Virus record (IMG/VR): IMGVR_UViG_3300005458_000017
Origin: an uncultured virus (IMG/VR IMGVR_UViG_3300005458_000017)
Taxonomy: Duplodnaviria > Heunggongvirae > Uroviricota > Caudoviricetes
DNA: 64,000 nucleotides
Direction: 5' to 3' (one strand)
Each line of letters begins with the position of its first letter. Positions within the stretch are counted from its first letter, which is position 1. Below, piece by piece: positions 1-64,000 of the stretch. The notes under the pieces are model-generated. The model was given only the letters and a program-made list of their open reading frames with translations, had not been told where the DNA came from and did no database searches. The position numbers and the translations under genes are program-made.

Positions 1-117
1 GCGCGGACTTGAGTGGCGCGAACTTGAGTGGCGCGAACTTGAGTGGCGCGGACTTGAGTGGCGCGGACTTGAGTGGCGCGAACTTGAGTGGCGCGAACTT
101 GAGAAGCGCGGACTTGG
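1..117 (+). repeat. Tandem 15-bp repeat GCG(G/A)ACTTGAGTGGC, about 7-8 copies, encoding pentapeptides
   Basis: Directly visible near-identical units. Confidence 0.95.
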
Positions 118-254
118 GAGATCAGTGGATCATCCAGGGTGCCACTCGTAGCGACGGCTACCCCTTCTTTCTCCAGAAACTCACCGGTGACAAGGTGCCA
201 ATGGTGAAAGCCGGGTGCCGGTATTTATCGCTGGAGGACGCGCAAAAGCACTAG
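3..254 (+). CDS. Pentapeptide-repeat protein (5' truncated by window edge; probably extends to 350 through an internal TAG)
   Basis: A(D/N)LSG repeats followed by a C-terminal domain with [10 protein letters not shown]. Confidence 0.85.
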
Positions 255-418
255 GAAAAAACCAGGGCCGGCCAACCCTTGCTGGTCGAAACCGAAACCA
301 TCGTCCGTTGCATGGTGGCACTGGCGCGCGTGCGAAAGCTTATGGTGTAGGGGCGCGTTCGACGCGGCGAAATCGCGAAACGAGTGAAGCGACAGCGTAA
401 CGAGAGGAGCAACACAAT

Positions 419-1135
419 ATGAGCAACGTACACGCCTTAGTAACTCCCAACGTCATCACGGCGGCTGATCTGCTGGACGTTGCCCAGGAACTCGGCAAGC
501 AAGCCGGCCAGGGCAAGGACACCCAGGTCAAGTTCCTGCTCAAGGTGCTCGAAGGTGCATACCATAATGCTATTGACCTTGCTGGCAATAAGCATGGCAA
601 GGACATCGACGACGCCACCAAGCTGGTCGAAGCCTATGTGAAAGCGCAGAGCGGTGCGACGGTGTTCGATCATAAGGCGCCGAATCAGCGCAAGACCATC
701 TCCTGTGCCCGCACCATGATCAAGTTCGGTCAGTGGACCAAGGGCGGCAATGGCGAACCCATCGCGTCGGCGAACAACCTGATGACGATGCGGCAGAAGC
801 TGCGGCAAAATCCAACTGAGGCAAAGAAGCTCGACGATGCTGCTAACACTTTGCTCAAGCAGGCGCGCACACAGTTGAAGCGCGACACGCTGCTGACTGA
901 CGAGGAGTTGCGCCAGCTTTGCTACAAGAAACCCAAGGGTGATGCGCCAACCGCTGAAGAGCGGTTGGAATCAACACGCAAGCTGCTCGACAAGCTGATC
1001 AAGGGCGATCTTCCCGACGGTGCGCAGGATAACTCGTCCGACGTGATCGTGGCGCGGGATTCTTTGACACGGCGCTTGATTGCGATCGCCAAAGCCAAGG
1101 GTACGGCGAAGCAAGGTGGAACCACTTTAAAGTGA
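419..1135 (+). CDS. Hypothetical early protein (238 aa)
   Basis: Long ORF with AGGAG RBS and phage-like codon usage. Confidence 0.8.
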   Translation: MSNVHALVTPNVITAADLLDVAQELGKQAGQGKDTQVKFLLKVLEGAYHNAIDLAGNKHGKDIDDATKLVEAYVKAQSGATVFDHKAPNQRKTISCARTMIKFGQWTKGGNGEPIASANNLMTMRQKLRQNPTEAKKLDDAANTLLKQARTQLKRDTLLTDEELRQLCYKKPKGDAPTAEERLESTRKLLDKLIKGDLPDGAQDNSSDVIVARDSLTRRLIAIAKAKGTAKQGGTTLK

Positions 1136-1150
1136 GAGGAGCAAAACGAA

Positions 1151-2314
1151 ATGAATTTGAACCAAGCACGACGCGAGGCCACGAGATTGATCAATTCTGG
1201 TCAAGCCGTGATGTTCTCGTCTGGTTCGGGCATCGGCAAGAGCCAGACGGTCTACCAGATGTTCGAACAGATCAAGGCGCGCGACGCCGAGAAGAACATC
1301 ACATGGGGTTTCGGCACCATCTTTGCCGCCACGCAAACCCCGCCCGATCTGATCGGGTATCAGTTCAAGGGCGAAAGAGCGTTTCCCACGGGAGAAGTGG
1401 ACGCCGAAGGGCGTCCGGCCCTTCGTACCGTCACGGTAACCGATCCGAGCGTACCGCTGTGGATGATATCGACAGAAGGCAAGCCAGCATGGATGTACGA
1501 TCGCTTCTTCCTGTTTATCGACGAGTACGGCCAGGGCGAGGGCGACGTGAAGCGCGGCCTTGCTGAAATATTCCTCAATGGTGGCACGTCGCCGTGGTAT
1601 CTGCCGCCGGGTTCTGTAAGAGTTGCTGCAACGAACAAAGGGGTTCGTTATGGCGTGAGCAAGGACTTCGACTTCTGCATCGCCCGCCGCACGCTCTTGG
1701 AGATCGACGGTGACGTAGACGTGTGGCTGAGCTACGCCGACAAGCCTTACATCCACCAGGGCCGGCAATGGGTGACGATGCCCGTGATCAAGGCGTGGGC
1801 CGCGACCAACCCGCAAATCCTCTTTGAACAAGAGCCGAAGGATCAGGGGCCGTGGTGCAATCCGCGGCAGTTATGCGCCGTTGACCGGTACCTGCAAGTG
1901 ACATTCGAGGAGCAGGGCAACCAGGACGTGGATGCGCTGGCGATTTCCAGTATCGCCGGCACCATCGGAATGCCCGCCGCGCAATCGCTGATCAACCACC
2001 TGCAATTCCGACTTGAACTGCCGAGCTATGCTGACGTGGTGTCCGACCCGGACGGGACGCCGGTGCCGACGCGTGCCGATCTGCAAATGCTGATGGCCTA
2101 CGAGCTTGCGGGCTACACCAGGGCCGAAGACCTTGCCGCGTGCATCACCTACATCCAACGCCTGGAGAAGGTCGCCAAGGACATGGGTGTGACCTACATT
2201 TCTGCTCTGCTTCGCAGAGATTACAAGAACATCATCAACCAGCCGGCGATGCAGGGATGGATCAACAAGAACGCGACATTGATTTCGGTCATCCACGCGT
2301 TGAGCAGCAACTAA
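1151..2314 (+). CDS. MoxR-like AAA+ ATPase
   Basis: Walker A SGSGIGKS, Walker B FLFIDE, sensor VAATN, PRQ motif; vWA partner downstream. Confidence 0.85.
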   Translation: MNLNQARREATRLINSGQAVMFSSGSGIGKSQTVYQMFEQIKARDAEKNITWGFGTIFAATQTPPDLIGYQFKGERAFPTGEVDAEGRPALRTVTVTDPSVPLWMISTEGKPAWMYDRFFLFIDEYGQGEGDVKRGLAEIFLNGGTSPWYLPPGSVRVAATNKGVRYGVSKDFDFCIARRTLLEIDGDVDVWLSYADKPYIHQGRQWVTMPVIKAWAATNPQILFEQEPKDQGPWCNPRQLCAVDRYLQVTFEEQGNQDVDALAISSIAGTIGMPAAQSLINHLQFRLELPSYADVVSDPDGTPVPTRADLQMLMAYELAGYTRAEDLAACITYIQRLEKVAKDMGVTYISALLRRDYKNIINQPAMQGWINKNATLISVIHALSSN

Positions 2315-2529
2315 TTCCCGCGCGGGATAGGGGGTGTGCGGATAGCCTGTGGATCAACAGGACGGCACACCCCCGCTTACCGCCGCGGTAACAGGATCAA
2401 CGAATGCCGTTGCCAGATAAAATGCTGACGCCATTCGCTGGCCCTGTCGAGGACCTGCAAAGGTTGATCGACTGGAAATTGGGAAGCACGCAACACCTGC
2501 GGCGCTACAAGACGAGAAGAGGAGCAACC

Positions 2530-2817
2530 ATGCAACGGCAATTCACCATAGAGCTTCGCGTCGACTATGCTGACAACGAGAAGAACCAGGCCATGCGGCT
2601 GGCGTGCCAGCAAGCGGCACAGCACCTCAACGCGACGGCGGTATTGCTTTCGGACGGGCAGCGTCCGCAGATCGCCGTGTTCAGCGACGACTTCTATTCC
2701 GGACGCGAGGAGATCGAACTGGTCTCCGGCACGATCCAATCTGGATTAGATTCCATCGGCGGCGACGCCAACGACTCGCCGGTCAGCAATGAACTGCTGA
2801 ACGCGTTCGGTCAATGA
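2530..2817 (+). CDS. Hypothetical protein
   Basis: ATG at 2530 with AGGAG RBS inside ORF 2404..2817. Confidence 0.7.
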   Translation: MQRQFTIELRVDYADNEKNQAMRLACQQAAQHLNATAVLLSDGQRPQIAVFSDDFYSGREEIELVSGTIQSGLDSIGGDANDSPVSNELLNAFGQ

Positions 2818-3041
2818 AGGTCAGAGTCAACATCGGCGAGATACCAAGTGTAGAGCAGACGCGCTTCCGCTCGTTTGCCGAGAGATACTTACTTACGCGA
2901 GCGCCACATTGGCCCGTGGGTAAAGAAACAGAGATGGCGTGGGAAGCCACGCTGGATGCCAAGCGGTTCTATCGCATGATCGAAGCGCAGGGCAAGAACC
3001 TCAATGCGTTCATCAAGGAAGAGGAAGCTGCGCAACTGTGA
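2814..3041 (+). CDS. Hypothetical protein
   Basis: ATGA overlap with upstream gene. Confidence 0.65.
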   Translation: MKVRVNIGEIPSVEQTRFRSFAERYLLTRAPHWPVGKETEMAWEATLDAKRFYRMIEAQGKNLNAFIKEEEAAQL

Positions 3042-3242
3042 GTGACTTCACTGGCGAAGCAACCGGCAGACTACTACGGCGTGAATGGCGTAGACGCATC
3101 AGTAACGCCATCGTTCGCCACCGAGAGGATGTTCGACGCCGCAATATGATCGTCGCCGCTCCGATTGGAGCACCGGAAGAACAGTGGCAAGCGTACCAAG
3201 CGTGGTGTGACGTCCGACTGGCATATCTAAAACGAGAGAGGA

Positions 3243-4553
3243 GTGAGCTATATGACGACACCCCCCGAACCAGAAGAAAGCTCGCCGGATACTATCGAAC
3301 CATGTGGTCTGACGCCGCAGCAAAAGCAGCAGTGGGGCGACACCATGAGCCTCATGACGTGGACCTGTCCCGGGTTCCGTCATCTGTTCTACAAGCTCCT
3401 CGCCAACAACCGCGGCGAGATAGCAGCGGTGCCGAGCCGGCAAGTGCCGATCGCGGCGACTGACGCGCGCAACATCATCATCAACCCGGACACGTTTTTC
3501 AAGCTGTCCCTGAAGCAGCGGGTGTTCGCCATCGGCCACGAGATCATTCACAACGTCTTCGACGACGTGAACTTCCTGCATCGCTGCTCTAAGGCTGGAA
3601 CGGTCCTGATGAGCGACGGAACGACTCGTCCGTTCATCAACAAGATGATGCAGCACGCGATGGACTACCGCATCAATGCGCTCCTGGTTGACAGCAAGAT
3701 AGGTGAGCCGCTTCCCGGTATTTGTCTGGACCCTGAGATTGGCAAGGCCGACGACAGCGTGGTGGATATCTACAAGAAAATCTACGACGACGCTGAGTCA
3801 GACGGGCGTATCGTTCCCGGCAACAGCTTCGATCAGCTATTAACTCCCGGTGCCAGCACCGGGCAGACGCCCTCGCAAGCGCAGGCTTCGCGCAACCCGC
3901 AACAGTGGAAAGTTGAAACAGCGGCAGCGCAGCAACTCGAAGCCATGAAGTCGCAGGGCAAGATGGCGCACGCGTTGCAGCGCTTCTTCCAGCAAATACT
4001 GGAGCCCGTGGTTCCCTGGACCGAACATATCAAGGGCATCTTCAACCGCAAGGTGGGGTCGGGCACCTACAACTGGCGCAAGCCCGACAGGCGCTTCATC
4101 ACAAGGGATTTGTACATGCCATCGCGTTCCGGCAACGGCGCGGGCTGGGTAGTGGTGTGGGGCGACACGTCGGGCTCCATCGGCCAGGACGAACTCTGCC
4201 AGTATATGGCAGAACTCACCGAGATCATGGAGTCCTGTCAACCTAAGAGGCTGACAATATGCTGGTGCGACGCCGAGATACACCGCATCGACGAATTGGA
4301 AGAACCGGCTGACATGGATGCCCTCAAGGAGAGCATCGACGGCGACAAGATCGGCGGCGGCGGCACCAACATGCATCCGGTGCTGGACTGGATCAACCAG
4401 CAAAGCGAACGCCCGGAAATCATGATCGCGTTCACGGACGGCTATGTCACGTTTCCGGACGCCGAGCCCGACTTCCTGATGATCTGGGCCAGCACCACGG
4501 ACATGAAATATCCGTTTGGCGACGTGGTGCGGATCAACCCGGAGGGCGCGTGA
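3243..4553 (+). CDS. DUF2201-type metallopeptidase plus vWA domain protein
   Basis: AATD motif, HEIIH zincin motif, MIDAS DTSGS, GGGT, FTDG. Confidence 0.88.
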   Translation: MSYMTTPPEPEESSPDTIEPCGLTPQQKQQWGDTMSLMTWTCPGFRHLFYKLLANNRGEIAAVPSRQVPIAATDARNIIINPDTFFKLSLKQRVFAIGHEIIHNVFDDVNFLHRCSKAGTVLMSDGTTRPFINKMMQHAMDYRINALLVDSKIGEPLPGICLDPEIGKADDSVVDIYKKIYDDAESDGRIVPGNSFDQLLTPGASTGQTPSQAQASRNPQQWKVETAAAQQLEAMKSQGKMAHALQRFFQQILEPVVPWTEHIKGIFNRKVGSGTYNWRKPDRRFITRDLYMPSRSGNGAGWVVVWGDTSGSIGQDELCQYMAELTEIMESCQPKRLTICWCDAEIHRIDELEEPADMDALKESIDGDKIGGGGTNMHPVLDWINQQSERPEIMIAFTDGYVTFPDAEPDFLMIWASTTDMKYPFGDVVRINPEGA

Positions 4554-4787
4554 ATGACATCACCCGACATCGCACGCATGATCGCCACCGGCGATCGCGC
4601 TGACTTGAAGAAGTGGCTCATCGAGTGCTCGAACGCCGCGCTCTTGGAGCATTGGGTCAGGTTGTCCTGTTGTAAGGTGCAGGACTTTCAAGAGTTGACC
4701 TCTGCCGAGATGATTAAGCGCGAGATAATTCGTGAAGCGAAATTACCCGTGACGGTACCGCCAGCCCTAGCTCGCTCCCCGAGCTAG
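4554..4787 (+). CDS. Hypothetical protein
   Basis: ORF abutting upstream stop. Confidence 0.55.
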   Translation: MTSPDIARMIATGDRADLKKWLIECSNAALLEHWVRLSCCKVQDFQELTSAEMIKREIIREAKLPVTVPPALARSPS

Positions 4788-4798
4788 GGTGCTTTTTT
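4763..4798 (+). terminator. Intrinsic terminator
   Basis: GCCCTAGCTCG/CGAGCTAGGGT stem followed by TTTTTT. Confidence 0.75.
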
Positions 4799-4902
4799 GA
4801 AATTTCAACCCGCGAGCGTGTGCGCAGCGCAAGCGAAGCATATCGCGAGCAATCAACCAAGCGCGAGTGAAGCGCCAGCGCAACGAGAAAGGAAAAACCA
4901 AA

Positions 4903-5622
4903 ATGAGTTGGGGTAACAGAAATCGACAGCACCGACAGCCGAAAGAACCCGCGTCACTCGGCGACGTACGCGTTGCTAACGCGTGCGCCACGATCAACAG
5001 CATGATGATCAGAGCGGCCAACCTGATGGTGCCATACTCGCCATCGCGCGAAGCAGTGCTTCCGATGCTGTTCGCCGACGACACGTTAATAAAACTTCAA
5101 GCAGTGCGCGGAATGGTCGATCCAGCATATACGTCTTGCCAGTACCCCATCGCTGCTGACGTCGACCTGCAAATCAAGTTTACCGACGCGGCAGTGCCAC
5201 CCATCACACCGGAGTTCTTGTGCGTGCAGCCGGAACGAGCTAGCCCACTTCTGAATGCCGTCGAAGAGATCAGGGCGATCTATCTTCAGTACGAGAAGGT
5301 GAAACATGTGCTGCGCTGGATGAACCGCAACGCCACCGCCGGCGCCGTTCGTCACTATTGGCCGACCGTCTTGCAGCTATGTCCGAATGCTCCGGCGCTC
5401 AAGGAATTAACGAGCACGCCGACGCGGTTTGCAACACCGCGCAACATCGGCGAGATGCTGCAACTGATCCGGGATACGTCTGCAACGATGTCTGCATCCG
5501 TGATGCTTCCTGCGGATGCGACTTACCGGCCATATAAAGAACTGAAGCTGCGTTTCCGTACACGAACGGTCAGCGACGGCGTACATGCTTTCGCGACCGA
5601 CGAGATGAACATTAGCCTCTAA
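4903..5622 (+). CDS. Hypothetical protein
   Basis: Long ORF with AAAGGA RBS. Confidence 0.75.
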   Translation: MSWGNRNRQHRQPKEPASLGDVRVANACATINSMMIRAANLMVPYSPSREAVLPMLFADDTLIKLQAVRGMVDPAYTSCQYPIAADVDLQIKFTDAAVPPITPEFLCVQPERASPLLNAVEEIRAIYLQYEKVKHVLRWMNRNATAGAVRHYWPTVLQLCPNAPALKELTSTPTRFATPRNIGEMLQLIRDTSATMSASVMLPADATYRPYKELKLRFRTRTVSDGVHAFATDEMNISL

Positions 5623-5677
5623 GCGAGATCACACGCGCGTTCCGCGCGGGTGCTGGGAAGATAGAAAGCGTAGCACA

Positions 5678-7624
5678 TTGCCCAACCGGGTCCTGATTCT
5701 TGATTTCGAGACGTACTACGACAAAGAGTACTCTCTCAAGAAAATGCCGACACCGAATTATATCTTGGACCCCCGGTTCGAGACCATCATGCTTGCCGCC
5801 AAGGTGGATGACGGCGAGCACCAGATCATAGACGGGCCTGACGTGCCCGCGTTCCTGGCACAGTTCGATCCGAAGCAAACCACCACGGTCACCTTCAATG
5901 CGCTGTTCGATAACTCGATCCTGGCGTGGCGCTACGGATTCGTCCCCCACACCATGATCGACGCGATGGGCATGGCGCGTGCGCTATGGGGGCACAAGCT
6001 GCATCGCTTCTCCCTGAAGGAAATCTCCGAGTTCCTGGGACTGCCCGCCAAGCTCGACACCCTGATGAAGGTGGAAGGGTTAAACCGTGCAGCGATTCTT
6101 CAGGCGGGGTTGTGGACGCAGTTCTGCGAATACGCTTTACGTGATAACATAAATTGCGAGGGGATTTATCTCAAAGCATATCCCGAATTTCCCTGGGCTG
6201 AGCGCCGCCTGATGGACATGGTGTTGCGCTGCTGCGTCGAGCCTAGATTTCAGTGCAATATCCCCATGTTGACGGATCACCTGGTCGACGTGAAAGCCGC
6301 CAAGGCCGCGCTAATCCAAGATGCTGGGTCAATCGACACCAAGGTGATCATGTCAACGCCGAAGTTCAAAAAGGCGTTGGAGGATTTAGGCGTCGAAGTC
6401 GAGATGAAAATCTCGCCGACCACCGGCAAGGAAACACCCGCGTTCGCCAAGACCGACGAGTTCATGAATAACCTGCTGGAGCATAGCGACCCTATGGTCG
6501 CGTCGCTCGCAGCGGCAAGAGTGGGCCTCAAGAGCACGCTTGAGGAGACGCGCACTGAAAAACTCCTAAGCATCGCGTCATTGCCATGGGTAAGCAGCGA
6601 TGACGCACCCCTGATGCCGATCCCGCTCCGGTACGGCGCCGCCCACACTCACCGGCTGGGTGGCGACTGGGGCATGAACATGCAGAACATGCCGACCGTG
6701 CGCGGCAGCAAGGGGAAATCCAAACTGCGACTCTCGCTGGTAGCGCCGCCTGGCTACAACGTGCTGACGATCGATTTGGGTCAGATCGAAGCGCGCATGG
6801 TGGCATGGCTGTGCGGCTGCAAAACACTCCTGGAAGAGTTCGCCAAGTACGACGCCGGCGACAAGAGTTTCGATCCGTATAACCGCCTGGCATCTGCGAT
6901 CTTCGGGAGACCTGTTGATCGAAAATTGACTGGCACACCGGACGAGATCATGGGTTTCATTGGTAAGGGCGGCATTCTCGGGCTTGGCTACGTCTGCGGA
7001 AAAGACAAGTTCGACACCATGGTGACGCGCGGCGCGCGGGCGCAGGGCGTGGACATCAGCGTGGTTTACACCCGCGCTATCGGTGACAAAGCCGTCGACG
7101 TGTACCGTCGCCGCTATCACGAAATCCCGGCGGGCTGGAACAAGCTCAACCATATCGTTGCGACGTACTGGCTGAGTGGATCGGCATCGACGACGTTCGG
7201 GCCGGTCACGATTTCAAACGGCAGGGTTTTGCTGCCAAGCGGATTGTCGCTGAATTACGCCGACCCGCAGAGCTTTACGTCCGACACAGGTCGGACGGAA
7301 TATCGTTACCGCTACGGTAAGATGTGGCACCGGATGTACGGCGGAAAATTGCTTGAAAATATCTCGCAAGCGCTCGCTCGCATCATAGTGATGAACGCGG
7401 CCCTTCGGATTCGCGACCGCGGGCTTTACACGGTCAACCCTCGCGATTACTTGTTTTGTTTGCAAGCTCACGATGAATTGGTTTTCGTCGTCCGCGACGA
7501 AGAGCTAGAACAAGCCAAGCAACTCATTCACGCCGAGATGATCCGTGCACCTTCATGGGGGCGCGACATTCCGCTGGTAGCGGACGTTGGAGTTGGTCCT
7601 TCTTACGGAGAGGCAAAGACCTGA
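5678..7624 (+). CDS. Family A DNA polymerase (3'-5' exonuclease plus polymerase, no 5'-3' exonuclease)
   Basis: Exo I DFETY, FNALFD, motif A DLGQIEAR, motif B GKGGILGLGY, ENISQA, motif C AHDE. Confidence 0.95.
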   Translation: MPNRVLILDFETYYDKEYSLKKMPTPNYILDPRFETIMLAAKVDDGEHQIIDGPDVPAFLAQFDPKQTTTVTFNALFDNSILAWRYGFVPHTMIDAMGMARALWGHKLHRFSLKEISEFLGLPAKLDTLMKVEGLNRAAILQAGLWTQFCEYALRDNINCEGIYLKAYPEFPWAERRLMDMVLRCCVEPRFQCNIPMLTDHLVDVKAAKAALIQDAGSIDTKVIMSTPKFKKALEDLGVEVEMKISPTTGKETPAFAKTDEFMNNLLEHSDPMVASLAAARVGLKSTLEETRTEKLLSIASLPWVSSDDAPLMPIPLRYGAAHTHRLGGDWGMNMQNMPTVRGSKGKSKLRLSLVAPPGYNVLTIDLGQIEARMVAWLCGCKTLLEEFAKYDAGDKSFDPYNRLASAIFGRPVDRKLTGTPDEIMGFIGKGGILGLGYVCGKDKFDTMVTRGARAQGVDISVVYTRAIGDKAVDVYRRRYHEIPAGWNKLNHIVATYWLSGSASTTFGPVTISNGRVLLPSGLSLNYADPQSFTSDTGRTEYRYRYGKMWHRMYGGKLLENISQALARIIVMNAALRIRDRGLYTVNPRDYLFCLQAHDELVFVVRDEELEQAKQLIHAEMIRAPSWGRDIPLVADVGVGPSYGEAKT

Positions 7625-8043
7625 TGAAACCGAAGAACATTTATCTGGCGGGTCCGATGCAGGGCTACCCGCAATTCAACTTCCCGCGCTTTAACGCCGT
7701 GGCTCGTGCCCTTCGGGCGAACGGCCACAAGGTGTTCAACCCCGCGGAAAAAGATATCGAACGTCACGGTGGTGTGAACATCGCAAACCTCTCTGGCTCG
7801 CTAGAGCAGGCCAAGACCGAACACAAGTTCTCGCTTCGCACTGCGCTGGAAGACGACCTGCGTTTCATCTGCAAGGAAGCGGACACCATCGTTCTTCTGC
7901 CGGGCTGGGAGAAGTCCAACGGCGCGATGGCTGAACATCGCACAGCGGTAGCACTCATGAGCGAGGGCATGGAGATCATCTACCTGTCCGAAGACATGTG
8001 TGCCACCATGGAAGCGTTGGGGGCACTCGCCGATGCAGCGTAA
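7624..8043 (+). CDS. Nucleoside 2-deoxyribosyltransferase-like protein (DUF4406 type)
   Basis: IYLAGPMQG...FNFPRF, FNPAE, LLPGWEKSNGAMAE. Confidence 0.85.
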   Translation: MKPKNIYLAGPMQGYPQFNFPRFNAVARALRANGHKVFNPAEKDIERHGGVNIANLSGSLEQAKTEHKFSLRTALEDDLRFICKEADTIVLLPGWEKSNGAMAEHRTAVALMSEGMEIIYLSEDMCATMEALGALADAA

Positions 8044-8488
8044 AGTCCAGCGCGCACCTGTTCTACCCCAACGCCCGCGCGTTCTTAAAAACGCGCCGCC
8101 GCTCGCGCCGAACCCGTTCGAGGATGCCGCACGAGGCCGCGATCCCGTGCCGGCTCAGAAACGCTTGCTGGAAGCCTCCAGCGAGCAGCGCAAGATGTAC
8201 CCCATTGCGACGGGCCTGCTGGACTACTTCCCGGACGCCTGCGCTGCCGTTGCCGAGGTAAGCTTCAAGGGCAACCAGAAACACAATCCTGGCGAACCGA
8301 TGCACCATGCGCGCGGTAAGTCGAGCGATCACGCCGACTGTATCGCCCGGCACCTGGTCGAGCGTGGCGGTTTCGACGGCGGCATCAGGCACAGCGCCGC
8401 GTTGGCGTGGCGGGCGCTGGCGCTGTTGCAGGAAGAACTGGAGCGCGAGTTCGGGCTCGCTCTGCCGCGCGGCGCCAAGGAGGCGTAA
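8033..8488 (+). CDS. dATP/dGTP diphosphohydrolase-like protein (DUF5664 type)
   Basis: LDYFPDACAAVAEVSFKGNQKH, HADCIARHL, HSAALAWRALA. Confidence 0.75.
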   Translation: MQRKVQRAPVLPQRPRVLKNAPPLAPNPFEDAARGRDPVPAQKRLLEASSEQRKMYPIATGLLDYFPDACAAVAEVSFKGNQKHNPGEPMHHARGKSSDHADCIARHLVERGGFDGGIRHSAALAWRALALLQEELEREFGLALPRGAKEA

Positions 8489-8493
8489 TTACC

Positions 8494-8700
8494 GTGACAG
8501 TAAAATCCGAGCGCGAGGCGCGACGCTACGCCGAGATGCAGCGCGGGCAGCAAGTCCTTGCACAGCACTATATCGCGCAGCGGTTCGATCCGGATTATGT
8601 GACACCGGATGGCTGGACCAACGAAGGGCCTGATATCACACCCGAGGAGCGTCGCCGGCGTGATGAGTACCGGAAGAACCTTCCGAACGGGAGGTGGTGA
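8494..8700 (+). CDS. Hypothetical protein
   Basis: GTG start after AGGAGG; fills the gap in the operon. Confidence 0.55.
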   Translation: MTVKSEREARRYAEMQRGQQVLAQHYIAQRFDPDYVTPDGWTNEGPDITPEERRRRDEYRKNLPNGRW

Positions 8701-8701
8701 G

Positions 8702-9112
8702 GTGGCACAACCCCGAAAGACATTCCCGGATTGGGTGTTGGCACAGGCGACTGCTTCACCTGCCGTTATGTTGAGCGTCAGCGATATCGAACGCATGGCC
8801 AAGGCGGGCGTCGTCATTGCCTATAAGGACATCGCCGGGCACGTGGTGCCGGATCAGCAGCCGGAACGACCGCGCACGCTGGAAGACGCATTCTGGGAGC
8901 GCTGGCGACGTGCCAACATACCGACCGCCCATATCTACGGCATGTGGCCACCATACCGTATCTCCACACACCCGCACGGTGACAAGGTGACAGTGTTTGT
9001 GCAGCCACACGACAAAGCCCCATTCACGCTGGAAGACGAAAGCTGCCTCTATCCATCGGATGCCCTGATGGCGAAGCTCGCACTGTGGGAAAAGACCGGG
9101 GGAAAAGAGTAA
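8702..9112 (+). CDS. Hypothetical protein
   Basis: GGAGGT RBS; stop overlaps next ATG. Confidence 0.65.
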   Translation: MAQPRKTFPDWVLAQATASPAVMLSVSDIERMAKAGVVIAYKDIAGHVVPDQQPERPRTLEDAFWERWRRANIPTAHIYGMWPPYRISTHPHGDKVTVFVQPHDKAPFTLEDESCLYPSDALMAKLALWEKTGGKE

Positions 9113-9816
9113 TGGCAAAAATTGAAGGCGTAGCGCCAGCACGCGCGAAGAAAGAATGGGCGTGGAGTTACTCGAAGCTGAAGAACTTCGAGACCTGCCC
9201 GAAGCGCCACTACGAGATCGATCTTGCCAAAAACTACAGCGAGCCGGAAGAACCCGACGGCCCCCTCGACTGGGGCAACCGCGTCCATAAAGCGTTGGCA
9301 GCGGCATGCAGCGGCATCCCCCTGCCGGAGGAGATGAGCAGGTTTCAGCCGTGGGTGGACAAGGTGCGAGCCGGTCCCGGCCAATTATTGGTGGAGCAGA
9401 AGTATGCCATCACGCGCGACTTCCGACCTACTACTTATTTTGCTTCTGACGTTTGGTATCGTGGCATTGGTGACGTGGTGCGTGTGGATGGCCCTGTGGC
9501 TCTGGTTCTAGATTGGAAGACGGGGAAAATTTTAGAAGACAGCGTGCAACTGATGTTGATGGCGCAATGCATTTTTTCACACTATCCGAACGTACTCCGG
9601 GTACGTTCGGAATTCGTGTGGTTAAAAGACGATTGCACTTCCCCTGAAGTGTTCGACAGGGCGGAAGTAGCAGACAACTGGCGTGGCCTGCTCCCGCGCG
9701 TGCAGGGCATGGAACTTGCCGCTACTACGGCAAGTTACCCGCCGAAGCCCGGCAAACTCTGCAAGAAATGGTGCATCGTCGCGAGTTGTCCGTTCCACAA
9801 GAAGGGTGCGTATTGA
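9112..9816 (+). CDS. PD-(D/E)XK (RecB/Cas4-like) exonuclease
   Basis: WSYSKL..F.TCP, G..VH, GD...DWKTGK, terminal C..WC....CP cluster. Confidence 0.88.
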   Translation: MAKIEGVAPARAKKEWAWSYSKLKNFETCPKRHYEIDLAKNYSEPEEPDGPLDWGNRVHKALAAACSGIPLPEEMSRFQPWVDKVRAGPGQLLVEQKYAITRDFRPTTYFASDVWYRGIGDVVRVDGPVALVLDWKTGKILEDSVQLMLMAQCIFSHYPNVLRVRSEFVWLKDDCTSPEVFDRAEVADNWRGLLPRVQGMELAATTASYPPKPGKLCKKWCIVASCPFHKKGAY

Positions 9817-9895
9817 CCGAGATTAGAGTGTTGGAAATCGCAGCCTTGACAAGCTGGTGCTTCGTGGTGTGCGTTATTTTTGGCTGGAGGCCGTT

Positions 9896-10204
9896 TTGAA
9901 TCTGGAAGAACTAATCCGCGATCGCGCCACTAAAGGCGAGATGGTGCATTTGTCGCTCTGGCATGAAATATCCAGTGGGCTGTGGTGCGCTACCTATGCG
10001 CCGGCCCACGAGTTCGGCAACAGTGTCGCCCGCGACAAGGACCCGGTGAAGGCGTGCGAAGCGGCGATCACCGCACCGAAAACCAAGCGGCGCGTTACCG
10101 CGACGGTAAGAGAGCCGATCGTCGATCACCTCGCCGGTGGGCCGCGCGGTCCGCTCGAACCGGAGAAGTCCGACACGCTAGATAGCTGGTTGCCGCGCGC
10201 ATGA
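9896..10204 (+). CDS. Hypothetical protein
   Basis: GGAGG RBS with TTG start; ATGA overlap downstream. Confidence 0.6.
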   Translation: MNLEELIRDRATKGEMVHLSLWHEISSGLWCATYAPAHEFGNSVARDKDPVKACEAAITAPKTKRRVTATVREPIVDHLAGGPRGPLEPEKSDTLDSWLPRA

Positions 10205-10563
10205 CGCCCGAGGGCAAGGTAAAGAAAAAAGTCAACGCAGCGCTCAAGGCACTGGGCGTTGACTGCTGGCGCTTCATGCCGGTGCAGACTGGCTACGGCT
10301 CGCCGGCTCTTGATTATCTGATCTGTTTCAAGGGAAGATTCATTGCCATCGAGACCAAGGCGCCCGGCAAGAAGCTCACGCCCCTGCAAGAGAGCACCAA
10401 GGCGGCGATGGAAGCCGCAGGCGCGTTGGTGCTGATTGTTGACGGAGACGAGAGTTTGGAGAACGCGAGGAGAACTATCTGTGAAATCGGAAGAGAACAC
10501 GCCAGAGGTTGGCAGGGCGCAGGGGCGCTCGACCAAAGCGTCCAACATAAAAAAGCTGCGTAG
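10201..10563 (+). CDS. VRR-NUC domain nuclease
   Basis: MTPEGKVK, G..LD...GRFIAIETKAPG.K.T.LQ. Confidence 0.88.
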   Translation: MTPEGKVKKKVNAALKALGVDCWRFMPVQTGYGSPALDYLICFKGRFIAIETKAPGKKLTPLQESTKAAMEAAGALVLIVDGDESLENARRTICEIGREHARGWQGAGALDQSVQHKKAA

Positions 10564-10660
10564 GCAACTGGCTGGGATCATGGCGCACCTGGAACGGCAC
10601 CCAGACGACGTGCTTAGCAAGGCGCGCGTGGCTACGATCAACGAATTACTGCGGCGGTAA
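10481..10660 (+). CDS. Small hypothetical protein
   Basis: AGGAG before GTG; helical basic product. Confidence 0.45.
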   Translation: MKSEENTPEVGRAQGRSTKASNIKKLRRQLAGIMAHLERHPDDVLSKARVATINELLRR

Positions 10661-10662
10661 CA

Positions 10663-10929
10663 ATGTGTTTTGGCAACAAAGGTGGCGGCTCGCGAACGGG
10701 TCGCAAATACGTCGAGCAGATCACGGTCGGTCTGACCCCGGAAGATTTTGCATACCTGCGTGGGATCAGAATGACCTCGCTGGCGGAAGCTCCCCGTCAG
10801 TGTATAGCGCGTTGCAAACAAGAGGATACATTATGCGGAAAGTCTGTACTGCCTGCGGCACGTTGCACGTCGTATCCGACGCCAGATCATACGCCAGTGT
10901 CACCTGCGGCCTATGCGGAAGCCAATTGA
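10663..10929 (+). CDS. Possible ribbon-helix-helix (CopG/Arc-like) small DNA-binding protein
   Basis: EQITVGLTPEDFAYL...SLAEA.RQCI strand-helix-helix pattern; palindrome copy ends 3 nt upstream. Confidence 0.45.
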   Translation: MCFGNKGGGSRTGRKYVEQITVGLTPEDFAYLRGIRMTSLAEAPRQCIARCKQEDTLCGKSVLPAARCTSYPTPDHTPVSPAAYAEAN

Positions 10930-11108
10930 AGTACGTATACCGCGCCGCGCCGTGGGAGCAAACGCCAAGGTGGCACCCATATAACTGGTTAGGCCTGACC
11001 TTGCGACGTTGGATCGATGACCTGCCATGGGATGTCGGCTGGTGGGAATACGGCCGACCAAAGCGCGTTGCCCGGGAAGCCCTGAAAGAGAAGTTTGATG
11101 TCGCGTGA
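10833..11108 (+). CDS. Small zinc-ribbon protein
   Basis: CTAC...CGLC; GAGGA RBS. Confidence 0.6.
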   Translation: MRKVCTACGTLHVVSDARSYASVTCGLCGSQLKYVYRAAPWEQTPRWHPYNWLGLTLRRWIDDLPWDVGWWEYGRPKRVAREALKEKFDVA

Positions 11109-11370
11109 ACTAGCCCTCGCAGGCGAGTTGGTCAAAGAGGGATGGCCTATGGATCAGGCCGTCCAACTGGCCGCCATCGCTGACAAAACAAAGTGGCACC
11201 GAACACGGGGGTGGGACGACGGATATCGACTACATTATGAGCAAGGACCATGGCGTCGTTTGATCCCTTGGAGCGATCATCTGCACCACTACACCGACGG
11301 CATCGGATATGAGTACGCGACTGACGAGGAGATGGCGCGTATCGCGCTGAAAGAGAAATTCGACCACTAA
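11095..11370 (+). CDS. Hypothetical protein
   Basis: ORF overlapping upstream gene end. Confidence 0.55.
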   Translation: MMSRELALAGELVKEGWPMDQAVQLAAIADKTKWHRTRGWDDGYRLHYEQGPWRRLIPWSDHLHHYTDGIGYEYATDEEMARIALKEKFDH

Positions 11371-11428
11371 AAATTTTACGTTGGTGGTATGTCGACCATC
11401 ATCTGAAACCGCAGCACATTGAAACCCT

Positions 11429-13009
11429 ATGCTGAATAGCACGTTTGGCCATTGCATCATCTCGAAGGCGAACAGGGCTGTGATTGCGCCGCTGACTGGC
11501 GCGACCAACAACATGTTCCCTGATGCGCAGAAAATAACCCACCAGGAACAACCGTTCCTTGTCACGCCGCACGGGCTGCGTGAGACCATCATGCTGCGAC
11601 ATCTGGGTTACGAAGTCCCGAACCCGATGCTCCTATACTATGACTGGCGCGGCGGTACGCCGTTCTCGGTGCAGCGTGCGACCTGCGACCTGATGTCCAC
11701 CGCGGCGCGCTGTTACGTGCTCAACTCGATGGGCACCGGCAAGACCAAGAGCGCGCTGTGGTCGTGGGATTACCTCCACGGTAACGGCCTTTGCGGAAAA
11801 ATGCTGGTTGTCGCCACGCTCTCGACGTTGAATTTCGTCTGGGGCCGCGAGGTGTTTGCCACGCTGCCCAACCGTCGCGCGACGATCCTGCATGGCACCA
11901 AGAAGCAGCGCCTGGAGCGGCTTGCCGAGGACGCCGACATCTACATCATCAACCACGACGGGTTGCGGACCATCCAGGCGGAACTATCACAGCGCACCGA
12001 TATCGACGTGCTCTGCCTCGACGAGCTTGCGGTGTACCGCAATCACGGTAGCGGATTATCGAAGGAGATGCGCAAGTTCGCCGAGCGCTTCAAGATCGTG
12101 TGGGGCCTCACCGGGCGCCCGATGCCGAACGAAGTCACCGACGTCTGGGCGCAGGCCAAGATCATACGCCCCGAAAGCGTGCCGAAATTCTTCCGGCACG
12201 CGCAGGAACTTTTGATGAACCGGCTCAACCAGTTCAAATACATCCCCAAGCCCGGCGCCGTCGAAGCCGCCTTCAAGATGCTGCAACCGAGCGTGCGGTA
12301 TGCGCTCGACGACGTGGTTGAGTTGCCCGAGGTGGTCTACCGCACGGTCGATGTGCCACTCTCTGCGAAGCAGAAGAAGGTCTACGACACTCTCGCAAAA
12401 GAGTTCAAGGCCGAGGTGGATAGCCAGGCCATCACGGCGGTCAATGCGGCAGTCGCCATGGGCAAGCTGCTGCAAGTCTCCGGCGGCTGGGTCTATGCCA
12501 AGCCTGTGGGGTCGATCGCGCTCGACGCCAAGCCACGGCATGACATGCTGGTTGATCTGATCGAGGAGAACGCCCGCAAGGTGATAGTCCTCGTGCCCTT
12601 TAGGCACGCTATTGAGGGACTTACGGAAGTCCTCAATAGCGCCGGGATCGAGCACGCCGTGGTGCATGGCGGTGTCCGGGGTCGCGACGAAATCTTCAAC
12701 CTGTTCCAGAACACCGACAAATACAAAGTGCTGTTGGCGCACCCGGAATGTCTCGCACATGGGCTCACGCTCACCGCGGCTGACACCATCATCTGGTACA
12801 TGCCGATCACCTCGCTGGATATCTACGAGCAAGCCAACGCACGGATCACGCGTTACGGCCAGAAGCACCGGCAACAGGTGCTGCACCTGCAATCAACTTC
12901 TGTTGAGAAGAAAATCTACACGCTATTAAGGGGCAAGCAAAAAATCCAGGACTCGCTTCTGGAGATGCTGTCCGAGGCAACCGACAACAGGAAGGTCTCG
13001 TCCCTGTGA
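11429..13009 (+). CDS. SNF2-family helicase
   Basis: MGTGKT, LDEL, LTGRP.PN, HGLTLTAA, QANARITRYGQ. Confidence 0.92.
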   Translation: MLNSTFGHCIISKANRAVIAPLTGATNNMFPDAQKITHQEQPFLVTPHGLRETIMLRHLGYEVPNPMLLYYDWRGGTPFSVQRATCDLMSTAARCYVLNSMGTGKTKSALWSWDYLHGNGLCGKMLVVATLSTLNFVWGREVFATLPNRRATILHGTKKQRLERLAEDADIYIINHDGLRTIQAELSQRTDIDVLCLDELAVYRNHGSGLSKEMRKFAERFKIVWGLTGRPMPNEVTDVWAQAKIIRPESVPKFFRHAQELLMNRLNQFKYIPKPGAVEAAFKMLQPSVRYALDDVVELPEVVYRTVDVPLSAKQKKVYDTLAKEFKAEVDSQAITAVNAAVAMGKLLQVSGGWVYAKPVGSIALDAKPRHDMLVDLIEENARKVIVLVPFRHAIEGLTEVLNSAGIEHAVVHGGVRGRDEIFNLFQNTDKYKVLLAHPECLAHGLTLTAADTIIWYMPITSLDIYEQANARITRYGQKHRQQVLHLQSTSVEKKIYTLLRGKQKIQDSLLEMLSEATDNRKVSSL

Positions 13010-13168
13010 GTGTTCGATGGGGCAGCCTAGAAGACGAGGCGCGCGATGCGCTATCCCAGAGATTTGCTCCGCGAACCGGATGCACTTGGCTGGGTGTGGA
13101 TTTAGCGGACCTATCGAGAGACGAGTTGATCAAAATCATAGTGATACTTGGAAAGAAGGAGAACCTGT

Positions 13169-13588
13169 ATGGCGTCTACGCAGACCATTCCACTGGTCGA
13201 TAAGGAAGTGGAGAAGCGGGTTGGGCAATACATCGCGATCCGCGATCGTCTGAAAGAGATGGACGAGGAGCACGACAAAAAGCGTGCGCCGCTGGTCGAG
13301 CTACAGAATCTCTTAACCGGATGGATGATGCAGTTCCTCGACACTTCAGGTGCGGACAGCATCAAGACCAGCGAAGGGACGTGCTTCCATTCTACGCGAT
13401 ATTCCGCGTCGCTCGCCGACCCCCAGGCTTTCATGAATTATGTCATCGAGAACAGCAGTTGGGATTTACTCGACCGCAAGGCCAACGCCACCGCGGTGAA
13501 AGAATTTGTTGCCGAGAAGGGCTTCCTCCCTCCCGGCGCAAACCTCAGTGCGATCCGAACCGTCAACGTTCGTCGCCCCACCAAGTAA
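13169..13588 (+). CDS. Conserved replication-module protein
   Basis: YIAIRD coiled coil, SIKTSEGT, LLDRK, LPPG; AAGGAG RBS. Confidence 0.75.
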   Translation: MASTQTIPLVDKEVEKRVGQYIAIRDRLKEMDEEHDKKRAPLVELQNLLTGWMMQFLDTSGADSIKTSEGTCFHSTRYSASLADPQAFMNYVIENSSWDLLDRKANATAVKEFVAEKGFLPPGANLSAIRTVNVRRPTK

Positions 13589-13637
13589 CTTACCGTCACG
13601 GTAAAAATGCGGCGCGTGCCGCCTCTAACCCGAAAGA

Positions 13638-14786
13638 GTGAACCTTATGACCAATACTGATCTCATGAACGTGCAGGCGTTCAGCAACGTCACCCCTGCC
13701 GGCGCGTTCGCCGTACTCAATCCGCAGAGCGAGAGTCTCGCCGACGGTATCGGCGCGAGCTATGGCATCATCGGCTACAAAGGCAAGAACTGGTCGCTGC
13801 GCCACCGCGGCGAGAAATACAATTTCGTTCGTGCCGACGATGGTTCGCCAATGGCGTTCCTCGACGTCATCATCCTGCGATCGGCCGGCTACAAGTCCAA
13901 GAGCTATTACGCCGGCACCTATCAAGACGGCCAGGACGGCCTGCGCCCGACCTGCTCGGCGCTGGACGGCATTACGCCTGACGCCGATATCCTCACGCCC
14001 CAGTCCAATGCCTGCGCCGTCTGTCCGCGCAACGTGTTCGGGGTCAACGCGGAGGGTCGCAAGACCAAGGACTGCGGCGACTACAAGCGGCTCGCCGTGC
14101 TGATCCTGCCGTCGCTCACCGCGCGCATCCTTGGCGCGCCGCTGATGGAGCCGGTATTTTTGCGCGTGCCGGCAGCGTCGCTCAATGACCTCGCGACGCT
14201 GGGCGAAGCGATGACTGGCAAGGGTTTTCACTACTCGTCATATGTCACGCGGATCGGCTTTGCCCCTGACAAGGCCCACCCCCAGATGGTGTTTCGCGCG
14301 TTGCAGCCGCTCACCGACGCCGAAGGGCCGCTGGTACTGCCGCTTCGTGAAGACCCGCAAGCGTACCGCATCACGGGAGAAAACGAGGTGGGAAAACCCC
14401 GGGCGGTAGCTGGGCCCGCCAGCAACGTAGTGCCACTCAACACCGTATCCGCGGCGACCGCAGCGGTTGTAGCTGCGCAAGCACGGGTGGCGAACGCAAC
14501 CGTCGCTGCCGCACAGGCGGCAAGGGTAGCGGCTGAGGCCGAGACGACAGTTGATACCGGCTTTGGTGCAGCACCCAAACCGGCCGGGCCGAAGCCCGGT
14601 GCGAACGTGGTGATCGACGCGGTAGCGAACAAGCCAGCGCCGCAGCAAGACGAAGCTGTGGAGACCGGCTTTGCAACCCCGTCGGTGGCCAGTCCCTCCA
14701 CGCAAAATACTGTGGAAGATACCGGGGCCCCGGAAGAGAGCGACCTCGACCTGGATGCACGCGTGGCAGCGCTGCTGCAAAGGTAA
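13638..14786 (+). CDS. Putative ssDNA-binding/annealing protein with Cys cluster and acidic low-complexity tail
   Basis: PTCS..G..PD, CAVCPRN, K.C, LRVPAASL; position between helicase and primase. Confidence 0.7.
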   Translation: MNLMTNTDLMNVQAFSNVTPAGAFAVLNPQSESLADGIGASYGIIGYKGKNWSLRHRGEKYNFVRADDGSPMAFLDVIILRSAGYKSKSYYAGTYQDGQDGLRPTCSALDGITPDADILTPQSNACAVCPRNVFGVNAEGRKTKDCGDYKRLAVLILPSLTARILGAPLMEPVFLRVPAASLNDLATLGEAMTGKGFHYSSYVTRIGFAPDKAHPQMVFRALQPLTDAEGPLVLPLREDPQAYRITGENEVGKPRAVAGPASNVVPLNTVSAATAAVVAAQARVANATVAAAQAARVAAEAETTVDTGFGAAPKPAGPKPGANVVIDAVANKPAPQQDEAVETGFATPSVASPSTQNTVEDTGAPEESDLDLDARVAALLQR

Positions 14787-14790
14787 TCTC

Positions 14791-17700
14791 GTGCCTGACT
14801 GGGGTGCCGTTCAGAACTTCTTGGGAGCAGTCGTGCCGTGGCCGGGGGAAAATCCCGGCCACGTCGGTTTGCATTACTCCATGGTCAACCCCAGGGCCGG
14901 CGAGAAGGGCCAGGAACCCCTGCTCAAGGGCATGGGCTGGCCATTCAGGGACCTGAGCAGTTTTGTCCAGCGCGCCGCATGGATCAGTACGACCACTAAC
15001 TTCAAGGATGTCTGGTTCTGCACCTCGCGGCAGCGAGAGGCGTCGACAAATACCAAGGGCAAGCCGAAGGCGTTGCGTCGTCACGCCAACGCGATGGACT
15101 TGAAAGCGATCTGGATCGACGCCGACGTCAAGCCCGACGACACCGTCGGCAAACACTATACGTCGATGCAGGAGGCCTGGGGGGCGCTCTGTGCGTTTAG
15201 AATCAAAGCGGGCCTTCCCCAGTTCAGCGCCGTGGTAAACTCCGGCGGTGGGCTGCACGCCTACTGGATCAACGACCGCGCACTCACCTCGGACGAGTGG
15301 CGCCCCTACGCGACGGGTTTGAAAGCGCTGCTGCTCCAGGAGGGGGTGAAATGCGACGCCGGCCTCACCACCGACGACGTGCGGCTGTTGCGCGTGCCGG
15401 GGACGTATAACCACAAATATAATCCGCCGCGGGAAGTCGAGCTATTACCCTTGCCGCTGGCGATTTACAACTTCGAAACCTCGCTGGCGTTTCTCACCAC
15501 GATCGCACCGGTACCGGCGAGTACCACCCAGGCCAGCGTTTTCGACGCAGCAAAATTCCAAGGTGTCAAGCCGATCCTTGCAGCGACGCCTCACGACAAT
15601 CTCAGCGATGGGATTGAAAAATCCCCGGGGATTTTTCTCGATCCGCGACCGGTCTTTGCGGGTTGCGCGTTCATGCGCAACGCGTTCGCGAACGCCGGCG
15701 CCGATCTGGACAACCCCTTATGGAATCTCTCTGTGCTCGCCACCACTTTCATGGAGAACGGCAATGCATTCGCCCACCAGATATCTCAAGGCCACGCGAC
15801 CTATACCCCGGCTGATACACAGGCGCTCTACGATCGGAAGGTGGCTGACCGGGCTGACCGAGGAATTGGATACCCAAGCTGCGCGACCATTGCGGGGAAT
15901 GGCTGCAAATCTTGCGCGGCGTGCCCGCACTTCGCGAAAGGCAAGTCACCGCTCAATCTGACGAAGCCGCTGGTTACCGCGACGGTAATCGCGCCGGCGG
16001 CACAGGCAACGCCCGCGCAAACATCGTTACATCTGCCGTCTGGCTACGACCTTGATCACGAGGGTTTCATCTGTCTTGTGGCCGAGAAAACCACAAAGAC
16101 CGGCAGCGAGAGCACGCACCTGATCCGGTTGTTCACGTCCAAGCTCGATATGCCGTGGTCGCAGAAAAATCCTGACGGGATTCACTGCCGCACGACCTAC
16201 GACAAGGGTAATTATTTCATGGCATTCCTGCCGTGGGAGAAGATGGGCGCCAACGATCTGTTTAGAACTTTCGCCCAGCAAAAGATCAAGATCGCAGCGG
16301 CGACCCCATTGGTAAGGGACTTCTATATGGCCTGGCTCACCTATCTGCACGAGTTGGAAGCGGCGCAGGAGACACTGCCTTACGGCTGGTACCGCGACCA
16401 GGGCAACATCAGGGGCTTCGCCTATGGCGGGATGCTGTTCAAGGATGACGGCTCGACGGGTCCCGCCGGCATCACCCAGGGGTCCTTGCGGACGATCTAC
16501 ACCACCACCGGGCAGATGCAGCCGTGGTACGACGCCTGGGAGTGGCTGAAGGTGCAGAAGCGCCCCGAGTTGGAAGCGGTGATCGCGTCTGCCTTCGCCG
16601 GCCCTTTGATGCCGCTGCTGGGCAAGGCGGGCGGCATGCTGTCGATCGAAGGTGAAAGCGGCTCGTGTAAAACCCACGCCATGGAACTCGGCATCGCCGT
16701 ATGGGGAAGCCCGCAGAAGGGTAAAGAGATCAGCAGTTCGACCAAGAACTCGATCATGAACAAGGCGGGGCAGTTGAATAACCTTCCGATTTTTTGGGAC
16801 GAGATCACCCAGGACAATCCGAAGGTGCGAAACGAGGTGCTGGCGGCGCTGATGGAGTTCACCAACGGCATTGAAAAAAGCCGGATGCTGGACGGCGAGC
16901 GTCAGCAAGGGCGCTACTCCTGGGAGAGCATGACGGTCATCTCCTCGAACTGTAGCTTCTGGGATTTCGTTGTCCAGAAACAGAAGACCCACACCGGCGG
17001 CTTCAACCGCGTACTCGAATATAATATCCGTCGCCTGCCGCCGGACGCCGGCATCCTGACGTCCTCTACCGAAGCCGATATCGCCCTCAAGAAGTTGAAC
17101 TACAACTTCGGGCATCTCGGCGCTGAGTACGCCAAGTTCCTGGCGATGAACCATGCGCGTGTTGCCGACGAGGTCAGGGCGATGGGGGTGCTGGTCGAGC
17201 AGGAACTGACCATCGAACAGGAGGAGCGCTACTGGTCGTCGCTGGTCGCCGCGCTGCTATGTGGCGCGAAATACGCGAACGAGGTCTGCAAGGTGGGGTT
17301 CGATGAAATAACCCTGAAGGATTTTTTATACCAGCGTGTGCTCGACGGTCGCGCCCGACGTAACCGCGACCTGCGCCCGGCGGCGGCGCAAGACTCGGTA
17401 GAAGACATCCTGACCAGCTACCTCAAGGAACGCACCAACCAGACAATCTGGACGGACTACACGCCGTCTCGCCCCGGTCATTTCGGCGGGGTCAATGTTT
17501 TGCGCGAACCGCCGGTATCCAACAATTTCGGCATCAACGTGCGCTGGGATGTCACCTCGCGCAAGATGATGATCAGCCGGCCTAACTTCAACGCCTGGCT
17601 TACCAACAAGGAGTTAGCGATCAACGAGACGCACGACAGCCTGGTGAAGAACTACGGCATGGTGATTCAGCGCATCACGCTTGCTGCCGGCACGCGGCAT

Positions 17701-17844
17701 CAGGTGACGCAGGAGCATTGCCTAGTGATCGACGTCACCGGCAAACAGGCGCTCGAAGAATGCATGGATTTCTACAAGCAGCAGGATTCAAGTCAGCCCA
17801 ACCCGGTCGATACCGGGATCACCCTGAAGGACGAAGCAGCTTGA
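14791..17844 (+). CDS. Primase-helicase (RepB/AEP-like primase, DUF927-like domain, P-loop helicase)
   Basis: WIDAD, VNSGGGLHAYW, RLLRVPGT, C..CPH, GESGSCKT, FWDEIT. Confidence 0.9.
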   Translation: MPDWGAVQNFLGAVVPWPGENPGHVGLHYSMVNPRAGEKGQEPLLKGMGWPFRDLSSFVQRAAWISTTTNFKDVWFCTSRQREASTNTKGKPKALRRHANAMDLKAIWIDADVKPDDTVGKHYTSMQEAWGALCAFRIKAGLPQFSAVVNSGGGLHAYWINDRALTSDEWRPYATGLKALLLQEGVKCDAGLTTDDVRLLRVPGTYNHKYNPPREVELLPLPLAIYNFETSLAFLTTIAPVPASTTQASVFDAAKFQGVKPILAATPHDNLSDGIEKSPGIFLDPRPVFAGCAFMRNAFANAGADLDNPLWNLSVLATTFMENGNAFAHQISQGHATYTPADTQALYDRKVADRADRGIGYPSCATIAGNGCKSCAACPHFAKGKSPLNLTKPLVTATVIAPAAQATPAQTSLHLPSGYDLDHEGFICLVAEKTTKTGSESTHLIRLFTSKLDMPWSQKNPDGIHCRTTYDKGNYFMAFLPWEKMGANDLFRTFAQQKIKIAAATPLVRDFYMAWLTYLHELEAAQETLPYGWYRDQGNIRGFAYGGMLFKDDGSTGPAGITQGSLRTIYTTTGQMQPWYDAWEWLKVQKRPELEAVIASAFAGPLMPLLGKAGGMLSIEGESGSCKTHAMELGIAVWGSPQKGKEISSSTKNSIMNKAGQLNNLPIFWDEITQDNPKVRNEVLAALMEFTNGIEKSRMLDGERQQGRYSWESMTVISSNCSFWDFVVQKQKTHTGGFNRVLEYNIRRLPPDAGILTSSTEADIALKKLNYNFGHLGAEYAKFLAMNHARVADEVRAMGVLVEQELTIEQEERYWSSLVAALLCGAKYANEVCKVGFDEITLKDFLYQRVLDGRARRNRDLRPAAAQDSVEDILTSYLKERTNQTIWTDYTPSRPGHFGGVNVLREPPVSNNFGINVRWDVTSRKMMISRPNFNAWLTNKELAINETHDSLVKNYGMVIQRITLAAGTRHQVTQEHCLVIDVTGKQALEECMDFYKQQDSSQPNPVDTGITLKDEAA

Positions 17845-17848
17845 CCGT

Positions 17849-17995
17849 TCACCGCACGTCGAAGAAGAAGCCAACCTGCCCGATCGTGTAGCCGGTAAAA
17901 ATCAGCGCCTTCCAGTACTGCCGCTCTGACACGAGCGCCACGACCGTGAGTGCGTAGAGAACGCCTACGAGCGCGATGATCCAACTGGAAGTCAT
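17849..17995 (-). CDS. Small membrane protein
   Basis: Two hydrophobic segments; ATGA overlap. Confidence 0.55.
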   Translation of the reverse strand: MTSSWIIALVGVLYALTVVALVSERQYWKALIFTGYTIGQVGFFFDVR

Positions 17996-18372
17996 ATTCC
18001 CGAACCCTGCACGAAGCAGTATACGAAGCCGTTCCGGCTCAAGAAGATAACTGCGTGGCCCGTCGGGTTGCCTGCATCCCACTTCAGCTTGTTATCTGGC
18101 ACCTCGATCACGGTGCCCAGGTCAACATGGGGCCGGTGCAGAGGTTCGTCGTCGCGATCGTCGGTGATGGTAACATATGTCTTGCCGTCCTTGACGTGAA
18201 CCTCGTCAGCCCAGTATGCGGCGGCCTCGCCACAACAAGATGCCGCCGGGACGTCCGGCTGCTTAAGGGACCGGTACCACGCGTCCTGGTCGGGATGCAT
18301 GGCGTCGTGGGGAGTGGCGATGGTACTGAGCGCCAGCGAGAATGCTACGAGGACCGGGGCAAGATATTTCAT
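17992..18372 (-). CDS. Secreted Cys-containing protein
   Basis: Signal peptide; SCCGE, NPTGHAVIF, YCFV. Confidence 0.75.
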   Translation of the reverse strand: MKYLAPVLVAFSLALSTIATPHDAMHPDQDAWYRSLKQPDVPAASCCGEAAAYWADEVHVKDGKTYVTITDDRDDEPLHRPHVDLGTVIEVPDNKLKWDAGNPTGHAVIFLSRNGFVYCFVQGSGI

Positions 18373-18839
18373 TTAAGCCTCGCACTATGAAACGGCCCGC
18401 GGGTGTTGATGTCGAACTCAGCGGCGATCTTCACCGCTTCCAGCGCGGTGGCGCCGTTCATCATGGCGCCCCACGCGAACTCGTTCCCGGAGCCGCAGGC
18501 GACAAATTTGCGCGTAATGGGCGTGAAGCCGACTTCGTCTTTGTAATCGACGGGGTCTTCCCGGCTGGTGACCCGCCATACACTGCCGTCGGGCAGGGCA
18601 AGAATACCGGAAAATTCCAGACGTAATTCCAGCAGGGCTTTGCGGATCGGCAGGTTCTTGGCGGATTTCACTTTATCGAGAAAATACTCGATCTCGCGAC
18701 AGTCGTTGTCGCCCGCCTGTCCGAGTAGCGCACCACTAGCCAGTCGGTATATCTTGTTCTTGCTGGTCACCTGCACGTTGCCCAGGGTCCAACAACTGTC
18801 GCATGCCATGATCCCGGCCTTGTATGCGATCGTTGTCAT
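18369..18839 (-). CDS. Ntn-hydrolase / HslV-like (proteasome beta fold) protein
   Basis: N-terminal MTTIAY, ACDS, K, GSG..FA.GAM..GA...EAV.IA...D. Confidence 0.8.
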   Translation of the reverse strand: MTTIAYKAGIMACDSCWTLGNVQVTSKNKIYRLASGALLGQAGDNDCREIEYFLDKVKSAKNLPIRKALLELRLEFSGILALPDGSVWRVTSREDPVDYKDEVGFTPITRKFVACGSGNEFAWGAMMNGATALEAVKIAAEFDINTRGPFHSARLK

Positions 18840-18905
18840 TCTTCAACTCCTGGCAGCGGCGACACAGGAATTCTGGTATCGCGTCGTCGGGGAAATGGAT
18901 GCACA

Positions 18906-19139
18906 TCAGGAACGCGGCTTGATCGGCGCCTTGGACTTGCTGTCGCCCTCGCGCTTGGCCTTGGGGTCCTTGCCTTTCTTGGTGTAGGACTGCGTGTTCT
19001 CCGGCCCCAGCAGTCCCGTCCCCAGCGGGTGGTAGTCGTCGTTCTCTTCCTTCACGAAATTCTTGTGGCGCTCAAGAACGAGACCGCCCTTTGCCGCGTC
19101 CAGATCGCGAGGCTTCTCGCCCTTTGCGTACACTGTCAT
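18906..19139 (-). CDS. Small basic protein, possible virion component
   Basis: GGAG RBS; Lys-rich; AKGG motif. Confidence 0.6.
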   Translation of the reverse strand: MTVYAKGEKPRDLDAAKGGLVLERHKNFVKEENDDYHPLGTGLLGPENTQSYTKKGKDPKAKREGDSKSKAPIKPRS

Positions 19140-19281
19140 TGGTCGTCTCCGCTTTTAGTTCTGAGTGCTTCTGGCCGGGAAATTTCCCGCCATTGGCGTG
19201 CCATAACTCAACCTGCGCCTTGTTGAAGTGCCGGCCGGAAGGGCTGATGTAGTCGTTCGGTCCAACCTTTTTGAAAGGCAT
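19072..19281 (-). CDS. Small hypothetical protein
   Basis: ATG at 19281 after GAGAG; palindrome copy just upstream. Confidence 0.5.
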   Translation of the reverse strand: MPFKKVGPNDYISPSGRHFNKAQVELWHANGGKFPGQKHSELKAETTNDSVRKGREASRSGRGKGRSRS

Positions 19282-19336
19282 CGGCGATCTCTCGGCTGTT
19301 ACCGCGACGGTAAAAACCGGCCCCTTAAAACTCGAT

Positions 19337-22300
19337 TTATTTGAAGCCGACAGCCTTATTAACCAGGCCTTCAATGAGGCCGGTGGGCTTCTTGAAGCGG
19401 CTCGCCGCCTCCTGCTGGCTGCGTTTCGGCACGTTGGCGAGGTACTTTCGCGCCGCGGCGCTGGGGTTCTTCTGGTCGAGCGCCTGGTCACGCACGCCCT
19501 CGCCGACGCTCTCCTTCTTGTGAAGCGTATTCGACAGCGTGCTGTAGGGGCTGATAAGACCCCTAGCGAGATAGTCGGCACCTTGGCCAACGACTTTAGC
19601 CGCGGCCGGCAGCGAGCCCTGGCCGGCGTTGCGGAGATCGCCCGGCTCGATGATGTTCTTGCCACGGTAGTCCTTGCCGCTGAGTGCCTGGTATCCGGTG
19701 GAGATCAGCGGTGATACCGTGAGCGTACTGCGCGCTGCCGAGCCGATATCCTCCTCACCCTTGCGGATGGCATTGAGATGCGACGGGACCGCCAGCGAGC
19801 CGCGGCGCTGCTGGCTGGCGGCTGGGTTGCCGGTGAGTTTTTGCGCACCTTTGTCAAGCAGCGGATAGACAATAAAAGAGAGCAGTCCGAGCGCCACCAA
19901 ATTGCCGATCGCATGCAGCTTGTCGCCGCCACTACCCTTGATCAGGTCCTTGGCGATGTTTCCATACGAGTTACCCATCCCGACGTGATAGCGACCGAAG
20001 ACCATGGGAATCTGATCCTGCATCAACTGGCTGAACCCGCGCGATCCGAACAGCGTCGGTGGCACGCGATAATTCGGGATGTGGCGTTCGGCCGCGGTGA
20101 TCGCCTGGTCCAGCGTCATACCCTGGCGCTCATGTCGCATCACCGCCTCAGTGAGAAACACGTCGTTCACCGCCCACATGACATGCTGTGATGCCTTGTA
20201 GATCGCCTTGGCAAGGTCGGAAGGTCCGATCCCAAACGCCCTCGCGATCGGGTCCCACCGCGACGGATTCTTCTCAATATCCTCGCCGACGCCCTTGGCA
20301 AACTTGTTGAGGAAATCCTGCGACGCCACACCGCCATAGATCGTGCCACCCGCGGCGTCACGGATTTTGGTCTGATACGCATCTTGGGTGATCACCGATT
20401 TGAACGCCCGTGGCATCTCGGACATAAGGTGTCCGTATTCCATAGGCTTGAGCCAGTTCTCGCCACGCTCGACGAACCAGTGGACGCCAACGTTGTTGAT
20501 GTGCGCAGTCGGCAGCCAGAAGATCGTCTTGGTGATCGCCTGCGAGAGGCGTCGCAGCCAGTTCAACGCCGGCACCCCGAAGCCGGGTTCGGCAAAATCG
20601 TCCATCGCATAAGCCAGTTGCGGGTCCATCTTCCAACCCTTGAAGTTCGGCAGTTTGGTCCCAATCCAGCCCTCGGGCGCTTCCTTGGCAGAGGGCGTGG
20701 CGAACTGCTTGAAGGTGTCGTTGCCCTTCATGTCCTCCAGAAACTGCAACTGCCGCGCGATGTTACCGAGGTCGCGGTTGGCAACGCCGGCCGACAGCGC
20801 GATGTTGTGGAAGTACTTCACCTTCTTGCCACCCTCGAAGCGGGCGTGTTGCTCGATCTCGGGTGTCATCGCCTGCTTCATCGTGAAAGTATCGTTGCCG
20901 ACCTGGTACTTGCCGCCCTCCTCGAACGCGAAGTTCGGGTCCTTCACGCGTTGCCCGTTGCCATCCTTCATGATAGTGAAGCCGTCCTTGTTGAGCGAAA
21001 TAATGTGGCGCTGCCCCGTGGTGTCGTTCTCCAGCGCGACGAACCGACGCTCCAATCCGGTGCCTTTCGCCTTCGTGCCGATCCCGAGCGCGCCTTCGAT
21101 CGGATTTTCGCTCGTGCCGGATTTCAGGATATTATACTCGGGCGTGCCACCTTTGGTGATGCGGTAAACGTGGTTCGACACTTTCGGGCCAAGCAACCCG
21201 GGCCAGATTTTGTTGATGTTCTCGAACAGTTTGTTATCTTCGTCGAGCACTGGCTTGATGTGTTGATTATAGGCCGCCTGCTCCTGTGGATCGAGGTTGC
21301 CGATCGTGTTGCTTTCGTGCGCGAAGTACATCCGTTCGATCGGGCTGGAACTGGAGCCTTTGGAGTTCTTGAATAACCAGGCGGGCAGCGTCTTCTGCCA
21401 TTTCAAAAGCCCGAGCGCGTGGCTGATGCTGCCTTGCCGCAACCGGTGAAACTCTTTCCCCATCGAACGCGCTAGCGCTTCCGCCGGCGTCTTGGTGTCG
21501 CGGGCAAGGTAGCTGGTGGCGACGGTTCGCTTCCAGTAACTTGATTTCGCCGGCTCTGATTTCAACTCGTCAGACTTCGCGGGGCCAAATTCGCGTCCAC
21601 TCGTCAGGTCAAGGTTTTCTCCGACCTTGCTCCCTTTGCCGAGGAGCGCTGCTTTGACGTCGTCCGTGATCTTGTCGATGTCGGCAGAACCGCGGTCGTC
21701 TTTGACGAATTGGTCCCATAGGTCCTTGACAGGTCCCTTCTTGACGAGATCAACATGCGTGATGTTCGAATTTGCGTCGGCCGCCTTCTTCTGGGCTGCC
21801 TCACGCTCAATTTCCTTGGCGTGCGCCTTGATCCACTCTGGCGACTTGACTTCGGGCTTGGGACCGGCCGCAAGGCGCGCTGCACGCTGGCGCTGCAACT
21901 TCTCGGCTTGAGCCTCTTTTTGTTTGGCGACGACGTCCTTCCAGCTTTCCTTCGGCACAGTCTCGGCATCGAGCGCTTCAGCGATCTCAGCGTGATCTGC
22001 GGGCTTGGAGATATCGAGCGCCTTGCCTGTCTCGGCAGGGATATCTTCTTTACCCTTGACGTGCTCGAACGTAGCAGATTCATGGGGCGCATCGTCGGGC
22101 TCTGCTTGCGCGATGCCCTCACGATGCTCGTTACCTTCGGCCTGCTCAACGGTGGGACGGTGGGACCGCCCGATATCGGCTTCGATACGGTTGCCCTGTC
22201 GAACCTGGTCGACCGCATCTTTATTGTCGGACCGCAGCAACTTCTCGTCGGCTACGAATTTATCAACGGAGATTTTTTTCGCAGCCAGTTGCTTCGCCGA

Positions 22301-24526
22301 ACGCGCCAGCATGTATTCCGCCGGCTTGACGTTGGGGCGGTACGCCAGGAGGTGCTTGGTGGTGTCAGCAGTGATCGCCTCGGCGCGAGAACGTGTCTGC
22401 TCCGGCGTCTCGTTCTCAAGCGGTACATGCTTTTCGAACGCGGTCTTCAAACCGTTATACGCATCCACTTTTCGCGCCAGATCAGCCTTGGAGCGGGCTT
22501 CCACGGTCACGTCGCCGATCTGCGCCTTGAGGTTATCCTTGGTGGGACGTAGACGGGCAACTTCGAGCTTCTCTGGCACCTTGCCGGTCTTGAGCATCAC
22601 GTCGGCTTTGGCGGCAGCGAGCGCCTGCTCCTTGCCGGTCATCCCCTCGATCGCGTCGGCGAGCTTGGCGTGCGCTGGATCGGCGCTCTCGCGCAAACGC
22701 TTTACCGTGGCGGTAACGACCTTCGGTACGATCGGCACCGCGCCCTGGATCGGCGGCAGTTGATATGGTGCTTCTTCGTTTGCCGGCGTTACGTCGGGGG
22801 CTTCTTCAGCCACAGGTCGCTGAACTCCTTCCTCGAAATTTTTCGAGTATGGCTTGGTCTTTTTGGCGGGGTTTTTGGCCCACTGTGTGATCTCGTCTTC
22901 AGTAGCCTTCGTAATGGCGCCCAGTCGTTCTGGTCCACGCTGATCAGAAAAGCCCGCATTATATAACTCACGCACCCGATCAGGCGTCGTCGTGTGCGCG
23001 AACACCTTGTGTTCGTCGAACTTGCCGGTCTCGGCGTTTTTCTGGTCGACGACATAATGGTTCTCCCCTCCTTGCGGATCGAACGCGATATCGAGGTTGT
23101 CTCCATCCGCGCCGCGCGTGCCTTTGATATCGCCGTAATGGTATGGCATCACGACTTCCCACGCGGGCTCAAAGCCGGGCTTGGACTTGCGGATCGAACC
23201 CGCCGCATTCTCAATCGAGATCGGCTTGCCGGCGAAGCGCTCGTGACCCTTCTTCTGGTTGCCAGCCTCGATCTGCGCCGCCGACGGCTCCGGGTTGGCT
23301 TCCTTCGCCGCTTCGGTAACTGCCGCGGTTTTCGGATGGATTTGCTGCGCCGCCTTCGAGGCGGCGATTGCGTCTTGCGCCGCTTTCGGCCGCGACAGCG
23401 TGAGCGTCGGCTTGTTCGCGTTTACCTGCGCTGCGCGAACGATCCCGGTGTCGACCGGCTGCTCAGCGGGCATGGGTGGTTGTGCAGCGGCTTCGGTGAT
23501 CCCGGTCTGCATGGGAAGCTGTTCGCCGGGATTGTCAGGTCCTGGACGCAGCACCCGCGGACCGGACGTGTTCAGCCAGCTTTCCTCCGGTGCAAGCGCC
23601 GCTTCCGTCGCCGGGTCCATGTCGCCAGTTGTGAGTGTGTCTTGACCACCAAATAACTTCTTGGTTTTGCTATATATTCGATTCGAACGCGACGGGGCCG
23701 ACTGCGGGTTACCCGTGGTCTCGGTCGAGCGAACGGGCGACTGCTCTGTCACCCCGCCACGCGCTACGCTGGGAGTCTGACCCTGGCCGGCGTCGGCTTG
23801 CGCCTGCGCGTCCTCTGGACGCGGCTCGACGTTCGGCCGTCCGGGAACGAACTTCCTCGCTGCACCGCGCCCTGCACCTTCGACGGCGGCGCCTAGGCGA
23901 TTGGTGTTGGGTGCGATGGCGCCGGCCGCGACATTCAGCGCGATCTTGGTAGGGTCCCAGTCTTCGCTGCCGATCGCCTGTCGACCGGCCTCGATGCCAC
24001 CCATCACGCCGGCGCCGATCCCGCGAGCAGCAAGGGTTGCTGCTTTCGCCGGATTAAAACCCACCATGTTGCCAGCGAGATCGCCAGCGATTGCCGACTT
24101 CGGATTCGCTTCGGCGTTTACCGCCTGCTGAACGCTATCGTCGAGGCCGAGCGCTTCCTTGGCGAGGTCCTGCGCTTTACCGACAAGGGCCGCACCGCCG
24201 AACGCGCCTCCCACGGCACCGAGAACCCCGCCGACCAATGTGCCGACACCGGGGGCGATCGCGGTACCAATCCCGGCCCCCACCTCAGCACCAGCGCCAG
24301 CACCGGCGAGTCCACCCAATCCTGGGATTACGCTACTGGCCGCGGCACGCACGCCGGTCTTTAGGGGTGATTCGGGTTGCGGTCGGTCGAGCCCGATTTG
24401 CTCGTCCGAGAGCAGCCCGACGTCTTGGTCAGACAACATCGGGTCTTGGCGCGGCGCGGGGGTGTCGATGCCTACGGCGTCATCAGACAACAACCCGACG
24501 TCCGTATCAGAAAGCATTTCGGACAT
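19337..24526 (-). CDS. Large internal/ejection (polyvalent) protein with inorganic pyrophosphatase-like domain
   Basis: 1729 aa; Gly/Ala hydrophobic N-terminus; ISIEN..GS.R...YG.IKGT.GADGD.LD...DQ....G.FDEHKV. Confidence 0.85.
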   Translation of the reverse strand: MSEMLSDTDVGLLSDDAVGIDTPAPRQDPMLSDQDVGLLSDEQIGLDRPQPESPLKTGVRAAASSVIPGLGGLAGAGAGAEVGAGIGTAIAPGVGTLVGGVLGAVGGAFGGAALVGKAQDLAKEALGLDDSVQQAVNAEANPKSAIAGDLAGNMVGFNPAKAATLAARGIGAGVMGGIEAGRQAIGSEDWDPTKIALNVAAGAIAPNTNRLGAAVEGAGRGAARKFVPGRPNVEPRPEDAQAQADAGQGQTPSVARGGVTEQSPVRSTETTGNPQSAPSRSNRIYSKTKKLFGGQDTLTTGDMDPATEAALAPEESWLNTSGPRVLRPGPDNPGEQLPMQTGITEAAAQPPMPAEQPVDTGIVRAAQVNANKPTLTLSRPKAAQDAIAASKAAQQIHPKTAAVTEAAKEANPEPSAAQIEAGNQKKGHERFAGKPISIENAAGSIRKSKPGFEPAWEVVMPYHYGDIKGTRGADGDNLDIAFDPQGGENHYVVDQKNAETGKFDEHKVFAHTTTPDRVRELYNAGFSDQRGPERLGAITKATEDEITQWAKNPAKKTKPYSKNFEEGVQRPVAEEAPDVTPANEEAPYQLPPIQGAVPIVPKVVTATVKRLRESADPAHAKLADAIEGMTGKEQALAAAKADVMLKTGKVPEKLEVARLRPTKDNLKAQIGDVTVEARSKADLARKVDAYNGLKTAFEKHVPLENETPEQTRSRAEAITADTTKHLLAYRPNVKPAEYMLARSAKQLAAKKISVDKFVADEKLLRSDNKDAVDQVRQGNRIEADIGRSHRPTVEQAEGNEHREGIAQAEPDDAPHESATFEHVKGKEDIPAETGKALDISKPADHAEIAEALDAETVPKESWKDVVAKQKEAQAEKLQRQRAARLAAGPKPEVKSPEWIKAHAKEIEREAAQKKAADANSNITHVDLVKKGPVKDLWDQFVKDDRGSADIDKITDDVKAALLGKGSKVGENLDLTSGREFGPAKSDELKSEPAKSSYWKRTVATSYLARDTKTPAEALARSMGKEFHRLRQGSISHALGLLKWQKTLPAWLFKNSKGSSSSPIERMYFAHESNTIGNLDPQEQAAYNQHIKPVLDEDNKLFENINKIWPGLLGPKVSNHVYRITKGGTPEYNILKSGTSENPIEGALGIGTKAKGTGLERRFVALENDTTGQRHIISLNKDGFTIMKDGNGQRVKDPNFAFEEGGKYQVGNDTFTMKQAMTPEIEQHARFEGGKKVKYFHNIALSAGVANRDLGNIARQLQFLEDMKGNDTFKQFATPSAKEAPEGWIGTKLPNFKGWKMDPQLAYAMDDFAEPGFGVPALNWLRRLSQAITKTIFWLPTAHINNVGVHWFVERGENWLKPMEYGHLMSEMPRAFKSVITQDAYQTKIRDAAGGTIYGGVASQDFLNKFAKGVGEDIEKNPSRWDPIARAFGIGPSDLAKAIYKASQHVMWAVNDVFLTEAVMRHERQGMTLDQAITAAERHIPNYRVPPTLFGSRGFSQLMQDQIPMVFGRYHVGMGNSYGNIAKDLIKGSGGDKLHAIGNLVALGLLSFIVYPLLDKGAQKLTGNPAASQQRRGSLAVPSHLNAIRKGEEDIGSAARSTLTVSPLISTGYQALSGKDYRGKNIIEPGDLRNAGQGSLPAAAKVVGQGADYLARGLISPYSTLSNTLHKKESVGEGVRDQALDQKNPSAAARKYLANVPKRSQQEAASRFKKPTGLIEGLVNKAVGFK

Positions 24527-24588
24527 TTAACGGGACGGTAAGAACCCCAGGGCTAAAATAGAATTACTCGATCCCAGAGGAGGGGAAG

Positions 24589-24918
24589 TTGAGCTATAGA
24601 GCCACGACCCTATTACTCACCATGTCGCTGTCGACCGTCGCGCAGGCGCAATTGGTCGGGGCGGAGCGCGAGACGTTTTCGGAAGGCGCATTCAAAACTT
24701 GTTTTCAAAAACTGGAACGCGACACCCCGGCACGCCCCGCCGTGACCCGTGGGTATTTTTGCTTTTGTTATGTCAACGATCTCGCTGACCACGTTTCGCC
24801 GAACGAATTTCAGGCGATGGCAGAATTGCTGACTGCGGGAAAGGTTGAAGCGACACAAGCGAAAATGGCGCCGTTCACTAGAGCGGGCAACCTGAAATGT
24901 GCTGCGATTTTGCGATAG
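24589..24918 (+). CDS. Secreted/periplasmic Cys protein on the opposite strand (moron-like)
   Basis: Signal peptide ending AQA; C...CFC...C; GGAGG RBS. Confidence 0.7.
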   Translation: MSYRATTLLLTMSLSTVAQAQLVGAERETFSEGAFKTCFQKLERDTPARPAVTRGYFCFCYVNDLADHVSPNEFQAMAELLTAGKVEATQAKMAPFTRAGNLKCAAILR

Positions 24919-24925
24919 CGTGCTA

Positions 24926-25186
24926 TTACGTTGGCGACACGAAGTGCATTGCCGAGATCGTACGATAGGCCCGCTTACGCGGTTTCCTAATTTTGGCGAC
25001 CCACGCATCCAGTTCTTGTACCGGGTACACGAGGTTCCCGTTCTCACGGCGAAACTTCGGACCCTTCCCGCGTTTAGCGAGTGCAGCCAACGCCTTGGCT
25101 CCGAGAACCATGCCGTGAACGTCTGCTAGATATTTTCCGGCCGTACTTCGAAGTAGGAATGCCGGCCAACTTTTTTCAGTGTTCAT
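24926..25186 (-). CDS. Excisionase/AlpA-like HTH protein
   Basis: A..YL, LA..GKGPKF...G...YP..ELDAW. Confidence 0.7.
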   Translation of the reverse strand: MNTEKSWPAFLLRSTAGKYLADVHGMVLGAKALAALAKRGKGPKFRRENGNLVYPVQELDAWVAKIRKPRKRAYRTISAMHFVSPT

Positions 25187-25203
25187 GCCGCTACATATAC
25201 GCG

Positions 25204-26733
25204 TTATTGCACCGGTTGCCAGCCGGTGCCCATCCACTTGAATTTGCCCTTCGGCGTATCATAGACCTGATTAAGTACGCGCTTCTCGGCCGGCGGCACG
25301 CCGGTGTTTGACTGTTGCGCTGGTGCCTGCTGCGGCGCGACTGACGTCGGCGTGTCACCCTGGGGGAGCTTTACCCCGACCTGTTGGTAAAGTTTCGCGA
25401 TATCGTCCGTGCTCATACCGGGATTAGACATTAGTCGTGCGTTGGCTAGATGTGCCGCGTTCCGCTGTTGCGCATCGCCATGATTCAATTCCATCTGTTT
25501 GAGTTGTCGCGCTAGATTCTCGCGTAGGAATGCCACTCGGTTAGCAGAAGATTCTTTGCGTCCTTCGGCGGTCACGGTGGCGGCGTCAACTTTTCCACCA
25601 GCCATGATCTTGGCTTTCTCGCGGTCCTGTACACCCTTCTCCTTGGCAACATCGACTTTGACGCCGCGCTCAAGCTCCTTCTCTTCCTGCGTGTTCATCC
25701 ACTGCTGGCGTGCCGGCTCGGTGCCGACGTTCCCCTTGCCGAAGATCGCAGTCGATCTTGCTTCTGCTTCATCGCCATAGTTGGTCTTGTTCGGCTCCTT
25801 GGGGCCGAGGTAGTGGCCATGCTCGTCGTGTGTGCCCGGGATCGCCGGCTGATCGGCATCGACGGCATCACGCGCAATTGGCTTGCCGGTTTTCACAGCC
25901 TCGCTGTCGGGCGCTTGACCTGGGTTGTATCCAGACTGAGCATCACCTTTGTCGGCGGACTGGTTGCCGCCAACCAGCGTCGCTCCCACCTTGGCAAGTG
26001 CAACAGGGATACCGCCTGTTTCTATGAGACGGTCCCACTGGCTCGTATTCGAAAAATCCAGGTACTTGGCAAACTGTTGCGGGGTCATCTCGAACGTCTG
26101 TCGTTGCGACGTCCCCGGAAGAAGTACCGTGGCGGTAACGCCAAGCCGGTCAGCGTGAAACGCCACGCTCGATCCGTCCGGCACATGCGCGCCGGCTTTT
26201 GTCGCCGCATCCGCAGCGGCGGCCAGATCGCTCGGCTTGCCGTCGGTACCGTTGGCCGCAGCGAGGGCGAACGCCTGTTTCGCGTTGAACGCCATCCGAT
26301 TGTATTGCAGCATCCTCCACGCGTCGTGGTGACCACCGGAGACAGCGGCCTCGTGGATGGCGAGAATGTTCGCGTCGTCATCTGACATACCGGGCTGCTT
26401 CACCGCATTAACCCGCGCCTCGGCTTCCTGCGGCGACATGGCGTCGGCGCCCATCAGGTAGCTTGCGATGCGCTTCGCACCGCCACCCAGATCAGGCGGC
26501 GCCGCATCCGGATCGCCCGTGTTGGGGATCGGGCCCTGTCGACCAAATGTGTTCGCAAGACCGCTTTCAGCCGCTTGCGCCCCGCTCTGGATCGGGTTGC
26601 CTTCCGGCGGATTCATGTAGGGAGAAGTCTGCCCGGGCTGGTTACCTGGCACGGACGTGTTGAGGCCGTCGCTCTCGTCCTCGGGCGGCGACCAGCTTTC
26701 GCCAGGATCGCTCTCTTCCTGATACATAGACAT
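25204..26733 (-). CDS. Putative internal virion/ejection protein
   Basis: 509 aa; position; C-terminal YDTPKG..KW.GTGW. Confidence 0.7.
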   Translation of the reverse strand: MSMYQEESDPGESWSPPEDESDGLNTSVPGNQPGQTSPYMNPPEGNPIQSGAQAAESGLANTFGRQGPIPNTGDPDAAPPDLGGGAKRIASYLMGADAMSPQEAEARVNAVKQPGMSDDDANILAIHEAAVSGGHHDAWRMLQYNRMAFNAKQAFALAAANGTDGKPSDLAAAADAATKAGAHVPDGSSVAFHADRLGVTATVLLPGTSQRQTFEMTPQQFAKYLDFSNTSQWDRLIETGGIPVALAKVGATLVGGNQSADKGDAQSGYNPGQAPDSEAVKTGKPIARDAVDADQPAIPGTHDEHGHYLGPKEPNKTNYGDEAEARSTAIFGKGNVGTEPARQQWMNTQEEKELERGVKVDVAKEKGVQDREKAKIMAGGKVDAATVTAEGRKESSANRVAFLRENLARQLKQMELNHGDAQQRNAAHLANARLMSNPGMSTDDIAKLYQQVGVKLPQGDTPTSVAPQQAPAQQSNTGVPPAEKRVLNQVYDTPKGKFKWMGTGWQPVQ

Positions 26734-27546
26734 TTATGCGGCCTCCTGGTCGTCATCCGGGATCGCGCCGCTATCATCATTTGAAGCTACTCGCTTGCCG
26801 AAAGGATTATTCGTTGGCGGCAGGGGACCGGGCGCAGGTTGCTCGCGTTGCTGGCCATATGGGTTACCGGGCACGGCCGGCATTGTAGCGGATAACCGTG
26901 TTCGTTTGCCGAACGGATTATTCGTTGGCGGTAGCGGACCTGGCATGGGTTGATCGCGTTGCTGACCATACGGATTGCCCGGCACGGCCGGCATCGAAGA
27001 CGCCATATCCTGCTCACCGCCCCCCAGCCCATGTAACTTCCGACCATAGGATAGCGCGTTGTCGACAGTGGCGATCGCAGCGTTGATGCGCTGTTGAAAA
27101 TGATCCATGTGATCGGGGGTTTGAGTATCGTCCCCGCCGGGCGTCGCATCGCCATCGCCGTCGTCATCGGTCACCAGGCCGCCGTCGGCGAATCCTGTTG
27201 GTGTAAAATTAAAACCACTTGGGCCAGTAGTATATTTCCCCGGCAGGCGAGAGCCGCCCGGACCACCAGTCATCGCGCTTTCATAAGCGTTGTACCCGGA
27301 CAACTGGCTGTCGGAGAGCGGCTTGTAAGAGAGGCCGTTAGGTCCACTTGAATATACGCCCGGCGTCGGGTTACCGCTGGCATCGCCGATCTTCCCTGCG
27401 GTGTAGTCATAGGCACCGCCCATACCAGGGCCATCCGCGGGGGTTGACCCGCCGAAGTCGGACACAGAGGTGCCGCCGGTTTGGGAGCCGGCGTTACCGC
27501 CGCCTGCGCCCATGGCGCCATCGAGCGAGAAATCTTTGGGCGGCAT
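26734..27546 (-). CDS. Gly/Pro-rich putative virion protein with internal 31-aa duplication
   Basis: FADGG motif; MPAVPGNPYGQQR..P.PGPLPPTNNPFGKR twice. Confidence 0.7.
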   Translation of the reverse strand: MPPKDFSLDGAMGAGGGNAGSQTGGTSVSDFGGSTPADGPGMGGAYDYTAGKIGDASGNPTPGVYSSGPNGLSYKPLSDSQLSGYNAYESAMTGGPGGSRLPGKYTTGPSGFNFTPTGFADGGLVTDDDGDGDATPGGDDTQTPDHMDHFQQRINAAIATVDNALSYGRKLHGLGGGEQDMASSMPAVPGNPYGQQRDQPMPGPLPPTNNPFGKRTRLSATMPAVPGNPYGQQREQPAPGPLPPTNNPFGKRVASNDDSGAIPDDDQEAA

Positions 27547-27548
27547 CG

Positions 27549-29006
27549 TTACCTCGCCATCATCTGGTGGTGGTGGTGGTGGCGCGCCTGATGGATCATC
27601 CGCGCCTTGCGGGACTGCGCGATCAGCTTCTGGAAGAACTCGCTGCCCTTGTGCGCAACGACGTCTCGCGGCATCACAAACTCGCCGGCATTGACGTTCG
27701 CCTTGATGTCGTCGACCTGTCGACCGCGGGATGGCGATGCCGCGGCCGGGATATTCCCGCCGCGAGTAAGATTGATACGCGGTTGAGGGTGCACCATGCC
27801 GCCGCGCGCATACGCCCCGCCCATATCATAATCGTCGCTGGGGGCGCTGTAGTCCCCGGCGTAGAAGTCGCCACCTGGATTGCTCGTGTCGGCGCCGTTG
27901 CCGCTGAATGTATCCCCGCCGCTAAGTTCGGTTCCGGGATCGCTGCCGAAGTCGAACGTACCGTCCATGGAGCCATCGCCGCCGGCGTCAGTGGCGCCAA
28001 ACTCCTGACCAGGATCGCCAAAGTCGAACCCGCCGCTCATACTGCCGTCGCCACCAAAGTCGGTGACCGGGAAGTCTCCCGAATTAGCGTCAAAACTATT
28101 CCCGCCGCCAAAATTAGGTGTGGTGAACCCAAGCGAGCCGGCGCCGCTGTGATCCGGCATGAAGGACGACCTGCCACCGCCCGCACCGCTGCCGGCTCCC
28201 CCACTGCCATCGCCGCCGCCAGCGCCGCTGCTACGTCCCCCGTTCTGGTTGCCCGGCCCGGATGAAGACCCCGACGATCCCGACTGCGAGCGCTGCGCCA
28301 CCGGCGAAAGGGGTATACCCGTCGCCGTCTTCAGGAAATCGTTCGGCAGCGACATCAGGTTGCGGCCGGTGTTGGCGTTGGCGAGCGACGCGTTGCTTGC
28401 CCCGGTATTGGCAGCGATCGCCGTGTTGTTGACATTCGCAATCGCCGAGGGGAGTTGCGCGCCCACCTGCACCGCCTCGCTGCGTAGACGCTGCCCGGTC
28501 GCGATATCCGCATTACGTTGCGTGTTCTCGGCACCGGCGACATTGGCTGCATTCTGGACCTGCGAAGCCTTGTCCAGCGCCGCGTACCGCCCCGAGGACG
28601 GGTCGATCCCATAAGACTTCAGGGCTTCCTCGGAGTTGTGAAGCGCAGCGTCGCCGGCTTGCGCTTGGGTGGCTCCGGCCTGGCCCATGTCCACGGCCAT
28701 GCGCGCGGGCGAAGCGTAGCTGTTCGCGTCTGCCACAAGCTGCGCGTTCTCCGGCGCGAACAAGTTGTTGTATTGGCCGGTGAGGTTGTTCGACAGTCCC
28801 ATCATCTGCTGGGAGGTGTTGAAGAAGTTGCCCACCGCCTGGTTGGTGATCTGCGAGGTCTGCGCAAATACACCTTGCGCCCAGTTATACATCTGGTTGG
28901 CGAGCCCAGCGGCGACACCCGAAAGCTGGTCGAGGATCGAGTTTTCCGGTGTCGAGACAACTTCCGGATTCGACGAGCTACTGCTCGAATTGGAGGAGAA
29001 CGACAT
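27549..29006 (-). CDS. Putative DNA-pilot/ejection protein
   Basis: YGIDPSSGRY, Ala/Asn/Gln-rich, Gly/Asp linker, C-terminal DDI.A....GEFVMPRDVV..KG. Confidence 0.75.
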   Translation of the reverse strand: MSFSSNSSSSSSNPEVVSTPENSILDQLSGVAAGLANQMYNWAQGVFAQTSQITNQAVGNFFNTSQQMMGLSNNLTGQYNNLFAPENAQLVADANSYASPARMAVDMGQAGATQAQAGDAALHNSEEALKSYGIDPSSGRYAALDKASQVQNAANVAGAENTQRNADIATGQRLRSEAVQVGAQLPSAIANVNNTAIAANTGASNASLANANTGRNLMSLPNDFLKTATGIPLSPVAQRSQSGSSGSSSGPGNQNGGRSSGAGGGDGSGGAGSGAGGGRSSFMPDHSGAGSLGFTTPNFGGGNSFDANSGDFPVTDFGGDGSMSGGFDFGDPGQEFGATDAGGDGSMDGTFDFGSDPGTELSGGDTFSGNGADTSNPGGDFYAGDYSAPSDDYDMGGAYARGGMVHPQPRINLTRGGNIPAAASPSRGRQVDDIKANVNAGEFVMPRDVVAHKGSEFFQKLIAQSRKARMIHQARHHHHHQMMAR

Positions 29007-29066
29007 ATAGAAGCCCCAGATAACGGTCTTCCAACCGCTAAGTGGAGTGGCTTAAAGCATAGTTAT

Positions 29067-29687
29067 TCAGGGCGTCATGGTCACTTTAAGCGCCTGAGAG
29101 ATCGAGAAACTCTCGTGTTTCGCGCTACTATCGGTCCCACCGGGCGGTTTTGACTTCTGGTCGGTGATCGCCGGGAAGCCCGTCACAGGCCCGAACACCG
29201 GCGAGAAGACTGGCACCTTGCTCCCGACCTTGAGGATTTTGTCTGCCACCGTGAACACGCCGACCGCGCTACCACCGGCAGAGACGCCCCCTGGCATGGC
29301 GCCGAGGTCGATCTTGATATCGAAACTATCGAAAATCTTCGCGGGGAGCTTGATCCAGATGTTCACGAACTTGGTGGCGCCGAAGTTGGAAAATACGCCC
29401 CAGCCGGTCACGAACGCCTCGCCAGTGAACAGCTTGTGACTGAGGTGATCCTTGGAGGTGAGCGGGTAGGTCGCTGTCAACGAACCCGGACCTTTATAGA
29501 ATCCAACCGGCGGGGTGATCGGGAAGAAAGCAGTAGGGCCCTTTTGGGTCGGAGTTGCGATCAAGCCGCCGGTAGGATCACCTAACGCGATACCCCACTG
29601 GACCACAGCAACCGCCCAGCGGCCACCAGCGAAGTTCACGTCGATGATCTCTTCGAGGTAGCCGACTTCGTAGGGGGCATCAGCCAC
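29067..29687 (-). CDS. Hypothetical tail-region protein
   Basis: ORF in tail operon. Confidence 0.65.
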   Translation of the reverse strand: MADAPYEVGYLEEIIDVNFAGGRWAVAVVQWGIALGDPTGGLIATPTQKGPTAFFPITPPVGFYKGPGSLTATYPLTSKDHLSHKLFTGEAFVTGWGVFSNFGATKFVNIWIKLPAKIFDSFDIKIDLGAMPGGVSAGGSAVGVFTVADKILKVGSKVPVFSPVFGPVTGFPAITDQKSKPPGGTDSSAKHESFSISQALKVTMTP

Positions 29688-30057
29688 GGTCGCGATCCCA
29701 CACCCACGTCTCGCCGGTGACCTTGTCCTGCATCGTCAGTTTGTTGATGCGCTTGACCTTGATCCAGTTCTCGCTGGTCGGATCATTATTCTGAAAAACT
29801 TTTTCCTCCGTCGTGACGCGGCTTACTTCCGACCAGCGCGACGGCGGGGCTTTCTTGGCGCTCGCACCAGATGCACCCTGCGGTCCTTGCGGGCCTTGTC
29901 TACCGGTGATGAAATTGATCACCTGCCGCATCTGGTTTACGGTATTGGTCAGCGACGCCAGGTTGGGCTGCGCCAGCGGGATCGACGGCAGCGACTGGAT
30001 CGGTTTCGGCGCGTCCGGTTGTTCCGGCGGAATATGACAGACTGTGGGATCGACCAT
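29680..30057 (-). CDS. Tail-region protein with short collagen stretch
   Basis: GRQGPQGPQGASGAS. Confidence 0.65.
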   Translation of the reverse strand: MVDPTVCHIPPEQPDAPKPIQSLPSIPLAQPNLASLTNTVNQMRQVINFITGRQGPQGPQGASGASAKKAPPSRWSEVSRVTTEEKVFQNNDPTSENWIKVKRINKLTMQDKVTGETWVWDRDRG

Positions 30058-30061
30058 GGGA

Positions 30062-32803
30062 TTAGACCTTCGCCAGCGCCTTTACCGATGTGCCGATCTG
30101 GACGTTCTCGATTGGCACGCGCGCCGTGATCTCGAAATACCAGGTCTCGTGCTTGGTATCGCCGAGGATGCGCAGCAACTCTTGCACTTTCCTGATCTCG
30201 CGCACGGTGATCAGCACGTCGTCGCCGGCGAACACGCGGATGAAGCCGTAGCGATCGGCAGGGAGCGTGTTCCACACGGGATCGTTGGTGTCGTTTTGTA
30301 GCCGCGTCGGATTTAAGTTCGGCGTTCCCGCCGGAATCGTGAACTTGACCCGCATAGCGCTGAAATTTTTGCGGGCGTTCTGCTGGAATTTTTTCGATCG
30401 CCAGGTGTAGACGACGCTCGTGGGCGCTGCGTCACTGAAGTCATAATAGAACACCTGGTTGTTCTGCACCACGAGCGCCGTGGCGGACCAGTGATCGATG
30501 GTGAGATTGTCCACGTTGAACCCGTTGGGACCGTTCAACAGATTGAACCCCATACGGTGGCCGCCCGGCTGCGGCCAGATCGTAAAGCTCTGTGCATCCG
30601 CCGGATTAAGCTCGATCGTGAAGCCCCTTTGGGACTCGCTGGTGTCACCGTTGCGGGTGCATCCCAGCGCGAAAAACTGCGAGGCCAGGAACACCGCAAC
30701 CAGGTTTTTTTGCGAGGTCAGTTGCTGCCACTTCTCGCGCGTGATCCAAAGCTCTGTGGTGTTGGTCACGGACCCGTATTGCGTCACCAGGATCAGGCCA
30801 TTGCGACCGGCATAGTAGACACCATCCGTGTTTCCCAGGATGCTCTTGCGCGAGTGACACGGCTCGCTGTTCTGGATTTTCACCGCCGTCATCGATCCGG
30901 GGCTTGTCCCCGTCGCGATATATGGTGCGCCACTGGTGCAGGCAACGACGGTTGAACCCGTCACGCCGAGCCCGACGATCGGATACTCGGTGGTTAGGGT
31001 ATAACTCGCAGGCCACGCATGAGGCCGGTACGGCTCACTGAACCAAATCTCGTTCCCCACCCAACCAACGGCCATGCCGTTCGGCATGGAGATAATCCCC
31101 TGCAAGCCCTCCGGCGGGGGGGTCCACAACTGGCTCTGAAGCTGGAAGTTGGTGACGACTATGTCGTCTGTGATTATATCGCTGTAGCTCGCCGTCGTTA
31201 CGGCGAGATCAGCGATAAAGAAATAAGTCGTGGCGCCGGCAGTGGCGGTGACCGAACGATACAGCCTGATCATCTTGATGTTGCGGGTGATGCCCAGTTG
31301 GTCCGGCGGCGGCTCGAACAGGTTGATCGTCCAGGTGCCGTTGCTCCAGCCGGTCACCACCGTCGCCGGCGACGGTGGGCTTTCTTCGTCGTATTCGGTG
31401 ACGTAGGTGTAGACGTAGCTGCGCGCTTCCTGCACAGAAGAAGCCGTGAAGTCTCCCCACACCTGCAAATCGGCAAAGCCAGAAGACCCGCTGTTTACAA
31501 TCAGCGGGGGGCCGTTCGAAAACGTATTAAGTCCGACAAACCCCGCGGAGCCGGCGTCGTCGGCGATCTGGAACGCGATCGGCGTGTCGCACATGAAGCC
31601 GATCCAGTACTGCGTGTTCGTCAACAACCCCGTCGGATTGACGAACGCACTGGTGACGTTCGAGCCTGCGGCTGTCCCCGTGACCGGCTGGCCGGCATTC
31701 AGCAGTTGGTGGGGGACGCCGTTGAGATCGTCGTAGACCAGCGCGGCGAACCGCGCAGTGGTACTTGAGGTTTGCGGCACGGCGGTGACATCGTTCAGGA
31801 TCATCGCGCCGGTCGGCGTAACTGGGATCAGGTAGATGATATTCGAGCCGGGGGTGCCAACATTAGAAGAAGTGCTGGTCGAGAACCCCAGAGTGGCAGT
31901 ATTCCCGCCCCCGCTAACCGTGACGCCCGGCGCGCATCCAGGCGCGGGAACACCCAAAAGCCATGGCGGTAGGCCTGCCTCGATGCGCGCCCGCGTGTTG
32001 TACTGCGGGGCGAGCGACGGGCTGGCGAAGTAATAACGGTCAAAACTGTCATCCACCACCGGCGAACGCATCACGTCGGTCTCCGGGTCGACGAATTCCA
32101 GCCAGGTGGCCGCCCCGGTGATCGAGCTATCGAACGTCTGGTTCAGGCCGCCTTGAAATGTAGTCGTCGGAGCGGTGACGTACTTCCACTGAAGCCGCGC
32201 GCCCGCGGTACTGTCTGCAACGAGCGTGGTATTGTAGGCCGCACCGAACGCCGGTGCGAACACCTGAATTCGTACCACGTCCAGTGCGAGGATGTTCTTG
32301 GTGACGGGTGACGTTTGGTCGACGGCGGGGTTGGCGACGGTGCCGGTGCCGTAGAGCGTGCCCTGGTTGGTCGCCTTGCCGTTCTCCTGGGTGAAGGCGC
32401 CATATAAATTGGTCGCGCTTGCCGCGGCACTGGCACCAATTAAAACGTCATACGCTTTGGTTACCGTGGCGGTAAACGTATATACTTCCTCGCCCAAGGT
32501 AATCTGATCCCCCTGGATCGGATTACCGAGGAAATATAAAGTCGCATTAGCGATCGCCTGCGTGGTGGTCGGCACGCGATAGACCATCTTCGCTGCGGTG
32601 TTGTTCAGGTTGCGCAGCACCTTGGGCTGGCGCCAGCCTTCGAGCCGCCCGGAGAACAGATATCCGTTCAGTGACGACGTCGCCTGTCCATCCGGCAGAA
32701 GAAGATCGCTCCAGGCCGGCAGCATCCCGCCGAACTGCTGGAGTTTAAAGCTGTCCGGCTTGGACTGGGTATTGTTGCTCGGCTGCGGCGTCGGATCGGT
32801 CAT
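30062..32803 (-). CDS. Tail nozzle/stabilization protein (tubular protein B-like)
   Basis: QQFGGMLP, RSYVYTYVT...EES.PSP, MPNG, FSEPYRPHAWP, YTWRSKKF. Confidence 0.8.
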   Translation of the reverse strand: MTDPTPQPSNNTQSKPDSFKLQQFGGMLPAWSDLLLPDGQATSSLNGYLFSGRLEGWRQPKVLRNLNNTAAKMVYRVPTTTQAIANATLYFLGNPIQGDQITLGEEVYTFTATVTKAYDVLIGASAAASATNLYGAFTQENGKATNQGTLYGTGTVANPAVDQTSPVTKNILALDVVRIQVFAPAFGAAYNTTLVADSTAGARLQWKYVTAPTTTFQGGLNQTFDSSITGAATWLEFVDPETDVMRSPVVDDSFDRYYFASPSLAPQYNTRARIEAGLPPWLLGVPAPGCAPGVTVSGGGNTATLGFSTSTSSNVGTPGSNIIYLIPVTPTGAMILNDVTAVPQTSSTTARFAALVYDDLNGVPHQLLNAGQPVTGTAAGSNVTSAFVNPTGLLTNTQYWIGFMCDTPIAFQIADDAGSAGFVGLNTFSNGPPLIVNSGSSGFADLQVWGDFTASSVQEARSYVYTYVTEYDEESPPSPATVVTGWSNGTWTINLFEPPPDQLGITRNIKMIRLYRSVTATAGATTYFFIADLAVTTASYSDIITDDIVVTNFQLQSQLWTPPPEGLQGIISMPNGMAVGWVGNEIWFSEPYRPHAWPASYTLTTEYPIVGLGVTGSTVVACTSGAPYIATGTSPGSMTAVKIQNSEPCHSRKSILGNTDGVYYAGRNGLILVTQYGSVTNTTELWITREKWQQLTSQKNLVAVFLASQFFALGCTRNGDTSESQRGFTIELNPADAQSFTIWPQPGGHRMGFNLLNGPNGFNVDNLTIDHWSATALVVQNNQVFYYDFSDAAPTSVVYTWRSKKFQQNARKNFSAMRVKFTIPAGTPNLNPTRLQNDTNDPVWNTLPADRYGFIRVFAGDDVLITVREIRKVQELLRILGDTKHETWYFEITARVPIENVQIGTSVKALAKV

Positions 32804-32810
32804 GCCCCTC

Positions 32811-33269
32811 TCATGCGTCGGGGGTGATTAATCCCAACTTACCGGTGACCGGGTCCGGGACCATATTATTCGGTCTGTGAGCCGGGGTCGAAAATCCTTC
32901 CGTCTTGGGATCGGCGACCGGCTGGGGGCGCAACGCCAGTTGTTCCTCGGCCTTTTTGACCGCCCGGCGGCCGGCTTCCAGTTCCTGCTCGCGTGCCGAC
33001 AATTGTCGCTCCGTCATCGGCGGCGGCACATAGACCGGTTTCGGCTTGTCGGCGTGGGCGCGAAGCGTATCGAGCAGTTTCTCGCGGCCTTGCGCGGCGA
33101 GGCCGGCGATACTCACGAACTCCTCCGGTTCGACGTTCTTGTCGCCGACGGCTTCGGCAGCCTTGATCTTGTCGGCCATGATCTTTTCTTCGGCGTCAGC
33201 CTGAGCCCTTAACTTGAGCGTCGGCTTCTCCTCGTTCGCTGTCGGGTGCTTGTCCTGATTGGCTGGCAT
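32811..33269 (-). CDS. Hypothetical protein
   Basis: AGGAG RBS. Confidence 0.7.
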   Translation of the reverse strand: MPANQDKHPTANEEKPTLKLRAQADAEEKIMADKIKAAEAVGDKNVEPEEFVSIAGLAAQGREKLLDTLRAHADKPKPVYVPPPMTERQLSAREQELEAGRRAVKKAEEQLALRPQPVADPKTEGFSTPAHRPNNMVPDPVTGKLGLITPDA

Positions 33270-33361
33270 TGTCTTCTCCTAGTGATGCGGCACGATAAGC
33301 GCCGTGGTCGGCGCGTGAAAATCGCCCGCCGCTGATATGTCCCGGGCGAGTAGGGGCGGGT

Positions 33362-33811
33362 TTATTGCGCTCCATCGTGGTAGTCTTCCCATTTGCAGGG
33401 GCGCACGAACTCTTGCGCATCGATATAAAGCAGTTCCGGATGATCCGACGGGCCTTCCCAGCCGTGCTTGGCGAGAACGCGTGCAGTTCGGTCTTTATAA
33501 AACATCCACAGCATCTGCGTGCCTTCCTCGCTGTAGGGACCCTCCGGACCAAGCGAGGCCGAATGAAAGCCGAACTCGGCGTTGCGGGTGGCGCAGACGC
33601 GGTCGTTAGGGAGGAAAGCCAGGACGAGGGTGCAAGCCGAAACACACCTGCCCTCAATACGAACCTGGTCGCCGGCCTCATACCACTGCCAGTATTTGGC
33701 AATAAAGGCGACCACGATCCCGCCGGGATCGTCAGCAATCGTGTGCGTGGTGGACGCCGCGGCCGGGCTGCTACTGAGCATCAGGAGAATCGCAATCACC
33801 GCCCGCCACAT
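33362..33811 (-). CDS. Secreted ClpP/crotonase-fold-like protein
   Basis: Signal peptide; DDPGG, I.G.C.SACT, FGFH. Confidence 0.65.
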   Translation of the reverse strand: MWRAVIAILLMLSSSPAAASTTHTIADDPGGIVVAFIAKYWQWYEAGDQVRIEGRCVSACTLVLAFLPNDRVCATRNAEFGFHSASLGPEGPYSEEGTQMLWMFYKDRTARVLAKHGWEGPSDHPELLYIDAQEFVRPCKWEDYHDGAQ

Positions 33812-33813
33812 GT

Positions 33814-33999
33814 TTACTTCCCCCTGCCCGAGGGTCTGAATTTCGCGAACGTCTGTGCCAGGCGCGCCTGCTTGCCGAGTCGTCCGGGCGCGTTCTTCTC
33901 CTTCGCCGCGTAAGCCTGCGTCGACATGCCGGCCTTCTCGGCTTTTGCCTTGAATGCACCGGGGCGCTTCACGGCGTTCTTCATCCAGTCGCCGGCCAT
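33814..33999 (-). CDS. Small basic protein
   Basis: W...AVKRPGAF...G.LGKQARLA.T. Confidence 0.65.
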   Translation of the reverse strand: MAGDWMKNAVKRPGAFKAKAEKAGMSTQAYAAKEKNAPGRLGKQARLAQTFAKFRPSGRGK

Positions 34000-34000
34000 C

Positions 34001-34444
34001 TCACTCCCCTGTTTTACTGTTGAAATACATGTGCCCGACCGCGGCCACGGAGCCGGCACCAAAAATGCCGGCAATGATGACGCCCGCCCATGTGCCAACT
34101 GTGCCAGTGATCTCCGGGGTGAACCCATACACGCCGTAAATCCATTTGCAGAAGACGTTGTCCCAAATCACGACCTTCCATTCGTAGATGATCCAGGGGA
34201 AGGCAAAACCGCCGACCAGGAACATCAGGAACTTGCTCTGCGCCACCGTGTTGAGGAACGATACCCGTACCTGTCCCTCTGCGACGATCCCGGTCACCAA
34301 CTGCTTTGCGACTTCGACGTTGCCGCCGATGCGTGCGGTAGTGATTTTCACCTTGCTGTCGTAGTACTTCGCAGCAAAAGCGTTGACGCCGTTGACGAGC
34401 GCGGGCAGGGCCTGGACGAAAGCAAGGATCGCCGTGAGGATCAC
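34001..34444 (-). CDS. Holin-like membrane protein
   Basis: Two to three hydrophobic helices, downstream of endolysin. Confidence 0.65.
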   Translation of the reverse strand: MILTAILAFVQALPALVNGVNAFAAKYYDSKVKITTARIGGNVEVAKQLVTGIVAEGQVRVSFLNTVAQSKFLMFLVGGFAFPWIIYEWKVVIWDNVFCKWIYGVYGFTPEITGTVGTWAGVIIAGIFGAGSVAAVGHMYFNSKTGE

Positions 34445-34686
34445 CTGATGCTCCCGTCCGGATTATACTCGGCATTGCGCCGGCGCAGGCTTTCGGAGAT
34501 CAGTGCGTTGACGAAGATGTAACACTGCAAGAGTCGGTGATCGCTGATGATCTCCGACAGGTCGACGGATTGAAGCGCCGTGTAGACGATCAACACGACG
34601 TACTGCGCCCGCGCCCACCAGATCAGTTCGCTGGAGTGAAACGTGCTGTGCAGGTAACCGAGTTCGGCCTTGATCCGCTGCCACAT
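34441..34686 (-). CDS. Small membrane protein (holin/antiholin candidate)
   Basis: Hydrophobic segments; coupled to endolysin stop. Confidence 0.55.
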   Translation of the reverse strand: MWQRIKAELGYLHSTFHSSELIWWARAQYVVLIVYTALQSVDLSEIISDHRLLQCYIFVNALISESLRRRNAEYNPDGSIR

Positions 34687-35366
34687 TAGCCGGCCATCCT
34701 GTTGTGGATGACAAGTCCGACGATCGCGATGACAGCCGCCGCAATGACGACAATCGCGACGGTAGTATGACTGGCACCGGCGGCATGCGCCGCGGCGCCC
34801 GCAGAGCCCGCCGACGTCACAACGACAGCCGTCTTCTTTTTCGAGATGGCGGGCACCGCGGTCGGAACGGTAGTCGAAATAACTGCGCCGGCGAACACCC
34901 GGCGCTGAGCTTCTAGCCAATCCGCGGCGGGAGCCGGATAGGGCTTGCCGGCTTCATGGCCGGCTTGCGCCTTGAGAAAGGCGAGCCCCATCGGGCCCTT
35001 CCAGAACGCATCGTCCATGATCGTGTCGCGGGTCATACCCGGCACGCGGGCGAGCACATAGGCTTCATAACTAGGCGTATTGTTGTGACCATCCCAAATG
35101 TCGATCGCAGCCTCGAATTTCTTGTTCTTGTAGTTCGGGGACGTGCGCCACAGGTCAAGCTGCGCGCAGATGCCATGCACGTAGGTCGGAAACACTGCGA
35201 TGTTATTGCCTTGACCGAGGCCGTCGTTGAGGTAGACCGTCTGCACGCTTCCCCATTTCCTGGCCAGCGGATTGTTGGTTTCAACGGTACTGTCCGCGGA
35301 AGGCCGTTTTCCGGTTCTGCCCCACATCGCGCCGGGGTTTTTATAGCGAATCGAGGCGGGCTCCAT
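34686..35366 (-). CDS. Putative endolysin (lysozyme-like) with C-terminal transmembrane segment
   Basis: SIRYKNPGAM, F.T...G, W...N....Y, A.HE.G; within membrane-protein cluster. Confidence 0.7.
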   Translation of the reverse strand: MEPASIRYKNPGAMWGRTGKRPSADSTVETNNPLARKWGSVQTVYLNDGLGQGNNIAVFPTYVHGICAQLDLWRTSPNYKNKKFEAAIDIWDGHNNTPSYEAYVLARVPGMTRDTIMDDAFWKGPMGLAFLKAQAGHEAGKPYPAPAADWLEAQRRVFAGAVISTTVPTAVPAISKKKTAVVVTSAGSAGAAAHAAGASHTTVAIVVIAAAVIAIVGLVIHNRMAG

Positions 35367-35367
35367 G

Positions 35368-35634
35368 TTACGCGGCCGGCGGTGCGGCTACCGGAGCAGC
35401 CAGGGCTGGAGCGGCCACAACTGGCTTCACTGGCGCGATCTTCGCGATCAACGACGCCTGGTACTGTTTGACGTCCGCAAGCAAACCAGCTTCGACATTC
35501 TTCAGGCCGGCCCGCATGTCAGCCGGGACGCCGGCGAAAAAATCCTTGATCTTCTGGGAAAAGACCAGCGTGACGACGAACACGGCAACATAGCCTGCGA
35601 GCGTCAGATCGACGTAGGCGAGAAGGGTGGACAT
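35368..35634 (-). CDS. Membrane protein of the lysis region
   Basis: N-terminal TM, Ala/Pro tail. Confidence 0.6.
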   Translation of the reverse strand: MSTLLAYVDLTLAGYVAVFVVTLVFSQKIKDFFAGVPADMRAGLKNVEAGLLADVKQYQASLIAKIAPVKPVVAAPALAAPVAAPPAA

Positions 35635-35645
35635 GGCGATCTCCG

Positions 35646-35936
35646 TCAGGGGGCTACGACCGTGTATGCAACCGTGTGCTTCACGATTTCGGTTCTGCTG
35701 TCGGTACCCTGTAAATCAACGGTAAAGTTTTCATTTACCGCACCGCCGTTGACGAAGAACACCCCTTCACCTTCGGCGTTTACCGACACCTGCGAGATCG
35801 TCGCCGTCGTGGTGGAAGCGGGATCAATCACCGCGGTGAACGCCGTGATCGTGATCCCGGGCTCCAGGAACTCGGAGAAGTCTACGATATAACGGATAGA
35901 GTTGCCCGCGGTGTGAAACAGATTTTTCAGCAACAT
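35646..35936 (-). CDS. Fibre adaptor-like protein, paralogous to the N-terminus of 35954..37117
   Basis: MLL......G..IRYIVD..E.L shared. Confidence 0.7.
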   Translation of the reverse strand: MLLKNLFHTAGNSIRYIVDFSEFLEPGITITAFTAVIDPASTTTATISQVSVNAEGEGVFFVNGGAVNENFTVDLQGTDSRTEIVKHTVAYTVVAP

Positions 35937-35953
35937 TGAGATTCTCCCATCAT

Positions 35954-37117
35954 TTAGTGGACAATAAACCCGGCAAAAAAACAAAATACGCCGTCAAGGA
36001 TAATGGTGCCGGTGGCCTGAACGACCCCAAACAACTCGTAGAAATCGGTCCCGTTGGCCTGATCCACAAAAAGGACAGTGGTTCCGTCGGCTTTATTCGC
36101 GAAAGCTTGCATTTGGATACCTTCAGCGATGCGTACTCCATTCTTAAAGATCGCAGGGATAACATACTGTCCAACCGCGATCGTAATGGGATCCGCAGTG
36201 GCCAAACACGCGGATATAGCGACGACGCCGGCTGGCGGCGTCCACCTGAAGTTCGTCACGTTGTCATAGTGTGATCCGCCGACTTCGAACACTTTGTTGT
36301 TCAGAGCTAATTTCGTGAACGCAGAGGAGCCGGCGAAACCGGAAAAATTCGTCCCGCCAAAGTCGGCACGAAAAGCCACCACCGCGGCAGCATTGCCGGT
36401 GGGTCCAGTGCTACCGATCGATCCCGTAGAGCCAGTGTTGCCGGTGGGTCCAGTCACACCTTGGATGCCCTGCGCTCCCGTAGGACCAGTCACGCCCTGA
36501 ATGCCTTGCGTACCAGTAGGTCCGGTCGCACCTTGGATACCCGGTGATCCCGTTGGACCAACACCTCCGTTTGTTCCCGGATTACCTTGTTGACCAGTCG
36601 GTCCGGTCGCGCCCTGAATGCCCTGCGATCCCGTCGGACCGGTCACACCTTGCACGCCAGTGTTTCCGGTGGGACCGGGGTTGCCTTGCAAACCCGTCGG
36701 ACCTGTTACACCCGATCCTGTTGCGCCTGTTGGCCCTGCGCCGCCGGCTCCCGTCGCACCGGTCGCACCGGTAGGACCGACGATCGAGAGCATCAGTTGC
36801 TGGTTGCCGGACAGAATGACCTGACCGCCGTTGGTCCCGATCGTGACCTGGTAGTGGTCGTAACGGATTTGGCTGCGCGACGTCGTCTGCGCGAAGATCA
36901 CATCGAACTGGTCGCCCAGCGTGCCGTTGTTGAGGAAGAAGCAAAACGCGCGATCGTTGGTCGCCGGCAAGACCTGCACGCCGTCGACCGTCGCGGTACC
37001 CGCATCTATCGTTGCGACAACACTGGCCAACGTCTCGTCAGCGCCCAGCCATTCGTCGCAATCGACGATGTAGCGAATCCGTTCGCCGACATTCTGGCTG
37101 ATCGTGCGAAGAAGCAT
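35954..37117 (-). CDS. Collagen-like tail fibre with C1q-like head
   Basis: Long (GxT/GxQ)n region; C-terminal VAFRA...FRWTPPAG...L..NG. Confidence 0.8.
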
Positions 37118-37118
37118 G

Positions 37119-37244
37119 TTACTTCCTCGGCGGCACGGGAATGCGACGATCGATCGGTTTGATCGCGATCACGCGTATGACCGGCGGCACGGTGATACGG
37201 CGTGGCACCGGCGGCACAAGGATGCGAACGGCGGGTTCTCCCAT
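37119..37244 (-). CDS. Small Pro/Arg/Val repeat peptide (41 aa)
   Basis: RILVPP/RITVPP/RIPVPP; fills the gap between genes. Confidence 0.5.
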
Positions 37245-37247
37245 GGA

Positions 37248-37853
37248 TCACCCCACGATCAGGCCGCGGGACGAAGCCGGCAACACGAACGCATCCCAGC
37301 TAGTAAATCCGCTCGGAATCGCCTGCACGAAAGCCGAGGCGCCGAAATTCACCGTGGCGTGCGGTGAACCTGAGTTTGCCTGTAGTCTTACCGCACCAAA
37401 CCAACCGGAAGACCCAGGTATATTAAATCCACCTACATTTGTGGTCGGGTTCGCCGTACCACTATTATTCCAGATACCTGCATCCAGGCGGCCCCATATT
37501 TTGCTATTTACCAAATCGAGCGCGAAGCAGGCCACATGGCCGGAAGGATCGGGCAGCCCAGTCACGTCAAAACCACCGCCGCTGCCGAAGATGCCGCCTT
37601 GCGAAAGGCCTATCGTGTTGGAAGACGCCAGCCCGTCGGTCTCATTCCAACTGCTATTGGCTAAACCCACCCAGTCGCTGCTATTGGAAAGCAATATGGT
37701 AGGAAACTCGAAATAGAACTTGCCCCCGGAAGCGAGCAGTTTCTGCGTCGTCGATCGCACGCCGTCAGCCGTGTTGACACTATTCGTCGCCGTAAGGTTA
37801 CCCCCTGACAAAACGATGTCGGCGGTTTTGTCAGCAGGGTTCCACGTCGTCAT
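37248..37853 (-). CDS. SPRY/lectin-like beta-sandwich tail protein
   Basis: [18 protein letters not shown]...KIW, NFG...F....PSGF. Confidence 0.7.
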
Positions 37854-38650
37854 GTGCGCGTGACTTTCAGCGACAACGTGACGCGCGTGATCGTCGTCGC
37901 GCTATTGACGTTGAACCCGAGAATGTCGCCGGCAGCGATCGACGTGGTCCAGCCAGACAGCGTGCTGTCTTGCGCCACCACGCCGCTGGAAATCGTCGGT
38001 GGTGTGGTGCTGGTGATCTTGTCTGTCGCGGCCGGATGCGTCGGCGGCGCAAACGCGGCTTCCGTACATTTGAAAATGTCGACCACCACCGAGCCAGTCT
38101 GATCAGCCAGCGTGGTGACCCGGTTGATCGTGCAAGCAAAGGGTATCTCCAGGTATCCTTTGATACCTGTGGTCAGCGCCACGCCGCCGCCGTCGATCAC
38201 AAACTCGATGCCGGAGACCTGGCTCGGGCCGGTGGGTCCGGTATTTCCTGTAGGCCCTGTCGGACCACCGCTCGGCCCGGTGTTGCCTGTCGGACCGATT
38301 GACCCGTTGGTACCCGCGGCGCCAGTTGGTCCCGTACCGAAGGGACCAGTCGGGCCGGTAAACGATGCGCCCGTCGGGCCCGTTCCGCCGACACTCGCCG
38401 GTCCGGTGAAGCCGGTCGCACCTTTTGGACCGGTCACACCGGTTGCGCCGGTCGCGCCGAAGCCAGTCGCGCCGGTCGGACCCGTAACACTAAGGCCGGC
38501 GGCGCCGGTCGAACCTGTGAAGCCGGTCGGACCTGTCGCGCCACCACCCGGACCGGTCGGGCCGCTGACGACGCGTATGGGCTGCGCCAGAATTTGCGCC
38601 GGTGCGACTTCTAGAACGGGCATCTCAATCCTCCGTGATTCCTTGTTCAA
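37850..38650 (-). CDS. Collagen-like fibre protein
   Basis: (GPT/GAT)n; C-terminal IDGGG...TTG.KG. Confidence 0.8.
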
Positions 38651-38999
38651 TGAAGAGATGCCCGAACATCAACTGCGAACGGATCGGCGGCACGGAGCCA
38701 TCGAGCATGATCAGGTCGTAGACGTACTGCCCGACCGGAAGCGCCGCGGTAATCGCGCTGTCAGGAATGTTGAATTGCAAGATGCGCTGCACAGCGTCGC
38801 TCACAACGATCTGGCCGGCGGCGGATGTCCATGTCACCAACGGCGTCACATCGTTGCGCGAGGCTTTCACTTCCATCTTGAAAGTCATGCCAGTGAACGA
38901 CCACGAGGTATCGCCGACCACGCCGAATTGCAGTGCGTCCTGCATGGTCGCGTTGTTGGTCTCGAACAGATCGACTTGGGCAGCGGTGGGAGCCTGCAT
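38625..38999 (-). CDS. BppU-like fibre-attachment protein
   Basis: FTG.T..M.V, G.YVYDL, G...I..GIT. Confidence 0.65.
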
Positions 39000-39670
39000 C
39001 AGAACGACCTCTCGTTACCGTTTCCGACCGTGGGCACGCCACCTTGCTGGCTTCGCGTGCGGAAGCCTTGCGGATAAGCCCATGCCTGCGAGCCCACGGT
39101 ATTTGCGCGCAGCTTCGAGACCCGAGCCCGCGCGATGGCATCGCGAAATCGTTTAAGGTGGTACGTCGCCTTGTCCGCGTTGGTATAGCTGCGGCCCGGC
39201 GTGTTCATCATCTTGCCGAGGATGCCGTCGAGCAGTCCGACGTGCCAGATCGGCAACAGCCAGTCGGGCCCTTGCGGGATGCTGTCCTTGGTCAGCGGCA
39301 GGTAGACGTTCTTCACCAGCGCGGCGGTGAACACCTGCGTGACGTTCACCGGGAATTTCAGCGTGATGGTTCCGATGTCGAACATCAGCGCTGGTTGCGG
39401 CGTGCCGTTGCTGTCGATCACGCCGGCGAGCCGGATGATCTGGCCTTCCGTGACCTGTACGGGATAGGCGATGTTGTTCGGAGCACCGGTAGAAGTCACG
39501 CCGGTCGACGGGATCACGTTGAACGGGACCATCTCGGTCCACGCCGAACTGTCGTTGAGAAATTCGCTCAACACGTCATACATCTCATTCTTGAGCGCGG
39601 CGATGCCGGCGCCGGTCAATTGCGCCTGCGCCTGGGCGATCAACTGCTCCCAGTCCTGTTTGTTGATCAT
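38999..39670 (-). CDS. Head-tail adaptor / tail tubular protein A-like
   Basis: Position; G.L..MM..PGR.YTN...A.YH...F. Confidence 0.7.
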   Translation of the reverse strand: MINKQDWEQLIAQAQAQLTGAGIAALKNEMYDVLSEFLNDSSAWTEMVPFNVIPSTGVTSTGAPNNIAYPVQVTEGQIIRLAGVIDSNGTPQPALMFDIGTITLKFPVNVTQVFTAALVKNVYLPLTKDSIPQGPDWLLPIWHVGLLDGILGKMMNTPGRSYTNADKATYHLKRFRDAIARARVSKLRANTVGSQAWAYPQGFRTRSQQGGVPTVGNGNERSF

Positions 39671-40071
39671 TGTGGTTGGCCTCCGGCGCCGGAGCCGGGT
39701 CGCGTGCCGGTGAGGATGCTGGCAAACGTCGCCAGGAACATCGCGGCGCGAACGTCCTGGATATCTTCCTGATCCCGCTCCAGCGCGTAGCCCGTCATAC
39801 CGTGCAGGATGCCGAGCCTGAACTGCGGCTCCATCGGCACCGGTTGGCCCTGGTTCTGGTTGAACTGCGGGACTTCGGGCTCTCCTGGGGCGCGGCGGCG
39901 CAATACAAATAAATCAGGACGTATGCGGCGTGCTTCGAACAAGGTGAGGTTGAGCGCGGTCAGCAGCGAGGGATCGTCGTAGCGAAACGGCGAGATCAAA
40001 TCCTGCAACAGCACCCGACTGTCGTTGACATAGTCGGTCACCGTCGCGAGTTCACTGAGGAAGGTGCCCAT
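39667..40071 (-). CDS. Head-tail adaptor-like protein
   Basis: R.LLQD....RY.D..LL..LN......R.RPDLF. Confidence 0.7.
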   Translation of the reverse strand: MGTFLSELATVTDYVNDSRVLLQDLISPFRYDDPSLLTALNLTLFEARRIRPDLFVLRRRAPGEPEVPQFNQNQGQPVPMEPQFRLGILHGMTGYALERDQEDIQDVRAAMFLATFASILTGTRPGSGAGGQPQ

Positions 40072-40085
40072 ACTCCGCAGCCCTT

Positions 40086-40502
40086 TTAGTTGCTGCCGAA
40101 CAGGTCAACTTCGAGCGACGTCGCACCGGCGTAGGTGCCAACAGAGGTCCACTTCACCCGCCAAAAGCGCCCAATGATCCCGTTCTTCGCGGTGTTCGCC
40201 GCCAGCGTACCGTCAGTGAGCGTCGCAACAGCACCCGTAGTAACGGGTCCTGTTGAAGCCAACTTGGTGGCTGCTGCCGTCGTAACCTGGATGTCAAAAA
40301 CATCCATCCAGAAAGAATTATCAAATGACGTCTGGGTATACACATCGACAGACGTGCCGCCGGAGCCATACAAAAATTTGACGATAGCAGTGACCATCCT
40401 CGGAGTGTTCCCCCCGATGTCGATCACCTGCGACAACTGGTTGGCCTGCGCAGTCGTGATGATTGTAGGCGGAAGAAGGATCATGGTGGCGGAACTCCAC
40501 AT
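40086..40502 (-). CDS. Hypothetical virion protein
   Basis: Beta-rich ORF in the structural operon. Confidence 0.65.
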   Translation of the reverse strand: MWSSATMILLPPTIITTAQANQLSQVIDIGGNTPRMVTAIVKFLYGSGGTSVDVYTQTSFDNSFWMDVFDIQVTTAAATKLASTGPVTTGAVATLTDGTLAANTAKNGIIGRFWRVKWTSVGTYAGATSLEVDLFGSN

Positions 40503-40535
40503 AAAAATGCTCCCGGGAACGTCATCCCGGGAGCA
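40503..40535 (-). terminator. Intrinsic terminator
   Basis: TGCTCCCGGGA/TCCCGGGAGCA stem plus TTTTT on minus strand. Confidence 0.75.
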
Positions 40536-40572
40536 CTAAGTTTTCGTAATCGGAGGGTTTAGGTGGGGGGAG

Positions 40573-41043
40573 TTAGCCCCGGACATATGCCAACAGGCGC
40601 AACGCGCCGGCTTCGTCATCACCAAACGCGCGAAGCATGTTATTGTGGTTTTTGCATAATAGGCCACGCACGCGGCCAGTTTCGTGGTCATGGTCCACGA
40701 CAAGCTTTGTCTTGTTACAAAAAACGCAGTGTCCCTGCTGTGTCGCTAGTAAAGCGTCATATGCCTCGGGCTCAAGGTCGTAGAGGTATCGTCGGTTCTG
40801 ATGACGAAAATAGTCTGGATTAGCCGCCCGCCATAGCGCGTTGCGCGCCAATTCGGCGGCACTGTTCAGCGCGTAATACCTGCGCCCTTTCTTTCGATAT
40901 TTCTCCGGATCGGCTGCGTACCGGCGTTTGTGGGCAGCGCGTTGTTGCGCGCGTCTGGTCGCTAGTTTGCCCGGATCAGCAGCGATAGCTGCTTCGTGAT
41001 CTCGTAAATATTGCCGGCGTGCTTCCGGGTCTTTGTGCGGCAT
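40573..41043 (-). CDS. Endonuclease VII-family (His-Me) free-standing homing endonuclease
   Basis: Y.L....Y..L...Q.G.C..C....LVVDHDH.TG.VRGLLC..HN. Confidence 0.88.
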   Translation of the reverse strand: MPHKDPEARRQYLRDHEAAIAADPGKLATRRAQQRAAHKRRYAADPEKYRKKGRRYYALNSAAELARNALWRAANPDYFRHQNRRYLYDLEPEAYDALLATQQGHCVFCNKTKLVVDHDHETGRVRGLLCKNHNNMLRAFGDDEAGALRLLAYVRG

Positions 41044-41145
41044 CTAGTGTATCTCCGTCGGGGATGGTGGATATACACATAAAGCGGCCGGCGAATGATG
41101 TCAAATCCATTTCGCCGGCCGTAATATTTACGTCAAGTAGACTAG

Positions 41146-42159
41146 TTAACTGTTGGGAGTCACCTGACTCTGAACCAAGGCCTTCCCGTCTACGACCTGG
41201 TAGCCGTACACTTGGAGCCCTCTAAGTATCTGACCAAACGTGAGTTCCGAGCGCAACGTCTCGACCTTCGAAATCTGACTCGCGAACGTAAGCCCATGGG
41301 CATGACCTGCAAAAATAGGCCACTCCCCAGCATTAAAGTTGGTGCTGTCAGTGCTGTTATTCGGAAGTAAGTTAGATATATATATGGTAAATCGATCGAC
41401 CATGCCGAGCCGTCCGTTGCGCAACATCGAGACGCCGTCACCCGACAGGTAAGCCTGACGGAGTTCCGACTGCTTGATCATGCGACCAGCCCACGACGGC
41501 ATGACGACCCAGCGGCCGACTTCCGGAATGTTCTGTTCGTCGAGCACCTGACCCATGCGCATCAGCACGTCCAGAAGCTCGATATCACCAACGCCGGGGT
41601 TCTTGGAGACCACGCTGAGCGGGGTGCCCTTGACGCCGAGGTTGATGTTGCCAGTGATCGCGCCGGCAGCGGTACCCTTGTTCGCCGCCACCATCTGGTT
41701 GACAATGCCGTCCAGCACGTCGCTGTCGACGGTGATCTTCAACTGCTGAGCCGCGTCATCCGACCACATGGAGAGAATGTTCAGATCGCTCTGAATCTCC
41801 ATGACGTCGTCGAGGATCAGCGAGAAGTACTTGCCGTTCCCGATGAACAACTCGACGGTGCCGCCGGTCGGGCGATCAAGCCCAAGCAGACCGTCGGACT
41901 TGTAGTCGTGGATCGAGATCGTGGGCTTGGTGCGAATCTTGACGCGATCGCCCTTGTTCTTGATCTCACCCTCGTAGTCGGTGTTCGAGATCGCAGCGAG
42001 GACAGTCGAGGCGTAGAATTTCTCGACAAGCTTGCCGCTCCAAATCTCCGGGATGAAACCCGTCGCCTGAAGGTTGTTACCCGAACTACCAGTGGCCGGA
42101 TAAAGCGCCGGCGATGATGCCGCAGTTGCGCCAGGAAAACCTGAGCTAGGAATTGCCAT
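41146..42159 (-). CDS. Major capsid protein
   Basis: FIPEIWSGKL, NTDYEGEI...GD.V.I, LDEQNIP..GRW, G....GLQVYG; follows scaffold. Confidence 0.9.
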   Translation of the reverse strand: MAIPSSGFPGATAASSPALYPATGSSGNNLQATGFIPEIWSGKLVEKFYASTVLAAISNTDYEGEIKNKGDRVKIRTKPTISIHDYKSDGLLGLDRPTGGTVELFIGNGKYFSLILDDVMEIQSDLNILSMWSDDAAQQLKITVDSDVLDGIVNQMVAANKGTAAGAITGNINLGVKGTPLSVVSKNPGVGDIELLDVLMRMGQVLDEQNIPEVGRWVVMPSWAGRMIKQSELRQAYLSGDGVSMLRNGRLGMVDRFTIYISNLLPNNSTDSTNFNAGEWPIFAGHAHGLTFASQISKVETLRSELTFGQILRGLQVYGYQVVDGKALVQSQVTPNS

Positions 42160-42218
42160 TGAAAAAGCCCCCATGTTTGGGGGCCTTCGTCACTTCACAG
42201 CGCTACCAAGCCCCCGGA

Positions 42219-43361
42219 TTATCCGCGGACCCGTCCCTCTCGCTGAGCTACGGTGAGATCGGCTTCGAATTGCGCTGCCTGCGCCTCACGGCCGGCATAG
42301 AATCCTCGACGCTTATCATCGTAAAACTTGCTGATCTGGGCTCGGGTTATGAATGGCTTGTCTGCGGGCACTTGGGAATCACCCGATGCCGGCTTAGCCC
42401 TGCCAGGAGCGGCGAGCGTCCCCAGATCAACCGCGGCTTGTCGAGGAATAGGTTGCTGCTGTTGCTGCGAAACCTGCTGCTCGGCCTGCGGGGTCTGTAA
42501 CGTCTGACCCGTGGCTGCGACTTCCATCATGAAGTCTCGGAAGACCGCGACGACCCGAGGAGCATCTGCTGCTTGGTATGCCGCGTTCAACACCTGACCT
42601 CTCGCCTGCCCAGTGTAAATATTCGGTAAAGCGAGCCACGCCTTGAATTGCGGGCTGCGATTGATCGCGATCCAGTCCGGTATCTGGCGTGACAGTTCAA
42701 CCTTCACATCCTTCTGCGCTTGCGTTGTTACCTGCTTTTTCAGGTTCTTGTTTTCAGCCTGCAACGCTTCGAGTTCGGGCCCGATCGCTTCGCGCGCGCC
42801 GCGCCGCACGACGTCGATAAGCTCGTCGCCGTAGGTCTCGCGGTCCTGGTCGGTAATCAACTTCGCGTGATCCTGACGCGAATTATTTTGCGTGCGAGAA
42901 TTTTGCGAATTGTTCGCGGGCGCATCGCTGAGCAACGATTGCAAGCGCACTACCTCGTCGCCAAGCTCCTGCATCTGCTGCTGCATGGTGCCGAGCGTGC
43001 GCGACTGCGCGTCGTGGCGGCCCTTCATAGACAGGAAGCGATGTTTCCACTCGGTCGCCGAAATGCCTTCGTCGTCACCAGAAACGCCGGTGCGCTGCGG
43101 CTGAGGTTGCTCCGGCTGGTGCGACTGCTCTTCAACCTGTTGTGGTTGCTGGGCCGCGGCTTCCGCGTCAGCGACACGAGAAGCTTCCGCCTCGGCCGCA
43201 GCTTTTTCTTCCGCGGTAGGCTCCGGCGGCGCATAAATCTGCTGGTGGATCGCCTCGGCATGGGCCGCAGAGGCTTTCACATGATCGGGGACGCGAACGT
43301 TGGGGTCGACAGAAAAATCGGTCAGGCCTGTGCCATCAGCGACTTTGTCATTGGCTGCCAT
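42219..43361 (-). CDS. Capsid scaffolding protein
   Basis: Acidic coiled coil, PDW.AIN.SP.F..WL, C-terminal AQREGRV; upstream of capsid. Confidence 0.75.
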   Translation of the reverse strand: MAANDKVADGTGLTDFSVDPNVRVPDHVKASAAHAEAIHQQIYAPPEPTAEEKAAAEAEASRVADAEAAAQQPQQVEEQSHQPEQPQPQRTGVSGDDEGISATEWKHRFLSMKGRHDAQSRTLGTMQQQMQELGDEVVRLQSLLSDAPANNSQNSRTQNNSRQDHAKLITDQDRETYGDELIDVVRRGAREAIGPELEALQAENKNLKKQVTTQAQKDVKVELSRQIPDWIAINRSPQFKAWLALPNIYTGQARGQVLNAAYQAADAPRVVAVFRDFMMEVAATGQTLQTPQAEQQVSQQQQQPIPRQAAVDLGTLAAPGRAKPASGDSQVPADKPFITRAQISKFYDDKRRGFYAGREAQAAQFEADLTVAQREGRVRG

Positions 43362-43388
43362 GGTGAACGGCTCCTTGGGCGCGCGGAA

Positions 43389-43637
43389 TTACTCGTTTCT
43401 CGCGGGCGGTTGCAGTGGGGATTTGAGGGCGTGGCATTCCCGGAACAGGCGCAGGAACGCGAGGCATTGCTTCGCTCGACCTTGCATGTTCAGGATTTGA
43501 TCCTGCGGCGCGTCGGTTACCGCCACGGTAATTTCGTTCGTGTAGGCAGCGAACGTCTCAACGAACTGCTCGAACCCTTCAGGGTCGGCATTTCGGAGTC
43601 TCAACGCGAAATGACTCAGAACATCAGTGGATTTCAA
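43389..43637 (-). CDS. Conserved head-region protein
   Basis: QGRA motif; coupled start. Confidence 0.6.
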   Translation of the reverse strand: MKSTDVLSHFALRLRNADPEGFEQFVETFAAYTNEITVAVTDAPQDQILNMQGRAKQCLAFLRLFRECHALKSPLQPPARNE

Positions 43638-43852
43638 GCAATACCGTTTCCTGCCCACGAACCGCTGCCGAGACCGTCGGGAGCAGGCGCGGGCTGTGCC
43701 ATTGGGGTGGCTTTCTGGTAGCTCTGAAACGAGGATGGTCCGCCACCGGCAGCACTACCGGGGAGATCACGCTGGTCAGAACCCTTGTTGGGGTCATTGT
43801 GCATGGTACCCTTCTTGTGGATACCGATCGGGGTCATGTGCTTCTTGAACAT
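43634..43852 (-). CDS. Small hypothetical virion protein
   Basis: Coupled ORF. Confidence 0.55.
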   Translation of the reverse strand: MFKKHMTPIGIHKKGTMHNDPNKGSDQRDLPGSAAGGGPSSFQSYQKATPMAQPAPAPDGLGSGSWAGNGIA

Positions 43853-44100
43853 CAGATGCCTCCCAGTCGCCCCGGCCCGAACGGATTAGGCGACTGCGTT
43901 GGCGCGGGTGCGGGCGCTGTCTTGCCGTACTCGCGGGTGTTCCCCATACCGGGCCCTACCGGCTTGATCCGTGCGAGGTTGCCGCCAAGCCCAGTCCCGA
44001 CTTTCGGCGGCTTCATCCCGACACTCGATGCGGCGCCCGGCGAGGGTACCGACATCGGCGCGGAAGGCTTCTTGCCGCTGATCGTGGACCGGTTGACCAT
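43852..44100 (-). CDS. Small Gly/Pro-rich basic protein
   Basis: Coupled ORF. Confidence 0.55.
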   Translation of the reverse strand: MVNRSTISGKKPSAPMSVPSPGAASSVGMKPPKVGTGLGGNLARIKPVGPGMGNTREYGKTAPAPAPTQSPNPFGPGRLGGI

Positions 44101-44351
44101 TAGCGGGCGCTCGTTTTGCCCGCCTGCGCCGGCTGCGAACCAGCAAATCCAAACATCTTGGTCTTGCCGCCGCAGGCGTACTTGTCGCTGGAGCCGCCGT
44201 CGTGTGAGCCCTGGTCGGTGGTACCCGCACCTTTTTCGCCCGCCTGCTCCTGCGGCGCGGTCACCGTGCGGTCGCCCTTGCCGAACATCGGGGTGTTGCC
44301 ACCCTTCGCAAATTCGACATTGTGCGAGGTCTTCTTCTGGAACGCGGCCAT
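44100..44351 (-). CDS. Small protein with FAKGG/YACGG motifs
   Basis: GGAG RBS. Confidence 0.6.
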   Translation of the reverse strand: MAAFQKKTSHNVEFAKGGNTPMFGKGDRTVTAPQEQAGEKGAGTTDQGSHDGGSSDKYACGGKTKMFGFAGSQPAQAGKTSAR

Positions 44352-44417
44352 CCGTAAATCTCCCGAGGAAAATTGGTCCTGATCGGGGTATCGAGCGGAC
44401 GGCTAAAAAACCGTTTA

Positions 44418-45008
44418 TCAGTCCTTCGTCAGGATGATCAGCCGCTCGTCCTTGTGGGTCTGATACTCGACCGCTTTCATGTCCTCGAACTCGCGCATCA
44501 GCGGACGGATCACATGCTCGCCAAGATCATGGTGCGGGACTTTATAGGGGCAAGCCTCCTCGATTGCGTAGACGCCGTTGCGACAGAGAAACGGCCACAA
44601 CTGCCGCACCAGGAACATCTGCGGGATCGGGTCATGCACCGCGTCATCGCAGATGAAGTCGAACAGGTGATCGCCGCTCGCCGTCAGGGCGCCGTCGACG
44701 GCTTCGAACAGTTCGGGCGCGGCGTAGGCGTCGCACTGGAAGGTGTGAATGCGCTCCTGGTCGTTGAAGATGAAGCGATCGTCGTTGTCGAAACCGTTGA
44801 TGTGAGCGCCAGGGAAGAACTCGCGCCATGCGAACAACGACGCGCCGACGACGTTGTTGGGGATATCCCTGAACCCGCAGATGCCGATTTCCAGTACATT
44901 GGCGACGTCGTGTCGCCGGTCAGCGAGATGTTTATTGTAGGCCGGCGTGTACCCCCAGATGCCTTTGTCAGTGCCGAAGCGAGTGAACAGGCTGTCGAGA
45001 TAGCTCAT
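44418..45008 (-). CDS. Class I SAM-dependent methyltransferase (sugar O-methyltransferase-like)
   Basis: GTDK, VLEIGI, GASL..WREFFP.A.I.G.D, FD.I.DD..H, G.Y.IE. Confidence 0.85.
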   Translation of the reverse strand: MSYLDSLFTRFGTDKGIWGYTPAYNKHLADRRHDVANVLEIGICGFRDIPNNVVGASLFAWREFFPGAHINGFDNDDRFIFNDQERIHTFQCDAYAAPELFEAVDGALTASGDHLFDFICDDAVHDPIPQMFLVRQLWPFLCRNGVYAIEEACPYKVPHHDLGEHVIRPLMREFEDMKAVEYQTHKDERLIILTKD

Positions 45009-45670
45009 GATTGCAACTCCGGCCGAAAGTTATCGAACATGGAAACGTCGTGGTCGGCGCGATACCAGTGGAATGGCTTTGGCACTTTCTGCTCGACGCG
45101 GGCCCAGGTGTTCACTTCCCACTCGATGTTGCCTGTGGTGCGGAAGTGGTTGCGCGCAATCGCCCGGCATGACGCATCGAACAGATTGACGAGCTTGCGC
45201 GGCACCGCGATGACAGACCCGCAGAAACGCCAGCACGGATAGGGGTTCTCGATCACGTCGGGTTTGCCCCAGCAACCGGGGGCGTAGATCGCCTTGTCGT
45301 CGAGCTTCTGGAAGAACCGATGTATGGATTCGTTGTTGACGCCCGGGAGGCGGAAAACGCCGTAGTCGACCCACACCAGCACGTCGGCGTCTTCATCCTC
45401 TTCGGCCGCCTGCACCAGCCACGCGGACTTCTGATGATTCACGCAGTGATAGGCGAGTGTGTTCTTCGCCGGGTTGTCGTGCGGCGAGATCGTCGGGATG
45501 ATCTTCTGGGCCTTCACGAACTGCCACAGCCAGGTGTCCTCGACGTGGGCATAAAATGCCTTCTTCGGTACAGGAACGCCACTCAGTTGTTCGCCAAGCT
45601 CGCCATACTCGGCCGCAGAGCGCGGGTGGGCCGGAATCGGGATGTAACCTGTAACGAGCTTAATTTTCAT
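45005..45670 (-). CDS. HtrL/WlaTC-like glycosyltransferase
   Basis: LVTG, Y......K, WVDYG, WRFCG. Confidence 0.7.
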   Translation of the reverse strand: MKIKLVTGYIPIPAHPRSAAEYGELGEQLSGVPVPKKAFYAHVEDTWLWQFVKAQKIIPTISPHDNPAKNTLAYHCVNHQKSAWLVQAAEEDEDADVLVWVDYGVFRLPGVNNESIHRFFQKLDDKAIYAPGCWGKPDVIENPYPCWRFCGSVIAVPRKLVNLFDASCRAIARNHFRTTGNIEWEVNTWARVEQKVPKPFHWYRADHDVSMFDNFRPELQS

Positions 45671-47648
45671 GGAACTCGCTCAGCATCGTCGCAACGTCGG
45701 TGATCGACACCTGCGCCAGCATGGCCTGGGCATCCTTCACGCCGTAGGAAAGCACCAGATCGAGACCGTTGGGATGGGGCGCGAGGCCGGCGCAAAACTC
45801 GATCTGCTGGGCGTGGAAGCAGAACGGCAGGGACAAGCGTCGCAGCGTGTAATCGCGGCTCAGCCACGCGAACCGGTGTGCATATATCCGGCGGTAGTCA
45901 CCGGGGTCGATCGCTTCATGGACGACACACAACCAGCCGTTCTTGAACGGGATGCACTGACTGCCACCGCTGATATTATCGACCGCGATCTTGGCGGGAG
46001 CGCGGGACACCGACAACTTGTTGACATCGCCCGCAACGACCGTGTCGAGGCGGTAGACGTAATGCAGGTCGTCACCGTCGACCAGCGGCATCCAGTTCTT
46101 CTCGCACGCGGAGCCATCGGTCAGGAAGGTCGTAGGTTTGTCCGCGGTCACTGTCACGAGCGCTTGTACTGGCGTACCGCTGGCGAGATACTCGCGGACG
46201 CAGGCGGTCGCCCATAGCTCGTCTTTCCACGAGAACAACCGCATGTCTTCGAGCCCGCGCACCAGCGTGAATTGCGGATCGAGCGGCGCCTCCCAGATAA
46301 TCGGCTGTTGCGAAGCTGTCGACAGGTCGGCGTTGAGTCGCAACAACAGGTTCTTGGTGTCGATCGGATTGCTGCCGTTGGGTTCGCCTTCGCCCTTGAT
46401 CAGGTAGCGTCCGTCACCGTCAATCGTGTAATTGACCGTGCGCACGATGCAATGAAGCTCGCCATTATGCAGCGCCACCGACGGGTTCATCGCGACATAA
46501 TCTGGTTGCGGCGTGGCGTGAATCTCGCGCGATTTGAACGACGGGCAGTGTTCAGCGAGCGGGCGCAAGTACCAGCGAAGATTTTGGCGGGCGCCGTGGC
46601 GAACCTGCGCCGGCACCGACAAATCGAGCCCGAGCCCACTACAGACACGCGCAGCTAGTTTCTTGTCGGCGTCGTCGCCATAAAACCCCAGGATCGAAAA
46701 TTCTTCCCGGAAGCCCCAATCATACACCCAGTCGGCGACGAACAGCGTATCGTCGGGTCGCTTGAGGTGGAGGCCCGCCTTACAAAAAATAAGGGCTGTT
46801 TTCTGACAGTCCGGCTTCTCGCGATAGTGCTTGGTGAGGTCATACAGCGCTTCCGCGCGTTGCGGGCGGCGGTTGTATGCACTCAGCGCAGTGTAGGTGA
46901 ACCCGGCCTCAATAGACTGCTGTTCTTTGAGGCATGCGGCGAGATTGATTTCCGCATTCCAGACTTCTTCATCCCAGTCACCGAGTTCGATGCGCTTCTT
47001 GTAGGCCTGTTCAGCCTGATGCCACATACCGGCATCGCGATAGCTGTTCGCAAGATAGAACCACGATCGTGGGTTCTCAGGGTCTTTCTCGATATCGGCA
47101 AGAAGAAGCTCAATATCGCGTTCGAACTTGTTGGCGCGGTTCGAGCCGTCAGCGTGATCAATAAAGTCCGCACCATCGATCGTCCCCGCGGTTGGAACAT
47201 CGAGATATTCGTGCGTGGCGCCGATATACCGGCCCTCGGTGCGGGTATGGAGTAAACGAGTGTTGGGGTACGACACACCGCCGGCGACTTGAATCATTGT
47301 GTATGACGGACCGTCGAGCCCCTCAAACGCGTCGGGCCTCGTGACGCGCAACTCCATGTCGGCGTCCATCAGTAGAAAATAGTGTGCATTGTGCGATGAT
47401 CGGTAGAGATGCGCAGCGGCAAGGGCTAAGTTGCGGGCCTGCGAAAAGTTCTCGAACGGACCGTCCTTAATCCAGCACTTGATGTGCGGGCGATCGACGA
47501 AGAACTTCCGGATGCGATCCTTGGTGTCGTCAGTCGACCCGGTGTCGAGGATTACCGCGGCGGTAATATAGGGGGCAACAGAAGCAAGAGCGCGTTCAAT
47601 ACGCGCGCTCTCGTTTTTCACGATCATACACAAACACAGCTTGGTCAT
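45660..47648 (-). CDS. GT2 glycosyltransferase plus TPR repeats plus beta-propeller (GH130-like) domain
   Basis: LCMIVKNES, DTGSTD, FSQARN, DAD, HE, RSWFYLANSY; NPS, GLED.RL, EKNWMP, IEFCAG. Confidence 0.9.
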   Translation of the reverse strand: MTKLCLCMIVKNESARIERALASVAPYITAAVILDTGSTDDTKDRIRKFFVDRPHIKCWIKDGPFENFSQARNLALAAAHLYRSSHNAHYFLLMDADMELRVTRPDAFEGLDGPSYTMIQVAGGVSYPNTRLLHTRTEGRYIGATHEYLDVPTAGTIDGADFIDHADGSNRANKFERDIELLLADIEKDPENPRSWFYLANSYRDAGMWHQAEQAYKKRIELGDWDEEVWNAEINLAACLKEQQSIEAGFTYTALSAYNRRPQRAEALYDLTKHYREKPDCQKTALIFCKAGLHLKRPDDTLFVADWVYDWGFREEFSILGFYGDDADKKLAARVCSGLGLDLSVPAQVRHGARQNLRWYLRPLAEHCPSFKSREIHATPQPDYVAMNPSVALHNGELHCIVRTVNYTIDGDGRYLIKGEGEPNGSNPIDTKNLLLRLNADLSTASQQPIIWEAPLDPQFTLVRGLEDMRLFSWKDELWATACVREYLASGTPVQALVTVTADKPTTFLTDGSACEKNWMPLVDGDDLHYVYRLDTVVAGDVNKLSVSRAPAKIAVDNISGGSQCIPFKNGWLCVVHEAIDPGDYRRIYAHRFAWLSRDYTLRRLSLPFCFHAQQIEFCAGLAPHPNGLDLVLSYGVKDAQAMLAQVSITDVATMLSEFHEN

Positions 47649-47672
47649 TTTGCACGAAGACCTTGTTGGGGG

Positions 47673-48233
47673 TTAACCGTTCGAGATGCGGAGCACTCCC
47701 ACACCGGTTGCACCGCCGGGGTTCCACACCGCGCCTACGATATGCGGGTCGAAATTCGGCGGGTCGAATTTGTTCGCGACGACCGGGCCAGCCGGTCCCT
47801 GCGGGCCAGTGAATGCTGCGCCATTGCGTTGCGTGCCAGTCGGACCCGTCGCGCCAGTGGCCGAGTTCGCACCGGTGTTGCCGGCGGGGCCGGTTGAGTT
47901 GCCAGTCGGTCCCTGAGTGCCGGTCGGTCCGGTCGCACCAAGCGTGCCGGTGTTGCCGGCAAAACCAGTCGGGCCGGTATTGCCGGTCGGGCCAGTGATA
48001 CCGATTGCACCAGGACCAGCGGGGCCAGTCGGTTGCGCACCTGTCGGGCCCGTCGGACCGGTGAACGCGGCGGCGCCACCACCTGTCGGACCCTTGGCGC
48101 CGGTGCTGCCGGCGGGACCCTGGATGTTCTTGTCGTTGATCAGATCGACAACTTCCTTCAGCACCTCGGGGATGCGGTTGTCGTCATAGGTGTCCTTCGA
48201 CGCGGTGCTCGGATCGAGTGGTTTGAACGCCAT
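47673..48233 (-). CDS. Collagen-like (GPT) fibre/decoration protein
   Basis: (GPT/GNT/GAT)n; DPH..G.VWN C-terminus. Confidence 0.8.
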
Positions 48234-48246
48234 TTGCTGGCTCCTG

Positions 48247-48753
48247 TTAGCCGGCCGAGACCGTCAGAACGCCCACGTTGTTCCAGACTTGCCCGTTGAC
48301 ATGCGGATCGGAAGTCGGCGGTACGAAGATCGATGCGAACGCGCCGGTCGGTCCGGTAGACCCAGTAGGTCCAGTTGCGGCAGCGCCGGTCGGGCCGGTG
48401 ACGCCGGTACCCGTCGGACCCGTCGGACCCGTGGCGCCAGGAGTCGGACCAGTGTTGCCAACAGCGCCGCCCGGTCCGGTTGCACCGATACCGGTCGGGC
48501 CGGTAACACCGGTCGGGCCCGTGTTGCCAACAGGTCCCTGCGGACCCTGAATTGGTGCGCTCGATCCGGTCGGGCCAGTTACGCCCGCGGGGCCCGTGTT
48601 ACCGGTCGCGCCAGTCGATGCGCCGGTCGGACCAGCAGGGCCGGTGACGCCGGTGGGGCCGCCGATATTGCCCGCGTTGATCGCATCAACGGCCTGCTTG
48701 AGGACATTGCCGATCGAATTACGGTCGTAATTTTTACTGGACAGGATGGCCAT
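48247..48753 (-). CDS. Collagen-like (GPT) fibre/decoration protein
   Basis: (GPT/GVT)n; [15 protein letters not shown]-terminus. Confidence 0.8.
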
Positions 48754-48858
48754 CTGTTACCCCTACGGCAGGCGCTGCCTGCTCCCTTCTAAAAGTCGAA
48801 CCCGTTACTCTTTTCTTTATCCAGCCGCCGTCAGCCGACGCCCTCACGAACTACTTAA

Positions 48859-49764
48859 TTAAAACGTACTCAGCGCCGCCCGCTTCCAGGTGTTGGTCGC
48901 AGTACAGACGTAGATGAAGCCGGCGTCCCAGACGATCGCGCCGGCCTTGCCTGGAGCGCTAGATGATGCCGGCGTGATCAATGGCGCAGCTATCGGTGCA
49001 ACGCCCAGCGTTGCACCTGTCATATCGAGCCCGTAGTTGTGCGAGCCGTTGATTGTGTAAGAGACCGACGCCGAACTGTCGTCGCGCAGGAACGTCGTCT
49101 TGATGCTGCCCGATATAGCAGCCACGCCCACGTCAAATTGCGACCCAGCAATGGCAATAATTCCGCAAGCAAAACCGTTATTCGAACTCGCGCCGCTCTG
49201 ACCGCTCGAACTCAGCCACAGCGCGCCGCCGAAACCGAAATTACCGGCGAAACTGATCGGGGTGGTCGTCTGATTGTTGGCCCTGATCTCCGTGCCGACG
49301 ATACCCGCCGTCGCGGTATTGCGCCGGCCTTCCAGATACGCACCAGTCCCCTTTCCGGTGCTCGTCCCGAACGCCATGCCTAATCCGGTAATGGCGACAG
49401 TGTCGAAGTTCATCGCACCCTTCGAGGCCGCCCAGAGGGCGCAAGTCTGCATGCCGCTGGTTGACATGCCGACCGAATAGAGTGCCAGCGTCGCGTTGCC
49501 TTCATTGTCTACCGGGTTGGCGAATAATGAAGCGCTAAGGTTTTCGGTGCGTGAAATTTTAACCGACGGTCCAGCCGTGGTGATCGCCGCTGAACCGAAA
49601 TTCCCCTGCGCCAACTCCCAGTTCTGGGGTGCGTATGAATTGAACAGGAATTGCGAGGTCCCATTGATGACGTTCGGACCGACGTTAGCGACATCCGCCA
49701 GTTGCTTGAGGATGCTGTCGATACTGTTCGGATCGTAGTTACGCGACGAGAGGACTGGCGCCAT
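48859..49764 (-). CDS. Fibre/spike-like protein
   Basis: N-terminus shared with collagen proteins; C-terminal G.I.WD...IYVCTATNTWKR. Confidence 0.75.
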   Translation of the reverse strand: MAPVLSSRNYDPNSIDSILKQLADVANVGPNVINGTSQFLFNSYAPQNWELAQGNFGSAAITTAGPSVKISRTENLSASLFANPVDNEGNATLALYSVGMSTSGMQTCALWAASKGAMNFDTVAITGLGMAFGTSTGKGTGAYLEGRRNTATAGIVGTEIRANNQTTTPISFAGNFGFGGALWLSSSGQSGASSNNGFACGIIAIAGSQFDVGVAAISGSIKTTFLRDDSSASVSYTINGSHNYGLDMTGATLGVAPIAAPLITPASSSAPGKAGAIVWDAGFIYVCTATNTWKRAALSTF

Positions 49765-52055
49765 CAGCCGACGCCCCCGCTAACCGGCTTGGCGCCCGCA
49801 CCGGGTTGACTGCCGGTGAGGTGCGTCTGCGGCCCCATCGAATGCGACAACTGACTCGGTTGCATGCCTTGTGCACGTGACGCGTCCTGCGGCCCTGGTG
49901 GACCGGCGTTCAAACTCGGATCACTCATTGTTGATTGGCCGCCGAGCGTGCCGATATGTGTGGGCTTGCCCTCCGGCATCTGTTCGCGTTGTGCGAGAAT
50001 GCCGGACGTCAGTTCGGTGGTGATGCGCTTGACGCCGGCCTCGACGCCCTGGTTAACAGCCTGCGTAATCAGCGCGTCGATGTTGCCGCCGTTCTGTGCT
50101 TGCGCCTCTTGCTGCTTCATCATTTGTTCGATCTGGTCTTCAGACGGCACGATATCCTCACCCGGCATGCCGATCGTCGATGACACGTTGCGCAGCACGG
50201 TCGAGCGGCCCTTCAGCCCCATGATCTTCATGTCGGTCGGGTTGTTGGTCGCGGTCAGGAACTCGATCTGGCGCTGCCGGAGGGTTTCCCTCTGAATGGC
50301 TACGTTGACGCCCTGCACCGTGACCTTCTCTTCGCCGGTGAGCAGGCCTGACGTATCGGTCAGCATCAGCAGGTCAAATAATTGGAGGAGTGCTTCCTCC
50401 AATACGTCCCGATCGATATTCGCCGACACTGTCTGCAAAATCTTCGAGGCGTTGCCCATCAGCATCGCCAGACCAGACGCCGTTCTCCCAGCACCCGAGC
50501 CGGCCTGGCCGCCAACGTATTTCGGGATCGCGCTCACATCGTCCGCGATCGAGGTGAACTCCTGGTAGACCTGGATCAGCGGGGCGGCGTTGCTCGCCGG
50601 CATGAAGAAGCTGATCGGCTGGCGAGAGTTGTTGCCAACCGGATCGTTGCGGACGTGCCAGCGTTTCCATGGGTATAAGTCCTCGCCGTTTTCTTCCGGG
50701 GCAAGCATGTCGTCGTTGACCACAACCTGCGGACCCGACGAGATCGAGATGTTGTTGACCAGCGAACGCAGTGTGGCGTTGGCGACTTCCTGCAAATCGG
50801 CCAAAAGGTCCGTGAGCCCGTTTCCAACGGGCGTTCCAGGGACTTTTTCAAAAGACGTGATGAAATATGGGTGGCGTTGCCGCGGGCTGGGGGAGAGATG
50901 CGCCTTGATGACGTGGGTGCCGATCACCCAGACCTGGACATGGTAGTCGCGGAGTTCGTCCTCGACCGCCATGCCGTAGTCTTGAAGAATCCTTCCCTGG
51001 ACGTTGCCGTTGAACTCCATCATCGAGATCATCCCGGAGCGGTTCCAAGCCGGGTTCTCGCGGTTCTCCAGCACGCTGCGCTCGGCGTCGGTGGTGTCCC
51101 AGTTATCGTAGAGGCCGCCGGCGCCGTATTCGTCGAGCACCGCCCTGATCTCGGACACGTTGTAACCGGGCAAATCCAGGAGATCGTTGAGTTCAGCGCG
51201 GGTGACGCGCAGCTTCTCGATGGTGTTGGCGTTGGCGATGTCGGCGACGCCAGGGGTGAACCAGAGATCAAACGGCGAGACCCGGTTCCAGGTCAGCCTC
51301 GGCACCTGCTTCACGATCGGTTGACCGCCGCCCGGCGGCCAGATCACCTGCGGTACCACCTTGACCACGGGACCTTTGACGCAGGCGAACGGGAAGATCG
51401 GGAGATCGACCAGGAACTCGGCGAGGGCGTGATAGAAGCCGCCCTGTCGCAACATATCTTCGATCTTGCCCTCGCTGTCGCGCGCCTGCTTCGCTGCTTT
51501 CTTCTTCGCGGCTTCCTCGGCTTGGTCGAGCAGATGGCGCTTGCGATCGGCGGTGTCCGAAGGCGGCGGCGGCGTGCCCAGCGTTTGCGCCACCTTCTGT
51601 GCTTCTTGCTGAATCAACTGGTCGATCTGCTGCTTGATGTCGGCCGGGATGTCCGGATCGGCGGGCGGCTGCAACGCCCAAGGCTGGTCCTGCCCGAGAT
51701 AGATGTCTCGCAGGAGTGAAGAGGCGGCGCGGCACTTCTGCGCGATCATGCGCGCATAGACCGTCGACCCGCCGAACTTGGACAACTCGTTAAGTTTTGT
51801 CGGATCGTACTGGCCGTTGAACGTCCGCAATGCGGCAAGCATCCTGTTGCTCCAGCCGGCAGACGTATTTCGGTGGTTCCTGAAAATTTCGAACTGCGCG
51901 CGGACGTAGCCGGCAAGTTCCGGATATTGCGGGCCGGCGTTGTTCTCTGCGGCATCTTGGGCGTTTGCACGCGTCACCGCCGCAGCCTGAAGCTGCTGCT
52001 CCAACTGGTCAGGCGGTGTGAACTGGATAACGCCGGATTGTCCGAGAGCGGCCAT
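49764..52055 (-). CDS. Portal protein
   Basis: 763 aa between terminase and head genes; KCRAA, KGP, VSPFD, GPQV, GRTASGL.MLM. Confidence 0.85.
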   Translation of the reverse strand: MAALGQSGVIQFTPPDQLEQQLQAAAVTRANAQDAAENNAGPQYPELAGYVRAQFEIFRNHRNTSAGWSNRMLAALRTFNGQYDPTKLNELSKFGGSTVYARMIAQKCRAASSLLRDIYLGQDQPWALQPPADPDIPADIKQQIDQLIQQEAQKVAQTLGTPPPPSDTADRKRHLLDQAEEAAKKKAAKQARDSEGKIEDMLRQGGFYHALAEFLVDLPIFPFACVKGPVVKVVPQVIWPPGGGQPIVKQVPRLTWNRVSPFDLWFTPGVADIANANTIEKLRVTRAELNDLLDLPGYNVSEIRAVLDEYGAGGLYDNWDTTDAERSVLENRENPAWNRSGMISMMEFNGNVQGRILQDYGMAVEDELRDYHVQVWVIGTHVIKAHLSPSPRQRHPYFITSFEKVPGTPVGNGLTDLLADLQEVANATLRSLVNNISISSGPQVVVNDDMLAPEENGEDLYPWKRWHVRNDPVGNNSRQPISFFMPASNAAPLIQVYQEFTSIADDVSAIPKYVGGQAGSGAGRTASGLAMLMGNASKILQTVSANIDRDVLEEALLQLFDLLMLTDTSGLLTGEEKVTVQGVNVAIQRETLRQRQIEFLTATNNPTDMKIMGLKGRSTVLRNVSSTIGMPGEDIVPSEDQIEQMMKQQEAQAQNGGNIDALITQAVNQGVEAGVKRITTELTSGILAQREQMPEGKPTHIGTLGGQSTMSDPSLNAGPPGPQDASRAQGMQPSQLSHSMGPQTHLTGSQPGAGAKPVSGGVG

Positions 52056-52155
52056 ACTCGTCCCACAATTACGCGCGGACGCTCTGACGCAGGCCCCAAA
52101 CTTTTGCTTAATAGGCTACCGGTAGCGGTGGGGGTGGAAATGGAGGTCACAACCA

Positions 52156-52440
52156 ATGGACCAGCACAGCACCCTTAACCTATGGGTCGGCAACGTGATA
52201 TCGGCCTCGGCGATTCTGACGACGTTATTGGGCCTCGTGCCGGCAATCGCCGCGATCGTCGCGCTGCTGTGGTACCTGGTCCAAATCTACGAGAGCAATA
52301 CCATTCAGACGTGGCTCAAGAATCGCCGTCTCCGCAAGCTGGCGCGCTTGAAAGCGAGGGTCATCATGCTGCAAGCGCAACTGGCCCAGCCGGTTACACC
52401 TTCGGTTTTCGATCCGCCGTCCCTCGATAAACCCCAGTAA
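52156..52440 (+). CDS. Holin-like membrane protein on the opposite strand
   Basis: GGAGGT RBS; one to two TM helices followed by a basic tail. Confidence 0.65.
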   Translation: MDQHSTLNLWVGNVISASAILTTLLGLVPAIAAIVALLWYLVQIYESNTIQTWLKNRRLRKLARLKARVIMLQAQLAQPVTPSVFDPPSLDKPQ

Positions 52441-52653
52441 TTAGTCCGTCGGCAGCGGTACGCCATGCGGCCATCCGGTTGCCCAGAAGACCGGCCAGAT
52501 CGCACAACGGAGAAATATAAGCGCTAGGGTCGCATTCGGTGCCATCCCAACGTGGAAGAAGAATGTGAGACAAAAGCCAATCACATAAGTTCCGATCAAA
52601 GTCCAAATCCACCACGCCATCTCATATTCTCCCTGTTCGTTTTTCAGGTCCAT
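52441..52653 (-). CDS. Small membrane protein
   Basis: Hydrophobic ORF after terminase. Confidence 0.45.
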   Translation of the reverse strand: MDLKNEQGEYEMAWWIWTLIGTYVIGFCLTFFFHVGMAPNATLALIFLRCAIWPVFWATGWPHGVPLPTD

Positions 52654-54128
52654 GCTGCCGAGGTGAATTTCGGGCCTGCACGTTTAGTGCGCGGGCGCAG
52701 TCTCCGGGTGATCTCTGGCACCACGCCACCGTGAACAACCAGCGCGACATATTGCAGGTCGTCAGCTACGTGGCTGAAACCTTCTTTGTCGTTCTTCTCG
52801 GGGACAGTACGCAGGGCACCAGTTTTCATTTTCGTAAAGCGATAGCCGCCACTCATAGCGCGACACAAGAACGGGCACCCAGTTCTCGATATCATCAGGG
52901 ACGGACCTCCATTCGTCTGCTGTCCAAGCAGGGCCTCCACAGCGCGCAAGCGCGGCTCGATATCGTTGGTAGGTGCTGGGAACGCAGGTAAGCCAAGTCG
53001 TGCCAACGCGTCGAAGCAACTCTCCTCGGAAACGGAGCCCTTCGCAACGCCAGACGGATCGCCCACAAGCGCAACGCGGTAGCCTAGGTACTTCCCACTC
53101 AGGAGGATTGGTCGCAAGCTCTGGTTGACGTGCTTCTCCAAACCGACATTGGTACCCGGCACTTCCTGGTGCACCAGGAGTCTCCCCATGTGATCCATCT
53201 GGCATATCAGGCTCCATGGGTTGCGTCCGAAGTCCTGTCCGACCAGCAGCGGGTAGCCGGGGATGACTTGCGTGTCGTCGACGATATGAAAGTCCGAGCG
53301 GAAGCTGGATTTGAACACGGCAGAGCCGGACGGATCGTCGCCGTACTCGGCACGGACGTAACGGCGGACCCAATCTGAACCCTCGCCGTACATCTCAACA
53401 AACCGGTTGTAGTACTGGCGCCCTTGCGCCAGCCTCGCGGGATGGTCGATAGGAAGCTGAATGGTCTTTTCGTTTTGGACCAGCCAGTTGAGGTTCTCGG
53501 CATCGGGGGAGAGCCCCGAGGGCTGCTTGAATATCTGGAAGTTCATGGGGGGGTTTTCCATGAACTGGTGCCAGGGCGTCATTTCGGTCGGAAAATTCGT
53601 GTCCGCGATCAGGCCGTGCCATGTCGGCGTGCCATCGGGTCCGGATGGGTATCGTCCAAGCCGACCACTGATCGGGCTGATAACGTCGAGGTCCATTTCG
53701 ATCGCCTCCGACAGCCACGCGCCCGTCAACTGCATTGAAAGTAGGCGAGCCTGATCCTCAGCGTTCTCTAGCGGGATGAAGATCAGTTCGCTGCGTACAT
53801 CGTCGAACTCAATATGAAACGTACTCTCCGAGACCTTCCAAGACCCGAGGCCGCTCAGCCATTGTTGGCAATCTTTCAAGACAGTGTCACGAAGCTGTTT
53901 CAACGTCTGTCGGACAACTGAAAAACGAGTATGGCGACAGCCATCTGCGCCGCGCGATTGCTGCGTGGCACGACGGAGAACTTCGATTACGCACGCGGTT
54001 GTCTTGCCAGAGCCAACAGGGCCAGCGATCACACGGCCAAACGCCGCGCTCTTCATGAACCGGGAGCATGTCGGGGGCGCATCGTATTTCAGTTCGGGCA
54101 TGCGCGGACGCTCGTCCGCATGCCCCAA
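52644..54128 (-). CDS. terL: Terminase large subunit
   Basis: GPVGSGKT, VRQT..QL, WLSE, DTN, G.DFGR, GDPSG, SHVADDLQY. Confidence 0.92.
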   Translation of the reverse strand: MGHADERPRMPELKYDAPPTCSRFMKSAAFGRVIAGPVGSGKTTACVIEVLRRATQQSRGADGCRHTRFSVVRQTLKQLRDTVLKDCQQWLSGLGSWKVSESTFHIEFDDVRSELIFIPLENAEDQARLLSMQLTGAWLSEAIEMDLDVISPISGRLGRYPSGPDGTPTWHGLIADTNFPTEMTPWHQFMENPPMNFQIFKQPSGLSPDAENLNWLVQNEKTIQLPIDHPARLAQGRQYYNRFVEMYGEGSDWVRRYVRAEYGDDPSGSAVFKSSFRSDFHIVDDTQVIPGYPLLVGQDFGRNPWSLICQMDHMGRLLVHQEVPGTNVGLEKHVNQSLRPILLSGKYLGYRVALVGDPSGVAKGSVSEESCFDALARLGLPAFPAPTNDIEPRLRAVEALLGQQTNGGPSLMISRTGCPFLCRAMSGGYRFTKMKTGALRTVPEKNDKEGFSHVADDLQYVALVVHGGVVPEITRRLRPRTKRAGPKFTSAAWT

Positions 54129-54140
54129 AGTTTTTATTAA

Positions 54141-55289
54141 CTAGGCGGCTTCTCGGCGCGTGTCGGCGAAGTCCTGCCACGACACCCACGGCTTCTCTTC
54201 AGCGAGCGGCGTGAGTTGTTTCTCAAGGTAGACCTGCCAGTGCGCAGTCAGTCCATGTTCCGGATGGGTAAACCAAAGCGCCTGTGACGGTCGCGAATAG
54301 GGGGCGCGCAGCACGAGATGGGCGAACTCGTCGTATCCTTTGAGACTATTGTTGACGATGAGTCCCGGCAGGGTGATGTACTGGTGCCAGTGCCCAATGA
54401 GGAGCGTGTCGAAATCGCGACCGATCTGAGCCTCAGACCGGTGTGTCTTGAGAGTGCCGCGCATGATCGGACCCAAAGCGCCGATAATCCCATCGCCACC
54501 CTTAGTACCAAGACTGTCACCATGAGTAAGAAGATAGCGATGACCAAAAATATTGAAAGCGCAGTCAGCAGTTTCGGGTATTGAGAACTGGACATGCTTG
54601 CTCCTTCGGAAGTGGCGGGCGACACCGCAATAGACATTCCACTCGTGGGAGGTGAACACGCGCTCTTTCATCTGCATCTTCTTGGTGGAGCGACCGTGGT
54701 TGCCGACGACGCACGGCACAAAGAGTTTGCCGAAGCTGGTCGCCATCATTTCGAGGGCACCCGAAATCAGATCAATCAAGTCCTCGATCGCTTGCTGCGT
54801 GGTGCGATCATTGGTCTTCATCAGTTCCTCGTGAATATCACCGCCAAGCATGTCGCCGCCAAGAGCCACAATACAGCCGGGATATGTGATCTTCGCTCGA
54901 CCCATGTGGTTAAACGCGAGATCGACGGTTGTCTCCGCGAGACACTTAATCCGGCGTCTGGCGACGGTCTTGTCGTAGGTGTTGATGCCAGGCATTCGGA
55001 CAACTTCCGAGTAGTGCCAGTCGCTCCAGATCGTCGCAGGTACGCCTCTGGCTCCCGCCCGGCCCTCACGTACCGTCCATTCCGGGGGTTCCGGATCATA
55101 GGCGGCGATCTTGTAGATGTTCTCGCGGACGGTCTTGGCATCGTCCTGTTCCTTGGTGAGTTGCTCGATCAGCTTGCGCGCCGCAAGAATCTCCGCGTTC
55201 TTCTTCTTGATGATATCAGTCGCGTCACGAAGCTGATCGTCGACGGTTTTCAAAGGTACTGCCATTTCTAAATCTCCAGGCGCGCTCAC
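54141..55289 (-). CDS. Calcineurin-like metallophosphoesterase
   Basis: SDWH, GGD, GNHG, THGD, GHWH. Confidence 0.88.
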   Translation of the reverse strand: MSAPGDLEMAVPLKTVDDQLRDATDIIKKKNAEILAARKLIEQLTKEQDDAKTVRENIYKIAAYDPEPPEWTVREGRAGARGVPATIWSDWHYSEVVRMPGINTYDKTVARRRIKCLAETTVDLAFNHMGRAKITYPGCIVALGGDMLGGDIHEELMKTNDRTTQQAIEDLIDLISGALEMMATSFGKLFVPCVVGNHGRSTKKMQMKERVFTSHEWNVYCGVARHFRRSKHVQFSIPETADCAFNIFGHRYLLTHGDSLGTKGGDGIIGALGPIMRGTLKTHRSEAQIGRDFDTLLIGHWHQYITLPGLIVNNSLKGYDEFAHLVLRAPYSRPSQALWFTHPEHGLTAHWQVYLEKQLTPLAEEKPWVSWQDFADTRREAA

Positions 55290-55327
55290 GCCCTTTTACC
55301 GAATGTTCGTAACGCAACCTTGTCTCT

Positions 55328-56107
55328 TTACCCCGAGGAGTGCTTTTCGCCCGCAACCTTCTCGCGCGTCCCTTCGGTGATGAGTCGAAACGACGTTGTC
55401 CCTCCCGCCACTTCGCCGTCTGGCGAAATCGTCTGGCCGGCTCCATCCCCCGAGGAGTTAGCTGAAAGCGGCTTTGCGCCACCCGACGTTGAATTTTCCG
55501 GCGTAATATCTTTATGTCCAACGACGAGCTTCTCGTCTGCGCCAAGATTGATAGTAATCGTAAATTTTTCGCCGGGGCTGCCACCGGCCACGTCTCGCTC
55601 GCCGACACCAGCAACCTTAGCAATGAGCTTAGCCGCCTCGACCACGCCGGGGAGCCCTTCGCTCGCGTTGCCCATTCGGGTAAGCAGTAGTGGAAGCTTA
55701 TCTTCGAAACCGGCGGCAGCAAGCAGCTTGATGCGGTCCTGCGTGTTGCCGGCCGCGTTCCACTCGATGGTCGCGTGGTGCAGCGCCTGCTTGAAGAACT
55801 CGTGGTGTTCGACGAGGAAATCGAATTGCGTCCGGTTGATTTTATAATCCGCAAGTATGTCATGGGTCTCCCGGATATTCTGCGCGATCTCCCGCGCCAT
55901 CCGCGCCAGCAGGTGAACCGTGAGTTCTTTCGGAAGCTGCACCAGCGCTTTTGCCGCCTGCACACCGGCCGGCGTGAGACCCGTTTGCGTGGGCTCTACG
56001 TGGTCTTCAGGAATTACCGCCGCGGTAATTTCTTCCGCCGGCGGCTTCCACACCGCATCCGGATTGGTGATTAGGGCTTCAAAGCCAGTATCGACAAGCT
56101 CGTCCAT
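55328..56107 (-). CDS. Probable terminase small subunit
   Basis: Helical HTH-like core, F.I.INLG tail; position upstream of terL. Confidence 0.55.
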   Translation of the reverse strand: MDELVDTGFEALITNPDAVWKPPAEEITAAVIPEDHVEPTQTGLTPAGVQAAKALVQLPKELTVHLLARMAREIAQNIRETHDILADYKINRTQFDFLVEHHEFFKQALHHATIEWNAAGNTQDRIKLLAAAGFEDKLPLLLTRMGNASEGLPGVVEAAKLIAKVAGVGERDVAGGSPGEKFTITINLGADEKLVVGHKDITPENSTSGGAKPLSANSSGDGAGQTISPDGEVAGGTTSFRLITEGTREKVAGEKHSSG

Positions 56108-56475
56108 CAGTGAATCGCATCGTCCGACCACGGGCACTCCTGGAGGCGGCGCGCGTGGTTGGCGGCGCCGGCAGAGTAGTGCTCCACCAGGTGGGTGACG
56201 TTATCCATCGTTCGTTTAAGTATCGCGGCGTCAAGTTCTCCGCGGCCGAGCAACCCCTGAATGTTGACGATAACCCTGTACTGCGAAGCGTAGGAGTGCA
56301 GCGCCAGCGCTACATGCGCGATCCCCATAAATTCGCTGCGTGTGGTCTTGCGATCGTATGCGTCGATCAAGAGCATCGTCGCGCCGTACACGAGACGCGT
56401 CACGGCGTCCGGCGCGGGCTTAGTCTCGACCAGGTCGGCGATCAATGCTTCATCGAGAACCGGATCGGCCATCAC
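56107..56475 (-). CDS. Hypothetical protein
   Basis: Coupled ORF. Confidence 0.6.
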   Translation of the reverse strand: MMADPVLDEALIADLVETKPAPDAVTRLVYGATMLLIDAYDRKTTRSEFMGIAHVALALHSYASQYRVIVNIQGLLGRGELDAAILKRTMDNVTHLVEHYSAGAANHARRLQECPWSDDAIH

Positions 56476-57077
56476 GCCGCCTCGGCAAGGGGAGCTACGT
56501 CCACACCCCCGTCGGGGTACATCACGTGGCTCGTCAACGCGTGGACAGCACGGTCACGCTCGGCCGGTTCCATGCGATATCCGATACCCCAGATCGTTTT
56601 GATCTTGACGTCGAACGGCGTCAGCTTGCGGCGCAGGTGACAAATAATGACATCGACCATCTTGAGGTCGGTCTCGTCGCGGTTGGGGTCGCGAAGCGTT
56701 TCGATAACCTGATGAAGCTGCTCCTTGGTGACTTCGGACCGCTTGAGCAGAACCGCGAGGATCGACGATTGCAGGCGGGTGGTCTTGAAGACGATCGAGC
56801 AAAGGAATTTCAGTTTCTCGTCGTCTTCTAGCACATTGTGCTGTGGAAGTGCTCGTTTCGCGCGGCCCGATCCGGGCGGCCAATCATCCTTCGGTATCTC
56901 GGTGATCGTGCCACGGTGCATCGCGTCGTGGAGAATTTCATATACTTCGTCGCCGGGAATTTTGCAGGCCCGGGCGATCGCACGAACCGGTATTCCTTCA
57001 TCTGCCAGTCGTACAACAACCTTCCTGGTGTCAGCGTTTGTTGGAGTTTCTAGGGGGACAACAACGGGTGATGACAT
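56472..57077 (-). CDS. CtrA-like OmpR/PhoB winged-helix protein with N-terminal HTH and no receiver domain
   Basis: VTKEQL...E.D.KMVDVIICHLRRKL.....IKTIWGIGY resembles CtrA ..TKE...ELKIIDVFICKLRKKL...IETVWGRGY. Confidence 0.85.
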   Translation of the reverse strand: MSSPVVVPLETPTNADTRKVVVRLADEGIPVRAIARACKIPGDEVYEILHDAMHRGTITEIPKDDWPPGSGRAKRALPQHNVLEDDEKLKFLCSIVFKTTRLQSSILAVLLKRSEVTKEQLHQVIETLRDPNRDETDLKMVDVIICHLRRKLTPFDVKIKTIWGIGYRMEPAERDRAVHALTSHVMYPDGGVDVAPLAEAA

Positions 57078-57425
57078 TGTATCTCCTGAATGTGCTGCGC
57101 GTAGAGAGCAAGAAAAACTTTACATCTAACGTTTTGTTTTTCAACGCAACAACGTGTGATTGTATCAATCCTGCACACTTGACCAGAAAAGTTAGTGGGC
57201 TCGCCACCTTCTCACCCCCAACGGTGGCGTTCGTGCAGACGCCATGAAGAAAGGGCGAGCCCATGACCGAACCTAGGAAGATGTCTTAAAGAATCGCTAA
57301 AGGCCTCGCAGCATTACCCGCGAGGCCTCTACGCGTCGTCTTGTCGAGGAGTATTACGCGGCGGCGTCCTCGCTCGATACGGAGAGTGCGAAAGCGGAAG
57401 CCGCGGTAGCTCCGGCGCCGGTGAC

Positions 57426-57545
57426 TCAAGCCGCCGCATCGACCGCCGCCTGTGCAGTCGGGTCGGCGTGCGCAGCGAGCAGAGCTTCGGACGCTGCTAC
57501 ACTGCGAGCGACAGAAGCATTGAGTTTGGTCAGATCGAGTGCCAT
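57426..57545 (-). pseudogene. Ala-rich small gene truncated by a 64-bp inversion (restored form 57354..57545)
   Basis: AAAGGA RBS; inverting 57366..57429 between 8-bp inverted repeats restores an in-frame C-terminus. Confidence 0.6.
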
Positions 57546-57679
57546 GAGATGTTGTCCTTTCAGGATATGCAGCAGCAAGTTTTTGTCGTCGTGCAGATGG
57601 TGACCGGCGGCAAGCCCAGCCAACAGCAATTTGGTCGTCTCTATCCATTCGAGCATGGTGAGCAGTCCTTATTTTTTGA

Positions 57680-57928
57680 TTATGCGGCAAGCGGGAGTTC
57701 CATCTTGCCGGCAGAAGGCGGTGTCGGTTCGCTGCCGGTGATGGCATCGATCGCGACCTGCACGCGGGCCCATCGTCCCAGCATCCGCGTGAGGCTGGCT
57801 GACGTTCTCTCGACCACGAACAGGTCGTAGGCCTCCTGAAGTTCGTCGATGCGTTCGCGCAATATATCGACTCGCGCACCGGCCGGTTGACTGCGAAGTA
57901 TCTCGCGAGCTTCCTTGAAGAAGCTCAT
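57680..57928 (-). CDS. Hypothetical protein
   Basis: Helical ORF; start uncertain. Confidence 0.55.
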   Translation of the reverse strand: MSFFKEAREILRSQPAGARVDILRERIDELQEAYDLFVVERTSASLTRMLGRWARVQVAIDAITGSEPTPPSAGKMELPLAA

Positions 57929-58101
57929 TGTTTGTTTTGGAGTGTGATGCTCAACAACCATCAAGTTCCCCCTGTTCCAGGTATTTTTCTGTTGTCCACC
58001 GGACATAACGTACACTCAACCTCCCATTGCCCGAGTAAATTTTACCGCTGCAAAACGAATTGAACTTTTCGTTTTGGTAATGACAACCGGAGATAGCGGT
58101 T

Positions 58102-58296
58102 TCACGCGGCTTCATCCTGTTGCTCGGCCAAAACCGACGCAGCAAGCCGGCCGGTATGTGAGCGCCCGATTATTTTATCGAGGCGAATCCGTGGGGTTTT
58201 CAGTGTCGGCACGGGTGTGCAGTTTTGGTCGCACAGGCCCACCGCCGTCAGCGGGTATCCGCACTTGTTGCAGTGAAGCGGATCAGACTTTCTCAT
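58102..58296 (-). CDS. Small zinc-finger-like protein
   Basis: CNKC...C...C; GGAGG RBS. Confidence 0.5.
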   Translation of the reverse strand: MRKSDPLHCNKCGYPLTAVGLCDQNCTPVPTLKTPRIRLDKIIGRSHTGRLAASVLAEQQDEAA

Positions 58297-58358
58297 AGTG
58301 TTCCTCCAAAAATCACGATGGGATCACGATGGCCCGGCGGGAACATAGCGCGATCAAA

Positions 58359-58588
58359 TCGCACGGATTTCGCACGTATCGGACGCGCATGTTTCCGTAT
58401 CGTTCTGCCGATACCTGCCGGGTGAGGGTTTGGAGCCTTAGCGGAAAACCCTGAAAAATAAGGGCTTTCATGGTGGACGCACAAGGGATCGAACCTTGGA
58501 CCTCTCCCGTGTGAAGGGACGACTTGCATTTGATACCCCTATGTTTTTTTTCTGTGTGGGTGCGTTTCGCACGGATTTCGCACGGATT
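58359..58588. repeat. Putative integrase arm-type sites TCGCACGGATT
   Basis: Tandem pairs at 58359/58370 and 58567/58578 flanking the tRNA fragment. Confidence 0.75.
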
Positions 58589-58869
58589 TGAAAGTCCTCC
58601 ACCGTATCGTCGCCGATGTAGATCGTGGGCTCAGTGCCAAAGTCCAGTCCGATTACGCTATACGCCGGCGCGCCGGTGCCGGGGATCGGATCGGAGACGA
58701 ACTGGTTGGCGACATCGAAAGAGGTGTGCCCCAGGAAGGTGCAGGCGAACCAATGCTGGAGCGGCGCCAGTATTCGTTTCCACCTTGGCACCTTGCAGGG
58801 GAAGGCTGGACCGCAGAGCAGGTCCTCTTTCCAAGTCAGGTCCACGATGCCGTCGCGAGCAATCTTCAT
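58468..58869 (-). CDS. Hypothetical protein reading through attP
   Basis: ATGA overlap with int stop; ends at TGA right after the tRNA CCA. Confidence 0.4.
   Translation of the reverse strand: MKIARDGIVDLTWKEDLLCGPAFPCKVPRWKRILAPLQHWFACTFLGHTSFDVANQFVSDPIPGTGAPAYSVIGLDFGTEPTIYIGDDTVEDFQIRAKSVRNAPTQKKNIGVSNASRPFTRERSKVRSLVRPP
58471..58519 (-). other. attP core: 3' half of tRNA-Val(CAC)
   Basis: TCCCTT-CAC-ACGGGAGAGGTCCAAGG-TTCGATC-CCTTGTGCGTCCACCA has anticodon arm, T arm and CCA but no 5' acceptor strand or D arm; lies downstream of int. Confidence 0.88.
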
Positions 58870-59993
58870 CTGCGCAGTCCTCTCGGTAGTTTCACTCTCG
58901 GCAGTAGATCAGCTTGCCGCGCCTCGTAGCTCGCAACCGTGTGCGCGTAGCGCGAAGCGCTCTCGGCATTCTTCCACCGCTTGGTGCGCACCAACCCTTC
59001 CGTGTCGAGCCCGCCGTAGCGCGTCATCCAGGTGCCGTAGGTGTGACAGAAGATATGGAAGCCGCCTTCGCGCGCGGGGAAGGACAAGCCGGTCCGCTTC
59101 ATGGCGTCCGCCAGCATGTCGCGAAGGTGGCCGCCCGGATGAAAACGAAACAGCCGCGCAGCGGGATCACGCTTCAGCCACGGCTTGCCGGCGTCATCTT
59201 GGGGACGGTGGCCCACGCTCTCGGGCCGAGGAGGCTGCGCCCGGAACGCTTCAACCAGCACGGGGGGTAAGTGCACGGGTCGCGGCTCGCCGTTCTTGGT
59301 GTCAGGGATGTAGAGGATCGGCGCCGGGTTACCGTGACGGTCACAAGTATCCAGCTTGAGGTCGCGAACATGTGACTTCAGCGGTTCGCTCAACCGTTCG
59401 CCGGTGTAGAGATACGTCATGCACAGGAGTCCGAACTCGGCATCGATGTGGTAACAGTTCTCGATCAACGGACGCGCCTGCTCCGGCTCCAGCCAGCTTT
59501 GCGATTTTTTACCGCGCCATCCTACAGGCCGCTTGATCTCCATCGTGTTGCCGGCGCGCTTCAGGACGGCAGAGACGGGCGTGTAGAAATTGCGGTTTTT
59601 AGTCGCCGCGGGAGCGTCAGGCATGATCGCGTTGGCGCAGTTGTCGATCATGATCTGGTCGATCTCCTTGACCAGCTTGTCCCGCAGCGCGAACTCGCCT
59701 TCGAGTTCGATAACTGCGCCGAGGTACTGCCCGTCGCCGCCGGCGCGGAGGTATGCAAGTGTCGCTTCTGCGAACGTGGGTGCACGCTTTACTTCCTTGT
59801 CGCTTGGCTCAGCGCTGGGGCTGCTTGCATACTCACCACGTTCGATGGCGCGCTCCCAGGTGGTGATAACACCGCGCGCTTTTTGCTTGTCAGTATGCTT
59901 CGTAGAGCGGTCAACGTAGACTCCCCGGTGGGTGCCGCGCCCGCGGTAGTACGGATTCCTTTTGGGGTCCGGCGGAATGAGTTTAATCGACAT
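58866..59993 (-). CDS. int: Tyrosine integrase
   Basis: YTGER.SE, TKNG, HIFCHT (HxxR position), W, RY; next to attP. Confidence 0.9.
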   Translation of the reverse strand: MSIKLIPPDPKRNPYYRGRGTHRGVYVDRSTKHTDKQKARGVITTWERAIERGEYASSPSAEPSDKEVKRAPTFAEATLAYLRAGGDGQYLGAVIELEGEFALRDKLVKEIDQIMIDNCANAIMPDAPAATKNRNFYTPVSAVLKRAGNTMEIKRPVGWRGKKSQSWLEPEQARPLIENCYHIDAEFGLLCMTYLYTGERLSEPLKSHVRDLKLDTCDRHGNPAPILYIPDTKNGEPRPVHLPPVLVEAFRAQPPRPESVGHRPQDDAGKPWLKRDPAARLFRFHPGGHLRDMLADAMKRTGLSFPAREGGFHIFCHTYGTWMTRYGGLDTEGLVRTKRWKNAESASRYAHTVASYEARQADLLPRVKLPRGLRR

Positions 59994-60184
59994 CGTTCTT
60001 CCTCTCTTGCAGCGGCACGGATACGAGAAAGGTCATTATCGTCGAATGTTTTTGCCCTGCCAAGCGGCGCGTAATACGGGAGACCATTCTGGTCGACCGG
60101 ATGGATCGCCAACCAAGCTTGCAGCCAGCGGCGCGACTTGCGCAATTCCGCGGCGGCTTCTTCTATGGTGAGAACTCGGGTCAC
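59789..60184 (-). CDS. xis: Excisionase-like HTH protein overlapping the int 5' end
   Basis: LTIEEAAAELRKSRRWL...GR...F...DL..I. Confidence 0.75.
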   Translation of the reverse strand: MTRVLTIEEAAAELRKSRRWLQAWLAIHPVDQNGLPYYAPLGRAKTFDDNDLSRIRAAAREEERCRLNSFRRTPKGIRTTAGAAPTGESTLTALRSILTSKKRAVLSPPGSAPSNVVSMQAAPALSQATRK

Positions 60185-60444
60185 GCTGCCGGAGGCCCTA
60201 CCGTAACGACTTCGTCGGCGTTGATATGCATCCGGTGCAGTAGCCGGGAAACGGCGCCGATCAAGGTGACAATTTTATCCGTGGCGCTGCTTTGGCTTTG
60301 CGAAGCGCCACTTGGTTCGAGTCCGACCACTGCGACAGCGATGATTTCGCCAGACTTTGCCATCCGGAGAAAATCCTCCAAGATCGCGACGGTGTCTTCG
60401 TTGTGCTGCTGCGCACGGGTAACCAGGCGAATCGGGATATTCAT
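60181..60444 (-). CDS. Hypothetical protein
   Basis: LE..L..AKSGEI.AVAVV pattern; coupled to xis. Confidence 0.65.
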   Translation of the reverse strand: MNIPIRLVTRAQQHNEDTVAILEDFLRMAKSGEIIAVAVVGLEPSGASQSQSSATDKIVTLIGAVSRLLHRMHINADEVVTVGPPAA

Positions 60445-60756
60445 AGAAGGTCCGGAGGGTCGATGATCAGGGCGGCAGCGATGCCAGCGAAGGTGACTAC
60501 GAAGGTCAGCCAGATGATCGTTGCTGGTTCCACTGCGATGCTCCGTGGGGTGGTTGGGGCGTCTCACCTTTACATCCGAAGCGAGACGCCCCGGTCTTCT
60601 GAAGGCTTCTAATTGGTTCGCGGCACCCGTTGAGGCGGGTCGAAAGGACAGGTAAGTCGCTTGCCAGATTTCCACCTTGAGTAAGGTTTCGTTTGCGCCG
60701 AGCTAAAAATTTATTAATCGCTTTTTGGTAGCGTCAGATTTTCAAAGGAGAGCGAG

Positions 60757-60963
60757 ATGGCACGATCATTAAATTTGATTCTAATAGCGAGCTTCGTCGG
60801 TGGCGTTCTGGTGGGGTTGATGCTTGGCGTCGGTACCGTCAGTTGGGCGTCGAATGTGCTCGGGACCGGGACACTGACGGGCTGGTCAGTGACCAAGGAC
60901 GGCGAGGAAGTCTGTTCCGATCCGGATGTCGACACCGCGTCGAAGGAAATTGAGTGTGACTAG
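60757..60963 (+). CDS. Small membrane/secreted protein on the opposite strand
   Basis: AAGGAG RBS; N-terminal TM; two Cys. Confidence 0.6.
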   Translation: MARSLNLILIASFVGGVLVGLMLGVGTVSWASNVLGTGTLTGWSVTKDGEEVCSDPDVDTASKEIECD

Positions 60964-61658
60964 GCGGCCATCCGCCATTCGATATTAGTTACGAACAGCG
61001 GTCCCCATTGCGCTGCGATCGCGTGCGCTAAACCGGGCTCGGTCTCGCTGCGCTTTTCCTCACGGTCCGGACCCGGCGGCATCAGCCAACACTTTTGGGT
61101 GATCTTCGGGTAGTCGGATTTTTTGTGGGTCGCGACCAAAGGCGGCAGATTATATAACCAAAGCCCGGTGGCTTTGGAGAACGGGTCACCGAACCACCAT
61201 GGCTGAACGTACTGTGGTTTGGGCTCATACCCTATCAGCGCGCGCGCGTGACGGTGCATGATCGGGTTCTCGATCATACGCCGCGGGATATGAACAGCGT
61301 CGCGGAACAGATTGAAGAACTGCGCGCCAGCATGCATCTTGAACCACCGGTCCAGATCGCGTCCGTTCTCGACGGCCCACTTTCCGTTAATACGTCTGTA
61401 GAGGTGTTTGGCCCCCGCATTGGTCAAGTAGCGGCAAACCGGGTGTGCAATCAGCCCGGTCCAGTGTCGTGAGTGCAGGATATCACGAACGTCGCCGCAA
61501 TAGTGTGGCCCCGGCCGGCGTGTCGGTTCCAGATCACACGAGATTGCTCTAACGCCGACGGCGGTGAGTGCGTCACGAATTATACCGCTCCGCTCGCACG
61601 CTATGAGAACGTCGTAGTCTTCAATACGAATCATGCGTACGGACTGCGACGGTTTCAC
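60960..61658 (-). CDS. Short phage DNA cytosine methyltransferase-like protein (start may be 61634)
   Basis: VLIACE.SG..RDA, SCDL, IAHPVC.YL, IENP, QPWWFG..K.T.LWL. Confidence 0.78.
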   Translation of the reverse strand: MKPSQSVRMIRIEDYDVLIACERSGIIRDALTAVGVRAISCDLEPTRRPGPHYCGDVRDILHSRHWTGLIAHPVCRYLTNAGAKHLYRRINGKWAVENGRDLDRWFKMHAGAQFFNLFRDAVHIPRRMIENPIMHRHARALIGYEPKPQYVQPWWFGDPFSKATGLWLYNLPPLVATHKKSDYPKITQKCWLMPPGPDREEKRSETEPGLAHAIAAQWGPLFVTNIEWRMAA

Positions 61659-61659
61659 C

Positions 61660-61674
61660 TTAACAAAAGATTAA
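61660..61674. promoter_or_regulatory. Canonical CtrA-type box TTAA-N7-TTAA
   Basis: TTAACAAAAGATTAA directly upstream of the methylase gene. Confidence 0.55.
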
Positions 61675-61760
61675 AAACACTTTTTTGGTCCTAGATATTT
61701 CCGAAGCGGGTCTCGCGCAGCGAGACGGGGGCCGCCTGGCCATGCGGGGGGCGGGGCACG

Positions 61761-61792
61761 AAAAAAGCCCGCACCGTGTGAGGGTGCGGGCT
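61761..61792 (-). terminator. Intrinsic terminator
   Basis: GCCCGCACC/GGTGCGGGC stem plus TTTTTT on minus strand. Confidence 0.8.
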
Positions 61793-61819
61793 GCGTAGAA
61801 CAGTTCGAGTGTGGAAAGG

Positions 61820-62047
61820 TTACACCGGCGGGATGGTCGCGTTCAGCGAAACCTTGATATCGTCGCCGACGTTCATGAAGCCATCGGTCGAGGCGATCAG
61901 GCGATTGACGGTGCTTTCCGGCAACCCCTTCTCCTTCGCCTTGGCGAGACCCGACTTGGAAGGCTGGGCGGCTTTCCGGGCTTCCTTACTCACGTCGATG
62001 GTCAGGGTCAGCAGATTGCCTTCCATTTTTGCACTCACGTTAGGCAT
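61820..62047 (-). CDS. Small hypothetical protein
   Basis: GAGGGGAG RBS; LTLTIDVS...SKSG...LIAST.G. Confidence 0.7.
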   Translation of the reverse strand: MPNVSAKMEGNLLTLTIDVSKEARKAAQPSKSGLAKAKEKGLPESTVNRLIASTDGFMNVGDDIKVSLNATIPPV

Positions 62048-62189
62048 TGTACTCCCCTCAAAGTTGTGCCGATGGCGGGATGCTGATTGGTCAACCTTGC
62101 CGCGTCGGACACCCTTTGCGCACGGTGCAGGTGAATCGCGCGAGCACATCGCGCGCGTAAGCCTGGTCACGAAACCACGTCCTAAAGGT

Positions 62190-62635
62190 TTTCTCTTGTA
62201 TTTAGATACCTTTCGCTCTTGTATTTAGATACCTTTTAGGGCGTGACTAATGGTCGGGAGCTTGACTAATCGATTTTACTTGGATGTAAATAGTTGAAAT
62301 ATTTCACCTTTTGCCTGATTTTTAAGTCAAATAGTCAAATAGACAAGACTTTTTGAGGGACGGTGGGCAGATCGCAGCCTTACAGTCGGCAATAAAGTTT
62401 CGCCGAATAGCTAAATAGTAATTTTGATTCTTAAATATAAGATTGAATGAAAAATCAATGGGTTACAAGGTGGCAAGGTGAATGTTCTTGTTTCTCCCCT
62501 GCTTAACACTTTTCGACCCTATCTGGAACTTTTAGCCCCCGTTTTGCCACCCGACCCTCTAAAACCCTTGTCTATTTTACTAGTTGACTAATTACACGTC
62601 CGTGATTTCGCGTGATTAGTCAAATAGTCAAACAC
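62190..62635. other. AT-rich non-coding region with direct and inverted repeats; candidate replication origin or divergent control region
   Basis: 21-bp tandem repeat, many TAGTCAAA/TTGACTA units, long imperfect inverted repeat. Confidence 0.6.
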
Positions 62636-62833
62636 CCAAACCACCTCACCTTAACGAGCTTTAACACTTTCCAACTCCTCACCTTATGGGGCGCGTTCGA
62701 CGCGGCGCTTTTGCCGCGCGCCGTTCCCCCGTCGGGGCGAACTCAACTCGCGGTTGTCGGCGAATTACCGTCCCGGTAAGCGCCTCCAACTGCCGCCGCT
62801 GATGCGTCGGCTAACCCTGCTGAGGAGCAGCCC

Positions 62834-63046
62834 ATGACCAAGATCAACCACCGCCACAACTCGCTCTTTCCTGCACGCCGGACCAGCGCAGCATTCGATT
62901 CTGCATCGAAGTGTGAACTCGCTTATCTCGATGCCGTCTCGCACATGCAAGCCGAGCGTCTGCGCTACGGCAAGAGCACGACACTCACACAATTTATTTA
63001 CGAGCAGGCGCCTAAGCGCCGTGATCCCAACGGAGGGTCACGCTGA
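62834..63046 (+). CDS. Hypothetical early protein
   Basis: GAGGAG RBS. Confidence 0.6.
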   Translation: MTKINHRHNSLFPARRTSAAFDSASKCELAYLDAVSHMQAERLRYGKSTTLTQFIYEQAPKRRDPNGGSR

Positions 63047-63270
63047 TGGCCCTGAAAAAAGGTGACAGAGCGAACTTCAACACGCTCTTGAAAGCTGCAC
63101 AGGCCGGGCACCTTGCGCTGGTCGAGAGCCAAGATGCAGTGACCGGCGAGTATCGTGCCGTGCTTACGGCGATCGTGTTCGACGGTAGCGAATATCACGT
63201 CACGCCGTTCGGGCACCTTGCCACTGGCAACCCCTATGAGCAGTACGCCGACCCTACGGGAGGCGTGTGA
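63046..63270 (+). CDS. Hypothetical early protein
   Basis: GGAGG RBS; NF.TLL.A...G.LAL.E...P.G.L...NPY. Confidence 0.7.
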   Translation: MALKKGDRANFNTLLKAAQAGHLALVESQDAVTGEYRAVLTAIVFDGSEYHVTPFGHLATGNPYEQYADPTGGV

Positions 63271-63506
63271 TGCAGATCATCGTTCACGGCGTTAGCTGGG
63301 AAGCGCTCTCGCCGTCGTATTTCCGCAACAGCGAAGCCCAGGCCGACGTGTTTTACGGTGGCATGGTGGCAGGGTGGCGCATCCACCCCACCGGCGAGCG
63401 CCACTACCTCAATGCGCCGTTCCTGAACCGCGACCACGCCATGGAGTACGTGGCCAACCGCGGCAAGGGGATGACGTTGGGGGATATTTTGGAGGACTTC
63501 TCGTGA
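63267..63506 (+). CDS. Hypothetical early protein
   Basis: Coupled ORF, GGAGG RBS. Confidence 0.6.
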   Translation: MMQIIVHGVSWEALSPSYFRNSEAQADVFYGGMVAGWRIHPTGERHYLNAPFLNRDHAMEYVANRGKGMTLGDILEDFS

Positions 63507-63721
63507 AGACCTGGCCAATTCCCACCATCCCACACCGCGAGAGCCCTGGCGATCGCCTGTGTGGGATCAACGAAAGAGCCCCGAGACCTTACCACGTGAG
63601 CGAGAGAGTGAGGGCGTTGCGCACGTGCGCAACGCCCTGCGAACACAACTGCCGCCATCCGGCCTGTGCGCAAGGTTGCAAGGTGGACCAGCGCCGGCGT
63701 GCATTCATGGAAGGACAGTAA
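63503..63721 (+). CDS. Small Cys-rich protein
   Basis: GGAGG RBS, GTG start. Confidence 0.45.
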   Translation: MKTWPIPTIPHRESPGDRLCGINERAPRPYHVSERVRALRTCATPCEHNCRHPACAQGCKVDQRRRAFMEGQ

Positions 63722-63722
63722 C

Positions 63723-63962
63723 ATGGCGTACTATCAAGTTCAGATAGATGTTCGGGTCCACGACGTAGCCGAGCTTCGCGCCTTTGCACTAGCCCGCGCA
63801 GTCGAAGCCGGCATATCGAAAGCCGATTTCATCGACCAAGAATGCGATGACCCGCAAGATAACGTCGAGTACTGGCTGGGCTGGGTCTTCGATGCCGGCA
63901 CTCCAGAGGGCTGCGGTATCGAAATAGAAGACTCTCGCGCTGTGTATGAAGGTGACGCGTGA
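63723..63962 (+). CDS. Hypothetical acidic early protein
   Basis: AAGGA RBS. Confidence 0.65.
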   Translation: MAYYQVQIDVRVHDVAELRAFALARAVEAGISKADFIDQECDDPQDNVEYWLGWVFDAGTPEGCGIEIEDSRAVYEGDA

Positions 63963-64000
63963 TGCACGTCATCATCGTGTTCTTCAACACAGCGCGCACT

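Follow-up and report, generated by a model that had tools for sequence, protein, structure and literature searches.

Cluster A mycobacteriophages such as L5 (gp71) and Bxb1 (gp69) pair a repressor with 24-34 stoperators distributed genome-wide; these are described (PMC3029335) as asymmetric 13-mers that are oriented with transcription, lie mainly between genes, are read by a helix-turn-helix (HTH) repressor, follow a lineage-specific consensus with heteroimmunity, and are proposed to block elongation. Cluster O mycobacteriophages, which have no integrase, carry 34 copies of a 17-bp dyad split by 3 bp, about one-third of them in genes and not linked to promoters; the report on them (PMC4351075) names no function and no binder. 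Salmonella phage epsilon15 (RefSeq NC_004775.2) has 11 TTACC-N5-GGTAA sites, 7 of them annotated as repressor sites. On the protein side, group 2.2 jumbo phages encode a MoxR AAA+/vWA-metallopeptidase pair, proposed to aid virion assembly (PMC7824862), and the SroF-Sar switch of SPbeta-like phages joins a non-HTH repressor to specific small DNA-mimic antirepressors (bioRxiv 10.1101/2025.11.27.690993).

The DNA analyzed here, a 64,000-nucleotide stretch hereafter called the window, represents a ~64-kb podovirus-type phage from soil. Its palindrome, TTACCG-YNR-CGGTAA, recalls the Cluster A stoperators in its many genome-wide copies (19 in the window) and lineage-specific consensus, but the palindromes are perfect dyads rather than asymmetric words, about half lie inside genes, and the candidate reader (P4) matches no HTH family and comes with an AAA/vWA-peptidase pair. 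The 3-bp split, the partly intragenic placement, and the independence of promoters match the Cluster O dyads, whereas sequence and host group are unrelated and the motif here diversifies and tracks a gene module. The outer word TTACC-N5-GGTAA is shared with the Rep operators of epsilon15 and SPC32H, and its dispersal over the genome with those of epsilon15; the epsilon15 operators, however, have an AT-rich spacer, lie outside genes, cluster near the repressor gene, and are read by an XRE HTH protein, whereas 12 of the 19 window sites are in genes, the shortest gap between sites is 551 bp, and the sites are not paired near a repressor gene. Searches of these genomes for an epsilon15 XRE-type Rep homologue gave a best phmmer E of 2.9, G001 held no HTH_3 match, and the epsilon15 portal and capsid had no phmmer match in the window; the shared word is probably convergent. 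The ATPase pair resembles the MoxR pairs of jumbo and N4-like phages in placing an AAA ATPase beside a vWA protein with an N-terminal metallopeptidase but differs from the jumbo-phage pair in lying in the early/replication arm, where it neighbors P4 and is linked to DNA sites. SroF-Sar may, by analogy, serve as a model for P4 and a small acidic protein, with DNA mimicry a guess; SroF has an integrase-like fold, and P4 gave no such match.

A DNA-selected, lineage-specific palindrome

A motif scan recovered all of the at least 19 copies reported in the initial annotation (12 perfect and 7 with a single mismatch), each at its original position, and added two with 2 mismatches (5180 and 23305); perfect copies with a spacer of 0-2 or 4-8 were absent from the window. 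The supposed rarity by chance was borne out, with 19 copies observed against a mean of 0.04 and a maximum of 1 in 100 dinucleotide shuffles, and so was selection on the DNA: codon-preserving shuffles of the called genes (n = 300) gave 0.047 perfect copies on average (maximum 2) versus 8 observed, and 0.63 copies with at most one mismatch (maximum 3) versus 12. The spacer is Y-N-R in 17 of 19 copies, as described earlier, and Y-[CG]-R in 16. By our gene calls, 7 copies sit at junctions or gene edges, the number first estimated, and 12 lie deep in genes.

Perfect junction copies are found between the AAA and acidic-protein genes (2377..2391), before gene 13647 (13590..13604), downstream of a 1729-aa gene (19299..19313, intergenic), and in the intergenic segment at 62765..62779; those with one mismatch lie immediately 3′ of a stop codon (8489..8503), in an intergenic segment (10646..10660), and against the start of the 1729-aa gene (24527..24541). 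Inside genes, perfect copies occupy DNA polymerase (7306..7320, aligned at an identical codon position in 5 other genomes), gene 9896-10204 (10095..10109), primase (15974..15988, synonymously converted in the GG and TG genomes), the 1729-aa virion gene (22702..22716), virion gene 30062-32803 (32461..32475), gene 43389-43637 (43517..43531, synonymously converted in the GG genome), a glycosyltransferase gene (47552..47566), and gene 55328-56107 (56014..56028). Single-mismatch copies lie in the AAA gene (1425..1439), helicase (11770..11784, where the cultured Rhizobium phage RHph_TM3_14A uses the same codon), gene 25204-26733 (26124..26138), and the integrase (59329..59343). Their density is uneven: the first 19.3 kb contains 10 sites, the 36-kb virion block 6, and the last 8.7 kb 3. 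A sigma-70 scan of positions 1-20000, which is weak for this host group, gave 7 matches versus 6.2 expected, none on a palindrome.

Conservation in related phages, proposed as a check at the outset, takes the form of lineage-specific versions (TTACCG/TTACGG/TTACTG/GTTACAG-N3, TTACCT-N4, and TTGATC-N4) in a large family of relatives that includes RHph_TM3_14A, with 8-58 copies per genome under our per-genome motif definitions. Among 665 sites, 321 lie deep in genes and 272 are intergenic or at gene edges, a ~3-fold enrichment of junctions (272 versus 89); 288 of 335 non-coding sites separate co-directional genes, and their flanks have no consensus. In 15 of 28 genomes, gene 13647 has a site no more than 42 nt away. 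The sites are never clustered: the shortest gap is 412-1045 bp in near-clade genomes, and for 13 of 14 related genomes it exceeds the random expectation (P<0.05). The early arm is densest, and virion genes have site-free gaps of up to 11-13 kb. Close relatives have switched both arms genome-wide, with synonymous recoding of the sites inside genes (primase and 43389-43637). Across 187 sites in 10 genomes, none showed compensatory arm changes and 28 had changed in one arm only; the sites therefore behave as double-stranded dimer sites, suited to the single dimeric protein first envisaged, for which we have a candidate. The palindrome is phage-specific rather than a host repeat, as judged from five bacterial assemblies (~30 Mb), which together contain a single perfect copy. 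Some genomes tolerate two spacer lengths. L384 seemed motif-less at first sight but has degenerate sites, and G017 carries a TAC-N6-GTA variant (27 versus 6.5). Three kinds of repeat were set aside: the ACCGG/CCGGT dyads of relatives, most likely collagen-like coding repeats; a G033 dyad, which is a pentapeptide repeat; and the "attL/attR" marks of RHph_TM3_14A, which differ from the palindrome. Neither 44 of the 64 kb of KPP25 nor 45 of the 73 kb of phiAxp-3 holds dyads of this kind, and the literature searched, mostly outside subscription papers, contained no account of the sites, of RHph_TM3_14A/TM27A, or of a protein that reads them.

A gene module kept and lost with the sites

We compared 23 motif-bearing genomes (15 near, 8 far) with 6 relatives that have few or no sites, leaving out G017 because its sequence ends just before the module. 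Among the gene families examined, only three are shared by every motif-bearing genome (15/15 near, 8/8 far) and missing from every motif-poor one (0/6): P4 (419..1135, plus strand), a 238-aa basic, all-helical protein; a MoxR-type AAA ATPase (1151..2314, plus; phrog_1297) with visible Walker A and B motifs, whose distant N4-like ATPase matches include two annotated as MoxR-like; and a protein (3243..4553, plus) with a metallopeptidase (HEIIH) and a vWA (DTSGS) segment, matching DUF2201_N and DUF2201 above the Pfam cut-off. A 95-aa acidic protein (2530..2817, plus, start set by alignment; pI 4.2, 4.1-5.1 across genomes), a candidate adaptor or DNA mimic, and P5 (4867..5622, plus; pI 9.1), seen in only 2/8 far genomes, travel with them. 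A calcineurin-like metallophosphoesterase (54141..55289, minus; phrog_284 and motifs) follows the module in the near clade only (15/15 near, 0/8 far, 0/6 motif-poor), is not required, and is also encoded by ~44-kb phages that lack the motif. In a five-gene tree, the six motif-poor relatives fall at four separate positions, and a topology that unites them as one clade is rejected (AU p 8e-5). The sites are real, selected as DNA, specific to phage and lineage, and kept and lost with the module.

Once the four divergent genomes G067-G070, which have other dyads, are added, no family examined besides AAA and vWA is present in all 27 motif-bearing genomes. Both proteins are acidic and have no DNA-binding domain match. 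L324, L422, and the 45 kb covered of the N4-like phage phiAxp-3 have AAA and vWA but neither a P4 match nor a dyad; since such pairs occur in phages without sites, they may serve another job.

P4 as a candidate reader

The proteins first nominated as binders did not hold up. The product of 56472..57077, with an HTH and an OmpR-type winged helix (HTH and Trans_reg_C matches), is present in 6/6 motif-poor genomes, and its putative recognition helix is unchanged across motif types; that of 10663..10929 has matches in only 2 other genomes, and that of 24926..25237 in none. The 55328 gene, called terS-like, matches only a PHROG family of no known function. No HTH gene among the families compared tracks the sites.

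We regard P4 as the best candidate because it is basic, all-helical, a predicted homodimer, and faster to diverge where the motif changed. The window protein has a pI of 9.5 and an AF2 model at pLDDT 90.8; its predicted homodimer scored 0.61 (best control 0.00), a mark that 20 of 30 solved pairs attained but just 1 of 23 single chains, and the dimer runs agreed in at least 88% of contacts at pLDDT of at least 81. Outside the predicted interface lies helix 88-105, in which N89, Q90, K92, S95, and R98 are near-invariant; this helix is altered in the GG, TG, AG, and far genomes. In a test that rests on three motif switches, P4 ranked second of 37 families for excess divergence, behind the acidic protein and ahead of AAA (0.11), vWA (0.08), the HTH protein (-0.02), and P5 (-0.07). 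Of the 21 genomes measurable for P4, 10 have a site in the 80 nt preceding the gene, compared with 2 of 27 for the capsid gene.

Several observations pull the other way. Although 19 of 25 P4s have a pI of at least 8.5, in keeping with a reader, the other six (5.2-7.0) are not basic; in the window, no site directly precedes P4; and gene 13647 has a nearby site more often than P4 does. A tree test that omitted G002, L379, L319, and G074 did not single it out (label changes: P4 25, pol 25, AAA 26, vWA 26). No P4 was found in G067-G070, where a P4-sized ORF has a site just upstream, but homology failed (hhalign probability 0.05%; 19% for L421).

A tblastn search of cultured phages with P4 gave nothing at E≤1, whereas a viral fold search and direct comparison found a homologue in RHph_TM3_14A (EVB41_028; 27% identity, E 3e-13). 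Genome contigs yielded no locus, Foldseek against the PDB no match at E≤0.001, to a ParB fold or any other, and 86 homologs no shared Pfam family; Atlas matches were to unnamed viral clusters. Repressor c of phiC31 (PF25746) was an Atlas lead of 0.79 only, with a sequence match in 0/5 genomes at E≤1. The best VIA matches, at Z 7.0 for a 51-residue stretch in the C-terminal hairpin (rmsd 1.2) and at Z 5.6 for an alignment of 129 residues (rmsd 4.6), were not trusted. Such negatives do not establish a new fold.

Silencing, coating, and other readings

We posit, at a probability of roughly 45%, that P4 is a non-HTH master repressor acting on symmetric stoperator-like sites and reset by the ATPase/peptidase, the most likely of the readings considered. 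A homodimer encoded by the phage, with P4 the likeliest, would dock at the palindromes and keep the genome silent as a roadblock every ~3 kb, at junctions and inside long genes; lineage-specific P4/site pairs would give each lineage its own immunity, and the AAA ATPase, vWA-metallopeptidase, and acidic protein would remove or cleave P4, so that lytic growth starts. That P4 binds the palindromes is likely; that it represses, once bound, is somewhat less so; and action of the ATPase/peptidase on P4 is tentative, a little short of even odds. The lysogeny switch suggested at the outset survives in part, with P4 as the possible repressor: true prophages of the family have P4 and sites and no XRE repressor, and in a 239-kb contig all 11 TTAC-N7/8-GTAA sites lie inside the prophage. 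The window's tyrosine integrase (58866..59993, minus; phrog_1, with H-I-F-C as its H-x-x-R box), a recent acquisition, has no tblastn match in 28 relatives and is thus not part of the system; a Pfam tyrosine integrase occurs in 10 of 44 genomes, all 10 with the module and 7 of these without an HTH_3 match, and the other 34, of which only 1 has a serine recombinase, keep 15-50 sites, a point against the repressor reading. Absence of an integrase from the 6 motif-poor genomes is not significant by itself.

P4 might instead coat the DNA in lytic growth as an architectural or protective protein that the AAA/vWA-peptidase loads or strips, marking or shaping DNA as self (shielding from host or phage nucleases) or organizing replication and packaging. 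This we consider doubtful, though a serious contender: most members lack an integrase, nearly half of the sites are deep in genes, spacing is wider than random, hosts as a rule lack the palindrome, the newly gained integrase already has a site, and the metallophosphoesterase follows the module. Yet the early arm is densest while virion genes have the longest gaps, junctions are enriched, the metallophosphoesterase nuclease is missing from the far clade, and four lineages that lost the module persist. A parS-type role, also floated initially, is not favored because the sites are spread out instead of gathering at a centromere and because the linked ATPase is not of the ParA kind: ParA-type ATPases have a deviant Walker A with a signature lysine that it lacks, and its matches are to N4-like MoxR-type ATPases.

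Another module protein, be it the AAA/vWA complex, the acidic protein, or P5, could be the reader with P4 merely its partner. The presence of AAA and vWA in P4-negative G067-G070, the top divergence of the acidic protein, and the basic P5 speak for this; but the acidity of AAA, vWA, and the small protein, the dyad-free genomes with AAA and vWA, and the poor divergence and far-clade detection of P5 make it improbable. Plain promoter operators of an epsilon15-type XRE/CI repressor or of the 56472 HTH protein, to which the epsilon15 sites and the HTH and Trans_reg_C matches lend some appeal, are largely refuted: the Rep search was empty, HTH_3 exceeds its cut-off in 4 of 44 genomes (one motif-poor), the 56472 product ignores motif type, and the family motif extends far beyond TTACC, with about half of its sites in genes. 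Equally remote is reading by a host protein, or hairpins in single-stranded DNA or RNA; tolerance of two spacer lengths fits these, but the missing compensatory changes, the two-arm switches in close relatives, the scarcity in bacterial assemblies, and the loss of sites after loss of phage genes do not.

A wider view, which we hold to be unlikely as a whole, would make P4, AAA, vWA-metallopeptidase, and acidic protein one new switch, in which a sequence-specific dimer of new fold coats the whole genome chromatin-like at co-evolving palindromes and an ATP-driven remodeller-protease takes it off again, so that a large family of phages of Rhizobiales and other bacteria could persist silently or mark its DNA as self, in most cases with no need to integrate. 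Genome-wide dyads lacking a known reader have been a puzzle since Cluster O mycobacteriophages; in this family, where the motif has switched naturally, losses have occurred four times independently, and a Rhizobium phage is in culture, the question can be put directly to one named protein. As the reader, P4 would represent a new DNA-binding fold that already comes in a range of specificities, and if the ATPase/peptidase acts on it, the widespread phage MoxR-vWA-peptidase pair would gain a first substrate and a role beyond virion assembly. The synonymous rewriting of sites in essential genes is a clean case of genome-wide protein-DNA co-evolution.

The palindrome and its variation among relatives

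PHROG matches to a family-A polymerase, helicase, primase, terminase, portal, capsid and long internal virion proteins mark the window as a podovirus-type genome, about 64 kb in length. It holds 12 perfect and seven one-mismatch copies of TTACCG-N3-CGGTAA, every site reported in the initial annotation being found in place; other spacer lengths between 0 and 8 give no perfect copy, and dinucleotide shuffles yield 0.04 copies. Synonymous codon shuffling inside the 82 called genes, a control that the initial annotation had proposed, leaves 0.047 perfect sites versus 8 observed in genes; the palindromes are therefore not explained by the proteins, which upholds the earlier view that selection acts on DNA. 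Sixteen of the 19 sites have a Y-[CG]-R spacer. Across 10 genomes sharing the window's motif, 157 sites match the consensus, 28 are altered in one arm only and two in both arms without pairing, with no compensatory pairs: the palindrome is read as double-stranded sequence. Many intragenic sites occupy the identical codon across several genomes, and in their commonest reading frame the variable motif base falls at the wobble position. Lineages with a switched motif (GG, TG and AG) have recoded the same intragenic sites synonymously in both arms. The polymerase site lies in another frame, where a motif switch would alter the protein; three genomes (G005, G006 and G027) retain the peptide there and have removed the site by synonymous changes.

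The palindrome is a family trait whose sequence varies by lineage. The nearest IMG/VR record (G001) carries the same 19 sites; the nearest cultured phages are the Rhizobium phages RHph_TM3_14A, TM27A, TM27B and TM29 (polymerase 41%), the first of which has 32 copies of TTAC-N8-GTAA and 14 of TTAC-N7-GTAA. A capsid-protein search returned 20 records, seven of them (fragments or whole genomes) with 4-23 copies of the window's word and others with words of their own. De novo searches gave TTACGG-N3-CCGTAA in G006 (18 copies), TACTG-N3-CAGTA in G005 (15), GTTAC-N7/8-GTAAC with an inner AG in G009, and TTACCG with a 2- or 3-base spacer in G008, G026 and G028. Arms in distant members include TTGATC-N4, TTAGTAC-N2, TTAAC-N6, ACTAC-N1/2, ACTAT-N2 and CTACTT-N4. 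Among 111 partly redundant loci of at least 7 kb around ATPase homologs, about eight have no enriched dyad, and absence is complete only in L324 and L422. Nor is the palindrome a host repeat, a reading on which the initial annotation had asked for a test: the perfect word occurs once in five bacterial assemblies (about 30 Mb), and the word of the far clade of motif-bearing relatives places 5 of 6 copies on a phage contig in a Bradyrhizobium assembly and 36/36 and 3/3 in two MAGs.

Several collagen-like tail-fibre genes lie at 35954-38650 and 47673-48753 of the window; the repeats in such genes are the probable source of spurious dyad signals among relatives. TTAA-N7-TTAA, which we take to be the CtrA site and a hint of an alphaproteobacterial host, is present four to five times in G016 and L371. 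The window opens on a pentapeptide-repeat coding stretch (1-110; ORF 9-254) whose 5' end is cut off by the window start, and encodes a DNA methyltransferase (phrog_757) at 60960-61658. Methyltransferase and glycosyltransferase genes at 44418-47648, within the virion block, possibly serve capsid glycosylation; genes of both kinds are likewise noted in the virion block of Cluster O phages. The RHph_TM3_14A product EVB41_076 (L238 27240-30323) is annotated as an integrase, yet it belongs to the primase family of window 14791-17844, and the label is probably a misannotation.

Site placement and the linked gene module

With motif definitions chosen separately for each genome, 665 sites in 29 genomes include 321 deep in genes and 272 that are intergenic or at gene edges, versus 89 expected. 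Non-coding sites lie mostly between co-directional genes (288/335), often directly after a stop codon; their flanks share no common sequence, and none of the seven sigma-70-like matches in window 1-20000 overlaps a site. The sites do not cluster: in 13 of 14 related genomes, which are not independent, the smallest distance between sites is larger than under random placement (P<0.05). They are sparser in virion genes.

Only three families are present in all 15 near and all eight far motif-bearing genomes and in none of the six motif-poor ones: P4 (238 aa; 419-1135, plus strand), a MoxR-type AAA ATPase (1151-2314) and a DUF2201 metallopeptidase-vWA protein (3243-4553). Co-occurrence is partial for a 95-aa acidic protein (2530..2817), for P5 (4867..5622) and for a metallophosphoesterase. 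A tree built on five core genes of 29 genomes puts the motif-poor ones at four positions, and the AU test rejects their monophyly (p 8.2e-5), pointing to repeated loss; the weak sites left in G007 (nine) and G010 (five) are read as relics. In four divergent genomes (G067-G070) the ATPase, vWA protein and dyads are present and P4 is not detectable; its place is taken by a rapidly changing ORF, about 270 aa long and closely preceded by a site, for which homology to P4 could not be demonstrated. A divergent clade has a ~310-aa gene beside the ATPase (L329:11427-12347 and homologs) with no Pfam match, and G074 (L323) carries two P4 paralogs together with CTACTT-N4-AAGTAG. In three module-less genomes a gene for GP88 (PF17338) lies close to that for the polymerase (G007, L104:5791-6432; G010, L105:4255-4947; G016); G030, a 44-kb phage without the module, has five operator-like CGCAA-N5-TTGCG dyads, four of them clustered (3463-3742, 11071).

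A candidate reader

We regard P4 as the reader of the palindromes with a probability of roughly 0.7. The family counts 304 representatives at E<=0.001 and has no Pfam entry; the fold is predicted to be all-helical (pLDDT 90.8; N-domain 95.0), and PDB fold searches with the models gave no trusted match. A homodimer model scores 0.61 versus 0.00 for the best control, with contact agreement of at least 88% and pLDDT of at least 81 across runs; 20 of 30 solved pairs attain the mark of 0.61, as does 1 of 23 single chains. Its modeled interface comprises residues 12-52 and 65-85 and the C-terminal hairpin, leaving free helix 88-105, which bears near-invariant Asn, Gln, Lys, Ser and Arg and is changed in genomes with a switched motif. 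In excess divergence in the three switched genomes P4 ranks second of 37 families, after the acidic protein. Several points weigh against P4: three switches are a small number, a tree test does not separate P4 from the polymerase, and six of the 25 P4 proteins are not basic.

Binders named in the initial annotation fare less well. Its helix-turn-helix protein with an OmpR-type winged helix (56472-57077) is present in 6/6 motif-poor genomes and keeps an identical helix whatever the motif; conserved in 22 other genomes, it is perhaps a late-gene regulator. The other two (10663..10929 and 24926..25186) are nearly private to the window. The ATPase and the vWA protein are also less favored as readers, both being acidic and both found without dyads.

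What the sites and module may do

The palindrome set would function like a stoperator network, yet is no member of one, and it resembles the Cluster O dyads (PMC4351075), again without belonging to them. The outer word is identical to that of the epsilon15 operator, which has 11 sites with AT-rich spacers; no homolog of the epsilon15 repressor was found in these genomes, and a literature search found no description of these sites or of P4. The position of sites inside operons fits transcription roadblocks better than promoter operators; such a role has been proposed for stoperators (PMC3029335).

We posit that P4 may act as the repressor in prophages of the family. A Pfam tyrosine integrase is found in 10 of 44 genomes, all 10 with the module, and in none of six module-less genomes; in seven of these integrase carriers HTH_3 finds no match. 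One prophage spans 48.8-108.4 kb of a 239-kb contig, with the integrase at its end, and all 11 TTAC-N7/8-GTAA sites lie inside it, whereas the flanks, about 60 kb, carry no site. In 10 of 21 genomes the start of P4 has a site no more than 80 nt away. Prophages of this kind require a repressor, for which P4 is the sole conserved candidate. The lysogeny switch suggested in the initial annotation would survive in this form, with P4 as repressor. Yet 34 of the 44 genomes are without a Pfam tyrosine integrase, a count in which Pfam missed the window's own enzyme, whose H-x-x-R box is altered, and a serine recombinase is present in only one genome. Silencing of a genome that has not integrated, a timing role in the lytic programme and a protective coat are therefore also possible. 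The window integrase (58866-59993; box H-I-F-C) is missing from close relatives and may be inactive or atypical.

If P4 is the repressor, the ATPase/peptidase could reset it, with the acidic protein, which co-diverges, serving as an adaptor or a DNA mimic; we infer this from gene order and co-occurrence and, for P4 and the acidic protein, from analogy to SroF-Sar (bioRxiv 10.1101/2025.11.27.690993). In jumbo phages the same AAA/vWA-peptidase pair is proposed to aid virion assembly (PMC7824862). The sites are real, widespread and co-evolving, and P4 is a candidate reader of unknown fold linked to an ATPase/peptidase; which protein reads the word is a question that can be tested in a cultured phage.
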